Origin: Moniliella sp. 'wahieum'
Lineage: Eukaryota
Assembly: GCA_003971905.1 (NCBI GenBank)
Contig: RSEE01000002.1
Coordinates: forward strand, 868,001-932,000
DNA length: 64,000 bases
Reading direction: 5' to 3'
The notes below the pieces were generated by a model. The model was given only the letters and a program-made list of their open reading frames with translations, ran no database searches and was not told the origin of the DNA. Position 1 is the stretch's first letter. Every line of letters begins with the position of its first letter. The position numbers were made by a program, and so were the translations under genes. This document shows, in pieces, positions 1 through 64,000 of this stretch.

Positions 1-475
1 GGGACGACAGTATCAGGCCAGGACAAAACCATCCATCCCCATGGTGGGCTACTGCAATGACAAAATCCAGAACCGTTGGCAATGTCCGGTATCGAAGTCT
101 CCGGGAATTCAACTACGAGCATAAGCGTTTGGCACACCTTCAAAATAGATCAACTTGCCCCCCCCCCTCTCTCCTTCTCGATATGGATTGCGGGCCAGCG
201 CCCCCGGGCCGGAAAGCATAGCGATAGCACCAGGAAAGGAAATGCAGATGGAACGGGCCCATAGGAGGTAGGTTCAAGTTGAAGCGTGCACTTTTCAGTA
301 TGATTTTGTCAATGATGACCTGAATATGCACTTCTACTACAACTGCTCTGCGAAGTCAATGGCGGCACACCTTCATTCCTAATACATTGGACTTTGGGAA
401 TGCGGGGTCTCCGAGCACAAACAATCTATTGGCCTCATCGCATTCCAGGGGGAGAAACAAGATAGGCGGCTGAAC

Positions 476-3400
476 TTAGTAGACTTCCAGCACCCAGCGC
501 TCTTCTTCCTTGAGCTTTTCCAGGTGCTCTTCAGCCTGGGCACGGGTTAGACCCTTAAGTTGCTCCAAACTGGTGAGCACCGCTTCGGTAATGTCAGGCA
601 CGGGCCAGGTCCTGGGCACGACACAAGGGTGGTTAGTAGGACAATTCAAACAAGAGCGAGGGATAGGAGGGAGGCGACGTACGGTCCACAGAGGTAGAAG
701 TAACCTTTGTCCTTCTCCTCGGCCTTGATCAAAGCGTCGACAAGGGAGGCTTCCTTGATCGTTGCTCCCGAAGCAGCAATCTCGGGGGCGAGGTAAGAAG
801 ACATGATCTGGGCATCCTCGGAAATCTTGTCCTGAATGTAGATCTTGTGCTTCTGGTCGCGGGAGAAGGCAAGTCCCAGGCGGGTAAGGATGCCATCTGC
901 TTGGAACGCCTCCAGCTCTTCTCCGTAGAGGTACTCTTTGCTGCGGTAGCGCGAGCCGAAGTAGTACACCAGCGGACCAATAGGCAGACCCTGGGCTTTC
1001 TGCACCGCACGGGCTTGGAGGAAGGCGCGGAAAGGCGCGGCACCGGTACCCAATCCGGCCATGATGATCGGTTGCTCGGACTGGGGCGGGAGCTTCATGA
1101 CCGACGGACGTACCGAAACCGTGACCTTGTCCCCCGGACGAAGTTTGGAAAGGTAACGCGTGCATTGGCCATAGCGCGACGCTCCGCTCGGTGTCTTCCA
1201 ATCCACCGTGACAATCAGCAGGTGCACCGACTCGCCCACCGCAGCCTGGGCCGAGGCAATGGAGTAGTGGCGCGGCTGGATGTCCTCAATGTGAGTGAGC
1301 AGATCATTGACGGTAAAGTTGGCCAGCACCGAGGGGAACATGCGCAAGACCTCCGCGTACGTCACCGTCTCCACCTCTGCATACTTCTTAAACGTGCTGT
1401 TCCCTTCAGCAGACGCCACAAAGCGCAGCCACTTGGCCTCGTTGACGTTGGCCGCCTTGTCGGCCAAGACAGCGTAAAAGTTTTTGCCCGGGCGGCCAAA
1501 GATGTCTTTGCGTTGGAGTAGCAGCTGGAACACTGTGAGCGACTCGGCTTTGCCCCCCTCGGTCGGGATGCTGATGACCTCGTCGGGCTGGAAGCCGGTC
1601 CAGCGAATGAACTCGCGCACCTCTTCCTCGTCGTTCCAGCCGTGCACACCGAGAGCTCACCAACTTCGTAGGTAAGGTCTGTACCCTTGGTCGACATCTC
1701 CAGATGGAAGACATTACGATCATAGTCCAACGGCGTCAGGCGACGGTTCTCCGTCACCTCGATCTCCCACAGCTTCTCAGAAGCCAGGTCGGCGCGGAGG
1801 GAATCGGCCTTGAGGTCGTACGCTTCCGGGTACAGCCTTTGCCACGCGGCCGAGGCCCAAGACGCAGTCCGGGCGACAGGCTCGGCCACTGCCGCAGCAC
1901 GGTCAGCCAAACGAGCAAAAGCCAGTGTATTCCCAGTCCGTCAAGACGGAACCGACTTGCCCTCTTCCTCCTGGGCTGCGGCCAGACCAGCCGAATCGTA
2001 CGAGACGGAGGTCAGCGCATTGCCAACAAAGGAACGAGCTCCTCCACCTTGACGTCAGGCAGCTCAGCGCGAGCAGGCTGGGCCAGCGTAGCCAACGTGG
2101 TTGGTGTCGCATTAAGGTGCACCAAAGCCGCAACAGCCAGGACGGCCGAAGCCAGTTCCGCGTCCAGGGAGACTTTCTTGGCCTTGGCATTGTTCTTGGC
2201 CGCGGCCGCCTCGATCTGGGTCACCACCGAGGCAGCGTCAATGGCTACCAGCTTGAGAGACAAGGATGCAATCGAGCGTTGTACAATGGGTAACAGGCGC
2301 TCCGAAAGCACCTCCGCAGCAGGAGCGTCCCAGCCTGACGTGTCGAGCAAAACCGTACCACCCGGGGCAACCAAGGCAAGGGCATTGAGTGCCGAGGTGA
2401 GCGAACCAGCCTGGGCCAAGACCACCGTCTGGGCTTGGCCATTCTGCGCCACAGCAACAGGAAGGGTGCGCAGACCAAAGAGGAGGTCGGAACGGATAAT
2501 TCCGGACGCCTGGGGCCGTGGAAGTTGTCAAACCGCTGGAGCGCCCGGCAAGAGAGCGCCTTGGCCGCACCAACCCCCGAGCAGCGGCGTCGGCAAAGAT
2601 GCGAGCAATCAGCTGCCCAGTGTAGGATGTAGCGCTCGCTTCAGTGTCAAGAACGGTGAGCAGCTTCCCCATGGCCGTAAGGGGGCCCGCGGGGACCTGA
2701 GCAGATTTGGCCACGACCGCAGACCAAGAAGTGGGGCCTGCAACCAGGAGCTCAAGCGCGGCTGAGATGTGAGCTGCGCCAGCGTCAGCCGGAGCTGGCA
2801 GGGTAGAAACGTCGGTCTTGGTGTCAAATAAGGCGGCTTCTACGTCCGAGACAAGCACACCGTCGCCAATGTCCAAAATGGCGACTCGCTTGGTACTGGT
2901 GGGGATAGCAGCTAGGAGGGCAGCCTCGTCCAGGGACGCAAAACTCGCACAGCCAAACAGCCGTCTTGGCTTTGGTCTCGGCACCAAGACGTGTATAGGC
3001 CAACTTGGCTGCGGCAGCAACAGAAGTGTTGGGGACAACCAACACCACTTCCGGGCTGGCCGGGCCAGTGTAGGAAAACGATCCAAACTTGGCGGCGGCA
3101 AGCACATCCAAGACAGTTTTGCCTTCGGCGCCCTCTACCTTGGCCGACGGAGCCGAAGCCTGGTCGATCTCGCGGCCAGCAAAGGCACCATCAAAGATAT
3201 GGGCCACATTGCCCTCGGTAGACTTGTACGCAGCTGCCGACACGTCCGCCGCTTCGTTCTGGTCCGAGGTGTAAACCACAGTCCACTGGCCGTCACCCTC
3301 CGCCAATAGGGAGGCAGCAAGCAACGTAGAGGAGGCGTTATCAATCAATTGGACGTCGTCTTCGCCCGTGCCTGACGCGGCCTGGCCAGCGCTCGATACC

Positions 3401-4161
3401 TGAGCCACAATGCGCCCGGTGGTTTGGGCAAAGGCCAGAGCTGGGGCCATGGCGACCAATCCTTTTGCGTTGGTCAGAATAGATGCAGTAAGGCCATGGC
3501 TGGTCGACGACGCCGAGGTAGAGGCACCCGAAAGGTAGCCCAACACGGTTGTAGCCGCACCGGCACGGGTCTGGAGAGAGTAGACCTTGGGGGACTTGGA
3601 GGACTCGAGGCCCTTCTCATGGGCGGCTTCGACCCAACGGCCAAAAGCGGTTGCGTCCGAATCGTACACGAAGACAGCGTCGGAACCGTAGTAGGATTGG
3701 CGCTCGATCAGGCCAATGCCAGTGCTGCCGTTCAAGGGGCGAGACGCCCAGAGAGGAGCATGGGACCAGGGCTCCGCTGCGGCATCAACTTGTTCGGCGA
3801 GGAGCGAGGCGTGGGTGCCGTGTGTTTCGGGGGCGCCTCGGGAGCCGGGTGGGGCTGCTCAACTCCCGTGGCACCCAAGACGGTAGCATTGTCCAGGTCG
3901 GTCGACCCGAGCGACTGGGCGCTGGGGGCGGGGGCAGTGAGCTGGGCGCGAGCAGCCTGCGCTTTGGCCACCGCGGGGGGCGTGCAGGGGCAAGGGAGCG
4001 GGGCGCGCACGCTCAACAAACTCGACGGGCCCGAGGGAGGGGATGGGGGCGTGCTTGGTGAGCGTCTTCTGGGCCAGGATGACCGAGCCGACGCCAGCGG
4101 CCAGGCCGCCAGCAAAAATAGCGGCCGTCTGGGCGAAAGAGGCGGAACGCTCGGACGTCAT
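476..4161 (-). CDS. MET10: Sulfite reductase [NADPH] flavoprotein (alpha) subunit
   Basis: FNR-type motifs PRHYSIAS, IMAGLGTGAAPFRAF, YYFGSRY..EYLYGEEL and FYLCGP|TWPVPD, with the C-terminus WVLEVY*. Intron 682-612 (GTACGT...CAG). The N-terminal part is spread over several ORF fragments joined by apparent 1-nt frameshifts. ATG at 4161 (MTSERSASF). Confidence 0.9.
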
Positions 4162-4531
4162 GGCGAGGGCCCTGAAGCTCCGAAGAGGGTGGGGGTGGGG
4201 GAGAAGAAGAGCCACCCAAGCCGGCAGTGGTGAGGCGTTGAGGCGCCCATTGGGCGAGTCCATTGTTTTTACTCTTAGCACGCCATTCTTCGTGCACTAG
4301 CTATTGTTGCCTGGGAGCAGCCCACGGCGGCCAGCACGGCGAAGCCACGCCGGATAACAAAAACTCCGTGTTCAATGTTCAATTTGCAGGATACCCCACA
4401 CGTGACATTTGACAGGCAAATTTGAAATGGGCCGGCACTCCCAGCCCTGCCAAAAGGTGCATTCGACAAGTCGGTGACATGCATGTGACCGCCACCCTGC
4501 TATAAGTACACCACGTTAATTAAGTTGCGGG

Positions 4532-4662
4532 ACGCGTGACGCGTGAGCCGGGGGCGGGCGCTGCGGCTGAGGTAAGGAGGGCGGGGGCGGGGACACTGGC
4601 GCTGGGCGGGGTGGGGCTGTGACGCGTGACGCGTGAAGCGTGACGCGTGACGCGTGACGCGT
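4532..4662. promoter_or_regulatory. Cluster of 7 MluI cell-cycle-box (ACGCGT) motifs in the MET10 / APSES-TF divergent promoter
   Basis: ACGCGT at 4532, 4539, 4622, 4629, 4643, 4650 and 4657, arranged as (TGACGCG)n about 200-330 bp upstream of the APSES gene ATG. Function is inferred only. Confidence 0.5.
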
Positions 4663-4857
4663 AGCATGCGTCCTGTGCGCGTTCCTGCATCGCAGCCCCT
4701 TGCAGCGCAGCTCCACAGGGCGGGCAGGCGCTGCAGCCTAACGGGCTAACCGGTTAAGGCTGCTGCCCCCTCCGCCCCCCACGGCCCCCTCTGGCCACGA
4801 CCGCGGCTGCTCCGTCTGCTGTGCGCCTGCCGTGCCGTGCCGCCGGGCGTAATCCCC

Positions 4858-7586
4858 ATGGACGCTGCATCGCCCGCGTCTGCTCCGACGCCCTCGGCCG
4901 GCAGTGCGCCCACACCGTCGCCTGTGCCGCCCAGCCCCCTCCCGCCGCCCTCGATGCCTGGCCTGGCAGTTGCCCCACCCGCTGCCGCTGCCGCTGCCCC
5001 TCCACCGCCATCTCCATGCTGCCGCCTGGGGCCCGCGGTGCGCCACCCCCATCGCCCCCCCGCACGCATCTATCTGGCGACCTACTCTGGTGTGCCCGTG
5101 TACGAGCTCACCGTCCGCGGCATTGCGTGCATGCGGCGGAGAGAGGATGGCTACCTGAATGCGACCCGATCCTCAAGGTCGCTGGGTGAGCAAGACGCGG
5201 CGGACAAAGGCGCTCGACAAGGTCATCCTCACCGGCGAACACGAGAAGGTGCAGGGTGGGTACGGAAAGTACCAGGGTACATGGGTCCCGCTTCCTCGCG
5301 GCATCCAGTTGGCAGCCCAGTTCAATGTCGCTCACCTACTCAAAACGCTTTTGGAGTTCGACCCTGCCTCGGACGGCACACTCACTGTCGCCCCCAAGGG
5401 CAAGCGACCCAATCGGAATGCGCCCTCGCAACAGAGCGTGAACCGCTTGCCTGCCAACCCCCCTCCACCTCCTCTCAACAACGGATCGGCAACGGCAGTC
5501 ACCGCTGCCGCCGTCGCCGCGGCGGCCGCGGCGGCCGCACCCCATAGATTTTTCACCCTGCCGCACCAGCAACCGGGCTATCCTCCCCCTCCCCCGGCCT
5601 TTGCCCCTCCCGAAACCAGCACTGCTTCCACTGCACCAACCCAGGTTCCTCGTTTCCTCCTCTGTGCCCGCCTTCAGACCATCCAGCCAACAAGCGGCCG
5701 CGATTCGAACCATCGACTTCGCCGCCGGGTCCTGCCCCATTGAGTGCTCGTGCGGGTCTCTTGGAAGCAGCCGGGAGGGCGGTGCTTTGGACATATTGGC
5801 TGGGCTTGAACCGGTACGGGATCTCAATACGCTTGGCCCCGAAGGGGGTCTGCTTCGCGCTGCCACCTTCGCCCTCGGACAGCCCCGGGGCCACTGCGCT
5901 CCGGATGGGCAAGAGTGCCAGGATGATTCTCGGTCCCCCCGAAGCCTTGGCGCATGACCCCACTGCCCGCTTTGCCGATCGCCCTCAGGCATTCCTCTCG
6001 GGGGGCAGACGAGGCGCAGGAACGGGCTTTGAAGGATGCCTTGACAAATGTCTTTCTGGACTCCAATGCCGAAACTGACCCGAACAGCCAATTGGCTACA
6101 TATACAACGCAATTGCAAGCCCTCTTAGCTCGCATGTCGGCTGTACTGGCTCAGGCCGTGGGGCCCTCCGTCTCCGTACCGGCGGTAAGCGTGAACATTA
6201 TGATTGACGACCATGGCCATGCTCCGCTCCATTGGGCTGCAGCATTGGGCCAAGTTGGCTTGGTCAAGATGCTGGTGGCTCTGCCCCCCAGTCAAGGAGG
6301 CGCAAACGTGCAAGCGGGCAATTTTGCGGGAGAAACAGCACTTCACCGTGCTGTCCTGGTCACGAATGGGTTTGAGGCGAACGTGTTTCCTGTCATTATG
6401 AGCTTGCTGGGCGAGTCAATGGCGACACGTGACTATAAGCGCCGCTCTATTCTTCATCACATTGCCATGGTGGCTGCCTTACGGGGACGGACAGCTTCGG
6501 CACGATATTATCTCGCCTCGGTGCTTGACGTTCTCTTCCCCCAACGCCCTGGCACGACCGACCCCGACAGCCAAGCCGAGCCCGTGTTTTCCCCAGCCAA
6601 GGCGCACGAACTGCTGAACGCGCAGGATGAGGATGGCGAAACGGCACTGGGCATTGTTTCTCGAATTGGGAACGCAGGTATGATCCGAATGTTGGTCGAG
6701 TGTGGAGCTCGCCAGGATATTCCCACACCTCGGTATTCGTCCAGCCGACTGGGGAGTAGGAACTGGCTCAGATGTCGCCAACGTGGCGGTCGCGTCAGAA
6801 GGGGCGAGTGCTCCTTCCATCCCGCTGGTCAAGGACCAAGATGTGATGAACGGTCTGTTTTCTCTTCTTTTTTTTCCCTCTGAGGCCTGAGGCTAACTGC
6901 GACGTGATCCAGGTATCCATGTAGTACTCCAGGACCTCAAGACACTCCATGCCGAGGAGATGAACAGCAAAAATGCGGCATTGGCTAAGGCGCAGGCAGC
7001 GCTCCAAGTCTCTACCCGTGCTCTTTCCACTCGACGACGACAACTGGCCGAAGCACAGCAAGCCGCTAGTGAGATTGACCAAGCCAAGCATACTGTGGCC
7101 CATGTGGATCAAATTGTTTCTTCTCTTTCGGCGCCGGACCCTGACTCTTCGCTGCCGCCCGATGAGCAAGGTGAGCTGGACGCGCTGCAGGCGGATCGTA
7201 CCAAAGCCAATCAACCTTGGGATCTGTTTCTCCAGCCTCACCTTTCTTCCAGTCCGATGGAGACGGATGCGGAGGCGGACTTGGTCCGCTTGCGCTGGCT
7301 TGCTACGGCGCTGCAACAACAAGCTTTCCAGTGGATTGCCAAGTCGGAATCCATCACCTCCCAGGCGGCCGCTCATGTGGCCCAATGTCGTCGCGCGGTG
7401 GCGCGGTGCTGTAACGTGGATGAAGCGCGGGTGGAGGATATGCTAGACGATCTGGTTGTTTCGGTCGAGTCCGATGGTCCTTCGGTTGACCTGGGCCGGG
7501 TGGCTGGGTTTGTGAACTTGGCCAAACCCTTCCCCGAGCCCGCCAACGCCATCCCCAGTCAGACCACCTCGCCTGTCGGATCTTGA
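4858..7586 (+). CDS. APSES/KilA-N + ankyrin-repeat G1/S transcription factor (Mbp1/Swi4/Res1-2 family)
   Basis: IYLATYSGVPVYE...MRRREDGYLNAT..ILKVAG...HEKVQGGYGKYQGTWVP (APSES domain). Ankyrin motifs DDHGHAPLHWAA, NFAGETALHRAV and NAQDEDGETAL, then a C-terminal coiled coil. Intron 6853-6912; several apparent frameshifts. Confidence 0.9.
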
Positions 7587-8316
7587 ACAGGCTTTGATTG
7601 GAGGTTTTGACTGGTAGAGACGTAGGGCCATTTTCTGCTCAAAAGTCACAGCACTCTATATTATGCTCATCGATCTTTGCCTGTTTTTCTCCCTGTATCG
7701 CACCTTTGTTCGGTGCCTTTCGTATTCTCACTTGTCCATCTCACCTTTGCAACTATACTGGTTGATGAAAACCAGAGACACTTTTGCTAGAGTGTGACTT
7801 GGGAGCACTCGACGATCCCATGAATCAACTGCAAAGAAGCCTTCAGACAAGACGTGAAAGCAAAGTTGTGGGCCATACTACGTCTTCAAGCAACGTCTGA
7901 AGGGGAAGAGACAGGAGAGAGAGGAGGGTGATGGAGCGAGCGTTGGGTGCGCCCTGTGAGCGGAACTCTTCCGCCCGGCTAGGCGAGCGTCGCCGATTGG
8001 CAACTGAGAGCCGTACAGGGGGATCCTAGTAGTAACATTAACCCCCCAACGATAGGCCAGAAGTTCAATCCCCCTTTTAATAAAACCCCTTTTAATAAAA
8101 CAGAGAGCTCGATGCCAAGTTCTGACCTAATAGCACGTGTAGCCCAGCCACTCGCCTCAGCACCACACATGGGTTATAAATCCACCTAACCCTACCATCG
8201 GGAACGGTGGCGAAGGTGGCGAAGGTGGACCGGTGGCTGAGGTGGCGAGCAAGCACCAAGCACCAAGCACCTGACCGGGCCGTAGGCCCGGGTGGTCCTC
8301 TAGTATCTCTATACTG

Positions 8317-9340
8317 CATCCATATCATTGACAGAGCTTACGGCTGGGACAGGGGGAAACACTACGCCTATAAACCGACCCGTTCATCTTGCGTGTGTTG
8401 CTTGGTAGCGCCACCTCTGTGAAGGAACCAGGGGGATCGCAGGACCCTCTGGTGCCCGCCATCCGTTCCCATACCCGAGGTAGCGCGTGCAGTGGGAAGG
8501 GATGAACGTGTGGTAGACATCCGAGCGAAGAACCATTTCAATTGAAAGTCAGTAGTCAAATCCTTCCAGTGCGCATGCATCTTACCCACTGTCTTGGTGT
8601 CGTAGTACCCTCGGATCGTCAAAACCAGAGGGGAAAAACGGTTCTTGAGTGCGTCCCTGGTACTTGGCGTTCTTGTCGCATTCTGCTTGTTCAAGCAGCC
8701 GAAGCAGTTCCTTCTCCCGGCGTTCCAAAGGCGACGCAGTGCTCTCATGCACCACCCTCCGGTAAGCGCTCTGCGCCTCCTGCGATCCCGTGCCGCGCAG
8801 CGTGTGGTCCACCTCCATTCCTGATACTCCGATTGCTCCAGGCCCCATCACGCGGTAGTCGGTGCGCTGTGCCCTCCACCCGCGCCTCGTCCCATCCTCT
8901 TCCTCCTTAGTATAGGTTCGTTGTGGACGTCGGTGTCGGGGATGAAGCGCAGAAGCTGGAGAATAAGCTCCCGTACTGCCTCATGCAACGCACCAACTTG
9001 GACTGAGTGCGGGTGCAAGCCATGATGTGCTCCAGCGAGGACATGACGCCGCACTTGCCCAAGCTGCGCGTGGAGCGGCACAGCGTGCGGAGCTGGAGAC
9101 CGACCTGAACCGGCTTGTCAGAGAGCCGGAGGCACGGAGCGGATGGAATGGAGGAGAGCCAAGTGTGGCTCAGCGGGTTGCTGTGCTCAACCACATGGCG
9201 ACCATCGGCATCGTCCAGCTTCTGGTGCAGCTCTTGTCATACCCCACAAAGGGAGAGGCACGTCGTCTGCCGGCCTTCCACCCGGCCTGAGCGGGTGAAG
9301 ATTGCCATCTCGGGCGGCAGTGGTTGGGAGTTCCTGAGTC
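8317..9340 (-). mobile_element. 5'-truncated non-LTR retrotransposon with restriction-like endonuclease (CRE/Cnl1/MoTeR-like), longest copy in the window
   Basis: The minus strand encodes, with frameshifts, WLSSIP..LRLSD..VQVGLQLRTL, a degenerate CCHC knuckle (KCG....EHIMAC), LHEAVRE..DVHNEP, RTD..V.G...D.T and DKNAKY..F.PLVLT.RG. This is the C-terminal layout of RLE-clade elements. The 3' end is shared with four other copies. The 5' boundary is approximate. Confidence 0.75.
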
Positions 9341-9741
9341 TCACAAGGCCTCTGGACCACGACAATAGGGCTCTCTGGGGACCCAACAACAAAAATGAGA
9401 GTCCACGGAGAGCCCCAAAAGAAAAACGGTGTTGGTAAAGTCGGCTTGGCTGTTGGACTGTGAAAGCTGGGCATTTGGGAACGCCATATACGCGCAGCCA
9501 CAGCACTGCATGCGCGTGCCCCATGCGCGGAATATTAGAGATCAACCTGATCACCGAGCTCGGCCGGGCCTTAAGCCTTACTGGCTTCATCGACTGAAGA
9601 GAGAGAAATCGCAGCATGCCCAAGTCGGACCAAGAAGCTGCCTTTCCTATTCGCGTTTAACACGTTTCACGTCCATTCGAAAGTCACTAGTCACCGGTCA
9701 CCGGTCACCACAGAAGTTGTATTGTCTTACTGTCTTGATCG

Positions 9742-9869
9742 CGTCCATTTCATTGACAGAGCTTAAGGCTGGGACAGGGGGAACGCTGCGTCTAAACCTA
9801 ACCGTTCATCTTGCGGGGGCGACTTGGAAGCGCCACCAAGGTTAAGGAACCAAGGGGGTCGCCAGGATA
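9742..9869 (-). mobile_element. Short 3'-terminal fragment of the same RLE non-LTR family
   Basis: Near-identical, as reverse complement, to about 63869-63997, including CAAGATGAACGGTTAGGTTTAGACG.AGCGTTCCCCCTGTCCCAGCCTTAAGCTCTGTCAATGAAATGGACG. Confidence 0.85.
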
Positions 9870-10589
9870 GGGTTAGATGTGTTGACGTTTTTTGAGGCTC
9901 GCCAGCGCTTGCCCTGGCCCTCCGCAACCCAAAAGGGGGGAGGACAAATGTGATTGGCATGATATAATGCTGAGCGCGCTGAGGCGCTGTGCCTCAGCTC
10001 TCAGGCTGAGAGATCTGAGATCGATTCCTATTACGCAGACGGAGAGGAAAGCCGCTTTATTGGTGGGGGAATAGTCACCAATTTAATGACATGTGACATG
10101 TGACATGTGACACCGTCTCCTTTTTCACGTGGACCATCCGTCGGGCGTTGCACTTGCACCCTCGTACTCTTGCCCTCTTGCCCTCTTGCACTCGTGCACA
10201 TTTTCTCTCCCCAACCGTTCATATAAAGACTCGGCGCTGAGCCCATCGGAGAGGATTGCTCCTCGCAAAATCGGACAGGCGCTTGCGCTGATACTGCTGC
10301 CAATTGGACATATGCATGGGCGCACGATCACGTTCACGCGCCAGTCCGATAGAACCCACCACACCAGGCTCGGCCCCCACACACTGAATCCCACCTTATT
10401 CTCCCCAAACCCGATAATTACTCAGCACAATAATTATACGTACTAGTAAACAGCCTATCTTAAACAGATAACGAGACCTGTGTAACTTAAAGGAAGAGCA
10501 CCCCCTTCCCCCTGCCTTTGCTCTGACGGTTTACCACCAACCTCCTAGAGTGCCCTTCCTCCCACGTTCCACGATCCGGCATTTGGACC

Positions 10590-12389
10590 ATGGCCATCGT
10601 ATCAACACTGGTGACTTCGAGTCCTCTAACGCTTGCCATCGGCAGCGCAGTCCTCGTCCTCGTTGTGCTCTTGGCCATGCACCCCGACCGTCCGCTTGGG
10701 GTGCGGGCTGCCCAACCAGGAATTCCAGTAGCCCAAGGCACCTACCCTCTTGTCGGTACATGGTCGCTCGTCAGCCCTGGATTGACTGGCAAACTTGACG
10801 GCATCATCCGCTACCTTCTTGATTATCAGCGCACCCTTGGGCCCGGCGGAATGCCCTTCAGTTTCTCCATCCCCCTCACGCTTGGCGGCCGCACCCTCGT
10901 GCTCAACCGGCCTGAGTACATCGAGCACATTCAAAAGACCAACTTTGAAAACTATCCCAAGGGGAAAATCCTAGGCTCAACAATGACCGACCTTTTGTCT
11001 GAACAAGGGATCTTTGTTGCCGATGGCAATGTTTGGAAACAGGTTTGTCCCCGTTTTCTTGGTTCTCCACTATGAAAAGAGCAAGCGGAAACTGACCCCA
11101 CTTCTCACTACAGCAACGTAAGCTCGCCAGCCGCATCTTTAGCGTCAACAATTTTCGCGAGCACGTGCAGACCACAGTACACCAGTCGGTTGGAGCTTGC
11201 AAGCTTTGGCGGCCGATTGTATCGAGACTGACACAGCGGTCAATCTCCCTGATCTCATGTTCCGCTTCACCCTCGACTCGTTCCTCGAGATGGCTTTTGC
11301 TGCCCCCCAAGGCTGTCTTCCTTCGGAGCACACGGGACTAAACAAAGAAGTTCCCTTTGCCACTGCCTTTGACTGGGCTCAAGTGATGGTGATGAAACGG
11401 TTCACCAATCCAATGTGGAAGTTTACGGAGCTTCTCCACGACGGGGAGAAAGATGCGAGAGGCGGTCAAACTGATGCATGGGACGTGCTACCAAATCATT
11501 GACCAGCGCTTTGAAGCCATTCGCTCAGGCAGTGCCAATCTAAGTAAAAGCAAAGGGACAGGCAAGGACTTGCTCCAGCTCTTTATCGACCAGGGGTGTG
11601 TGTGATCGGGAAATGCTCGTGAACGTTGTCTCAACTTTATCATTGCCGGACGCGACACCACGGCGCAAGCACTAGGGTGGGCGTTTTATATGTTGCACCA
11701 AAACCCGCGGGTAGTGGTCAAGTTGCGAGAGGAGGTGGCAGATGTGCTTGGTCCGCCCGAAGCGCAGCGCCCGATGGACTATGATGACCTCAAGAGTATG
11801 CCGTATACACAGGCGGTGTTTAACGAAACATTGCGGTTGTGGCCGTCGGTACCGAAGAATGTCAAGTTTGTTGTGCAGGACGACGTCATTCCTTCTCCTT
11901 CCAGGACGGGTACGGAACAGGTGCTGAGCCCGTGCAACCAGGACAGCTCCTAAAGTGCACGTCCAAAAGGGCACCACCGTCGTTTGGTCCGATTGGGTTA
12001 TGGGACGGATGCCGGAAATTTGGGGTCCAGACTGTGCCGAGTTCAAGCCAGAGCGCTTCCTTAAAGAGGATGGGTCACTGCGCACCTTCAGTCCCTTTGT
12101 CTTCCACGCATTCAATGCGGGTCCTCGTCTCTGTTTGGGACAGACTCTAGCCACCTACGAGGGGTGTTCGGTCCTGGCAGGCTTGCTTGGCAAGTTTGAG
12201 GTACGCCTCTTTGACGACGAACTCGCCGCTTCTCCACCGGACTTTGCCGAATCGCTCACTTTGCCCATCAAGAACCAATACCGGGCACAGTTTTCCCCCT
12301 TGTGTAGGGAGCGCGCTTGTTGCCAACTGTTAGACGTTCTGTACCGATGTATAATATATGTGGGACTATGTTCGCCACTGACTGCATAG
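10590..12389 (+). CDS. Cytochrome P450 (CYP52/CYP86/CYP704-like lipid/alkane hydroxylase type)
   Basis: N-terminal TM anchor, I-helix FIIAGRDTT, ExxR (ETLRLWPSVP), PERF and heme motif FHAFNAGPRLCLG. Intron 11043-11113; apparent frameshifts. The true stop may be near 12307. Confidence 0.9.
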
Positions 12390-12613
12390 GCGTGCGACGA
12401 GTTGGGGTCCGCGAGAGTACTTTTTGACCAGTTTTCTCTCTCCTGGTTCGTTCCCCTGTTCGACCTGTGTTGCAACGCATGCCGCGAAACGTTCCAGTAC
12501 GATAATTTGAAGAAACCGTATAGTAGAATGGAAAACTACGCGTTTGATGCTTGGTGATGATGAAAAAGAGATGCTCTAGAGGCAAGGCGATGCGGAATAT
12601 GTGCACTTAGTAG

Positions 12614-12810
12614 TGTCAGATCACACCGTGCTAGGGGGCCCTTGCCCACTATAGGCCCGTATGGGCACTATGGCGTGATTCCTATCAGTTGGGAGATCCT
12701 GTGTCCACCTCTCGACTGTGCCCCCTTCCTGAGGAAGTCATATACCTCCTCTGCGTCCATAGATGTATGCAATCCATCTGCTTCCCTTCCCCCGTCTCCG
12801 TCTCCTGACA
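12614..12810. mobile_element. Solo LTR (197 bp)
   Basis: Begins TGTCAG and ends CTGACA (6-bp inverted termini). Flanked by AGTAG / ACTAG, a 4/5-matching 5-bp TSD. Confidence 0.55.
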
Positions 12811-13632
12811 ACTAGGGCGGCTCTCCTGTTGCTACTAAGGCATTATGCCCTGATACCTTCCAGTATATCGTTAGGTTGCTGAAAGAAGTGTCGCCCAAAC
12901 CGGATGAGATACCCAGTGGTGGTCCATTATTATTGAGACGCCCGCTTGCTGGGTTTAGGGAACTTTTGGTATCCAGTGGGAGAGGTTTAGCCTTTCGGCC
13001 CAAGGCAGGAGAGAAGAAAATAAGAAGATGGAAAACTGCTGCATGTGCGGCATTTCTCGATAGTGAGAAAAGGAGACACAGCAGAGGCATATCGATATCA
13101 TCACATCTTTTTTGTTCGCAATTGGGATGGTAATGAAAGGTGTGCATTCAGTTCCGTCATTCAGGTCACTGAGATAAGGCTGAGATCGACTGAAGGCAGG
13201 GACCCCGTTCGCTCTTCAGCTTCTATATTAGCGGAGGATATACTGGCATCATCTTTTGCCTGTCTATGTCAATTGATCCGTTGAACAATCACTCTATCAT
13301 AACACAAAATGGCACTGAGGGCCGTTGCTTATCTTCCGCCTTATCTCCGTACATCGAAGAGGAACTCACCTCTCATCTCCACCGGCAAGCGGAAAGCGGA
13401 CCACTAATATGGCCTTTCCCTCTTTTCAGGGGGCCAATGGGATCTCTGTTGTGACCGAGATTGACAGTTCTCGCTCCAATTCCGAATTCTACATCCCGTG
13501 TATCTCGCTCTTTCCTCTCCCTTGCGCTTCTGTTATCTGTCCGATGCCTCTCGTTTCCTCCCACGAATGATCTTGCCATTTCCACCGTCTCCGATAGGAC
13601 CTTTGGTGTCCCTCGACTAGCCCCGACTGTTG

Positions 13633-13937
13633 CTGTCATAGTTTGGCTGATCTCGCTCCCATTTCCAATTTCTCCGTCCCGAGCGTTTCCCCTTCTCTCT
13701 GTTTGTTCCGCCCATGTCCTTTGTTTTGGCTTTTCCCCACGAACGATTTCTTCATCCCTTGGCCTAGTCCCGACTCTGGTCTCCCTCGCCTTAGCCCCGA
13801 TTGTGACATATTATCATTCGTGGGGAGAAGCAAAAGCAAAGGGTATGGCGGGAAGTGAAAGAAACAGGGAAAGAGCGTGACGCTCGGGACGACGAAATTG
13901 GAAATGGGAGCGAGATCAGCCAAACTATATATGACAG
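13633..13937 (+). repeat. Long inverted repeat / fold-back hairpin, preceded by a degenerate direct copy of its 5' arm (about 13470-13640)
   Basis: 13638-13672 is the exact reverse complement of 13894-13928 (35 bp). Pairing continues imperfectly inward to 13747/13813, leaving a ~65-nt loop. Confidence 0.9.
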
Positions 13938-15403
13938 TTACAGTCTGGTGAATACAGCTGTCTTATCGGAATACGGCCCCATCCTTCATCTCGCACAATG
14001 GTCAATTCGGGGTCATATCTATATCTGTTGCCGGTGCATGGACAGCCGCCCTATCGCGTGTGCTCCACCCACACGGGTGCAATGGACAAGTGCACCACCG
14101 TGCCTCGGGGCGACAAAAAGGTAGCGGGGAAAGCACTCAGGCGCGAGTGAGGCGTGGAAGAGAGCAAAGAGAGAGGAGCGAGATTCCAACTTACTTTTTT
14201 TGCTGGTCTTGTTATCTAGCCAGCTCACGTTGGTGCTATTAGTGATACGATCGGATCCCGGAACAAGCGAAAAGGAGATGATGAGCAAGAAGTCATATGA
14301 TTGATAGGGATTCATTGCTGTGGTGAGCGAAAGAAGAAGGTATTAGCGAAGAGAGTTGGAGGTTGGAGGCAGTGTCAGAAGAGATGATGACGCGTGACGA
14401 GGTCATTTCACAGCCGAGGCTCAGTCCTATTAGGAGAGGTGCTTCAAGCTTCAAGCTACACGCTTCAGGTGCCACGGACTTCCGCTTGTAAGTGCTAGTA
14501 GCTCTGGGTGGAAGCGGCGGAACCCGTAGTCTGGCTGTCATGCTCTCAGTTCTAATACCCAGCACTATGGTATCTCAAGGCACTCGCACGAGCCGCTTGT
14601 ACCGAGTGACTATTAGTGACTTACTGATAGTGATGCATGATGGATGAAGGTCTTTGTCCAATCCACAGAGGGGCCTAAGCCCTAAGCCTTAAATGGCCCA
14701 ATGGCCTATAGGGGACCATGGCGTATCCCTTCAATCTGAAGGCAAGTGCGAACCGTGCGCATATCTCGATATGGGGATTGCAACGTAGGATCCCTCCCTG
14801 CGTTGAATATATGGTTACCGGTTACCGGTTACCCGTGAGCCAGTGTGCGGCTGTGGCGCTTGCTCTGTATGTCTCAGATACGAGTAATAGCAAACCACTG
14901 CTTGTCCATATTCAACGCATTAACCGGTAACGGACAGCGCTGTAGTGATTATAACGATTGTGGCGCAGATAAGATAAGCCCTTGGGAGGTTGCTCTGGCC
15001 CCGTGCTGCTCGCAGGGTGCATCAGGGGCAGCGCTGTGGACAGTTCCCCTCTGCCCAAACGTCGCCAGGCTGCTTACGAGGACCCTCGCCTAACCCATGG
15101 CGTAATGCTCGCATATCTGACATCATTGCATTCTCTCCAGGTAGCCGGCTATATTTCGCACGCGATGGTCCGCAGCCGCACGCGTGACGCGTGAGGCGCG
15201 AGAGGAGGTAGCAGCCCTCTATTCTGCAAGACCATGCGACATTATCAGTCGGATATCTGCCCGCCGGTACCTGGTTTTTCGCATTATCTTCTTGCCACCC
15301 TCCCCCTCCCCCTTGCCTTGAAAACTGCGGAGACCAAGGTGCGATAATATGTCCTTGACGCCACACCTGCCTCCTGCTCCTCCTTCCAACCATCACCGCC
15401 ACC

Positions 15404-17324
15404 ATGTCGAGGTTCTTCCACCGTGCTAAGGCTTCCACACCGACGTCAGAACCCTCGTTGCCCGAAGACGGATACGTCCCCACCACCTTCTACGATCCTC
15501 GCGCCGCCCATGACACAACTGCGACGGACGAAAAGGCCGAATTGGATGACAAAGGATACGGGGAGAAAGTGGATGTCAAGGTGAGCACGTTGGACCGATT
15601 TGCAGGCAAAGTTCGGACCTACGGCGATGTTTCCGGTGTGGATCCCGAATTGGCCAATAAGCTCTTTGACCAGGATCAGGTCCGCGAAGCATTTACCTCC
15701 CGCCAGCTTGCCATGATCGCCTTGGCTGGTATGTCTCTAACCCTAACCCTGTATCATGGCCCAAAAAGATGCTGACGGACTTTGACAGGCTCCATCGGTA
15801 CCGGTGTCTTCCTTGGTGTTGGAAAGGCCTTGGCCAATGCTGGACCTCTGTCACTTTTCCTGGGATACTTGATCGTGGGAGTGTTTGCTTGTTCGATGCT
15901 CTTCTGTCAAGCCGAAGTAAGTTTTCGTCTCCTGTCTTGTGTATACTAGTATACAAAACCCCTGACACTGGTCACAGCTTTCCACTTTGGCGCCAGTGAG
16001 CGGCTACTACGTCCGCCACAGTGGTATGTTTGTATCTCAGGGATTGGCGTTTGCAAGTGGCTGGGCCATGTTGTACGGCAATTTTGTCAGTCTTCCGGCT
16101 GAGTTTACGGCAGCAGCGACTCTGGTTCAATACTGGAACGACAACATCTCCCCTGCTGTGTTTATTACCATCTTTGGCGTTGTTCTCCTTGCAACCAGCT
16201 TGACATTTACTCGTTTGTACAGCGAGACAGAGTACGGGTTTTCCATCCTCAAGCTCACAACAGCAATTGGCCTCGTCATCTTTTGCATCTGTATTGACCT
16301 TGGAGCCGGCCCCCACGGCCACATGACAGGGTTTCAGTATTGGCGCAATCCCGGCCCGATGGCAGAATATCTGCTGAAGGGTGCCAGGGGTCGCTGGTTC
16401 GGCTTCTGGTACACGCTCACAAACGCTGCGTACAGCTACCAAGGGATTGAGACGATCTGCGCCGCAGCTGCTGAAACGCGCAACCCACGCCAGGCGTTGC
16501 CTCGCGCAGCCAAGCGTGTGTTTATCCGGGTGGGCGGGATTTACGTTTTGCTTGTGTTTTGTGTCGGGCTTGTTGTTCCCTACAATGATACTCGTCTCCT
16601 GAACTCGTCCGGTACCGCCTCTGCATCACCCTACGTTGTTGCCGCCTCCAATGCAGGCGTCAAAGTGTTACCCTCGATCATCAACGCAGTTTGTATCACA
16701 TCTGCGTACAGCTCTGGTGCGGCAGGTACGCTCGCTGCGTCCCGCTCAGCAATGGCCCTAGCCAACATGGGCTTTGCTCCCAAGGCGTTTCTCAAGACCC
16801 ACAGGTGGGGTGTTCCTTGGGTTGCGGTGCTCGTTGTCATCTGGGTTCCCATTGGGATATACTGTGGTGAGTTCGAGTGCGACGCAGGTATTTGGATACT
16901 TGCAGAGTGTGGTCTCTTCGCTGGCCTTGTACCAATGGCTGTCACATGCCTCATTTTTCTGCGTGTGTACTACGCTATGCGGAAACAGGGCATCCCGCGG
17001 TCCTCGCTGCCGTGGCAGAGCTGGTTTCAGCCGTACCTGGCCTGGATTGGATTGCTTGGCTCTTCTTTCTGTCTTTTGACGGGGGGGTTCGAGTTTTTTG
17101 TTACAGGCAACCAGGAGGCCCAGACATTCATCTCGGCCTATTGCTGCCCGATTGCCAATGTGCTTCTCCTGTTGGGATACAAGTTCGTCACAAAAACACC
17201 TCTGTGGATCCCACTCAGTGAGGTCCCCATCCAGCCTTGGATCACTCAGTACCGCCAGAACCCTGAACCTGTCGAGACACCGCCCACAGGTTGGATTCGT
17301 CTCGTGAGTTGGATCTGGTTTTGA
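15404..17324 (+). CDS. Amino-acid permease (APC superfamily, yeast amino acid transporter family)
   Basis: RQLAMIALAG|SIGTGVFLG, GFQYWRNPG, AAYSYQGIE..AAAETRNPR and SPYVVA motifs with many TM segments. Introns about 15729-15788 and 15917-15978. Confidence 0.92.
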
Positions 17325-17907
17325 TGATACCCTTTTCCCCTTTGATAAAGGATCATGGCCACTATGGCCAACATGATTCTGCCCTTCGACATTTTCTTTC
17401 TGAATGATGAATACGCACGTTCTACCACATCCGGTCTAATGGGTCCAAACCCTTTGTAAACACAGATAAAGATAAGCAGGCTCCACTGGCAAGCACGGAG
17501 GCATCCTGTTGATGCTGGCCTCCGTTCTGGGAGGGTTGCCATTCTCCCTTTGCAGCTCAAGCCATTACAGTTAGCTACGCCCATGCTCGAAGAACTCATG
17601 AGCCACCACTTCGTTTCTGAGTGGGTTTATTCCCATTGCTACACATGATTTGCCTTGCCACTAGCTCTGCTGTAGAGGGTCATGGTCGTGCCTGGAAATC
17701 TATGGCAGTGCCCATATGGGATGGAAACACGCCTGTCTTCCCGGGCGGGCCCTGTACGTCTCCACCGCTTCAGAACCGAGGAGGGTCTTACACACCAGCA
17801 ACTCGTCAGGACCGCCGTTGGCTGGTAAGACGCATAAAACCCACTTAACCCCCACATCCTCAGTCGGCTATCATGGCCTGACCCGAACCCACGCCTTGAA
17901 TCATATC

Positions 17908-18565
17908 CTAATTACTAGTTGCTACGTCTGTGGTGGGTTGTGCTTCTTGGTCATCGGCAGGGGAGCTGCGGCGGCAACAGCAGCAGCCCGGCCGGGGGCC
18001 CCGGCTGGGACTCAGACGTAGGCGGCTCCTGCGCACCCTCTTGCGATTGTTCTTGGGCAGGGAAGCGGGGGCTGCCTCCTGGGGAGTGTTCACTGTCCCA
18101 TTCGGCACGGGCTCTGCACTTGGTTGTGGCACGGGCGGGGGCGGGTCCGACCCCATGACGGGGGGGGTCGGGGACACTGGGCTGGGGCACGGGGGCCGGA
18201 CGGGCCCACTCGGGCGTAGGGGCACGAATAATGTTGGTGCCCGGAATGCGGGCGCACTGGAGCTGGGGAGGTGTGCGCAGGCTGCGGTGCGAAGGGAGCA
18301 AACGCCTTCTCCAAGCGCTGCATGCGCACGCGATGGGCCTCGGCTTCCTGCTGGGTCTTGTGGCGCATGCCGTGGGCATGGGCCTGGATGGCTTTGCGGT
18401 TGAATAGGGCGTAGGGGCTGGGCGCGGCCGGAGATCGCCGACCCGGCGTGCATCAAGCACGAGCGCCAACAGGTCATGCGTCCGCCGGAACCGCATGCCG
18501 GCCACCTCGCGCGGCGTGTGGCGATCCAGCTCGTCGAGCGACAGCTCGGTGTGGCTGTCGTCCAT
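17908..18565 (-). CDS. Hypothetical protein resembling the Ssr4 (SWI/SNF-RSC subunit) C-terminal motif
   Basis: MDDSHTELSLDELDRHTPREVAGMRFRRTHDLL resembles the DELD..TPR.I...RY.R.HE motif I recall from fungal Ssr4. It is followed by a short helical segment and a Pro-rich tail; frameshifted. Confidence 0.4.
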
Positions 18566-18997
18566 GGCAAGGCCGAGGCCCATGTGCCTCGGCCTGCTCG
18601 GGGGGCTGCACGGGCGCCTCTTGGCGGCGCGGCTGTTGGGTCCGGCGGGGGCGGCGACGGGCGGCGCGCAGGCCAGGCGATTGCGTGTCGGGCATCACGT
18701 GGGCGGGGGGCAGTGGTGGTGCAGGTCGAATTAATGGACGCGTCGAGAATGGGCGGGCGTGGCTGAGGTTGAATTTGATTTGATTTTGATTTTCGATTTT
18801 GGGCGGATGACCTAATCCAGTCCATGCGCGCGCTCGTTTGAACGTTGCAATTTGCCCCTCCTAGCTCCATGGCCCAATTCAGCCGAAGCGCCTCAGGCCG
18901 TTGCGCGGGGACGGTGGCCAGCGTGGGGGCAGTGTAGGGCAGCACATGTGGCGCAACAGGAAATGCACTACGTTTCCATCCTTCGCTTCGTCTTTGA

Positions 18998-19780
<783 letters not shown>

Positions 19781-20630
19781 TTAGGTCGCATCATCGGCCA
19801 GTACTTCAGCCCCCGGTCGGGTAGTCTCTCATGCCCACAATATCTATCACGGTCCCATTGTGACGGAGGTCATCATCAGCGTACACAGCATGAAGAGAGG
19901 GTAATGTAGTACTTGCTAGCCCGATCATTTTTCTTGATCCGTCAAAAGCGCATGCCTACCAAACACAGCTGTTACGTTCGTCATCGACAACCAATGAACC
20001 GGTACTTAAACACTAAACACTAACCCCCGTCTCCGCTTTCCTCACCTATCGCACGAGCAAACAGGGACTTCACCATTAGATCGACTATGCTTTTGTTTTT
20101 GTTCTACATATCATCTTGGAATTACGATGCTGTGTTACATGTTATAGTAGGACCGACAGCTTTGACCGTTGAGACGGTTGGCGTTGATTGATGTGTGGGT
20201 AACCGTATTCGATAATCGGTGTAACCGGGTATTGGGGTCGTGTAAACGCCCTCATACATAAGATGTGGTATGTGCAGTGGTGCTGAACGAGTGGAAGGTG
20301 TGAGATGTGAGAGGTCACCGGGGGTTATGCATGACATGTCGATGAACCTTGAAGCTTGAAGCTTGAAGGTGTGTGGTGTTGACTGGGTTGAACGTTCAGT
20401 TGAACGTTGACTAGTTGCTAGTGACTAGCGACATGCCGACTCCACTTGCCGAAAGAAGCTGTCTACATGACTAGTGACTGCCAGTCGGTAAATTCAAATT
20501 GAATCCCGAATCATTGATTGAACGGCCGGTGGTGCACACGACCGGTTATAAGTGTGGAAGACGAACGGAAGTGAGGGAGGGATGGTTGTTCTATTCCAAG
20601 AAGAAGCTTCTCGACACAGGAAGGATACAC

Positions 20631-20674
20631 TAGCGTTCCCCCTGTCCCAGCCTTAAGCTCTGTCAATGATATGA
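20631..20674 (+). mobile_element. Isolated ~44-bp 3' tail of the RLE non-LTR family
   Basis: TAGCGTTCCCCCTGTCCCAGCCTTAAGCTCTGTCAATGA is identical to 63951-63989. The upstream sequence is unrelated to the other copies. Confidence 0.75.
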
Positions 20675-21613
20675 ATTCGAGGGGAGAGTCGGACAGGAAG
20701 GAGTGATTACGAAATGGTGGCATGCCGGCGTATTTGCAATCACGCCAACAATAAGGCCCAAGGCCTAAGGCCTAAGGACCGGTAAGGTGATGGAGCGGGT
20801 GATTGAAAGTGAACATTGAATTCCGATGCGTTGGAGCGCTGAAGGCACAGCCCGGCACTGCGTGGTGGTGCGGGCGATGGCCGTTCGATGATCAGCGATC
20901 GATGAAGGTGCCGTCGGCATCCTTGCTGAGTGCATGACTGCCGCCGGGAGCTGCAGGCATGAAAGCGTGCTACGTCGATCTGTGTTCCAGCCAACACAGT
21001 CCCCGCGCTAATTTGCCGCAAGCGACTGGCGTTTGGCCGTGTGGTCTGTAGCCCGCACAGCGGCAGAGAGGACCGTCTTGGCGGAAGGGCTGTGGGCCGG
21101 GGTCACTCGCCCTGTGCGATGCTGCTCAGTCGCCGGTTGTCAGTCTGTGGCCTGGTGCTGGTCTGTCGCGGCTGCTGGCTCAAGGCCTGAGGCTGAGCGC
21201 TCAGGCTGAGCGCTGAGCCTCAGCCTCAGCGCTGGACCTGAAAATCGTAGATTGTCCATCATCGATCATCGATCATCGATCCCCCCCTCGATCACATGTC
21301 GAGGGAATTGCAATACGCTGGAGGCAATCGCAGTACACTGGAGAGAAGCGCAGCGCGCTGTACTGGCCGTTTGCCTGTATGCGTGTCCTCAGTTGCATCG
21401 AGGGCGGCAGTGTGAGCCCGCGTACAGGGCAGCTTCAACTACCGTCTGCAGATCACTTCAGCTTCAAGAACACCTTCTTCTCCTTCAAGCTTCACCACCA
21501 CCTTTTCCTTTCTTCTTTCTTCTTTCTTTCTTTCTTTTTGTTTTCTTTTCTTTCTCCCAGCCTCCTCCCCCCTTCCCCCCCCCCCCCTCTCCACACCCAC
21601 CACGCTCTTTACC

Positions 21614-22747
21614 ATGCCTGGCCCATGCGCACCACCGCCGACCGCCAGGAGGAGCTGCTAAAAAACCTCAATCTTTACTCTTCCAGCTCCGAGTCTTCCA
21701 TCACTTCTAAAGACGCATTCGTGGAGCCTACGCCTTTGCCTGGGGCACGCCAGGCGAGTCATCCTGCGCTCCAGGCCGCCCGGAGTGCAGCCACCCAGCC
21801 CAGGCGGGCTGTTAGTGGGGCAGGAGGATGCGTGCCCGGGGGGTGGCTATGCCGTCGGCTGCCGTTGGACGGGCTGGGGTGGTGTCTCCTTCGGCTTACG
21901 CCCAGCAATTTCAGCCCAGCCCTCAGCATGAGATGGGCCATGGGTTGCCTGCCCAGGCACAGGCACCGGCGCAACGGCCTGCTCGTAAGCCCTCCTTCTC
22001 CGGCGCAGCTTGCACGCTTTCTCCTCTCGCCACCATGCGCAGCCGAGTCAAGGTTCGCTCCAGTCGTATATGGGTGCTAGCAATATGCAGCGTAAACCCT
22101 CGACGTTGCGCAGGACCATGGCTCGCCTTGTAGGCCAGCCCATCACTCCTGGGCTGGTCCGCATCGCTCCGGGCATGGGCGACAGTCCCAATCTCAGCAC
22201 TGAGAAGCAATTTCGTCAAGCTCAAGCCGGAGAAGCCTTCTGGGGATTCAACGGGGACGGGGCTGAATGGGACGTGCAAGGATCTGGTGCTGCTTTTTGG
22301 AAACGATTTTCCTTGGCGCAACATCATGCCCAGGACAAGTCCGATCCACTTACGGAACAGAGTGAGAAGTACGTGCGTTCTCACCAAAACGCCATTCGTA
22401 CCATGCGCATTTGCATTTTCGTCGTTATCTTCCTGATTGTTGGTCTGGCTGTGGGCTTGGGGGTTGGCATCCCCCTTTCCCACCATTCGAACTCCACCTC
22501 CCCGAAAGGTTCCGATGGGAATGAGACCAGCAAACGTTCGCTTCTGCCTGCCGTCGGCACTGGGGCCGAGGCAGCAGCCCTGTGGGAACGTACGGACCAC
22601 ATCTGGCTTCCGACCGATGGTCATATTCAAGACTCAGAGCTGCATCCAAAATCTCCCAAGCTCGTCTTTGGTCGCGCCCAGTCTCATCTCCGTACCCGCG
22701 GCCACAAGAATCGCCGGGGAGCCACCGTGGGAAATGGGCGTCAATAA
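21614..22747 (+). CDS. Hypothetical single-pass membrane protein
   Basis: Frameshifted ORF chain ending in ...EWDVQGSGAAFWKRFS... followed by a hydrophobic helix (ICIFVVIFLIVGLAVGLGVGI). Pyrimidine-rich 5' leader. Start is 21614 or 21625. Confidence 0.55.
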
Positions 22748-23156
22748 GAGCCCTGTTGCACCTGCTTGCTTCATCGACGTATTAAGTTCAGTCTGTTAAT
22801 CCGGTCGGACTTGTTTTGGGCTTTTGGGGGGTAGGCATTCTCCTTTCGCACCATATGAATCCTACTTCACCAAAAGGTCCCGGTATAGCAGTTCGACGAC
22901 CCACACCCTCCCTTTTGGCTTCTCTCCCGGTTGCCCAGTCGACGGTTCCGCGTCTGGGGTAGAACCCTCGTTTCACATGTCATCGATTATCCCTCTACGT
23001 GTCTGATCTGCGTTTTTTCACCATTTCACCCACTGTATCCACTTCTTGTCTAGCTCCCTCCATCATGCATCTGCCCTATCCTTTACACATGCCATTGGCC
23101 ACGGTTGAGGTGAATATGTCAAATCCTGACAGTTCTTCAGAATTATGATGGTGCCT

Positions 23157-23373
23157 TGTAAGACCGGAGGAACCCAAGGGATTGGGTGAAGAACCTCTGG
23201 AAATGTAGAGCAATGCAATCGCGATGGTGGTGGTTCAGGTCTAAGCCTTGTGCCACACCTAGAGACAGGGGTTCAGACAAGCCTGAGTATACACGTGGAG
23301 GCTTCGGAGGACAAATCAGGGGTGAAGGGTGATGAGGCGCCTTGGCCTAAGTACGGGACCACGGGTCCCAACA
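23157..23373. mobile_element. Solo LTR (217 bp)
   Basis: TGT...ACA termini flanked by a perfect 5-bp TSD, TGCCT (23152-23156 and 23374-23378). Confidence 0.65.
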
Positions 23374-24133
23374 TGCCTGTCAGGAAGACAATGATTTTCC
23401 GACGAAGGGGGGCAATTCCCTTTTTCTGACGATCAACATTCGACAGAAAGACAGAGGAGAGCGAATTAAACTGAATTTATCTAGCAACTGACTAGTAGAC
23501 AGTAGGCACAAAGAAGCGTCGCGCCTATCAGGGTCGCCCATTCGGCATGCTCCTCTGCTTTCTCAGTAGCAAGTGTCGAGATCTGCATCTGATCGATCTA
23601 ATCCGAGTCTACATGACTCAACACTTCAGCATTTTCCACGGCGCCTCAACGCCATCAACGGAAGCAGTCAATTACGAACGAGAGGAAGGATCATTCGTTG
23701 GCGGGACTAAGATCCAAGAGGTGAGGCATGCTGGACAGGAGACAGGGCACTCACAAGAGTCGTCTCCAAGTAGCCTCGAGACCAGTGGTGGCCTCAACGT
23801 CTCAACCCTCTGCCTGTCAAGCGGCTTGGAGGTGGTGATATCGCTAGGGCCCAAAATTTCAATGTTCCCTTGGCGGCTGCACAATAAAACTCAGTCGACG
23901 GGGTTACTCTTGGAAGAGCGTGACGGGTGACGTCACGTACCCTGACGGGTGCGCCGGCAGAGGCCGGCTGGGCTCCACGTGGACGGGCATGGGTGAGGGT
24001 TATGCGGGCTGCACCGATCGAAGCCAGCGGCTGCTCGTCGCCGCAGCGAGCAGCCAGCCGCCGTCTGTCCGGCCAGCTCCGCACTGCTCCGCCTCAGCAA
24101 GCATCCAGCCTCGCCTCCTCCGCTCTGGCTTTC

Positions 24134-27088
24134 ATGGCCCCGGCGCCTCCTCCACCCCGCCACGTGGCTGTGTCTGCTCTCACGTCTGCGTCTGCGCCCG
24201 TGTCCGAGGTGCTGCATCAGCGCTTCGCCTCCTTGCCCAGCACCATGGCCAGCCGGTCCGGCCAGAAATCCCCCCTCCCGCCCGGCAAGCGTCCCGGCAG
24301 CGCCAGTAATGACGTGTACCAAGACGAATACGCGTATGCTGTCGACGCCGACGATCTCGACGACGCCGATAACGATGATCTCACCGAGCCGTCCGACGCG
24401 ATTCAGCTCCAGCACCTCCTCCCCAGCGGGTCCCGCCCGCATGACGTGGATCTCGAGCAGCCCGGCGTCACAATCGACGAAGATGATGAGGACGACCCGA
24501 TGCGCCTAATTGCACAAGCTGTGCCCGAGACGGACGACCCGAGTCTTCCTGCACTTACGTCGAGTGATGTTGATTGGCACGGCTTTCTGCATCACCGGCG
24601 CCGCCGTTAGCCAGGTACGTTCTTCCCTCCCTCAGCCAGCTCAGTCTTGGATACGAATTACAGGTCTTGCTTGATATATGATAGCTCTTCTTTTATCGCA
24701 GTAACTCGTTCGTTTTTCTCTTGCTCTTATGCGTCGACCTAGTCCTGACCCCCTGTCCGGCCCTCCCCCGTTCCACAGCCTTCTTTTTCACCTTACTTTG
24801 TCATCCTCGCTTCCCTGCCCTTGGCCAGTGGATGGCTCGCGCTCTGCCCCGCCTCAGTATCCATGTACCCTTCTTGGGCTCGTTTGAGCTCAATCCGGGT
24901 CCATTCAATGTCAAGTTCGTCTCCCTGTGCCTACACCGAGCTGCCTCTTATATGGGCTTTTGCCGACTGACCTTTGCATTTTGACCTTGTTGATGGAACA
25001 GAGAACATCTGCTGATCGCCGTCTTGGCCTCATCAGGGGCATCATCGGCATACGCATCCGACATCATCAACATCCAAGATATCTTCTTCCACCAAAAACT
25101 TTCCAACACAGCCGCCTCGATCCTCATAACAACCCAGACTCGGGCTTTGGCTTCGCCGGCATGGTCCACGACATTCTTGTCCGGCCTGTCGCGATGATCT
25201 ACCCTGGAAATCTAGTCACCTGCTCCTTTTTTACACCCTGCACGGCGACCGCCATGGGTGGCTTACTCAAGCCCGCCTGCGTGTGTTCAATGCTGTGTTT
25301 ATCGCCATCTTTGTCTACCAGTTCCTTCCTTCACTGTTGGCACCGACTCTGTCCAGCATCGCTCTCCTCTGTCTTTTCAACAATAGGAGCAGCACACTTC
25401 GCGTTTTGTCTAGCGGGTACAAAGGTTTCGGTTTCCTCGACTTGAGCTTTGACTGGAACGCCATTGGCGACAGTGGACCACTCTTCACACCTTGGGTGCG
25501 TTCTCCATTCTAGCTTGCCTTTCTTCTGACCGTATCTCTTGATCTGTGCTGTCCCTAATTCAATCTTCTTCTTGCACAGTGGGGTATGTGTACTCCCCCT
25601 TCTGTCTCTCTTGATTGAACTTACTTACCTCTGTTTTCTTGCAGCCAATGTCAACTTTTTCGTGGGAATCGCAGGCATGATGTATATCGCCCCCCTTCTG
25701 TACTTCAGCAATTTTTGGGATGCAAAATCGTTTCCCTCGGCTATTGGTTCGCAGCTGTACAATGCGTCGTACCTACCCTTTGACGTGGAAAGTGTTCTTG
25801 TGCCGCACGACAAAACCTTGGACCGGGCTGCCTGGGAGCAGAAACGGCCGTTGCTTTTAACACCCTTTTTCGCCATGACCTACGGTTTGAGCTTTGCTGT
25901 GCTAACCTCGATGCTCACCACGTCGCCCTCTGGCATTGGGACGATATTCGCCGTGCTATTTTCTACCCTCCGACAGAGGATGTGCACAACCGGCTGATGC
26001 GCGCATACGATGATGTGCCCCATTCGTGGTACATGTGGACGTTGGGCGCTTCTTTGACCGCTCAATTTGGCTGATTTGGACCCACCCTGAACTGCAGTTG
26101 CCCTCTGGGGCTTGTTTCTTGCCATCGCAATTGGTGCCATCTTCGTCGTACCCGTGGGAGTGCTCAAGGCGGTGAGCAATACCGGGATTGGGCTAAACGT
26201 GATTACCGAGTTTGTTGCGGGCTACGTCTTACCTGGTAAGCCAATCGCCAATGTGCTCATCAAGTGCTACGGCTACATGAGCATGTCCCAGGCGCAGGAC
26301 CTTCTTGCCGACCTCAAGCTGGCGCATTACATGAAGGTTCCACCCAAAGGTACGTTTTCCTATACCGCTTACCTCCCATGCACCCACCCTGACTTAGGAC
26401 TGGGATCGTTCAGTATGGCCATTGTTCAGTTGTGGGGCACGGTGGTTGGGTGTGTGGTAAACTTGATCGTGTTGCGGATTGTCCTTTCACCCTCGAACAC
26501 CTACCGTCAATTCCTTGACGGTACCGAGGAGGACCCGACAGGCCAGTGGACCGGCCGCAAACTCCACATTTTTTATAGTGCCTCGATCATCTGGGGAGTG
26601 GTGGGCCCTGCCGAGTTTTTCGCTGGAAAATACCACATCTTGTACTGGGGCTTCCTCTTGGGGGCTGTGCTGCCTTTGATCCCTTGGGTGCTCCACAAGC
26701 GCTACGGAACCCAGTGGCTCAAACACATCGCCTTCCCCATCCTCATTCATGGCGCGGGTACGCCGCCCCAAGTGCCCACAAATGTACGTCCAGCCCTTGT
26801 TGGTGTGTGTGTGATCCTCCTACTGACTGACCTTCCCCCCTATCATGTCTTGTTCAGATTATCACGACGGGGTTCATTGTCGCTTGGTTGTCGCAACAAT
26901 GGGCCCGCAAGCGGCACCCGCAATGGTTTGAGCGGTACAACTATGTCCTCAGTGCTGCTCTGGATGCCGGCGCGAGCATCAATGCGTTAGCCTGCTTCCT
27001 GCTGACAATCAGTGTCCTCAAGGTCATCTCCGTTCCCCACTGGTTCCTCAATCCGGTCCGGGACAGCGAGCACTGTTCCCCTTCCTAG
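24134..27088 (+). CDS. OPT-family oligopeptide transporter
   Basis: VPETDDPSLPALT, LNPGPFNVK|EH, IGLNVITEFVAGY..PGKPIAN...K.YG, DLKLAHYMKVPP and WFERYNYVLSAALDAG. Several introns and frameshifts. The start could be 24244. Confidence 0.92.
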
Positions 27089-27568
27089 CCCTGCCCTCTA
27101 AAAATCCACACCTCCCTCCCTCCCCTCCCCTCCCCTCGCTCTTCGTCTAGTACCACACGCAGAATTGATGCAGCAAGTAGGAGAGGTAGGAATGACGATG
27201 ACCCCCCAGGTATTGGCATCGTTGCCTCCGCTTGGTTCGATGCTCACGTGCAACATCCCGCGTGTTGGGGGTCGTGTGCGAAGGCGCAGCCCCGCCCCGC
27301 CGCTCCACAGTCCACGCAGTCCGATGTGTGCCGGGAGCAGCAGCGCTGGAATTGCAAAGTTGAAACGCCACAGCCGTTGCTTGAAGCTTGGACGTTCGGC
27401 GGGAACGATCGATGATCGATGATCGGTGGTGGCATTCCGCCCCATGCATTTCCGCCTCGAGGCCCCCGTTTCCCCACACCGCCAAGGCAGCCGGGAAACC
27501 CCATTTACCCTGTCTGCAGCGTGAATCGCCGCTCTGCCGCAACCAAGCTCCATCCATCGGCGCCCGCT

Positions 27569-28896
27569 ATGCATCGACCCCCCCCCCAGTGCTGCCACAT
27601 CGCCTCTTGAGCCGTTCTGGGCTGCCTCCGCCAGAGAGGCTGCTCCTGATGTGCGCTCCATCCACCGTGCCCTGCGCCAGGGCGAGGTGAATGCACCCGC
27701 CCTGCGGATAGCCCGTGTTGGCCAACTTGACGCGGAGCTGCTCGACGACGAGCTGCAAACCATGCTCCTCGCTCCCCTCCGCTCCGCTCTCGACACGTTG
27801 CGATCAGGACTCGCGGTGGCATGGCAGCCTGAACTGCTGCTTGTTCTCCGTCTTGCCCTCTGTCGCCTTGCCATATGGGCCCCGCGTGCTGCTACTTATG
27901 GGGCCTCAATGCAAAATCTGCGTTATCGCAATGAGCGTGCTCATGGCGCTTCCTTTCGGGTGCAGCTGTTGACGCTCCCTTAAGTCTAGTGCAGAAGGCT
28001 GCCTACCCGCTCATTACTGCTATCCTTCCCTACCTCCACTCCCGCCTTGCCGCTGCTGCTGCTGCTGCCACCGAGCGTGACGTCTATCCCTCCAGCAATG
28101 CCCTTTCTCTTTCCCGGCTCGCTCGGCTCATAGAGCAGCTCAGTGACACGGCGAGGCGTCTGCTAGTCGTGGGCTCTTTTCTCAACCTTTCGGCATTCCT
28201 TGTCAATGGGAAATACCGCTCTCTTGCGGACCGCGTGCTGGGCATCCGCCTTGTGTACGCCAACCGGTCCGCGGCCCGGAACGTATCGTTTGAATTTCTC
28301 AATCGACAATTGGTTTGGCAGGCCCTCACAGAGTTTCTTGTCTTTCTGCTTCCTCTCCTGCGCGCCAAAAGGATCATCAAGCGCGTCCGTCACCTTGTCC
28401 GAACCCAGACAGCCCGAGTCAAGCAGATTATGGGCGCTGGTGGGCCGGCGGCCGAGGAAACACAAGATGTACCCCCAGCTCAAGGCCTGGACTGTCACCT
28501 CTGCCCATTGTGTTGGGTACGGGCGGGAGGCCCGGCTCTGCAATCGCACCAGGAAGCAAGTGAGCATACTCGACCCAACTTTCACTTAAGCGACGGCCTT
28601 TCTGCCAACCCGCTTGACCCCTCGACATTTGCCAGGGCGGCGGTGGCGGATGTGGATGAGCCCGAGGAGGGAAGCGGAGAGGTCCTGGCCACCCTGGTCT
28701 CGCCCAAGTCGAAGCCGAATCGGTTATCTCCCTCCCAGCACAAGCAGTGCCGTGTGGATGTGCATACGATTATTACTGTCTTGCCTCCGCCTTGCTGGCA
28801 GAGGAAACGGCGGACCAGGCTGCGGCGGACCCGGGCGAAGCACCCTGGACGTGCCTCCGCTGTGGCCATGGCGTTTCGGGCGTTGCGCGTGGCTGA
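27569..28896 (+). CDS. PEX2: Peroxisomal RING peroxin Pex2
   Basis: RVGQLDAELLDDEL, ATYGASMQNLRY, GKYRSLADRVLG and RNVSFEFLNRQLVWQALTEFL, then a split RING (CPLC...CGC.YDYYC...WTCLRCG). Frameshifted. Confidence 0.9.
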
Positions 28897-29733
28897 ACTC
28901 TTGAGGATGTGGATCGATACGGGCTTGTCGGAACCGGGTTTGCTGGCTTCGTCTACCTTGAGCCACCACTGGCAGATGGCAAATGGCCAGTGATCATTCG
29001 TACCGAGAAGTGCCGTCGTTTCTTTCACGCAACTCACTATTTTGGGCTCGAGCGTTTCCCGCGTACTGCGCTCTTCACGATCCTGGACCCATCCCTCCTC
29101 AAGGACCCAAGTGTGAAATGGGGCCTGGAGTGAGAACCCCCCGCTCCCTACACCACTACCGCCCCCGCTATGCGGAACTGCCCTGGTCCATGAGCTTCCA
29201 CTTGACCCGGCACGGCCCAGGATGTCGCCCCCGCGCTCTCATCCACCCTGCTGGCCACCGTGCTCGCAGCCTCGTATTCATTTGATACCAGGGCATCTTG
29301 ATAGGGAGTGCGTAGTGGCGGGCTATATGCAGATTCGCTTCGTCTCTTCAGCAGACATGTCGGGAGGCAAAAGACCATTTAAATCACTGGGAGGAGGGGA
29401 TTCCTACAGCCTGTTATTTGTGACATTGAATGTCCAGGCTCGCACTAGCCCCATCATGCATCATGCATCAACGTTCAACACTCGTTCGCTCCCCAACACC
29501 AACGTCTGGAGCCAATGGCGTCCAGGGGCCCTCCGGCTCATGCAATGACAGATTAATTTCCGGTGCGATCGGTACAATCGGTGCATGGCGCGCATCATGC
29601 ATCATGCATCAGTGGTGCCACTCAACGTGAACATTTCACGGTTTGGGCCTTGCCTTCCACTTCCCGTCTGCGTCTGCGTCAACGTTCAACGTGGAATGCG
29701 GAGTACGATCTACGACCAGAGTGTTTCCCCTGA

Positions 29734-30711
<978 letters not shown>

Positions 30712-31644
30712 ACGGCGGCCTGCCTCACGCGCAAGGCCCACCCCTCAGCCGACTGCCGTCCATTCCTCCCTCGCGCATGCTCTCGCCTTCATTGAGGTGG
30801 GTGCAAGCGTAAGAGTAGCGCGCGCGGGGGTGGATTAGCCCTATGGTGAACGTGGTTGTGCTTGCGGTGAAACCACTTTTTTGTCCTTCTTGCCTCATAG
30901 ATCATCGACGCCATAGCCTGCAGTTCAAACCGCACATCTTGGCATCGACTCTTGGCGGTTATTCATCGGTGACACATGCTCAAAGGTGCCAACTGAGCCT
31001 GTGTACAAGACGGTGGAGAGGATGACACAGAGGAAACGGCAGTAGCGAGGCGGCGCCCAAGGATGCGAAGGGGGGAGGGGGCTGGCAATGAAGTGGAGCT
31101 ATAGAGATCTGAAAGGCGGCTTGCTACCATGATGCATGATGCATGATGTAACAGGTGATCATGATGATCGATGATCAATGACGTGGGTAGGGCATCCGGG
31201 GTCGTGTTGTCGCGTGATATATGATGGGTGATCGATGGCCCATACTGCGTACTGGGTACTCATCGAGGCTGTGTCAGATTGTCGGATACGGTGAGCGCTG
31301 AGCCACTGAGAGGCTGAGCTCAGCTGAGCCCGAGGCACTGCGGCTGAGCGGCTGAGCAGGAAACCAGTGAGTGGTGGGTGACGGTGGGTGACTGGGCGGT
31401 GTCGGCCCACGGCGCCTGTCTAACCGGGCGGGTCAGCATGGCAGCCGCCGGGCGGAAGGCGGAGGAATTTTCTTGGGCCGCTGGGACCACCCCCTCACAG
31501 CGCCAGTGTGCCGGCACGTGCTGGTGGCGGCCCGAAATTTATCGAATGTCCTTTCGCTCCGCCTCGGCAGCAATCAATCGCACCGCTTCCTTGTTACCCG
31601 CCGCCGCTCTCCCTTTGCTCCTTCTTCCACCCGCTGGACCAGGC

Positions 31645-33199
31645 ATGCTGCCCACCACTGCTCTCTCTGCCCCTGCCAGCGCCCTCGCCGTGCACGCCCA
31701 CCTCGCTGCACCAGCGCCGCTGCGGCGGCGGGCACCCGCACCCGCACCTATGCCCACACCACCTTCCCTCTGCGCCCTCGCCTCGCCCGCCCCATTGCCT
31801 CCCCCGCACGCGCCAGCGCTTGGGCGCCCGCCCGCATGGGCGCCCGCACCTTCACCTCCTCGTCCCGCGCCTCCGCTTCTGCAGCGAAGGATCTGTACGC
31901 TCTCCTCGGTGTCAAGAAGGGCGCCTCGGCCAAGGAGATCAAGTCCGCATACTATGGCCTAGCCAAGAAGCTTCACCCCGACACCAACCCGGATGCAAAG
32001 GCCAAGGATCAGTTTATGCAGATCCAGGAAGCGTACGATGTACGTCTTTTTTATCTCTCAATCTTCGTGCCTCTGCCCATGCGGGTCCACTGACAGAACG
32101 ACCAACATTTGCCTTCTACCCAGGTCCTCTCTGACGAGAAAAAACGCTCCATGTACGACCAATACGGCACCACTGATGGATCAGCCGGCTTCCAGGATAT
32201 GGGAGGCATGGGTGGGGCTGGTGCTGGTGGCTTTGGCGGCTTTGGCGGTTTCCAGAACATGGGCGGGATGGGGGGTGCCGAGTCGATCTTTGACCACCTG
32301 TTTGGCAACTTTGGTGCAGGGGGTCGTTCCCGGCGGCCAAGGTCCATGAAGTGCCGGGTGACGACATTGATGCCCGCATAACATTGTCGTTTGAGGAAGC
32401 GGCGCGTGGGACCACCAAAAAGGTTTCGGTCAGTGCACTAAGTGAGTGCGGGACCTGCCATGGCTCTGGTTTGAAGGAGGGGGCGAAGAAAACGACATGC
32501 AAGGAGTGCAATGGCTCGGGATCCAAGACCTTTGTCCTCAACGGATTCCAGATGGCGACTACCTGCCCGGCCTGTCATGGGTCTGGCGAAAGTCACGACC
32601 CCAAGGATAACTGTACCTCCTGCTCTGGTTTGGGACGAGTGCGCAAGACACTCACCGAAGAAGTCAAAGTTCCTGCCGGTGTTGACGATGGCGTCAAGAT
32701 CCGTCTCGACGGCCTGGGTCATGCCCCGCTGGAAGGCAAGGGCCCAAGGGGGAATTTGTACGTCCGCATTGGGGTGCAGCCGAGCAAAACATGGCGCCGA
32801 CAAGGCAGCAATTTGCTGTACAACGCTCAGATCCCCTTTTACACTGCTATGTTGGGTGGTCGGGTTAAGATCCCGACCTTGGATGGAACGGTGGACCTTC
32901 GTGTTCCGCCAGGCACTCAGCCATCGGACCAACTGCTCATTGAGGGCCGAGGCATTCCTGTGCTGAACCCATACGCCACCCCGACATCAAAGGTGCGCAA
33001 GGGCGACCTGCTTGTTCAGTTCAACGTCCGGATGCCTCGGGCACTCACATCGAAGCAAAAGGAGATCCTCCAGGCCTTTGCCGACGATTACGAGGGCAAG
33101 ACGCCATCACCCAGTAAGGACGAAGGGAAGGCACAGAGTAAGGATCAGCACGACGATGCGCCTTCGGCACCTGATTCGCCCGACACGGCTCGGTTGTAA
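31645..33199 (+). CDS. MDJ1: Mitochondrial type I DnaJ/Hsp40 co-chaperone
   Basis: Ala/Arg-rich presequence, J-domain with HPD ([10 protein letters not shown]), G/F-rich linker, four CxxCxGxG repeats and DnaJ C-terminal domain. Intron 32040-32123. Confidence 0.9.
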
Positions 33200-33649
33200 A
33201 GCAGGGGGTGGGGGGCTGCTGCGCGACCCCTTCCCCCTTTTCCCCTGCTTGCATTCTGGAGCACTTTGGTCATGATAGGACCTGCTTCGTAACCAAGAGC
33301 CACTTGGCTCCCCATTTCTTCCAAAACGCGCACACGTTCTGGAGCCCCGATGCTTGGGGCTCTCCATATCTCTGTACATCACAACTCTTATCGCGAAACT
33401 ATAATCAATTGGAGCTGTCCTGCATGGAGGAATAGAGACCTTTTTGCTACAGATCGTAAGCCTTTTGTGTTGGGGCGATGCCCACGTCCTCTCTATTGCC
33501 CTCCATCAGGATTTTGTGATATTCGGTTTGCCCTCAAGGGGCGGCGGTGACAATCAGCACGTCTGCAAGAAACAAGGTGCGCAAGTGAAATAGGCTGTAG
33601 TAGGCATGTGGAGTCTTAGGGGGCTAAAGGGGGAGGAAAACGGCTGCCC

Positions 33650-33699
33650 TCTGCGGCGGGAGCGGGTCGGGTACGGGTAAAAGTAACCCACAGAGACTA
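33650..33699 (-). mobile_element. Possible isolated hAT/MITE-like terminus
   Basis: The minus strand reads TAGTCTCTGTGGGTTACTTTTACCCGTACCCGACCCG: a TAG start with ACCCG subterminal repeats. No partner end was found. Confidence 0.25.
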
Positions 33700-33880
33700 T
33701 AGGGTCCCCCCTTTTAAGATGTGTGTATGTGTGCACGTGGGTTAGGGAATTGTGACACAGCCGAATACCCTTCCGTTAGCCCCGGAAAAACCCTTCGGTC
33801 TCGCTGTGCATAGCTATTCAAGGTATACCATTCCTCAGAGCAAGAAGGGAAAGGTATGTGAGAGGTGAGATGGCATTGTA

Positions 33881-34376
33881 TGTTACGCGTATGGGGCGCA
33901 CCGCCTATCTCCGCACGCTGAACCCCGCATGTCTTAGACATCTCAGCCCAACACGCGGCAGTCCTGTTAGACTAGCGAGAGAGAGCCAGTCGACACCTTA
34001 TCCATGCTGGGGATATTATCGATCATCCGCGGCCCGCCATGGTCGCATGGAACCCATCAACAAGGTACCGAGTGTGCTAACCCTGAGGAACAGAGTAACT
34101 TCGGAGATCCTCGACCCCTTCAACTGGTCTGAGATCTGACGACCTACGTATGCGGCTCCTATCTCGCAGGGTCTGAGCTGCGGCCTTGGCACGCAGCCAC
34201 CCTAAATGGAGGGTCTCTCCTTCGCCTCTACACCCGCTCGGTTCAACCAGGATCTGAAGTAGGACCTAACGTGCGAGACACCGACGATTGGCCTGTCCAA
34301 GAGTTTATTATACCCTTAAAGTACAGGGGGGGTCCCACCTCGGGACTCCCCCCCATGACATGCATGACAGGTGACA
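33881..34376. mobile_element. Solo LTR (496 bp)
   Basis: TGTTAC...GTGACA termini (5/6 inverted match) flanked by a perfect 5-bp TSD, TTGTA (33876-33880 and 34377-34381). Confidence 0.7.
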
Positions 34377-35354
34377 TTGTATAGGGCCGAGAGCAAAAAG
34401 CTGCATGTGGTAGGAATCTATACATCAGGGATAAACAATAGATTTTGGCGCTGAGAAAACCCTGTGTGACTCTGCCTGTCTCTTAACAGATATGCATTCG
34501 TCTTGGGGACAACTCAGGCCCCCATATATCTGGGATCCAAATCGATCTGGAAGGGGACAGATTGTGTAGTTATGCATGGCAAGGCTGCGTAGTACCGGCT
34601 TGGGCGGCTGGCAGTAGCGTGTCTGAAGCCTTCGGGTTCAGGGACGGAGAGGAGGCAGCGGAGGTTTCACGCTGCTGGCCTAGGGCCTGACTGAGACCGG
34701 GGCGGCGCGGCTGTAGGCGGGATCACACGCGGCTGAACTGGGCTGGACTTGGGCTGGGGAAACTGAGAGCTGAAGACGGGAGCTAGAGGAGCAACTAAAA
34801 GGAGGAGTTGCCTGTACTGCATTGATCAATTGGCGAGGGAGTAGGGGGGAAACGCCAATGGACCGTGGGGGCAAGCCACGGATCATTGCTAACAGACAAG
34901 GACAAAAAGGGAAACAAGGCAACGGAGGAAGAGCGGAGAACAGGGGAAACCAGGGAAGACACAGGGAAGACAGCTGCTGCGCGGATGACAGCCTAGAAAG
35001 GTAAGGTAAACAGGCATGGGGCGACTGATGTCGTAAAGGGGGTTGCCACAAGCGCAACACAGAGAAGTCAGATAAACAAAAGCACGGGGCGACTAGCGTC
35101 GCAAGGGCGATGAAAACGGGGGGAACCACGAAACTGGGGTTCTCAATCCACTGGGGCGAAAGGCGACTACTGTTGCTCGGATACGTAGACTGATAATCGC
35201 GCTGGCGGTTGAGCTAGCCGCGATGGAGAACAACTGAATTGAATCTGAGGGCGCGCTCTGTTATTGGGAAGAGGGGGGCCCTCAGCGCGCCTCAGCGCGC
35301 CTCAGCTGAGATCAGATCGGATCGAATCTGACTCACTAACCAACCTGGAAGGGA

Positions 35355-35399
35355 TTAGGAAGGCGAAGGGCGTTAGGAAGGCGAATGGCGTTAGGAAGG
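35355..35399. repeat. 18-bp tandem repeat (2.5 copies) just upstream of a TATATAAA box
   Basis: TTAGGAAGGCGAAGGGCG / TTAGGAAGGCGAATGGCG / TTAGGAAGG, with TATATAAA at 35406-35413. Confidence 0.8.
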
Positions 35400-36842
35400 G
35401 GCGCGTATATAAACTCCGTCGGGCTTGCCATAGACCGTCTTCGCCCGTGACAATATCCGCCCTCTGTCACGGTCCTCATAGCTATTCGGGTAAATCTTTT
35501 CACTGCTCTTGTCGCTGATCCTGTTTCCCTTTCCCCTATTAATACCAGTGCATCCTTGCTTCCCTTGGTACTTTTAGTCTCACTCGTATATCGCCCGACC
35601 CTTACATGTTACACCCACCCCCCTAAAATGAAACAGATGATCACCGTGCCGTGACCACACCACAGTGCCTTCAGTGCCCATCTGCACATTATATGCCACG
35701 CCGCCCCGGTCACCGGTCATCGGTCACCGCTTAACAACACATCTCGGAGGTTCCGATGGTTTCCAGCATCCTACTGGCCTTGAAAAAGCATCTTGAAGGG
35801 GGGGGATAGACGAAGCCACCCCTGCCTCCCCTAATAGCTCTGATGCAATATACCAGCTTCTCTACCTTTTTGCCTATACTGCTAGTTATAGGACCGTGAC
35901 TCTTTGGTTTTCTTTGTCACGCGGCACGTACGAACCCGTATAGCAACCCGCATAATGGTGTACTTTTGGTGCAGCCTATATGCCCTGGCACTCTAATGTA
36001 TAGGAAAGCATATGTTACCCCTGCTTAAACGCCCCCTTTAGATAATAATGTGGATAGCTACAAATGGCAGAGATTAGGTGCGATCACTCAATCATTAAGC
36101 CGGGAGCAAATTCAAGCTGATGAGAAGGCCCGAGAACTCTGAAGCTTGAGGATAACTCCCCCTTTTGATGTCTCAAGGAAGAACGAAGAAGCATCATTGA
36201 ATCCTATTGAACCCTTCGCTGCGGTCACATGATGCATGATACCACACCAACACCTTTTCATCAGGTATAGACAACTTGCGCCAATGGATGAAAAGGGGAA
36301 ACCCCTGGAAGAAGGGGACAAGAATCGAATGCTGATGTGAATGTGCAATTGTATATATAAAAAGAGGAGGTACACATGGATCATTGAAGATACCCATATC
36401 GCCCCTTTGTTGTGTGCACTCTCGCAGTGTATAGTTCTGCGCCATCAACAACGCCGACACAAGAAACATTGTGCCCATCCTTCCTCTTCATCTCCATCTG
36501 CGATTCAGCCGTTGAGCAAAACATGGTTAGTTTCGCTCCATCCTTTTTCCCTGCTGTTGGTTTCTGATCTTGCACGTCATCTGTTGCAAGGCAGAGTCTG
36601 TTCTCTCCTCTTGAGCCTTTCTCTCCAGAAACCAAGAAGAACGAATACTGACACTCAGTTTGCTGTCTTGGTTTATTCGCAGAGTCTGACTTGGTACTTT
36701 GACTACCCTCGTCCACCTCATACTCCCACGCCCGAGCCCCTTCTTCGCCCTCTTGGATCTGGCCTCGCACCTCTAGCGCATCGCAGTCATACACGGTCTT
36801 TACAGGCTATGTGTGCAATGACCGCAGCAGCGCATCCCCAGC

Positions 36843-37058
36843 ATGGTCAAGGCACGCTTAAGTGGGGCGTTGTCAATCTACTCTGATGGAAACGTTGAAG
36901 TGCATGAAGAGCATCGCAAGGTTCCCACCACCAGCTTTACCCTCTCGCCCAGTTCAACCGCAGAGCAAAGCGCCGAGCAGGAATTGCGCTACCTAATGCG
37001 GAAAGACCCAGATCAAGTGATCGAGCTCGTTCGAATGCTAGCCAGTAGGGCGGCATAA
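36843..37058 (+). CDS. Small hypothetical protein (probably the last exon of a spliced gene)
   Basis: Protein-like 71-aa ORF downstream of TATATATAA (about 36352) and intron-like segments. No family recognised. Confidence 0.3.
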   Translation: MVKARLSGALSIYSDGNVEVHEEHRKVPTTSFTLSPSSTAEQSAEQELRYLMRKDPDQVIELVRMLASRAA

Positions 37059-37320
37059 ACCCTCTCTGCTATGCAGCGGATCTGTTTTGTTATGAGAGTG
37101 GAGGGTGTGTCTCGCGCACCTCATACTACCCTCAAATTGAGTTGGTATCTGTACATCTTTTCGCGACATGGTCGAATACCGCTTGATTGCGCCCCCAGGC
37201 CCCTTCGATTCTTTTTCTCTTCCTTTTAGTCAACTTTGGGGATCCTTTACCTCGAATGCATTTCATCTTAGCGAATTTGGTCCAGAATTGCTCCGCTTGG
37301 CATAAACCTCTATACTGTAA

Positions 37321-37778
37321 CCACATCGTTGAAAGAGCTTCAGGCTAACGCAGCCCCTAAACCGACCCGTTCATCCGGCGTGTGTTGCTCGTTAGCGCCA
37401 ACCCCGTTTAAGGAAATAGGGGAAACGCCAGGAGATCAGGACCCTCTGGTGCCCGCCTTCCATTCCGATACCCGAGGAAGCGCGTATGGATACTGATCAA
37501 AACGTGGTGTAGACATCCGAGCGACGGTGAACCATCTCCATTGGGACTCAGTAGTCAATTACTTCCAGTTCCCAAGCATCTTGCTCTCTGTCTTGGTGGC
37601 ATAGTACTCTCGCGTCGTCAAAACCAAGGGGGAAAATGGTTCTTGGCTGCGTCCCTGTTGGTACTTGACGTTCTTGTCGCATTCTGCTCCAGCAGCCGAA
37701 ACAGCTCCTTCTCCCGCTGTTCCAAAGGTGTCGCGGTGCCCTCATGTACCACCTTCCGGTACGGGCATGCGCCTCCTG
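37321..37778 (-). mobile_element. Diverged 3' fragment of the RLE non-LTR family
   Basis: Colinear with about 8320-8783, e.g. TAAACCGACCCGTTCATC, GGACCCTCTGGTGCCCGCC, GTAGACATCCGAGCGA and CGTTCTTGTCGCATTCTGCT. Confidence 0.85.
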
Positions 37779-38598
37779 CACATTGTCCGTTCTGGCCTGC
37801 ATTGGGTCTTGACTCGTCTCGCGCTAGAGGTCTGTACTCTGTTCTCCTCGCACCTTGCGACGCGCGGGGCAGAGGTTACCTTTTCCTCGTTGTTTTTCTG
37901 CGTTTCCCAGAAGAAAGGCAAGAATTGAGGATGCGGTGGTAAAAAACCTGGTGCACACCAACCAGCCAACCGACCGCTTCGAGCGAAGCGTACGTGTCTG
38001 GGCGTCTGCTCTATCCCCACATTGCATCAACTGCTGTAACAGTCGGCAATCTGCAACCTAAATATATCCCCCATGGTCATCGATCCGGGATCAGTGGTCG
38101 GCATAGCTCCGGCCGAGACGGTCTGGGGGCGCACTGCTCGCCCAAACGGGCAGGGGCCCGTCGGCCTGGCGGCGATAAGGCGCCGGGGGACGGGGATACT
38201 GGGCAGGTGCGCCGCCTGGGGCTCGGCGCACGGGACCCATGGGGCACGGCGTCTGTGTGGGGAACAGAGCGCGCAGCCTGGGGCGCAGTGCGTCAGCGTA
38301 TCGGCTATCGGAGTGGCAGGGCGGCAGTCTGGGTGTGCTGCTGTGCCTGGCGATGGCGACGCAGCACCCGCTATAGCACACCACATGCATCCCAGGCCAC
38401 CGCCAGCCCCAGGCACATTCTGGCACAGCGCCACTGTGCCCCTGCTGGTGCCCAGCCCGCAAGTGACGGCCAAAGCATGCGGTTTGGCTCGATTTCCCTC
38501 CCACTGGTCCGTCCCAGGTGACGCTTCTCCTTACTCTCTTCTCCCCTCCATCCCAGCGCCTCCATCTGCCTTCTCTCCACCGCTCCCCCCTTCCCGCC

Positions 38599-39664
38599 AT
38601 GAGCGCACCCTCGACAAACTCGCCGCCAAGCTGCCTGTGCCCAAGAGCCACGTAGTGCACCCGCTCAAGCAGCCCGACGAGCTCTATCAGGCGCCCTACT
38701 TCTTTCGCCACAATGGCGAGGCCACTGCTTGGTCCACCACCAACAGTCCGTGCCGTTGCCGCATGCTCAAGAACAGCGATGGCGACCGCGTTGCATTCGA
38801 GGTACGCCGTTGCTTCCCTTCCTAGACTCTCCCTTGTTCTTGCTCTTGCTCCTTTGCTCTTGCAGCGGCCCCCACCATTTTCCCATTGAATTCTTGCTGT
38901 ACTCACCACCCCACCGAATGCTCTGTTTTTGTGGTCGCACCAACCAGCTGGAGCTGCGTGAGGAATGTGTCGATGTGGTAATGGACAACGATCTGCAAGT
39001 TATCATCAACCCATTGCACATCAATGAGCGCACGGGGGTGCCTACCGAGACGTTCACGTCCGACATGCGGTACAAGTACGTGCCGCAGCAGATGCTTGCC
39101 AAGGTAACCGTGCCCGTTGTGATTGATTTGAGCAACGAGGAGATGCGCGATGTCGTCTGCTCCTCCATCACGGTGAGCGTGACGATGCGACGGGAAGATG
39201 GGGTGTACGCTAAGGACGTATCGCGTTTTGTATGGTACTTTGGTCAGGCTGCGTCTCAAGGTCCTCGTCTTTCCATTTGCCCCTCCACATCCAACAACAA
39301 CGCCGCGACGAACGGAAAGACTTGCGTGCTCGTGGGTTGCCCCCCGACTACGCATCGACGATTGGCAGTCGCGACCTGGATCGAGGTGAGGCGGGCAACA
39401 AAGGACTAGGCAAGCGGATGCTCAAGGTGACCAAGAAGTGTTTTCTGCCCACCGGGCGCTGGCATTCCGATCCACTATGCTCCGGAACCGTTTGAGAACG
39501 AAGAGCAAGCACAATCGCTTTCGCAGTACATGTCCACTGGCCGCACCGTGCCTCGGCCCATTTCCCTCTCAGACTCGTACGCTGCGCCGTCGTTCAGCGA
39601 ATACAACCCCATTCGCACCGATACCAAGTTCAGGGGGGTGACCACCGAGTCTGGGTACATATGA
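38599..39664 (+). CDS. Hypothetical protein
   Basis: ATG at 38599. An in-frame GT-AG intron 38802-38947 joins ...DRVAFE to LELREEC.... Globular-looking composition, no family recognised, 3' end uncertain. Confidence 0.45.
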
Positions 39665-40778
39665 TATGAGCGCACACCAGGATCGATCCCGCTCTCGCTC
39701 TCCGCCCCGCATTACACTCAACGCTCACTCCTCAGTATCAAGTCTTTGCAACAACAGACAGAGGCAAAGTAGGCCCGGGTATCACCATGTTATGTTTGTC
39801 TTGCCCATTTTCGGTTTTTTTCTTTCACAAAGCATCATGTGCATCATGTCCTCATTGCAATCACTGTGCCCTCTGGCTGCGGGGGAAAAGGCGCAATAGA
39901 GAGCAGTTGATATATATATTGGCCAGATTTTATCTTTTTGTCGTTTTTACCTTCCGCACCAAGGCACTCTCGAAGGGCGGTGAAGCCGGTGAAGCTTGAA
40001 GCCAAGTCGAAGATCCAGATCTGCCTTGGCCTACACACATCTCCCCTCCACATTCCCCCCTTAATCCCCCCCCTTAGTTTGATGGTTAGCCTAGAGTGCC
40101 CACGCGCAGTATAGGCGCCCATTACGGTCGGCCAAGGCATCATGAGGGATGGATGGCGTTGTAGGGGGAGGGGGGGATATATCTGCTCGACACGTGTGGG
40201 TGCGAAGGAGGGGATCATGGAATTAGTAAAGCGCAGGAAACAACAGTCAACAAACATTATGTGCATCACATGCTCCCTAGGACAAACGGCTGTACATCCA
40301 GCATTATTGCAGGCAATATAAGTGTAATTAGATTGAAGGGATACGTTATGAGCCTCCAGGGCACAAGCAAAGCTAGATTCATCTTCTACGTTCCGTGCGG
40401 CGCACCTGGCTGACCTGGACGGTAACAGATGAATCAAGAGACGAGGATGGGACGGAAGACCATTGGTCTTTAGGATCCGACCTGACCCGACCCGACGCGG
40501 GCACTGACATTCGGCTGCGCGGTGCGCCTGCAAAAATCTAAGAGGGTAGGGCAAATTCGAGCCAGATAAGAAGTAGTATAGTCCAGGGAGTAAAGTAGGA
40601 AAGAGGCCAACAGCAAAACAAGATAAGGAGCGGGGGGGGTGTACAGGAAGAACCTTCAATTAAGGCGTGGGAGCGAGTGTGGGGGGCTAGGTAAGACAAG
40701 CGGACGAGACTGCATCCACGGGGAAGAAAACGTGGATCATCGCGAACATCTCAGAGTTGATGGGAAAACTGGAAACAA

Positions 40779-43700
40779 TCACCAATCACCAATCACCATT
40801 GGTATCCGGACCGCGCTTGGGCGTCCGCACGAGCTTGACGCACCGCGTCGCGTGATCCAGAGGGAAGGAGCGTGTTGGGAAGGGTGCGTGTACGTGTACC
40901 ATCCGCTCAAGTTGGATGGATTGGTTGGGATGATGAAGGATACTGGCCGTAGCCCGTAGGTCCCTGGGCCGCCGAGCCGGTAGCGTACTGCGGAGCTGAG
41001 GGTGGCGGGCGTGGGCCCAAGGGGGCTCGGGGGTGCGAGGGAGGTGCTGCCCGAGCTTGGGCCGGCCTGCATAGGCGTACCATGGATTGTCCCTCCTTTC
41101 CGAGGGGGAAGGTAGCGCTGGTGGCATTGCCGAGGCAGGCTGTGCAGCTGGACGGGGCGTAGTGCTGGTGGTACCATTGGTTGTACGCTTGGCGCTCCGC
41201 CTGGGAACTTCACCGTCTGTCTCGGTTGCCCTTGGTTGGATGCAGCACACGAGAGGCCGACTGAGCACGTGGCCGATCCCTTGCCCGAGCAGCTTGGTGC
41301 GCCGCCCCAGTGCTGCGCCCGTGAGCCTTGTGGGTACCTCTGGCTGGGAGGGGGGGCAGGTAGCTCTGTGCCAGGGAAAGGCTCTGCCCTCCAGGCTGGG
41401 ATCGAGAGCGAGGCCGCGTAGCGGGAAGGGACAGGGGGTTGCGTTCTTGGTTCAGCATGCCCACGTCGTTGCGCGCTTGGATGACCATAGACTTGCCAGT
41501 CTGGCCTGACATCAGTTAATTCGGCTTCGCGTGGGCGTCCGCGACGTGGGAGGGGCGACGCGCCCCACCCGGTGGTGCTGTTGTCTGTGGCGGACTCGTG
41601 TCCAGAGCCGTCCGTCAAGGCCAAGGCGCCAATTGCACCCGCGGCATCCGAAGGTGCCAAACTGTCAGGGCGAGCGCCAGCCCAGCTGTCTTGCTGGTTG
41701 GGGGTCAAGGAGGGTGCGACTGGCACTGCGCGCATCGTTGAAGCGGGTTGTTGGGTGGCCCGCCCAGGCTGATTCTGCCCTCCAGTTTGAGGGGACTGGG
41801 TGTGGGTTGGAATCGGGGCGTTCGCATAGATGGCTGGGCACGCGGGTTGGGTGGTTGGGTTGGCCGAGGCAGGGCTGTTCCTGGGATGGCTGAGAATAAT
41901 AGGACCCATACCCGGGGGCGTAGGGGACATACGCGTATTGGTTTTGACCAGTGCCTCGGAAAGCTGTTCCGCCCAGCTCGGCTAAGGCAAGGTTGCGGGT
42001 CGTGCCATCAGCAAAGGTATCGGTAGAGATGTCGCGGGTATGGCGAGCACCCACGTCGTATCCGTAAACATACCCAGTGGGATCCACCTGTTTGCTTTCC
42101 CCCTCCATAAAGCCCTCCTTATTATCGCCCATCGTACTGATGGTGGTCGAGGACACTTTCTTGCTGTGAGCCACCGCGTACTCGTATCCGCCGCAGCCGC
42201 ACTCGAACCGCGTTGGAGCCCATGCGATGAGGGCCCATGCGGGTACCTGCGCGATCGGCCATGGCGTACTCGTCGTCTTGCATAAGGTGTGTGCTGCTTG
42301 GAGTGATGCGGTTATTGCCATAGGACTTGCCCACCCCAAACTCTGAACCTAAGGCAGGGGCGTACTGTCATACCGTCCCATGCGGCCGCTAACAGCGTCG
42401 TCTTGGCCCGTTCTTCTTACGGATGCAAGCCACAGCAATGGCCGCGGCGATGATCGCAGCCAAGGCGCCCTCCGCCCGCAGCAGCCGCAATGATGATGAT
42501 CTTTTTGGAGACGAAGAGTGGACGATACGTGACCAGTGAACCCACCGGGAAGACCCGGTGGGTGTTGGAAGCCGACGAACCATTGGCGGAACACAGACTT
42601 TTGGAACCATCGTCGGCCCCCAAAACGACGTTGAGATTGGCACCATGGCCGAGCTGTCAGGAACGGTGACAACAACGTGCCATCTGGTCCAACAGTAGCA
42701 GTCTGCTGTTTCTTGCTAGCGTCGGTTTGATTGATCTGGTGGGGTGCGCCCGTCCCCTTCGATTCAAAGTCCAGGCCGTTCCAGGTAGTGTTTTGGGTTG
42801 CGGTGATGATGCCGCCTCTAGTGCCGAGAGAAAAACGTTTTCCCTTTGAGGTTCGGTACGGAGACTGAATGAGGCACCGGGTGGAGCCTGGCGCTTGCCA
42901 GAGGGAAATGCCGTGCTTGTTGGCGCTTCTGAGGAGGGGGCGAATCAACATTGGCACCACAGGGTTGGCATTGAAGAGAACGATGCTTTGAAGCTTGTTT
43001 TGGCGGTACACTGCGTACGCAGCCAAACGGTTGTTGTAGTTGCCGGGAACATTGTTGAGGTCAACAGTGGCAATGTTTGTATTGCAACCTGTCCCAAGAA
43101 TCTGGCTCATAGCTGCAAAGGCATATAGCTCGACCGCACATGAGGGCCAGTTGTTCCTTGCATATTGGGCTGCCAAGGGGCGGCATAGGAATTGTCTGTC
43201 ATGTGCATTTGCACGCTCGATACTCCCACGGTTGAAGCATACAAGAAAAGTTGAACGTCCAAAGCGAGTTGGCTGTCAAACGCAAATACATCGATCCAAT
43301 CAGTATTCTTTTCGTTTTCACGCCTTCCCGGAACAAAGAGGCGGCATAAGCGGGGGGTGAAAGCGTACCAAACGTATCACTGATGCCCTTGATGCCTGTA
43401 GGTCCACCGAACCCATCTCTCGGATATAATACGGCTTGCCAGTTTGGTTGGCTGTTGCGCTTGGCTGCTCCACTCTGAAAATTGCTGGGCCGTGGCCGGG
43501 AGGTTAAGCACCTGTCGATGGTCAGTTGGGAGTTCGAGACGCCGACGTAAACTTGTTCGATACACACAGGGGTCAGTTTCGTCCTTTGGAATCGCACAAG
43601 AGAAGGGGCGCAACTCACAATAGTAGTCGTGTTGAGACCAGCCCTTGAGGTATTGACCATTGGACGAAGCGACGGCTGTGCTCATCAAGTTGGAGATGCG

Positions 43701-44458
43701 ATACGGATGGCCGTTTTTGGTGGCCGTTGTCGCGTGCTGGCCGCCTCAAACATGTCTTGCGCAGCTTTCGAGGCTTGATCACTTGCTGGTACACAGCATC
43801 GGCTTTGGCGAGCCACTCATTACCGTAGTCGTCCACAGTCCATGAGGAAGGACGGTACTGATTGACCAAGTACAGGTCGGGCTCGTTTCCAATCTCAAGC
43901 GAATTGATGGTGACCTTTTTGATGGAAGAAAAAAAAGGTGGTCTGGTCAATCACCCTCGAGATTGAGTCGTTGGCATTGTAGGCGAGGTTGAGGCCAAAT
44001 GTAATCGGGTGCCCTTGGGGAAGTTGTCCATGGCTTGGTAGTAAGCCGGGCCATAGGTCCAACTATCTGTTTGGGAACCCTTTTTACCTGGGCCTTGCGC
44101 GTTGGGGTTGTTCTCGATACCAAGAGACTTGTTGGATGGGTCGTAGAGCATGTTGTCGCCGCTGTTGCCTCCGACTCGAATATGGGGGGCGCACCCATGT
44201 AGGTGGCAATGTTGCCTAGAAGCTGGTTGGTGAGCGGGTTGGGAGCATCGGCGGCAGTAAAGGCGAGGAGGTTGCTGGGCTCGATGCCAACGCCCATGAA
44301 GGTGGCGTCGATGACGGGGGAGACACCCTTGGCCATGCCGTTGATGGTCGCTGGTGGGGTGAGCGTTACTTGTTGGGCTGCCACGGGCGCCGGGCCCAGA
44401 GACAGAGAAAGGAGGGTGGCGGCCAGCGTTGCAGCAGCGGCAGCGGCATGCTGACCAT
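40779..44458 (-). CDS. Glycoside hydrolase family 79 (beta-glucuronidase-like) with signal peptide, TM helix and long low-complexity tail
   Basis: Hydrophobic N-terminus, GVGIEPS, IRVGGNSGD, EIGNEPDLY (acid/base motif) and WSQHDYY. TM segment at about 42420-42500 followed by RKK. Introns and frameshifts; the 3' end is uncertain. Confidence 0.75.
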
Positions 44459-45536
44459 GATGGCGAGATGAACCGCGGCCGCAGATACACGGGGCTGGAC
44501 GCGGGGGAGAGAGAAGAAGGGGGAGGAGAAGGAGAAGGATCGGGTGGAAGAGGAGGTGGTGGGGGCCGGTGGGGAGCGGGGCGACGGAGGCGGCGGTGCG
44601 GGGAGGCTGCATGCTGGTGCTCGCGGGCGGTCTGCCGCAGCTGGACGGATGGAGCGCATGGAGCGCAGGCAGCTCGCTCGCTGTTCTGATGGCTCGCTCC
44701 CAGCCAGGCTCCACTTTTGAGCCTGCTCGCTCCCGCACACGCCCCCACGCACGCGCTGGTGCCAGGCGGATGCTCCGCTGGATGGATGCCCATCATCCAT
44801 CATCGACATCATCCATCATCCATCCCACACACGACAGGGTCTCGCAACATCCTCCCTCCCCACGGCCACTGCCCTCCGCCCCGCCCCGCCCGCCCTCCCA
44901 CGTCGCTGGCCAGGGCCCACCAGTCAACATGCAACGAAGCCACTCAGCCACTGTACTCAGGCTTGGCTCAGCGGACAGCCCCAGACTCAGCCACTGGAAG
45001 CTTGATCCCCATCGGTCCCCCCATCCCGCTCGTATTGGCTTGCCACGCGCTAATGAGACCAGCTCCCCGCAGATCCAGCTCCAGCGCCCAGCAGGCTCCA
45101 ACTCCAGCGCCAAGCACCACCCTCCACTGAATATTGAATCGCGGCCTGCACAAAGCACGTGCGGCCCACCCATCCCATCTACGTCCCTGCCGGTCTTTCG
45201 CCAGGCACTGCCTGAGCTCACGTGTTTGTACAGACAGACATGCACTTCGTTCGTACTACGAAGCCAGAAGGCGTTTTGGCGCAGTTTTGCCAATACAGAA
45301 GACCAACCTCAATCTCGATCTCACCAGCCACCCTCGTCGATCACCGATCATCGTACATCATGCATCAAAGTTGAGCGTGCATCCACCGTCAGCAACGTTG
45401 AGTTCTACGGCAACAGCGTGGCTGCCCCCCCCCCGCCTCGCCTCAACATTCAAGCTTCAAGCTTCCAGTTCCAACCTGTTCCAACGCTGAACGCTGAATC
45501 CCAAGCTCCGCTGCTCCTCGCATCTCACCCATCACA

Positions 45537-46780
45537 TCACAGCTCCACCTCACCCAGGAACATGGTCATATCCGTCGAGCTGGACAGCAAGATGGGCTCC
45601 GCAGGGTGGAATGCGACGGCGGTGCAGGTACCTCTGTGGCCAGGGAGTTTGTACAGTGTCTTTCCGCTCTCTACGTCCCAGATTGTGGACGTCCGATCCG
45701 CTCCGCCACAGCTGATCTTGGTGTTGTCGGCGCTCCAGGCAATACGGATCAGCAGACCCTCAAATCCAGCAGGAGCGCCTTCGAGCGTGCGGACCAGTCG
45801 GGGGGACCCCACGTGACCCGCTGCAGGTTCTGGGACAAAAGGACGCACATCCCAGATCCGCACCGTCGAATCGAGCGAATACGTGGCAAGGAAGGAGCCG
45901 TTGGGACTGAGGGAGGAAGAGAGGATGGTGTCGGTATGGCCTTGCAGATTGAAACTGATGAGCTTGCGACTCAGATCGTAGGCGTGCACTTCGTTGTCTA
46001 CGCCCGAAACATAGACTTGCATTCCATCGTTCGAAAACTCGACCGAGGTAACCGGGTAGCCAACACGAATGCGTTCCAATGGCCATCGCTCCCCCTCGGG
46101 ATCCCACACAAGCACCCACCCATCGTTGCCCCCCGACACAAGCAGTTCCCGGTCCAGCCCTCGGGTGCACGCCACACAATTGACCACGTCCTTGTGCGAG
46201 CGCAGACGGCGCACCTTCTCCCCCGTCGCCCCGTTCCACACAATGATTGTTGAGTCGGCAGAGGCACTGTAGAGACGGGGTTGTAACCTTGGCGCCGTAG
46301 GCGACCAACACAGGCAGTGACCGCCTTCTTGTGGCCTTGCAAACGACCAATATTGCGATTTTCGCCAAACGTCTCCCATAGTGCTAATGGTAGGCGTGGT
46401 TAGTGGCTGTCTTTTCCGCAAATGAAGGGAGGGATGAATGGCTCACAGATGAAGTGATCCCCGCCAGCGGCAGCAATGAATTGGCCATCGGGAGAAAATT
46501 TGCAATCAAGAATTCGGCCTGAGGAGAAAAGAGGTTAGTACAATACCTACAAAACCAGTATGGCCCCAAATCGCAACATACTGAATGGCCTCCGTGAGGG
46601 ACACAATAGGTGCCTGCAGATGGCTCAGCCGCTTGACCGTGTGGACAGGGCCCTTAGCCTTGCCACCCTGGGCGGTGGTGAGCGCCATCTGCTTGGAGGC
46701 AGGTGCATCCTCGGGGTCGTCATCGACGCGAGCGCGCTTGACAAGCGCCGAGCAGGGTACGCGCCGGCCAGGGTGGACAT
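45537..46780 (-). CDS. SNRNP40: U5 snRNP 40-kDa WD40 protein (Spf38/Cwf17)
   Basis: VKRLSHLQAPIVSL, LYSASADSTI, LQGHTDTI, DSTVRIWDVRPF, LYKLPGHRG and FHPAEPILLSSSTDMTMFLGE. At least one intron near 46520-46580. Confidence 0.9.
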
Positions 46781-47000
46781 AGCGATGGTGGTGTGGTGGT
46801 GGGGGGGGGGGGCGTAGATGGTTGAGAGATTGAAATGCAAGCCCGAATCTGGTTCCGCTTCCGGCCGGGGATGTTATTCCGCCCAGCGCGGAAGGGATGT
46901 GTGATGGGTTGCACCGAGCGGGGAGCGTTAGTAATCCCAGCCCTGCTGGTGGGGGACCGCCTCGTTCTGTCGACCACCAGCCACTGCACGACGACCAAGC

Positions 47001-47411
47001 ATGCCTGTTCCCTGGGACGCTCTCCTGCCTGCGGCATCATCCTTGCCTTCTATGGTTCTGGGGCCAGGCCCAGTACCAGGAGCCCGGTTTGCCAACGAAG
47101 GCAAGGTATGTGTTGTCTCCCCTGCACCATCATGCGCCATCTAACTTGTAACCGTTTTCCCTCTTGCAGAACCCGCGCATCAAGCATGACAAGTGGATCG
47201 ACATCATGATGAGTCGAGACCGGAGCCTGACAAACACATATCGAGGTCAACGGGTACGTTCATGACTGCGACTCCGCGTCCCCGCTCCCACCCTCCCTCT
47301 GTCGTTGCCGACGGACAACACTAACCCCTGTGACTCTTTGCAGACAGACCCCGAGGCCCCGCCAGAGTTCATGCCGTCGACTCACAGTCGACGCTCTGGC
47401 GCATGCAGTAA
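47001..47411 (+). CDS. NDUFA1: Complex I subunit NDUFA1/MWFE (not in the ORF track)
   Basis: Exons 47001-47105, 47170-47253 and 47344-47411 with canonical GT-AG introns give MPVPWDALLP.GIILAFYG...RFANEGK|NPRIKHDKWIDIMMSRDRSLTNTYRGQR|TDPEAPPEF, the fungal MWFE pattern. Small indels present. Confidence 0.8.
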
Positions 47412-47941
47412 GCAATTCATTGTACCCGTTGTCCTAATCTTCAAGATTCATCTTGAACGTTTGGCCAGCCTGGCGCTCAACAAAGCCCTTTCCAGGAATG
47501 GTGCCAAACAGCAATTGCGTTGCTTCGTTGCAGTCGGGGTTTGGGCCCGTCGCCTTAGATGGGGCTGGAATGTCATCCAGACCATGAGATGCTAGCCTTG
47601 CAACTGCCTTAGTATACACGTTGGCCGGAATGTAGGTGCTGAAGAGTATGAGAGACTGGCAGTTATATAGTGAGGCGTGAGGGCCAATAGCGGAGAAACC
47701 ATTCGCGGCAGATACGGTCAAGGCAATGCCTCTGGATCTATGGCCAACTCATGGGTGTATGGTCAATGAACCTAGTGTCCTGATGGTGTAGAGGTCCGTC
47801 ATGGAAGGTTACAGTTTGGGTACTATGTACGTTGACACGAGCGGTGAGTAAAAAAAGGGGGGAAGGTAAGGAGCTAAGCCATCTGAAGTGGGCAGGGGAA
47901 GTGTGGACAAGAGATAAAAGGATCTTGCCGCAAGCGCAAGC

Positions 47942-48517
47942 TTAAGCAGTCAAGAGCTGTAGCCCGCGTACACCGTAGTGCCATCAAAGCGAACTGGCCG
48001 AGTGTAGAAATGACGAAGCCGTGGTAGCGGCCAGCGGGCTTGCCAGTGCTATACCCAAGTGTGTAGGCCACGCGACCACAATCCACAAAGGCAGCAGCAG
48101 CCGCGATACGTGGGTGAACCAGGCCCGAGATGATGGTCGTGGCCAAGACAGAAGGGTACTGGACGAAGAAGCGTGTCAGTTACAATACAATGAAGGATGA
48201 TCATTCCCCGGTAGGATAAGGACGAGGACATACGTTTTCGAGCGTGTTCTGGTGCTACATGTTCAGGTAGAACAGGAGGAGGTTAGTAAACAGAAGAGGT
48301 GTCCACAGAGACGGATACGTACAGCACGTTGGGTGCAATTGAAGATGTTAGCCTTGGGATCGGCCTCAGCCACGCTCTCTCGGCCATGGTGTAGGGGTAG
48401 GGCACGGCAGCCTTGGGGCTTTTCCGACGAGGGTGCATTGCCAAAAAGTCAACACGGAGGAGGCAGCGACGGCGATGGCGACGAAATAGTCTTGGGGAGA
48501 GAAACAGCGAGTGACAT
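47942..48517 (-). CDS. MAPEG family protein (microsomal glutathione S-transferase 3-like)
   Basis: KAAVPYPY...FNCTQRA|HQNTLEN...GRVAYTLGYSTGKP..R. Two short introns within about 48170-48325; frameshifts. Confidence 0.85.
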
Positions 48518-49199
48518 GGTGGAGAGGGGCGGTGGTGGTAGAAGTTGTGGGGGCAGCTAAGAGGCGAGATCTGCATTCCTTCGGCAGTCATCGGCTGATG
48601 TGTTTATTTGCGGGTGATGACGTGGAGCAGGCAGGGTGACCGGTGACCGGTGACCGCCATCGTAGCACTGTGGCTCCCTGGATTATCCTCGGCGCATGCG
48701 CCTTCCCGTGGACTCCGGTGCTACCGACCGAAACCACTTCCACTCGAGCCTTCGTCTCCCTCTGTGCGCGCGACCAACTCTCCCTACTAGTGTTACAGGT
48801 TATACGCGGGCCTCCGCTTTCGTCCGCCCCCCAAATGCAGCGGAAGCGTAGTCACTAGTCACTATCAGGCCGATCGGACCGGAACGGTCTGGTTATGTCC
48901 GGCGTGGCCAAAGCGGCCACCAACGTCCCTATACGCATCTTTGAGTAGCTTTCCCAAAGGATCCATTGGCGTCTCCGCCTCCCTTTCTTCAGTCCTGTTG
49001 GGCCACCGGGCGGCTCGTGCTTGGGCCCAAGCCCCTTCAGTCCCCCTCAGGCCTAGGAATTCCTGTTGTATTGTCTCTCTCATGTTTGTCTTTGTTCCGC
49101 AGCTTAGCCCCTGGTGACAATTCCCTGCTTGATGTTCCTCTGTAGTAGGTGTTGCTGGTTGGCTTAGACCACCACTACCACAAGTGCGATTGCATCTAG

Positions 49200-49760
49200 C
49201 TCCACAGTTTGATGCAGGAAAAGATGACGAGGTGGAGAATTGACCAAGTCCAAAACATCTCCAAGCTGGCTAAACAGCAGTGTGCACTCTGTGGGTAACC
49301 CAGCCCCCCTCACTTCGCTTATCAGCACAGCGCAAGACAGAGCCGTCCGGTGTGCTGAAGCGAACTCACATCTCATAATCCTCACCCTCGGCCGGTCGTC
49401 GGTGGTGGAAGCACTCCTCAAGCGGCAGCCAAACACCGCACTTTTCCCTTCTGGTGCTGGAAGCGCCCCGGGCATATGGGGCCACAGCACGGCGGCCAAC
49501 CTATAGCCAAGGCGGGGATCGATACGCTGCTCATACCGGATGCCAGTTTGTATACGCGTAGATGGGCAAGATGACCAAGGCTCAGTCGGTGGGCACTTTA
49601 TGTTTTAGCCAGTGGCGCCAAGGGGATCGAGGCGGGTGGAGAGGTGGTAGCTACGGCAGCCATTGCAAGATACACTCCACCCCCTTCATCATTGTAGCGG
49701 ACACGTACAAGGTCTGTCCCAACTGGGACCACTTCCCCACCAAGACGGCGCATTCCCCAT
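49200..49760 (+). pseudogene. Degenerate eIF2B beta-subunit (GCD7-like) fragment
   Basis: ILTLGRSSVVEALLK, GH..AANL.KAGIDTLLIPDASLYA*MGKM and KIHSTPFIIVADTYKVCP match the eIF2B regulatory-subunit C-terminal domain. It has an in-frame TAG and several indels. Confidence 0.55.
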
Positions 49761-49975
49761 ACTGCAGCCCTACCTTTCTGCCGCGCTCGAAGAGCAGCTT
49801 GGTCCCCGGCCGCCACACCATTGGGTTGGTCACGCCGCCCTGCCATCTCACCTTTTGCTTTTTGTCCTTAGTCTGTTGCTCTCGTACGCCAGGGGTAGCA
49901 GAGTAACTGTGCCTTGTCCTTTCCTTCTCTCTTTCTCTCTCGCTCACTCCGGAGAGTAGGGGGAAAGGGGAAACC

Positions 49976-51091
49976 TCACAATGCACTCCAATGGCAAATG
50001 CAATCTTGTGAATCAACAGCTGGAGGAGTGCACGAGAGACCAGAGATGGGTTCCGCGACGTCCATCACATCTCTGCGAGGTGAGCCGGAGGCGGAGGTAC
50101 AGCGTATCAATGTCATGCCCCCCGCCCGTCTTAACTCGGCGCCTACGACGAGAGGAGCTGAGGCAGCAGCACTTGGGCTGAGTCCGTGGGTCGGTGGGTG
50201 GGCGCGGTACAATACTGAGGTACTTTGGCCTGGGAGCGGGCAAGCGACAGCAGGGTGCACTAAGGCTGGGAGCACAACGAGCTCGATGGATGGGACAAGT
50301 GTTGAGGAGGAACAACAATAGGACCCGTGGGCCCTCAACAAGGATATGCTTATTGAAACAACGTAACGGGGAGGCAGGATGGGGAGGAGGAGGATATGGA
50401 CAACAAGTGTGGAACCGAACAAAACAATACAAAACAACAACGTCTGTGGTGAGGTATATAGATAGTAGACGACGGAGGAAGCGGCCGAGGTGAGGGCGTA
50501 GAGCGACCCACAGCCGTAGGTGAGGGGAGGCAAAGGTTAAAGCAAGGAAGGCAAGGAAGATCGCCGTGCGTTCCAGCAGGTGGAGCAGTAAGCTGCGAAT
50601 TCATTCGGACGGCGGTAGGCCAACTGGCAAAACACGTCGCACTGCGAACATTGCATGTTCTTGATTCGATTGCTTGACCTGTGCGATCAAGGAGAAGAAG
50701 CATTGGGTTAGCTGGGTGTGGGGCGCGTACAGGTGCGCATGGCGGAGGGGGGGCGTACCATCCGATGTAAGGGCCGGTGCAGGTGCGGGGGGTGCATGTC
50801 AGGGTGGCGCGCAGGAGGGAGGTGGCGACGGGCGAGTGGGGCGGGGCGAGCATAATGCTGCTAGGGGGCGATGTGATTGAGGATGAAGATGAGGCGGAAG
50901 AGGCCAAAGCGGGGAGAAGAGGAGGAGGGGGAAGCGGTGAGGCCCATCCGGGGGGATGGAGTGGTGGAGCTGGAAGCAGGGAGGGTTGTCATGCTGGTGG
51001 TATGGGGGAGGAGGAGAGGCGCAATGGGCGGAGGAGACGGAGCGAGAAGAGGAGGCGAGGGAGCGAAAAGAGGAGGTTACCGTGTGGGCAT
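49976..51091 (-). CDS. Possible spliced hypothetical gene with a C2H2-like zinc-finger remnant
   Basis: Ser/Pro-rich ORF pieces and MQCSQCDV..F near 50620-50660, plus intron-like pyrimidine tracts. Weak. Confidence 0.25.
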
Positions 51092-52360
51092 CTACACTGA
51101 AAAGAATGGGCTATATATGTGGAGGATATAGGACGCGTCGGTGGGGAGCATCATCAGCGCTACTAAGTAGTACTAATTTTGAGAAGTGGGTGCATTGTGT
51201 GCGGCGCATCAACATGCTGTCTGTTTGTGGGTGGACAAGAAAAGGGGAAATAAGGGATCTGGTTCAGGGGTTGATGCTTTTGATAGAATGGCCCAGAGGA
51301 CTGTAGGAGCAGAGCGCTTGTCAGATCCAGACGACGAAAGAGAGGCACGACCGGATGACACAGCCGAACGGGCTATGGAATCCTCCACAACAAAGCTGAT
51401 GCTACGTTACATCGATGTGCGCTGTGTTTATTTACCGTCTTACACAACCAGAGGCCCACACAGCCGGGGGGCGCAGCACAAGCCGGACAGAGCCCCCCTT
51501 TTTTACGATTCACAATAAGAGAGCGGGTCTGGACACCAAGAGGGTCCGCCGCACATCAGGCACACGTTTGTAGATGTGGTCCCGCTTTCCCAGGCAAAAC
51601 AAGAGCTAATGTGGGCCGTAGCATCCGCTGGACGGAAGTGATGGCTTGGGCTCCTGGTATCACTGCTATGGGCCAGGGATTCTGTCTCTCTCCCCTCGGT
51701 TGATCAACATCCCGGCAACGTCCACACAGCGCATGTTGCCCTTTTTTGGCATACTCTGTGATAATTCAATCCTTTGGACTGTCGTCGCGCTGCGGATGGA
51801 CAGCTACGTGAGCCGGCCTGTGCGTCTACGGGGCGGGTGTGGGGTGTGTTGCGCGCAAAACGAAAAGGGGGCAAAGGGGCAAGAGGGGGGCAGCGCGAAT
51901 GACAAAACAAGAAAGGAGCAAGGGCGGCGGGGGGCGGAACAGAGAGAGGCACGGGAGGAGCGTCACCGGTTCCTCACCGGCCCCTTTCCGTGGGTTATCA
52001 ATTGGATATTGATATACTGATAGGAAGGGAATACGACATGGGAAACGTTCAATAAACTCCGCAGTGGGTACTGAGCTTTGCTGTATGTCCGCAGCCAAGT
52101 GCCTCTCGAGCTCACCGAAAGACAGAGTTGGTCTCCAACTCTGTACCCTGTGCCCCCCGTTCATCGATCATCGCGCAGCAACTAGCAGCTGCAGATGTGG
52201 TCGGATGTCACATGCATGTCATCGACAGGTTGGAGAGACACGTTGGATGAGATTGATGAGAAGGGTGTGTGACATGCGGTCGTGGTCAAAAGCTTGTGCG
52301 CTCTTCCATCCATGATGCATGATCGATGATCGATGATCCCCATATTCTCAACGAGCCGAC

Positions 52361-52457
52361 CGTGGAGGAGGATGGATCACACGCTGCGCGACTTGGGAAC
52401 TCACGAAGCGCAAGCCGCGTACCGGAAGGTGCAATGGTACATGAGAGCATCGCGACG
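52361..52457 (+). mobile_element. Internal ~100-bp fragment of the RLE non-LTR family
   Basis: Encodes MDHTLRDLGTHEAQAAYRKV, versus VDHTLRDTGSLEAQSAYRRV at about 63502-63562. Confidence 0.7.
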
Positions 52458-52620
52458 TGTTAATAATATCACACGGCACGCGTCACGTGTCACACGATTC
52501 AATGATGCATGTCACATGTCACATGTCACATGCTCACACGCCTACCCTGACACGGGCCACGGCCACACCCAACACAAGATCGCACGGCAAGTCACCCGGC
52601 CATGTACTTACATACATAAC

Positions 52621-54910
52621 ATGAGCATCTTGAACGACCTGAACGGCGAAGGACTCGTGTTCTTCCCTCGCCGTTCGACCTTCAACTCTAGGCAACATGT
52701 TTGGCTCCAAGAACGCAGCGCCGCAGATTGTGGTGCAGAATGTGGCGAACGGGAAACAGTATACCAGCGTGTGCTGATTCTTCAAGGTGTAGTAGAGAAC
52801 TATACTGCCCCGCGGGGCACGCTTCTGGTCGCCGCTGCCGACGGCAAATACGATCCACTTGTCTGGCAAATCAATCATGGGCACTTCAAGGCGATTGTTC
52901 CCCTCTCTCCCGGCACGAATGAACTGGCTCTTCAGTTGTTCAACGGAGAGTACACCCACGCTTCCCAGATTCTGCACTATGACGGCCGGGCGTGGCAGCA
53001 GCACGAGCGAAGCCTTACCCAGCTGCCCTTCAGCATTTGGTACCAGCGCGACCGTGGAACTCCACCGCTTCATCTCGCAATACTCGTCGCCAAGGACAGT
53101 CCTTCCCTCCGGGCCCCGGATGAGGCTCCAACGTCATCTCATTCAGGCTTGTTGAGCCAGTTGGGACGCAAGATCGCTAGCCACACCAACGCCGGGACAC
53201 CCCCACGCGCCTTGGTAGATGCACCACCGGGAGAACAGGCACACCATCTGCGCTCAATGAACGAAGTTAAGCGCCGCTTTGCTCTGCAGGCATACCTGTG
53301 GCAGGCGTTCCAAGGGGAGCAGATGCACCGTCAGGGCCTGGGCCGGCGCACGTTTGCCCTTGATGACAATGATGGCGACGATCAACCCAAGATGGGTCAC
53401 CGGCAGCGTGAGGTGAGTGAGTACCCCACCGTGCACGTGCTTGTCTCCGACCATTCGGTGGCCGAGTTCCTCGACCCCGACAATGCTCAGCAGAACCCCA
53501 ATGCCAAGAATGATGGGGCAATGCACACTTCGCCTACGAAGCCCTTTCTTCGCCTCAGTGCCCCCAGGCCATTAGGCAGGCCACCAAAGGGCCGATCGCA
53601 GTTCTGGTGCTTGACACGCACTGGGATCCTTCTATTCCCCTTCTCCGTGGTCACGCGGCAGTCGGGTCCGCCGACCCGGGGGGTTTATCGTTTGGCGTAA
53701 TGGGGAGTCACTGGATCTGGGCCGCACCACATGGGCTTGATGAGCTAACGGAAGCGATGCAAAGTCACGAACGGACGGACGAGCGGTTTTGTGTTAATGA
53801 TGTAGGCGAATGTGGGTACGCATTCGAGACGCTCAACATTGGTTCGGGCGCGTTTGTGCACGAAGTGGGCCATGCATTCAATAACCCCCATTGGCCGGGG
53901 GGAATCATGCTTCGTGGGTACGTTGAGTGGAACAGGGCGTTTATGACCTGTGAGGGTGCCCGCACCCAGCGGCACGCCCCAGGCGAAGAGAACGTGAACC
54001 CCATTACCCCAGCGAACGACAGTGGCATGAATTACCTCCACCGACTGCAGGCGGTGAGGGGACGCTGGCATCCATCCCAAGCACTTCCCACGGACCCGCC
54101 TCTTCCCTTTTACAACTCCAATGCCGGGCCCGAAGCTTACCGCCTCTGGTGCTCTGCCGAACCCACGTATGAAGCTGGGGTCAACGGTTTGGAGGTCAAT
54201 GCTCCCTGTGGAGTTGGCGCGATCGAGATCTATACCAAGCCCCAAGGCGAGGGGGGGGACGGTGACTTGACCACGCATATCGAATTTACAGGGCTGCAGG
54301 GGGGCCATGCCCCTCCGTCGTCCTTGTTGCTCGATCCCAAGTGGATGTCATCGCTGGTGGGATACGACGTGCTTGATCCCTCGGCGCGCACGGTGAGGAT
54401 CAACGTTGTGGCCTGCAACCTGCGGCAGACGACAGTAGAGAATTATCGCACACAAGCTTTTGCAGTGCCCATTAATCTGGCCGACGTTCCCTTTGGACTT
54501 GCCAAGGGCTCCTTCTCAGGCCAAATGGCTGGCCCAGAGTGTCTGCATGTCTTTAAAAACAGCTACTCGGCTGTTCATATGACTGCGTTCATTGTACGCG
54601 CAGGCGCCTATATGGATGGACTGGAGGTCGAATACTCGGATGGCACGCGTTGGAGCGAGCTTTCAGGCGGTGGAGGCACAGCCTACCGGTTTGAAGTCCA
54701 TCCGGGTGAGTACCTCGCTGCCATCAATGTGCGGAGTGGAGCATGGATCGATGCTCTCCAGCTGGAACTAACAAGTGGGCGCAAGAGCGACTGGTACGGG
54801 GGAGGTGGAGGCGGGGAACGCACGCTTTCTTTTGCCGGCAAAGAGGTGGCAGGGCTTACGGGTCCACCAACGGGTGGCTATATAGTTTGGGGCTGCTACG
54901 TCGCATCTAG
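52621..54910 (+). CDS. Putative zinc metallopeptidase with C-terminal jacalin-like lectin domain (YIL108W-like)
   Basis: FKAIVPLSPGTN, PPLHLAILVAKDSP, AYLWQAF..EQM.R, HEVGHAF..PH...GIM.RGY (HExxH plus Met-turn) and a jacalin-like VRSGAWIDAL...WYGGGGG. Frameshifts; the stop at 54908-54910 is inferred. Confidence 0.85.
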
Positions 54911-55502
54911 CGCACACATACTCCGTGTAGAAGCTCCCTTGGTCTCTTGTACACTTTTTACAATGACACGCGCATCCCCCTCTTTCTCTTTTAGCATGTG
55001 CTGGGCAAACAATGACTTCACCCGGCCACGAGACGGTTCAGTCCGACCAAACGTTCCTCAAACAAGGGAAGCCGCAATACTCCCATATGTGGGTTGCTAC
55101 ACCTCCCGTATTTTTTCCACCTGCACCAGACGAGATGGCGTGGTTGCTGTCGACCCTCGGACCGTGCCACGTCCACCCGTATACCATTAAATGTGCCAGC
55201 CACGTGCATCTCGGTCTGAGCCAACGCGTTGGTCCTGACGATGGTTATTGTGACAGTATAGGTGCAGGTCAAGTGGTTGATCGACCGACTAAAGCATTAC
55301 CTGTTGTCGATAACAGTCACATATCCCCTCCTATCCCTCTGTTTCTTCAGCGGCAATGCATGTTTTCTGAAAGTTAGCCTTTGCTGGCGCGATCCACATT
55401 GTTGCTGAGCCCGGAGCCCTGACATGCCCTTGGTGTATGACGAATGAAAGAACACGTCCATCCCATGATGATCAAGCTTGAAAGGCACAATGATAAGGGG
55501 TT

Positions 55503-56373
55503 TCAGTTATCACCGACGCGCCTCTGTGGACCGGCGCGGAGAACGCGAGCGGGACCTGTCCTGGTTCGGGGCTCATCACGGTAGGAACCTGGGCGTTCTT
55601 CTCGTGGCCGATGGGAATGCCGGCGATCAGGCTCACGATCGTGCCGGCTGTGATGCTCAGAGCGGCTGCGATGATGATCTTTGTTGTCCGTGCGGTCGTC
55701 GCGAGGGGAGCGGGGGCGATCATGTCTTGATTCACGATGCGAATGGGAGCGGGTGTGGGAGTGGGAATGGGAGTGGGATGAGCCATGCCGTTCCCTCCGG
55801 CTTGCTCTTTCTTCACGAATTTTAGCTCGCTCCGCTTTTCGAATCCTCTTTTTCCTTGCGCTGTTCCTCTCCATCCGAGAGGTTGTCCTTGAACATCAGG
55901 AGGGGGTCTTTAAGGTCCTTTCGGGTTCAGGGATCGTGCTTGGCCCCGGCGACAAAAGCCGAGGAGCAGCGTTCAAGCTTTGTTCCTCCGCATCGTGCAG
56001 CTTTCCATCCTTCCCACGCGTTTTGGGCTGTTTGTACCCCTTGACGTGGTCCACTCGCAGCGTGCGACCAAGGACAACGGCTCCATTGAGGTTATCAACG
56101 GCGAGGATGGTGGACCGCTGATCCTCGTACATCAAAAAGCCGAACCCGCGGCGTTCTCCCTTTTCCTTGTCTCGCGGGAGATTAATGTCTAGCACCTCTC
56201 CGAACTGGGAAAAGATGGTAATCACGTCTCCCTCGGTCAACTGCTTGGGTAGACCACCGAGGAAAATGTACGCGCTGTCCTTGTAGTCTTCGTGCCAGCT
56301 CCCCCGCCCCCCCGCAACAGCAAGTTCAAGTTCGCGCTCGTTGAGCTTTTGGACCGCACGCACGTTGCTGCAT
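55503..56373 (-). CDS. IST3: RES-complex RRM protein Ist3/Snu17 (RBMX2)
   Basis: VRAVQKLNERELE, SWHEDYKDSAYIFLGGL, LTEGDVITIFSQFGE and YEDQRSTILAVDNLNG...RTLRVDHV, with an Arg/His-rich tail. Confidence 0.92.
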
Positions 56374-56633
56374 GTCGAAGTTAATAGACGACAATACTCA
56401 AGGGAGCGTGACTCACTTCATCAGGGTGTGTAAAGTGGTGGAGAGGAAGCTACTCGATGGGTGCGTTTTCTGGAGATGGCGAGAGTTTAAATTAACACCT
56501 GTGTTGCGGAACCGCAATTCCGCCCTCACGATTGCCGCCACATCCATTCGTAACTTGACCCCACCTCTACTCCATTCGCTTTGGGTTCGCTGCCAGTAGG
56601 GCTGCGAGGCAAGTGCCCTTCTTCCATCGCAAC

Positions 56634-57092
56634 ATGAACGACCCAGCATCAACCCTGCAAGGCACATCCTCTGCATTGGAGCAGTGGCGCGAATCTCTGG
56701 CGTTGAGGCATGAGAGTGCTCTGCCCAACTGGGGGGATGAAGAAGGAGACGGAGTTGGGGATCGTGCCTCCGCATCGAGCGGCTATCTGTCGGGAGGGGA
56801 GGAAGTTTGGCTGAGCGAAGCGGAGGATTCGGACTTCGAATACGACTCGGATGAGGAGGAAAGACTTCTCCAGGAAGAATGGGAAGCGTCTGTACGACAA
56901 TTTAAGACGATCGTCCAGGTTGTGCTTCTGCCTTACCTGGGCAAATTCTATGGCCGACGATTTGGATACTATGGTATGTTCTACCCGAGCTTGTGTGTGA
57001 ATACTACGTGCTGGTGATGCTGATCCATGGCTTCACGAAAAGTGTTTACTAGGTGGCAGCTGTATGGTTTCACCCCTCCTTTTGGGGATTGA
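56634..57092 (+). CDS. MIM2: Mitochondrial import protein Mim2-like
   Basis: Acidic N-terminus, then LLQEEWEASVRQF..IVQVVLLPYLGKFYGRRFGYY. Intron 56974-57042. Confidence 0.75.
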
Positions 57093-57700
57093 GAGGGTAC
57101 TTCCCCACCAACTCATGGGTGCCATCGAGTTTGCTGGCCCTGTTCGAGGGTTAAGTCTCCTCTTTGCATTGCTTCGTCACTTCATCATATTCAAACCCAA
57201 TCTAGCGTGTCCTAGCAGTCTTTCCCGCCCTGGTGGTACTTTCTTCCAGATCGCGGGACCTCTCGTACTGTTTGTTTGTCCCCTGTAATCCGGCACTTGA
57301 CGGAACCCTGCATGAAGCGAAGATCTCTGTATTAGGCCTTATGCGGGATACCACCTGCGTATGGGTTGGTGAGGGTGAGACCAAGTGGGGTGCCTTGGAC
57401 AAGCAACAGGACGACCCCCGTCCCCACCGAAGGACGAAAGGGATGTTCGGCTGAGGTTGGTGTGGTGGTGCTTCGTTGCCAGCTCCAGACGGGTGTAATT
57501 TCATTTCTCCGGGGCTTGTCAGTCACATCACGGTGAAATCACTCAACACGCGACGCTCGTTGGCGCAGAACTGAAATTACAAAAGTCAGCTGAGAAAGAC
57601 CAACAACATTGAACGATCGATCAGCCCCAAGTACGATGAAGTTCTATCCTGCACATATCCTACGTCCCACCAGTCTCCGACCTAACGCTCAACAGTCGTC

Positions 57701-58486
57701 ATGTCTGCTCGACCTCGTCGCTCACCAAGCCGTATTCCTCGATCACCACTCTCGGAGAATGAGAGTGTGTCGTTCGACAGTCTCTTGCCCCATCGCCTCA
57801 CCCCACGCTCCAAAGCCAATTCCCAGTCTTCGCCATCTTCCGTCAATATGCGCGAGAGCGGCGGGGGCACAGTCGGCTTGGATCGACGGTCATCCCCGGA
57901 CGGCAACGATCATAGGCATCGCCGCTCCCCCAGTCCGTTTACACGGGTACTCAGAGAACTCTTCCCGGAGTACCGCCCCGAAAAATCGTCATCACCGCCG
58001 ATTGGGTGCTCCTCACCCTCACATTCTCCATCGGTTTCTCCCAGTGAAAAGTCCCTGGGCTCGCAACACCTGCCTCGAACACCCACCTTCCGCACCTTTG
58101 CTTACCTGCCTCTAGCAAACCAGCCCTCCTCATGTCCCTCTAAACTCACGTCAACAACTCTCTGCTCTTCTCAAGATCGGAGCCCCATTCCTGGCTCATG
58201 GCCCCGTACTCCGCCAGAAGAGGAATTGGATCCCACAAGGGAACCCTCGCCTCGGGTCAGCCCTCAGGAAGTTCAAACATTGCCAAGGAGAAGGCGAAAT
58301 TCCAATTCGAAAGCCTTGGGCCCCGTTGCCGCTCATGTGGTTGCTGAGACTGAAGTTCGCCTAGCGCGTGCACGATACCTGCCGTACCCGAAAAGGAAGA
58401 GCGTGTCAAATGGACAGTTCCAGCGGCGTAGCAACCCCCAAAACAGATGGCAAGTCGCATCCTCACCAAGCAGAAGGGATACTTAA
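57701..58486 (+). CDS. Hypothetical Ser/Pro/Arg-rich disordered protein
   Basis: 261-aa ATG-initiated ORF with no recognisable domain. It may extend to about 59014 through frameshifts. Confidence 0.35.
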   Translation: MSARPRRSPSRIPRSPLSENESVSFDSLLPHRLTPRSKANSQSSPSSVNMRESGGGTVGLDRRSSPDGNDHRHRRSPSPFTRVLRELFPEYRPEKSSSPPIGCSSPSHSPSVSPSEKSLGSQHLPRTPTFRTFAYLPLANQPSSCPSKLTSTTLCSSQDRSPIPGSWPRTPPEEELDPTREPSPRVSPQEVQTLPRRRRNSNSKALGPVAAHVVAETEVRLARARYLPYPKRKSVSNGQFQRRSNPQNRWQVASSPSRRDT

Positions 58487-59353
58487 TGTTGTCTCGCCCC
58501 AACGAAGACCTACGCGAGAAGGCATTTCCTATTCAGGCACGGGTCAAAGCGCCTTCCAAGAACGGGCGCGGTACAACCGCACAGGAGCCGACGCCCCCAT
58601 TGGTCACGATTTGAGCCCGGGACGCAGGGAGATTGGGAGGCGGCGGGATGCCCTATGGAACCATACTCCCAAATGTACAGATGGGGCACGTCCAACTCGC
58701 CTGTATGGGCCCAACACACCCAACCCTCCACTTCCCCTGGGTACAAGAACCCCCCTCGCCCCGTCCCCCATCGGGCGGAACATTGGTCATCGACTTATTT
58801 CCCCCTTCTTCTCTTGGCCACCCGCCCAAGTCAACACCCCGACATGAGACCCGACCTTCAAACGCTCAAGAGGATATATGGACAACTGCACGGAGGGATG
58901 TATGGGCAGCCCGTGTGCGAGCACGGACAGGAGCTGAGCTCAGGCGCTACTGAAGAACCATTTGTCATGTTCATGTCCTACTCCTACTGCTATGCTGCAC
59001 TTGCCCCCACATGACCGAACAAGTGTCAATGCAAACCAGGGTAGTTTTTTTAAGCAAATACTCGGCGAACCGACAGATCATCCTCAACAGGCGCTAGGGC
59101 CGCACGCTTTTCCTTACGCTGTTACAGGGCTGATATAGCTGCGGTTACGCGTGTTACGCGTTACCACGTTACCAGTTACCCTTGGCCGTTGGCTAGGTTC
59201 TGAGCCCAATTAAGACGGAAAGGTGCTACATGTTCTCGGGTACTTTAACGCCCTGCGCGGGAATCGTCATGATCAGAAAGAGCACCTTTCACAAGTACAG
59301 AACCGCAGACAATAAATGAGCGCAATACAACGAAAGGCGAAAGGGAACGTTTG

Positions 59354-62300
59354 TCACCACAAACGAGCGCCCGAAGCGGGATAGAGAGCTAGTGTGGGGT
59401 GTGGGGAGCACAGGGCTAGGAAGGGTATCAAGACTTTTTCCCAACGAGCAACGACGGTCACCTGAAGTAAATATTGGCTTGAAGCTGATCGAGTAGAATC
59501 GACTAGGGTGCGCGGGACAGCCAGCGCATCGCCTGAGGGAGCGGAGGCGCCGGCAGTTGGGTTGGAGGCAAGGGGAACCAAGCTCGTGTCTGAGAGGAGC
59601 GCGGCAGAGGATCCAGACAGACCAGGTTGCTTGGGGGTGGAGCCAAGCAGGGCTTGGTCGGCCTGTGCTTCGAGCAATTTAGTGTACTTGTCCTGCCACA
59701 AAACACGATTATGCTCTTCTTCCTGTACACGGGAGCGGAAACTGGCCAACTGGGCCTGTAAGGCATTCAGTTCCTCCAGGAGACCAGAAACTTGGCTCTC
59801 CATTGCCTCTTTGACCGTTTGGGCCTCCGTCCGGGCTTGCTCCGCTTCCTTCTGCGCCTGGAGAAGTTCGGAAGACAGTTGGGTCGTGGGAGCCCGTTGC
59901 GCTTGCCTATGCAATTCGCTCAGCTCCATTTCGAGGTCTTTCACCCTCATCGAGAGCGCAGCAGGGTCCATTCCCAACGTTACTGTCCTCAGCCCGGCAC
60001 GGGAAGGAGTGGTGGGACGTGCAGGAGTCGTAGGGCGGGAAGGCGTGACAGGTCTCCGCCCTTTCCGACGGGAGGAGGACATGGGGCCTTTGCTTGCTGA
60101 GGATAAAGTCTGAGCGCGACGGCGGGGCATGCCCATGCCCAGCCCCTCGGCGGAAGGAGTGGTGGTCGGAAGCCCGCCATTAAGAGAATGGGGAGAGGCC
60201 ATTGGGGCGGAAGGAAGCGAATAGAGCTTGTCATGGGAGAAGCCAGGGAGAGAGGAAGAAACCCCTGGCCACGGTTGGGGCGAACCCGCACCCGAAGATG
60301 GGGAGGCTGAAATGGACGCCGATGGGAGAGGATGAGTCCAGCTCTTTTGGACAATCGCTTCAATTTTGTTCAAGGCTGTGTGGATTTCAGCGATGGAACT
60401 TGAACGGCGTGGAGCACTGGCATGCAACATCGAGCAATAGGCTTGCCAATGCTCCTGTAGAGCCTTAGCAATTTCCTCGGCCTGGTGGACACGCTGAATC
60501 AAATCCATAATATGCGGCGTCACAGCCGCCCAGCGGAGTGATAGCGGGAAGTTATTGTCCCAGTTCCAATGGAGAGGCGAGTTAGACGTAGGCGAGGTTG
60601 GAGAGGTCGACATGGTTTCAAACTGGGCCGCTAGTGCAGCAAAGCGGGCATTCTTCGCCTTGGGTTCCCCAGATGAAGGCTGCGGCTTGGCAGATGACGA
60701 TCCGAGACGTGCAGACGCACAGCCCCTGGGGAAGAGTGTGCAGAAGAGCGAGTAAGCCTCCTCATCGGAACGAGTGTCGAGAGCCAAATTGGTGTCCAGT
60801 GGACTGGGCGGGTAAGATCCAGGGTCGTAGAAGGGTCAGCAGGAGGTGATGGAAGTTCTGGGTCGCCGAGGTGAGAAAGTGCCGAACGGATCAAAGCAAG
60901 TTCGGTCTGGAGGGTGGAGAGGTCCGGCAGCGCACCAACGGAGGGTGACCCGTCGACTTGAACATGCTCCATGTACAACTGCCGCGGTGAGGACGATAAG
61001 TTCAAGGGGGAGGTGCGGTGGGTCTTGTATCTCTCAACGAACCCGTACGGATCAAAGAAGGAATGTTGAGGGGTGTCTTTCGAGGTGGTAAAGCTGGTGG
61101 AATCTTGGGTGCTGGTACATCCGAGAGTACTTCCTCAGTTGCGCGTCCTTCCGTTGAAGGTTCGACATCCTCGACAGGTTTGGGGCTCAGTTGATCAGAG
61201 AGAGATTGGAGGGACCGGCTCGGCGCAAAGCATAGCCTTTGATCCGCTCCAACTCATCGAGCAAGTCGGCAAAGTGAGTTGAGAGGCGATCGACCAACTG
61301 CTCGATATCTGCGCCCGTATCCTCGTCTTTGCGCGGTAAAGCTTGCCCCATCTTGATCTGGGATAAGAGCATATCCATCTCATCCGCCCATCCACCTTGC
61401 CCAATGCCCGCGCTGCCGATTTTTCCACATCTCGCAATCCTTCTTCGGCCTGCAGCAAGCGATCAGCAAAGAGCGAAATGAGTGGCTCCCTGACCTCATC
61501 CTTCGTTTGAAGGGCAATCAACTCGTCGGATTTCTGGGACAGCTGAACTTCGGCCCTCCTCCTAGCACCCTCTGCGCAACCAATTGGGCTTGAATGGTCT
61601 CCGTCTCATGCCGTGCTTGCTGTACCTCAGCCCTCAGAGTGGCTGACTCGGCCAAAGCAGAGCCTCAACTGCAGTTTGGTCGGAAGCGTCGAGGACAAAG
61701 TCCGCTCCATATCTCTCCTGTCGGCCAATGCATGCTCCAGATCACCCCGGGCCGACTGGGCTCTTTCTGTGCTTGGGTGGCCGCTAAGCGGGCGCCTTCG
61801 AGCTTCCGTTCGAAGCGGTCAGCCATTGCGCGCTTGCTCCATTTCTTGCTGCGCGATACTGAGATCCCTACGGGCATCCGTGCCTGTTTGAGCCACGTCT
61901 CGTTCTTGCACCACACCGCGTACTGGGCTTGAGCTTCAGCCTGAACCGTTCGTGTTGCTTCAGCCAGTTGGGAAATCTTAGGCGCCAGAGAACGTTCCTG
62001 CTGGGCTAAGCGGGAGGCAAGCTGTTCCTGGTGCGTAGAGCGAAGATCAGCCAGTTCAGTGGAGTGCTGCGTTTGGATTTGGCTCAATCCATCCCGGACT
62101 CGCGCCAGTTGAGTCTGTGCCTCATCACGTTCCCTCTGGGCTGCAAGAAGAAGTGCCGAATCGGAGCCGGGACGCCGCAGTGCCTGGTCCCTCTGAGCTG
62201 GGGTAAGAATTGTGGGCAGCCAAAGCGGAAATGTGATGCTGCAGTACATCTGAACGCAACCTTGATGCCTCCTCTGTAGCCTCCAGCAGCTGGGACGTCA

Positions 62301-62616
62301 ATCGCGACGTGGACGCAGAAGAGGTATCGTCGCTAGCTGCATCCGCACTCGGTGGAAAGGTACCATGCAGAGTATCGTACGCGTTGCGTAGGGCCGACTC
62401 CAATCGATGGCGCTGTTGCAGGTGCTTGACTCGCCTCTCGGTGCGGACGAGCGCGACCTGCGTGTCGGTCAGTTGCTCCGGGGGGAGCAAGCCGCCATGG
62501 ATCGCTGGCCGCAGCTTGTCCGCCATCAGCGCCTCCGGGGGAGGCGCATGCGGGCCCAGCAGCACCTCCATCAACGCACTCTCGGATACGTTGGGGGTGG
62601 CGCTGCGCTTCGCCAT
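59354..62616 (-). CDS. Long coiled-coil protein with N-terminal Uds1-like (up-regulated during septation) domain
   Basis: RHRLESALRNAY...EASRLRSDVLQHHISAL resembles the Uds1 domain, followed by several coiled-coil ORF fragments in series on the minus strand. The 3' end is approximate. Confidence 0.55.
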
Positions 62617-63459
62617 GGAGGGCGTGCGAGGCGGTTGGGGGGTGAAGCCTGAGGCCGCGGCGGCTGCCTCGCCACGCTGCGTCGCGGCCAGCCTGGGCCC
62701 CACACTGCCCTCGGGCCTCCAACCCACAGGCATCACGTGATGATCCCTGGTGCATGATGCATGATGCGCCTCCTGGCTCCGCCTCCACGCTGCCGGAGGG
62801 CCGCGCACACGAGCAGTGTCCATTCCCCAGACCCTGGCAGCAACCCTACTTGTCCCTTGAGCGCGTTCGCCCCAGTACACTGACGACGGCTCACGCGCTC
62901 ACACAAGGAGGCCCCCGGTCAGTCGGCGCTGCTGGGCGCAGTTCTTCGTTTGCACGTTCGCATACTGGGCGCCCTCGGACCTCGCGGCCTCAGAGACGAG
63001 CCTCATCCCTCGCCGATCATCTTCGCCCTCATCCTGCCAAAATCGAAGCCGGTGGATTGAGCACTGGCGTGCCAATGCCGTTTACAGTCGAGATGTGGAA
63101 GAAAATTGCAGGCAGGCTTATAATACCTTAGGGTTAGTACAATATCGCAGAGCTGGCACGGTAAATGTGGGTCGCATAATACTGCCACACAATCGTTACG
63201 CCCAAAGGGAGGCGGTAAACGTGGTAAACCCGAAACATAGAATGGGCACTGAGCCTCAGCGCTCTTATTACATGCCACGTACAGAGCGTAAGCATCAGGC
63301 TGATGGCTGTGCCATGAGGCTCATGTCGCTGAGCTGAGCGCTGATGCATGAAGTTTGATGCAATGGGACAAGACACTCGGCACCTAGTATCAGGTTCTCC
63401 CGATCGTTCAACGCGTGTTCTGTTTGCTAGGGCCAAAAAGCCAAAATTATACTAGAAAG

Positions 63460-64000
63460 CGCGTGATGGGGCCCGGAGCACTCGGAGGATCAGGAATGGA
63501 GGTAGACCACACGCTGCGCGACACGGGATCGCTGGAGGCGCAGAGCGCGTACCGGAGGGTGGTGCATGAGAGCACCGCAACTCCCTTGGAACGCCGGGAG
63601 AAGGAGTTGCTTCGGCTGCTTGAACAAGCAGAATGCGACAAGAACGCTAAGTACCAGGGACGCACTCAAGAGCCGTTTTTCCCCCTGGTTTTGACGACGC
63701 GAGGATACCACGGCACCAAGACAGCGGGCAAGTTGTTTGCGCATTGGAAGGAGTTGGCTACTAAGTCTCAGTGGGAATGGTTCCTCGCTCGGATGTCAAC
63801 CACGTTCATCCATGTCCACATGCGCTTCCTAGGGTACGGGACCGGATGGCGAGAGGCGGAGGGTCCTGATATCCTGGCGATCCCCCTGGTTCCTTGACCT
63901 TAGTGGGGCCTCCAAGTAACCCCCGCAAGATGAACGGTTAGGTTTAGACGTAGCGTTCCCCCTGTCCCAGCCTTAAGCTCTGTCAATGAAATGGACGTGG
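63460..64000 (+). mobile_element. 5'-truncated copy of the RLE non-LTR family with an uninterrupted C-terminal ORF and 3' UTR
   Basis: The ORF to 63897 (VMGPG..GMEVDHTL...DKNAKYQG....FFPLVLTTRG...WFLARMS) is colinear with 8420-8855 on the opposite strand and ends in the shared 3' tail. Confidence 0.85.

Follow-up and report, generated by a model that had tools for sequence, protein, structure and literature searches.

Flank-templated palindromic TNA arrays in non-coding DNA of Moniliella sp. 'wahieum' and their possible origin as transposon excision scars

This locus raises the question of how short arrays could arise in which a TNA triplet recurs every 7 bp, with a 4-bp palindrome between successive copies. 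A first-pass annotation had attributed them to a hairpin-forming transposase with a 5-bp target-site duplication (TSD). In the window, i.e. the whole 64-kb stretch of DNA that was analysed, 182 TNA-w-TNA matches (w being a tetramer) were counted on the + strand, 126 of them with the same N in both triplets. The tetramer is palindromic in 73 matches, and 66 of these 73 keep the same N, in line with the claim that one triplet usually persists through an array. By comparison with these 66 steps, 100 simulations for each of the Markov orders 1, 3 and 5 gave means of 2.25, 2.01 and 3.96 and maxima of 7, 6 and 9, and the 15 remaining X.Y triplet contexts gave 0-11 equivalent same-N palindromic matches. 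The excess is far above chance, and the arrays are real. All 25 example positions cited earlier, with their 11 spacer types, were located in the sequence. AATT, TTAA and GTAC are absent as spacers. Two of the AT-only palindromes not spotted earlier, TATA (2) and ATAT (1), do occur, and 13 of the 16 palindromic tetramers are used. The 73 matches group into 51 clusters and the 66 same-N steps into 47 loci, 41 of which are flank-consistent, whereas roughly 30 arrays had been estimated (features in Table 1). Exact runs of at least two copies numbered 42 at period 7, 7 at period 8 and 8 at period 9, and runs of at least three copies 11 against 0. A rotation of the form xyTNAy'x' is present in 26 of the 42 period-7 runs, compared with 10.4% of 7-mers, and T and A flank the centre in all 26.

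Table 1. Features of the window. Left and right type denote the flank that predicts the spacer.
Positions	Triplet	Spacer	Steps	Remarks
4537..4546	TGA	CGCG	1	left type
4620..4657	TGA	CGCG	4 exact	array of 6 units, one mutated
6881..6890	TGA	GGCC	1	right type; probable intron
9684..9707	TCA	CTAG/CCGG/CCGG	3	(L L')(L R)(R' R)(R' R); two differing half sites
10087..10110	TGA	CATG	3	TGACA at both ends; unmirrored left flank
14388..14397	TGA	CGCG	1	right type; 12-nt structure
14444..14453	TCA	AGCT		older array, mutated units reach 14467
14631..14640	TGA	TGCA	1	right type
14815..14831	TTA	CCGG	2	3 whole palindromic units
15185..15194	TGA	CGCG	1	left type
20135..20144	TTA	CATG	1	left type; 12-nt structure
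20350..20366	TGA	AGCT	2	3 palindromic units
20389..20428	TGA	ACGT + CTAG		complex array, mutated units, one N flip
20468..20477	TGA	CTAG	1	right type
20766..20775	TAA	GGCC		part of array 20752-20777, one mutated unit
21194..21216	TGA	GCGC		N flipped to TCA in one step
21259..21275	TCA	TCGA	2	
21485..21494	TCA	AGCT	1	left type
24672..24681	TGA	TATA	1	right type
27413..27422	TGA	TCGA	1	palindromic site
29454..29477	TCA	TGCA/TGCA/ACGT	3	(L L')(L L')(L R)(R' R)
29595..29611	TCA	TGCA	2	left type
29679..29688	TCA	ACGT	1	right type
31130..31146	TGA	TGCA	2	3 palindromic units
31165..31174	TGA	TCGA	1	
31292..31301	TGA	GCGC	1	right type
34130..34139	TGA	GATC	1	left type
34354..34369				period-9 variant, 7-bp repeat CATGACA + 2 mirrored bases + repeat
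35602..35611	TTA	CATG	1	right type
35710..35719	TCA	CCGG		left type; more mutated units up to 35729
36230..36239	TGA	TGCA	1	left type
39833..39848				period-9 variant, 7-bp repeat CATCATG + 2 mirrored bases
39979..39999	TGA	AGCT		period-9 step (7-bp repeat GGTGAAG + CC), then period-7 right-type step
44798..44813				period-9 variant, 7-bp repeat CATCATC + GA, within non-palindromic period-7 TCA array 44790-44824
45128..45137	TGA	ATAT	1	right type
45358..45367	TCA	TGCA	1	left type
45450..45459	TCA	AGCT	1	
48637..48653	TGA	CCGG	2	3 palindromic units
48852..48861	TCA	CTAG	1	palindromic site
52161..52170	TCA	TCGA	1	right type
52206..52221				sole +11-product candidate, both mirrored dinucleotides retained
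52313..52336	TGA	TGCA/TCGA/TCGA	3	(L L')(L R)(R' R)(R' R)
52512..52528	TCA	CATG	2	
62755..62764	TGA	TGCA	1	
63214..63229				period-9 variant, 7-bp repeat GGTAAAC + GT
63335..63351	TGA	GCGC, TGCA		chain (then AGTT, TGCA), partly irregular

As had been proposed, the spacer is predicted by a flank in 59 of the 66 same-N palindromic steps (left only in 15, right only in 18, both in 26). Neither flank predicts it in the remaining seven; the exceptions flagged at 14921, 36140 and 59154 are among these seven or imperfect. An unbiased scan for u_k + rc(tail m) + u_k showed enrichment only at (5,2) and the equivalent (4,3), which bears out the description of each step as a 5-bp direct repeat with two P-nucleotide-like bases. 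T.A context was found in 85 of the 119 (5,2) matches (background 4.1%), and the spacer is mirrored in 85 of 116 TNApq..TNApq pairs, where 1/16 would be expected. Run length has its maximum at 12 nt, the size of a 5-bp direct repeat plus 2 mirrored bases, with 15 runs compared with 4, 2, 5 and 5 at 10, 11, 13 and 14 nt. In every case the non-TNA end is the source of the mirrored bases, and the TNA end supplies none; TNApq + N'A + TNApq gave 15 matches, all of them self-overlapping TGATG/TCATC cases. Zero-loop mirror copies adjoining their template are a hallmark of hairpin opening (P nucleotides). With L and R as half sites, the arrays follow the grammar (L-N-L')n(L-N-R)(R'-N-R)m, and the full pattern (L L')(L R)(R' R) is seen at 9684, 29454 and 52313. 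Left-only and right-only steps are about equally frequent, and the composition of half sites is similar whether or not they are mirrored, both of which would be expected if ligation can use either strand. Given the 12-nt peak and the prediction of the spacer by the flank, the founding event is something other than slippage, as had been argued before.

With regard to genomic distribution, Pfam-supported coding DNA contains none of the 41 flank-consistent loci (expected 8.1, P = 1.2e-4), in agreement with the reported confinement to non-coding DNA. The loci are concentrated in intergenic and promoter DNA, many of them upstream of genes, and the array at 6881 lies in what is indeed a probable intron (GT...CTAAC...CAG and a frame change). 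Density is about one putative scar per 1.5 kb. The loci are clustered, with 20 of 40 inter-locus gaps shorter than 300 bp (8.7 at random) and 10 flank-consistent loci in 20135-21485; in some intergenic stretches, TGA sites are nearly saturated. The arrays bear point mutations, visible as mutated units, and non-palindromic period-7 arrays are also present, e.g. at 40776 and 44790.

In a minor class, the repeat is 7 bp long (xyTNApq) and comes with 2 mirrored bases. Six loci carry 7-bp repeats that are T.A-centred and lie at distance 9, five of them with the mirrored 2-nt spacer, compared with 7 of 90 rows for distance-9 7-bp repeats that are not T.A-centred. Class (2,2) was found 4 times on the + strand (0.2 expected). 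TNA is present in about half of the non-palindromic period-7 runs (8 of 16, counted by eye), which fits a plain +7 product. Moreover, 12 of the 41 loci are one-palindrome sites, about a 5-fold excess over the expected 1/16. The 7-bp-repeat class and this excess led us to refine the earlier model to a 7-bp duplication symmetric on N. The 5-bp TSD is probably only apparent; the data fit a symmetric 7-bp duplication in which one flank has gained 2 nt and the other has been recessed by 2 nt.

We propose, with a confidence that falls slightly short of even, that a cut-and-paste DNA transposon, or an enzyme that shares its chemistry, left the arrays behind as scars at its donor sites. The agent would insert at NN-T-N-A-NN, with N mostly G or C, and duplicate 7 bp symmetrically on N. 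On excision, each flank would be closed into a blunt hairpin, which host nucleases would open 2 nt off the tip, leaving a 4-nt 3' overhang made of two flank bases and their two mirror bases. One 3' overhang would be joined to the recessed 5' end of the opposite flank and the other clipped, for a net gain of 7 bp: TNApq + rc(pq) + TNApq via top-strand ligation, or xyTNA + rc(xy) + xyTNA via bottom-strand ligation. Opening of the second hairpin at its tip would give the +9 product (7-bp repeat plus 2 bases), and opening of both at the tip a plain 7-bp duplication. The +5 product, expected when one hairpin only is opened off-tip, is not enriched in the window; this speaks against the scheme, although ligation geometry may explain it. 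Every scar would make a perfectly palindromic 7-mer whose two overhangs are cohesive in the next round, so that repeated visits would build arrays; cohesive overhangs also predict the excess of one-palindrome sites. Replication slippage may contribute to array growth, and the two contributions cannot be separated in these data. Local hopping would produce clusters of loci.

To our knowledge, a 7-bp TSD, blunt flank hairpins and a TNA centre do not occur together in any known superfamily, a point against the proposal. We found no earlier description of such scars in the literature that we searched. No transposase domain was found in the 214 ORF translations of the window (17, then 150 + 47, with the first 17 rescanned), nor did the 64 kb contain a TIR element with a 5-bp or 7-bp repeat of the T.A type on its flanks, so the agent is one that we infer from its products. 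Scar density, extreme for a transposon absent from the window, also counts against this reading, as do the very stereotyped products; messy scars would escape detection here. The accessible text of PMC5499845 documents flank hairpins for hAT, Transib, RAG and MULE and gives the size of the Muta1 hairpin as 43+43 nt. In rice, the accessible part of PMC4423477 gives a clean scar after only 8 of 94 excisions.

The extreme density, with its near-saturated TGA sites, and a window without element or transposase would also suit a transposon-free endogenous process, which we consider rather unlikely. In open chromatin, bendable T-N-A sites would be acted on by a host nuclease, which could be a domesticated transposase, or by a repair or replication pathway. 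The DNA would undergo either a 7-bp staggered break whose ends are capped by hairpins or a strand switch to the same effect, and resealing would give the same +7 product. We know of no such pathway in fungi. Moreover, two 5-7-bp duplex copies and hairpins do not follow from a break alone when no element has been inserted. Of the template-switch, flap and snap-back schemes that we worked through, none regained register unless flank bases were assumed that the sequence lacks. The stereotyped products nevertheless speak for such a process, being closer to the fixed geometry of an enzyme than to generic end joining (cf. PMC4423477, accessible part). The version of the first-pass annotation, a Transib/RAG-like (or hAT5-like) element with a 5-bp TSD, TNANN, and a 2-nt P addition on one flank, appears improbable, even though the main product, taken literally, consists of a 5-bp repeat and 2 mirrored bases. 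Transib belongs to the flank-hairpin group, makes 5-bp TSDs, and its transposase is reported in one basidiomycete, soybean rust, in the accessible text of PMC1131882. According to the same text, Transib targets (cCASTGg) are symmetric about the TSD centre, whereas the T.A symmetry axis here sits on N, off-centre within the 5-mer. The origin of P bases from the non-TNA end only also counts against this version, the 7-bp-repeat class and the palindromic-site excess are left unexplained by it, and TNApqTNApq, the no-P product of a 5-bp TSD, is not enriched (11 in the window). The hairpin and P-nucleotide part of that proposal is supported, its 5-bp TSD as stated is not.

Microsatellite dynamics or selection, by which palindromic heptamers would grow by slippage or palindromic hexamers (e.g. 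ACGCGT) be kept as protein-binding sites, are very improbable as an overall explanation. The mutated-unit arrays and the non-palindromic period-7 arrays indicate that multiplication can affect entire units, many loci are situated upstream of genes, and some array hexamers resemble known fungal promoter boxes. However, the commonest structure, at 12 nt, contains fewer than 2 units, one array lies in a probable intron, and (L L') beside (L R) is impossible by slippage. The 12-nt structures, the 33 one-sided steps in which a palindrome is built from a non-palindromic flank, and the 13 different spacers refute slippage or selection as the origin of the founding events; the diversity of spacers likewise excludes a single transcription factor, as had been maintained. 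An assembly or sequencing artefact is scarcely credible, since coding DNA is spared, the signal is specific to T.A, point mutations occur within arrays, and we know of no platform error that yields flank-templated 7-bp insertions.

The proposed excision scars share several traits with known systems. As in the footprints of flank-hairpin transposons (hAT, Transib/RAG, MULE) and V(D)J coding joints, the target duplication is retained and short mirror copies of the flank end lie immediately beside their template. Artemis-like opening of a hairpin 2 nt off its tip gives a 2-nt addition, which matches that seen here. Known footprints are heterogeneous, as the rice excisions illustrate (8/94 clean; PMC4423477, accessible part), whereas those described here are almost invariably +2/-2 on opposite flanks. 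Dozens of sites per 64 kb, tandem arrays and the lack of a visible element also set the present case apart. Hermes-type hAT elements nick one base into the flank, which would give odd palindromes and a complemented centre; neither was seen in the window, and N is unchanged in 66 of the 73 palindromic-spacer pairs, which counts against chemistry of this type. The hAT7 elements of rust fungi (Kojima 2025, PMC12730594, accessible text) are alike in their basidiomycete host, 7-bp TSD and flank-hairpin superfamily. In contrast, the window has no hAT domain and no Hermes-type signature. Transib/RAG transposition proceeds through blunt flank hairpins. The accessible text of PMC1131882, which in 2005 names soybean rust only for fungal Transib, describes some families whose targets are symmetric around a central S (cCASTGg), a likeness to the present sites together with the apparent 5-bp repeat. 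The differences are an axis that runs through the N of TNA and misses the centre of the 5-mer, the 7-bp-repeat class, and T-S-A instead of A-S-T. PIF/Harbinger elements make a 3-bp duplication and excise mostly precisely, unlike the 5- and 7-bp repeats with mirrored additions found here, but their insertions are likewise centred on T-N-A (TNA/TWA target) with the dyad running through N, and maize PIF prefers palindromic extended targets.

The arrays described in the first-pass annotation, in which TNA triplets and 4-bp palindromes alternate with a period of 7 bp, were found to be in marked excess in the window. On the + strand, 66 steps with a palindromic spacer and the same centre base N in both triplets were counted, whereas Markov simulations (orders 1, 3 and 5) averaged 2.0-4.0 and never exceeded 9, and each of the other 15 X.Y triplet contexts gave 0-11. 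The spacers make use of 13 of the 16 palindromic tetramers. At a low threshold, TRF also reported many period-7 arrays. Exact tandem runs with two or more copies numbered 42 at period 7, compared with 7 at period 8 and 8 at period 9, and the 11 runs of at least three copies at period 7 had no counterpart at periods 8 and 9. A rotation forming a 7-base palindrome (centre base exempt) was present in 26 of the 42 period-7 runs, while 10.4% of 7-mers qualify, and T and A border the palindrome centre in all 26.

The structure of a single event was examined by an unbiased scan for a word of k bases, the reverse complement of its last m bases and the same word again (k = 3-9, m = 1-5), with no TNA assumed. 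A clear excess with large counts was observed only for k = 5 with m = 2 and for k = 4 with m = 3; some cells of long k and long m also exceeded their tiny expectations, with just 1-6 matches each. The T.A context accounted for 85 of the 119 matches of the former type, with a background of 4.1%. The latter is the same structure, as A is the second base of 94 of its 102 matches, and 85 of these 94 have T immediately before the first copy. The 5-bp repeat is retained in 85 steps, both strands counted, of which 77 have G or C as the centre base (background 73%). Mirrored spacers of 1 or 3 bases and repeats without spacer showed no enrichment in the window. The proposal that the spacers are P-nucleotide-like additions left by opened hairpins gains support from their dependence on the flank: the spacer equals rc(pq) in 85 of the 116 TNApq..TNApq pairs, and the flank predicts it in 59 of the 66 same-N steps (left flank only 15, right only 18, both 26, neither 7).

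With L standing for xyT, R for Apq (xy and pq being the flanking dinucleotides) and a prime for the reverse complement, the order within arrays is (L N L')n (L N R) (R' N R)m. Read in this way, the original site L N R is retained, and each added unit arises by mirroring of one of the two halves. Three arrays carry both kinds of mirrored unit around a single junction unit.

Four observations are left unexplained by the 5-bp target site duplication (TSD) that had been proposed together with the hairpins. The T.A steps are symmetric about N, which lies one base away from the middle of TNApq, and the mirrored bases come without exception from the end that does not carry TNA. As a minor class, T.A-centred 7-bp repeats at a distance of 9 occur at six loci, with a spacer mirroring the adjacent end in five, whereas off T.A such a spacer was found in 7 of 90 rows, near the expected 1/16. 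Finally, sites at which every unit has one and the same palindrome make up 12 of 41, compared with an expected 1/16. The hairpin and P-nucleotide idea is supported. What shows as a 5-bp TSD probably belongs to a longer duplication of 7 bp, symmetric on N, of which it is the part that can be seen.

One scheme, combining this 7-bp duplication with blunt hairpins and a 2-nt offset, explains all four points. A blunt hairpin would close each of the two flanks, and its opening 2 nt off the tip would leave a 4-nt 3' overhang on each. Joining of one flank's overhang to the other flank's recessed 5' end would give TNApq + rc(pq) + TNApq if it took place on the top strand, and the mirror form if on the bottom strand; the two forms occur equally often, and half sites have a similar composition whether mirrored or not. 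Opening of the second hairpin at its tip would yield the 7-bp repeats at distance 9; if both were opened there, a plain 7-bp duplication would result. Of the 16 period-7 runs that are not palindromic, 8 include TNA by eye count. Where the site is palindromic, the overhangs would be cohesive and allow clean repair, which would account both for the excess of such sites and for the growth of scars, themselves perfect palindromes, into arrays. A 2-nt offset is the usual mode of Artemis-type hairpin opening, and the flank hairpins of RAG and Transib are blunt. Blunt flank hairpins are also consistent with the 43+43-nt hairpin of Muta1 (PMC5499845).

The window is nuclear fungal DNA with a G+C content of about 57%, and its genes, as identified by Pfam, are ordinary: FAD/NAD oxidoreductase, ankyrin, P450, amino-acid permease, Rab GTPase, OPT transporter, Pex2/12, GT2, DnaJ, WD40, a PF12044 metallopeptidase with a jacalin domain, RRM and Mim2. 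The closest named relative of the permease is that of Violaceomyces palustris (47% identity), and two other assemblies reach 73-75%. This makes the lineage a poorly sampled one, possibly basidiomycete. No relative was found among metagenome contigs with the permease as query, and the Rab GTPase recovered six distant loci (39-70% identity). These six unrelated, eukaryote-like contigs, a small control of 36,469 bases, contained one mirrored spacer in seven TNApq..TNApq pairs, compared with 85/116 in the window.

The 41 flank-consistent loci comprise 28 with one exact step, 8 with two, 4 with three and 1 with four. Pfam-supported ORF stretches, which served as coding mask after a codon-bias mask had been dropped for poor discrimination, cover 19.7% of the window and contain none of these loci (expected 8.1, P = 1.2e-4); one locus lies inside a probable intron. 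The loci are clustered: 20 of 40 inter-locus gaps are below 300 bp, whereas 2000 random placements onto non-coding TNA sites gave 8.7 such gaps on average and never more than 17. Clusters are often located upstream of genes, including those for the permease, OPT, Pex2/12, GT2, DnaJ and the metallopeptidase.

Several further features of the window are listed in the table. The TNA arrays with non-palindromic spacers may be plain 7-bp duplication products, or mutated units multiplied by slippage, and the chains of differing palindromes would fit the array grammar only if point mutations are assumed. The repeated segment could represent either a mobile-element fragment or the 5' portion of a family of paralogous genes. 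The nested foldback looks MITE-like; a clear target duplication was sought around it and none was identified.

Coordinates of arrays and other features in the window
Feature	Position	Remark
ACGCGT array	4620	up to six repeats
Two-sided arrays	9684; 29454; 52313	both mirrored unit kinds
Densest stretch	20135-21485	ten flank-consistent loci
Part of dense region	20120-20500	about seven distinct TNA sites with a step (eye count)
Long polypyrimidine tract	21508-21588	(CTTT)n then C-runs; immediately downstream of densest array cluster
TNA period-7 arrays, non-palindromic spacer	40776-40798; 44790-44824; 20007-20023; 45483-45498; 20299-20312	
TNA chains at 7-base spacing	31215-31237; 22973-22989; 63335-63365; 20325-20345	successive spacers are different palindromes
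Repeated segment	8316-8860; 37317-37770; 63460-63997 (reverse)	up to about 540 bp, 80-93% identity; opens with conserved motif of about 45 bases, partial motif copies elsewhere; several TNA arrays immediately outside copies
Repeated segment, partial copies	9739-9870; 20631-20680 (reverse)	
Nested foldback	13560-13950	arms 13638-13707 and 13859-13928, 86% complementary; inverted and direct repeats around
Metallopeptidase ORFs	52330-55187	two overlapping ORFs in different frames; PF12044, then jacalin-like lectin domain
Sequence related to 5' part of metallopeptidase ORFs	8753-8811; 63505-63561	

Microsatellite slippage, by which new copies arise as whole units of an existing tandem repeat, does not describe the founding structures. 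Period-7 runs containing TNA-palindrome-TNA peak at 12 nt (4 runs of 10 nt, 2 of 11, 15 of 12, 5 of 13 and 5 of 14, with a tail to 26), which points to a 5 + 2 + 5 event of fewer than two units, whereas slippage or a 7-bp tandem duplication would begin at 14. Moreover, 33 one-sided steps have a spacer mirrored from a non-palindromic flank, and the two-sided arrays could not be produced by slippage or plain tandem duplication. Slippage may nevertheless contribute to later array growth. Other schemes were worked through on paper. Symmetric duplications of 1, 3, 5 and 9 bp do not give the observed product, and a 1-bp duplication with hAT-type hairpins yields (L L')(R' R), in which the junction unit is absent. 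Treating the 4-bp palindrome as the TSD and TNA as an element remnant fails because the arrays start and stop on TNA, LTR-integrase TG/CA remnants fail because the spacer changes with the flank, and several template-switch, flap and snap-back schemes do not return to register.

With regard to the agent, no transposase domain was found in the 214 ORF translations of the window (batches of 17, 150 and 47, the first 17 all being rescanned within the later two), and no TIR element flanked by a T.A-type 5-bp or 7-bp repeat was found within the 64 kb. Given these results, we infer the agent, whether element or enzyme, solely from its scars. Paralogous segments at 8150-9000, 37150-37950 and 63250-64000 (reverse) did not align across array positions and gave no comparison of empty and filled sites. 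The density and uniformity of the scars are unusual for excision: in a comparison made in rice, a clean scar was left in just 8 of 94 excisions (PMC4423477), a contrast limited by the fact that deletion-type scars would escape detection in the window. A host process with the same chemistry and no transposon therefore stays a serious rival.

We consider it possible, but rather doubtful, that the arrays record an undescribed, self-reinforcing and site-specific mutational process in this fungal lineage, driven either by a very active, locally hopping hairpin-type element (7-bp target NNTNANN, uniform scar) or by a host enzyme with the same chemistry, which adds tandem palindromic hexamers of the form A-NNNN-T to promoters and introns, with a density of about one site in every 400 bp of non-coding sequence, and so provides a steady supply of new symmetric protein-binding sites. 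If they are excision scars, they would record transposon traffic across the genome with unusual clarity, would fix the target NNTNANN, the 7-bp duplication and the 2-nt hairpin-opening offset without the element being seen, and would be able to seed microsatellite-like arrays. If no element exists, they would represent a new endogenous mutational signature. In either case, tandem palindromic hexamers arise close upstream of genes and, as raw material for dimeric transcription-factor sites, are relevant to promoter evolution. Such a simple signature (5+2+5 and 7+2+7 structures centred on T.A) can be searched for in any genome.

None of the families compared combines all the observed features, and a full-text literature search, with subscription journals mostly outside its coverage, found no published description of such arrays. 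As in hairpin-type excision scars, a target-duplication repeat is retained (5 bp in 85 steps, 7 bp at six loci) and P-nucleotide additions lie beside the mirrored flank end; in contrast, resident TIR elements with a matching duplication are absent within the 64-kb window, as is a transposase gene of a hairpin-type superfamily among its ORF translations. Hermes-type hAT elements nick one base into the flank, which results in odd palindromes with a complemented base next to the element, whereas the spacers here are even palindromes and the same N is kept in 66 of the 73 palindromic-spacer pairs. A 7-bp target duplication is a feature of hAT7, transposons of rust fungi (PMC12730594); here, the 7-bp repeats at distance 9 and the symmetry may reflect such a duplication. 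Transib duplicates 5 bp at symmetric targets, cCASTGg being one example, and its fungal record in 2005 was soybean rust only (PMC1131882). Its symmetry is about the TSD centre, whereas the dyad here is on N and a class of 7-bp repeats is present in addition. PIF/Harbinger has the TNA centre in common with the arrays of the window, but it duplicates 3 bp, whereas the repeats here are of 5 and 7 bp.
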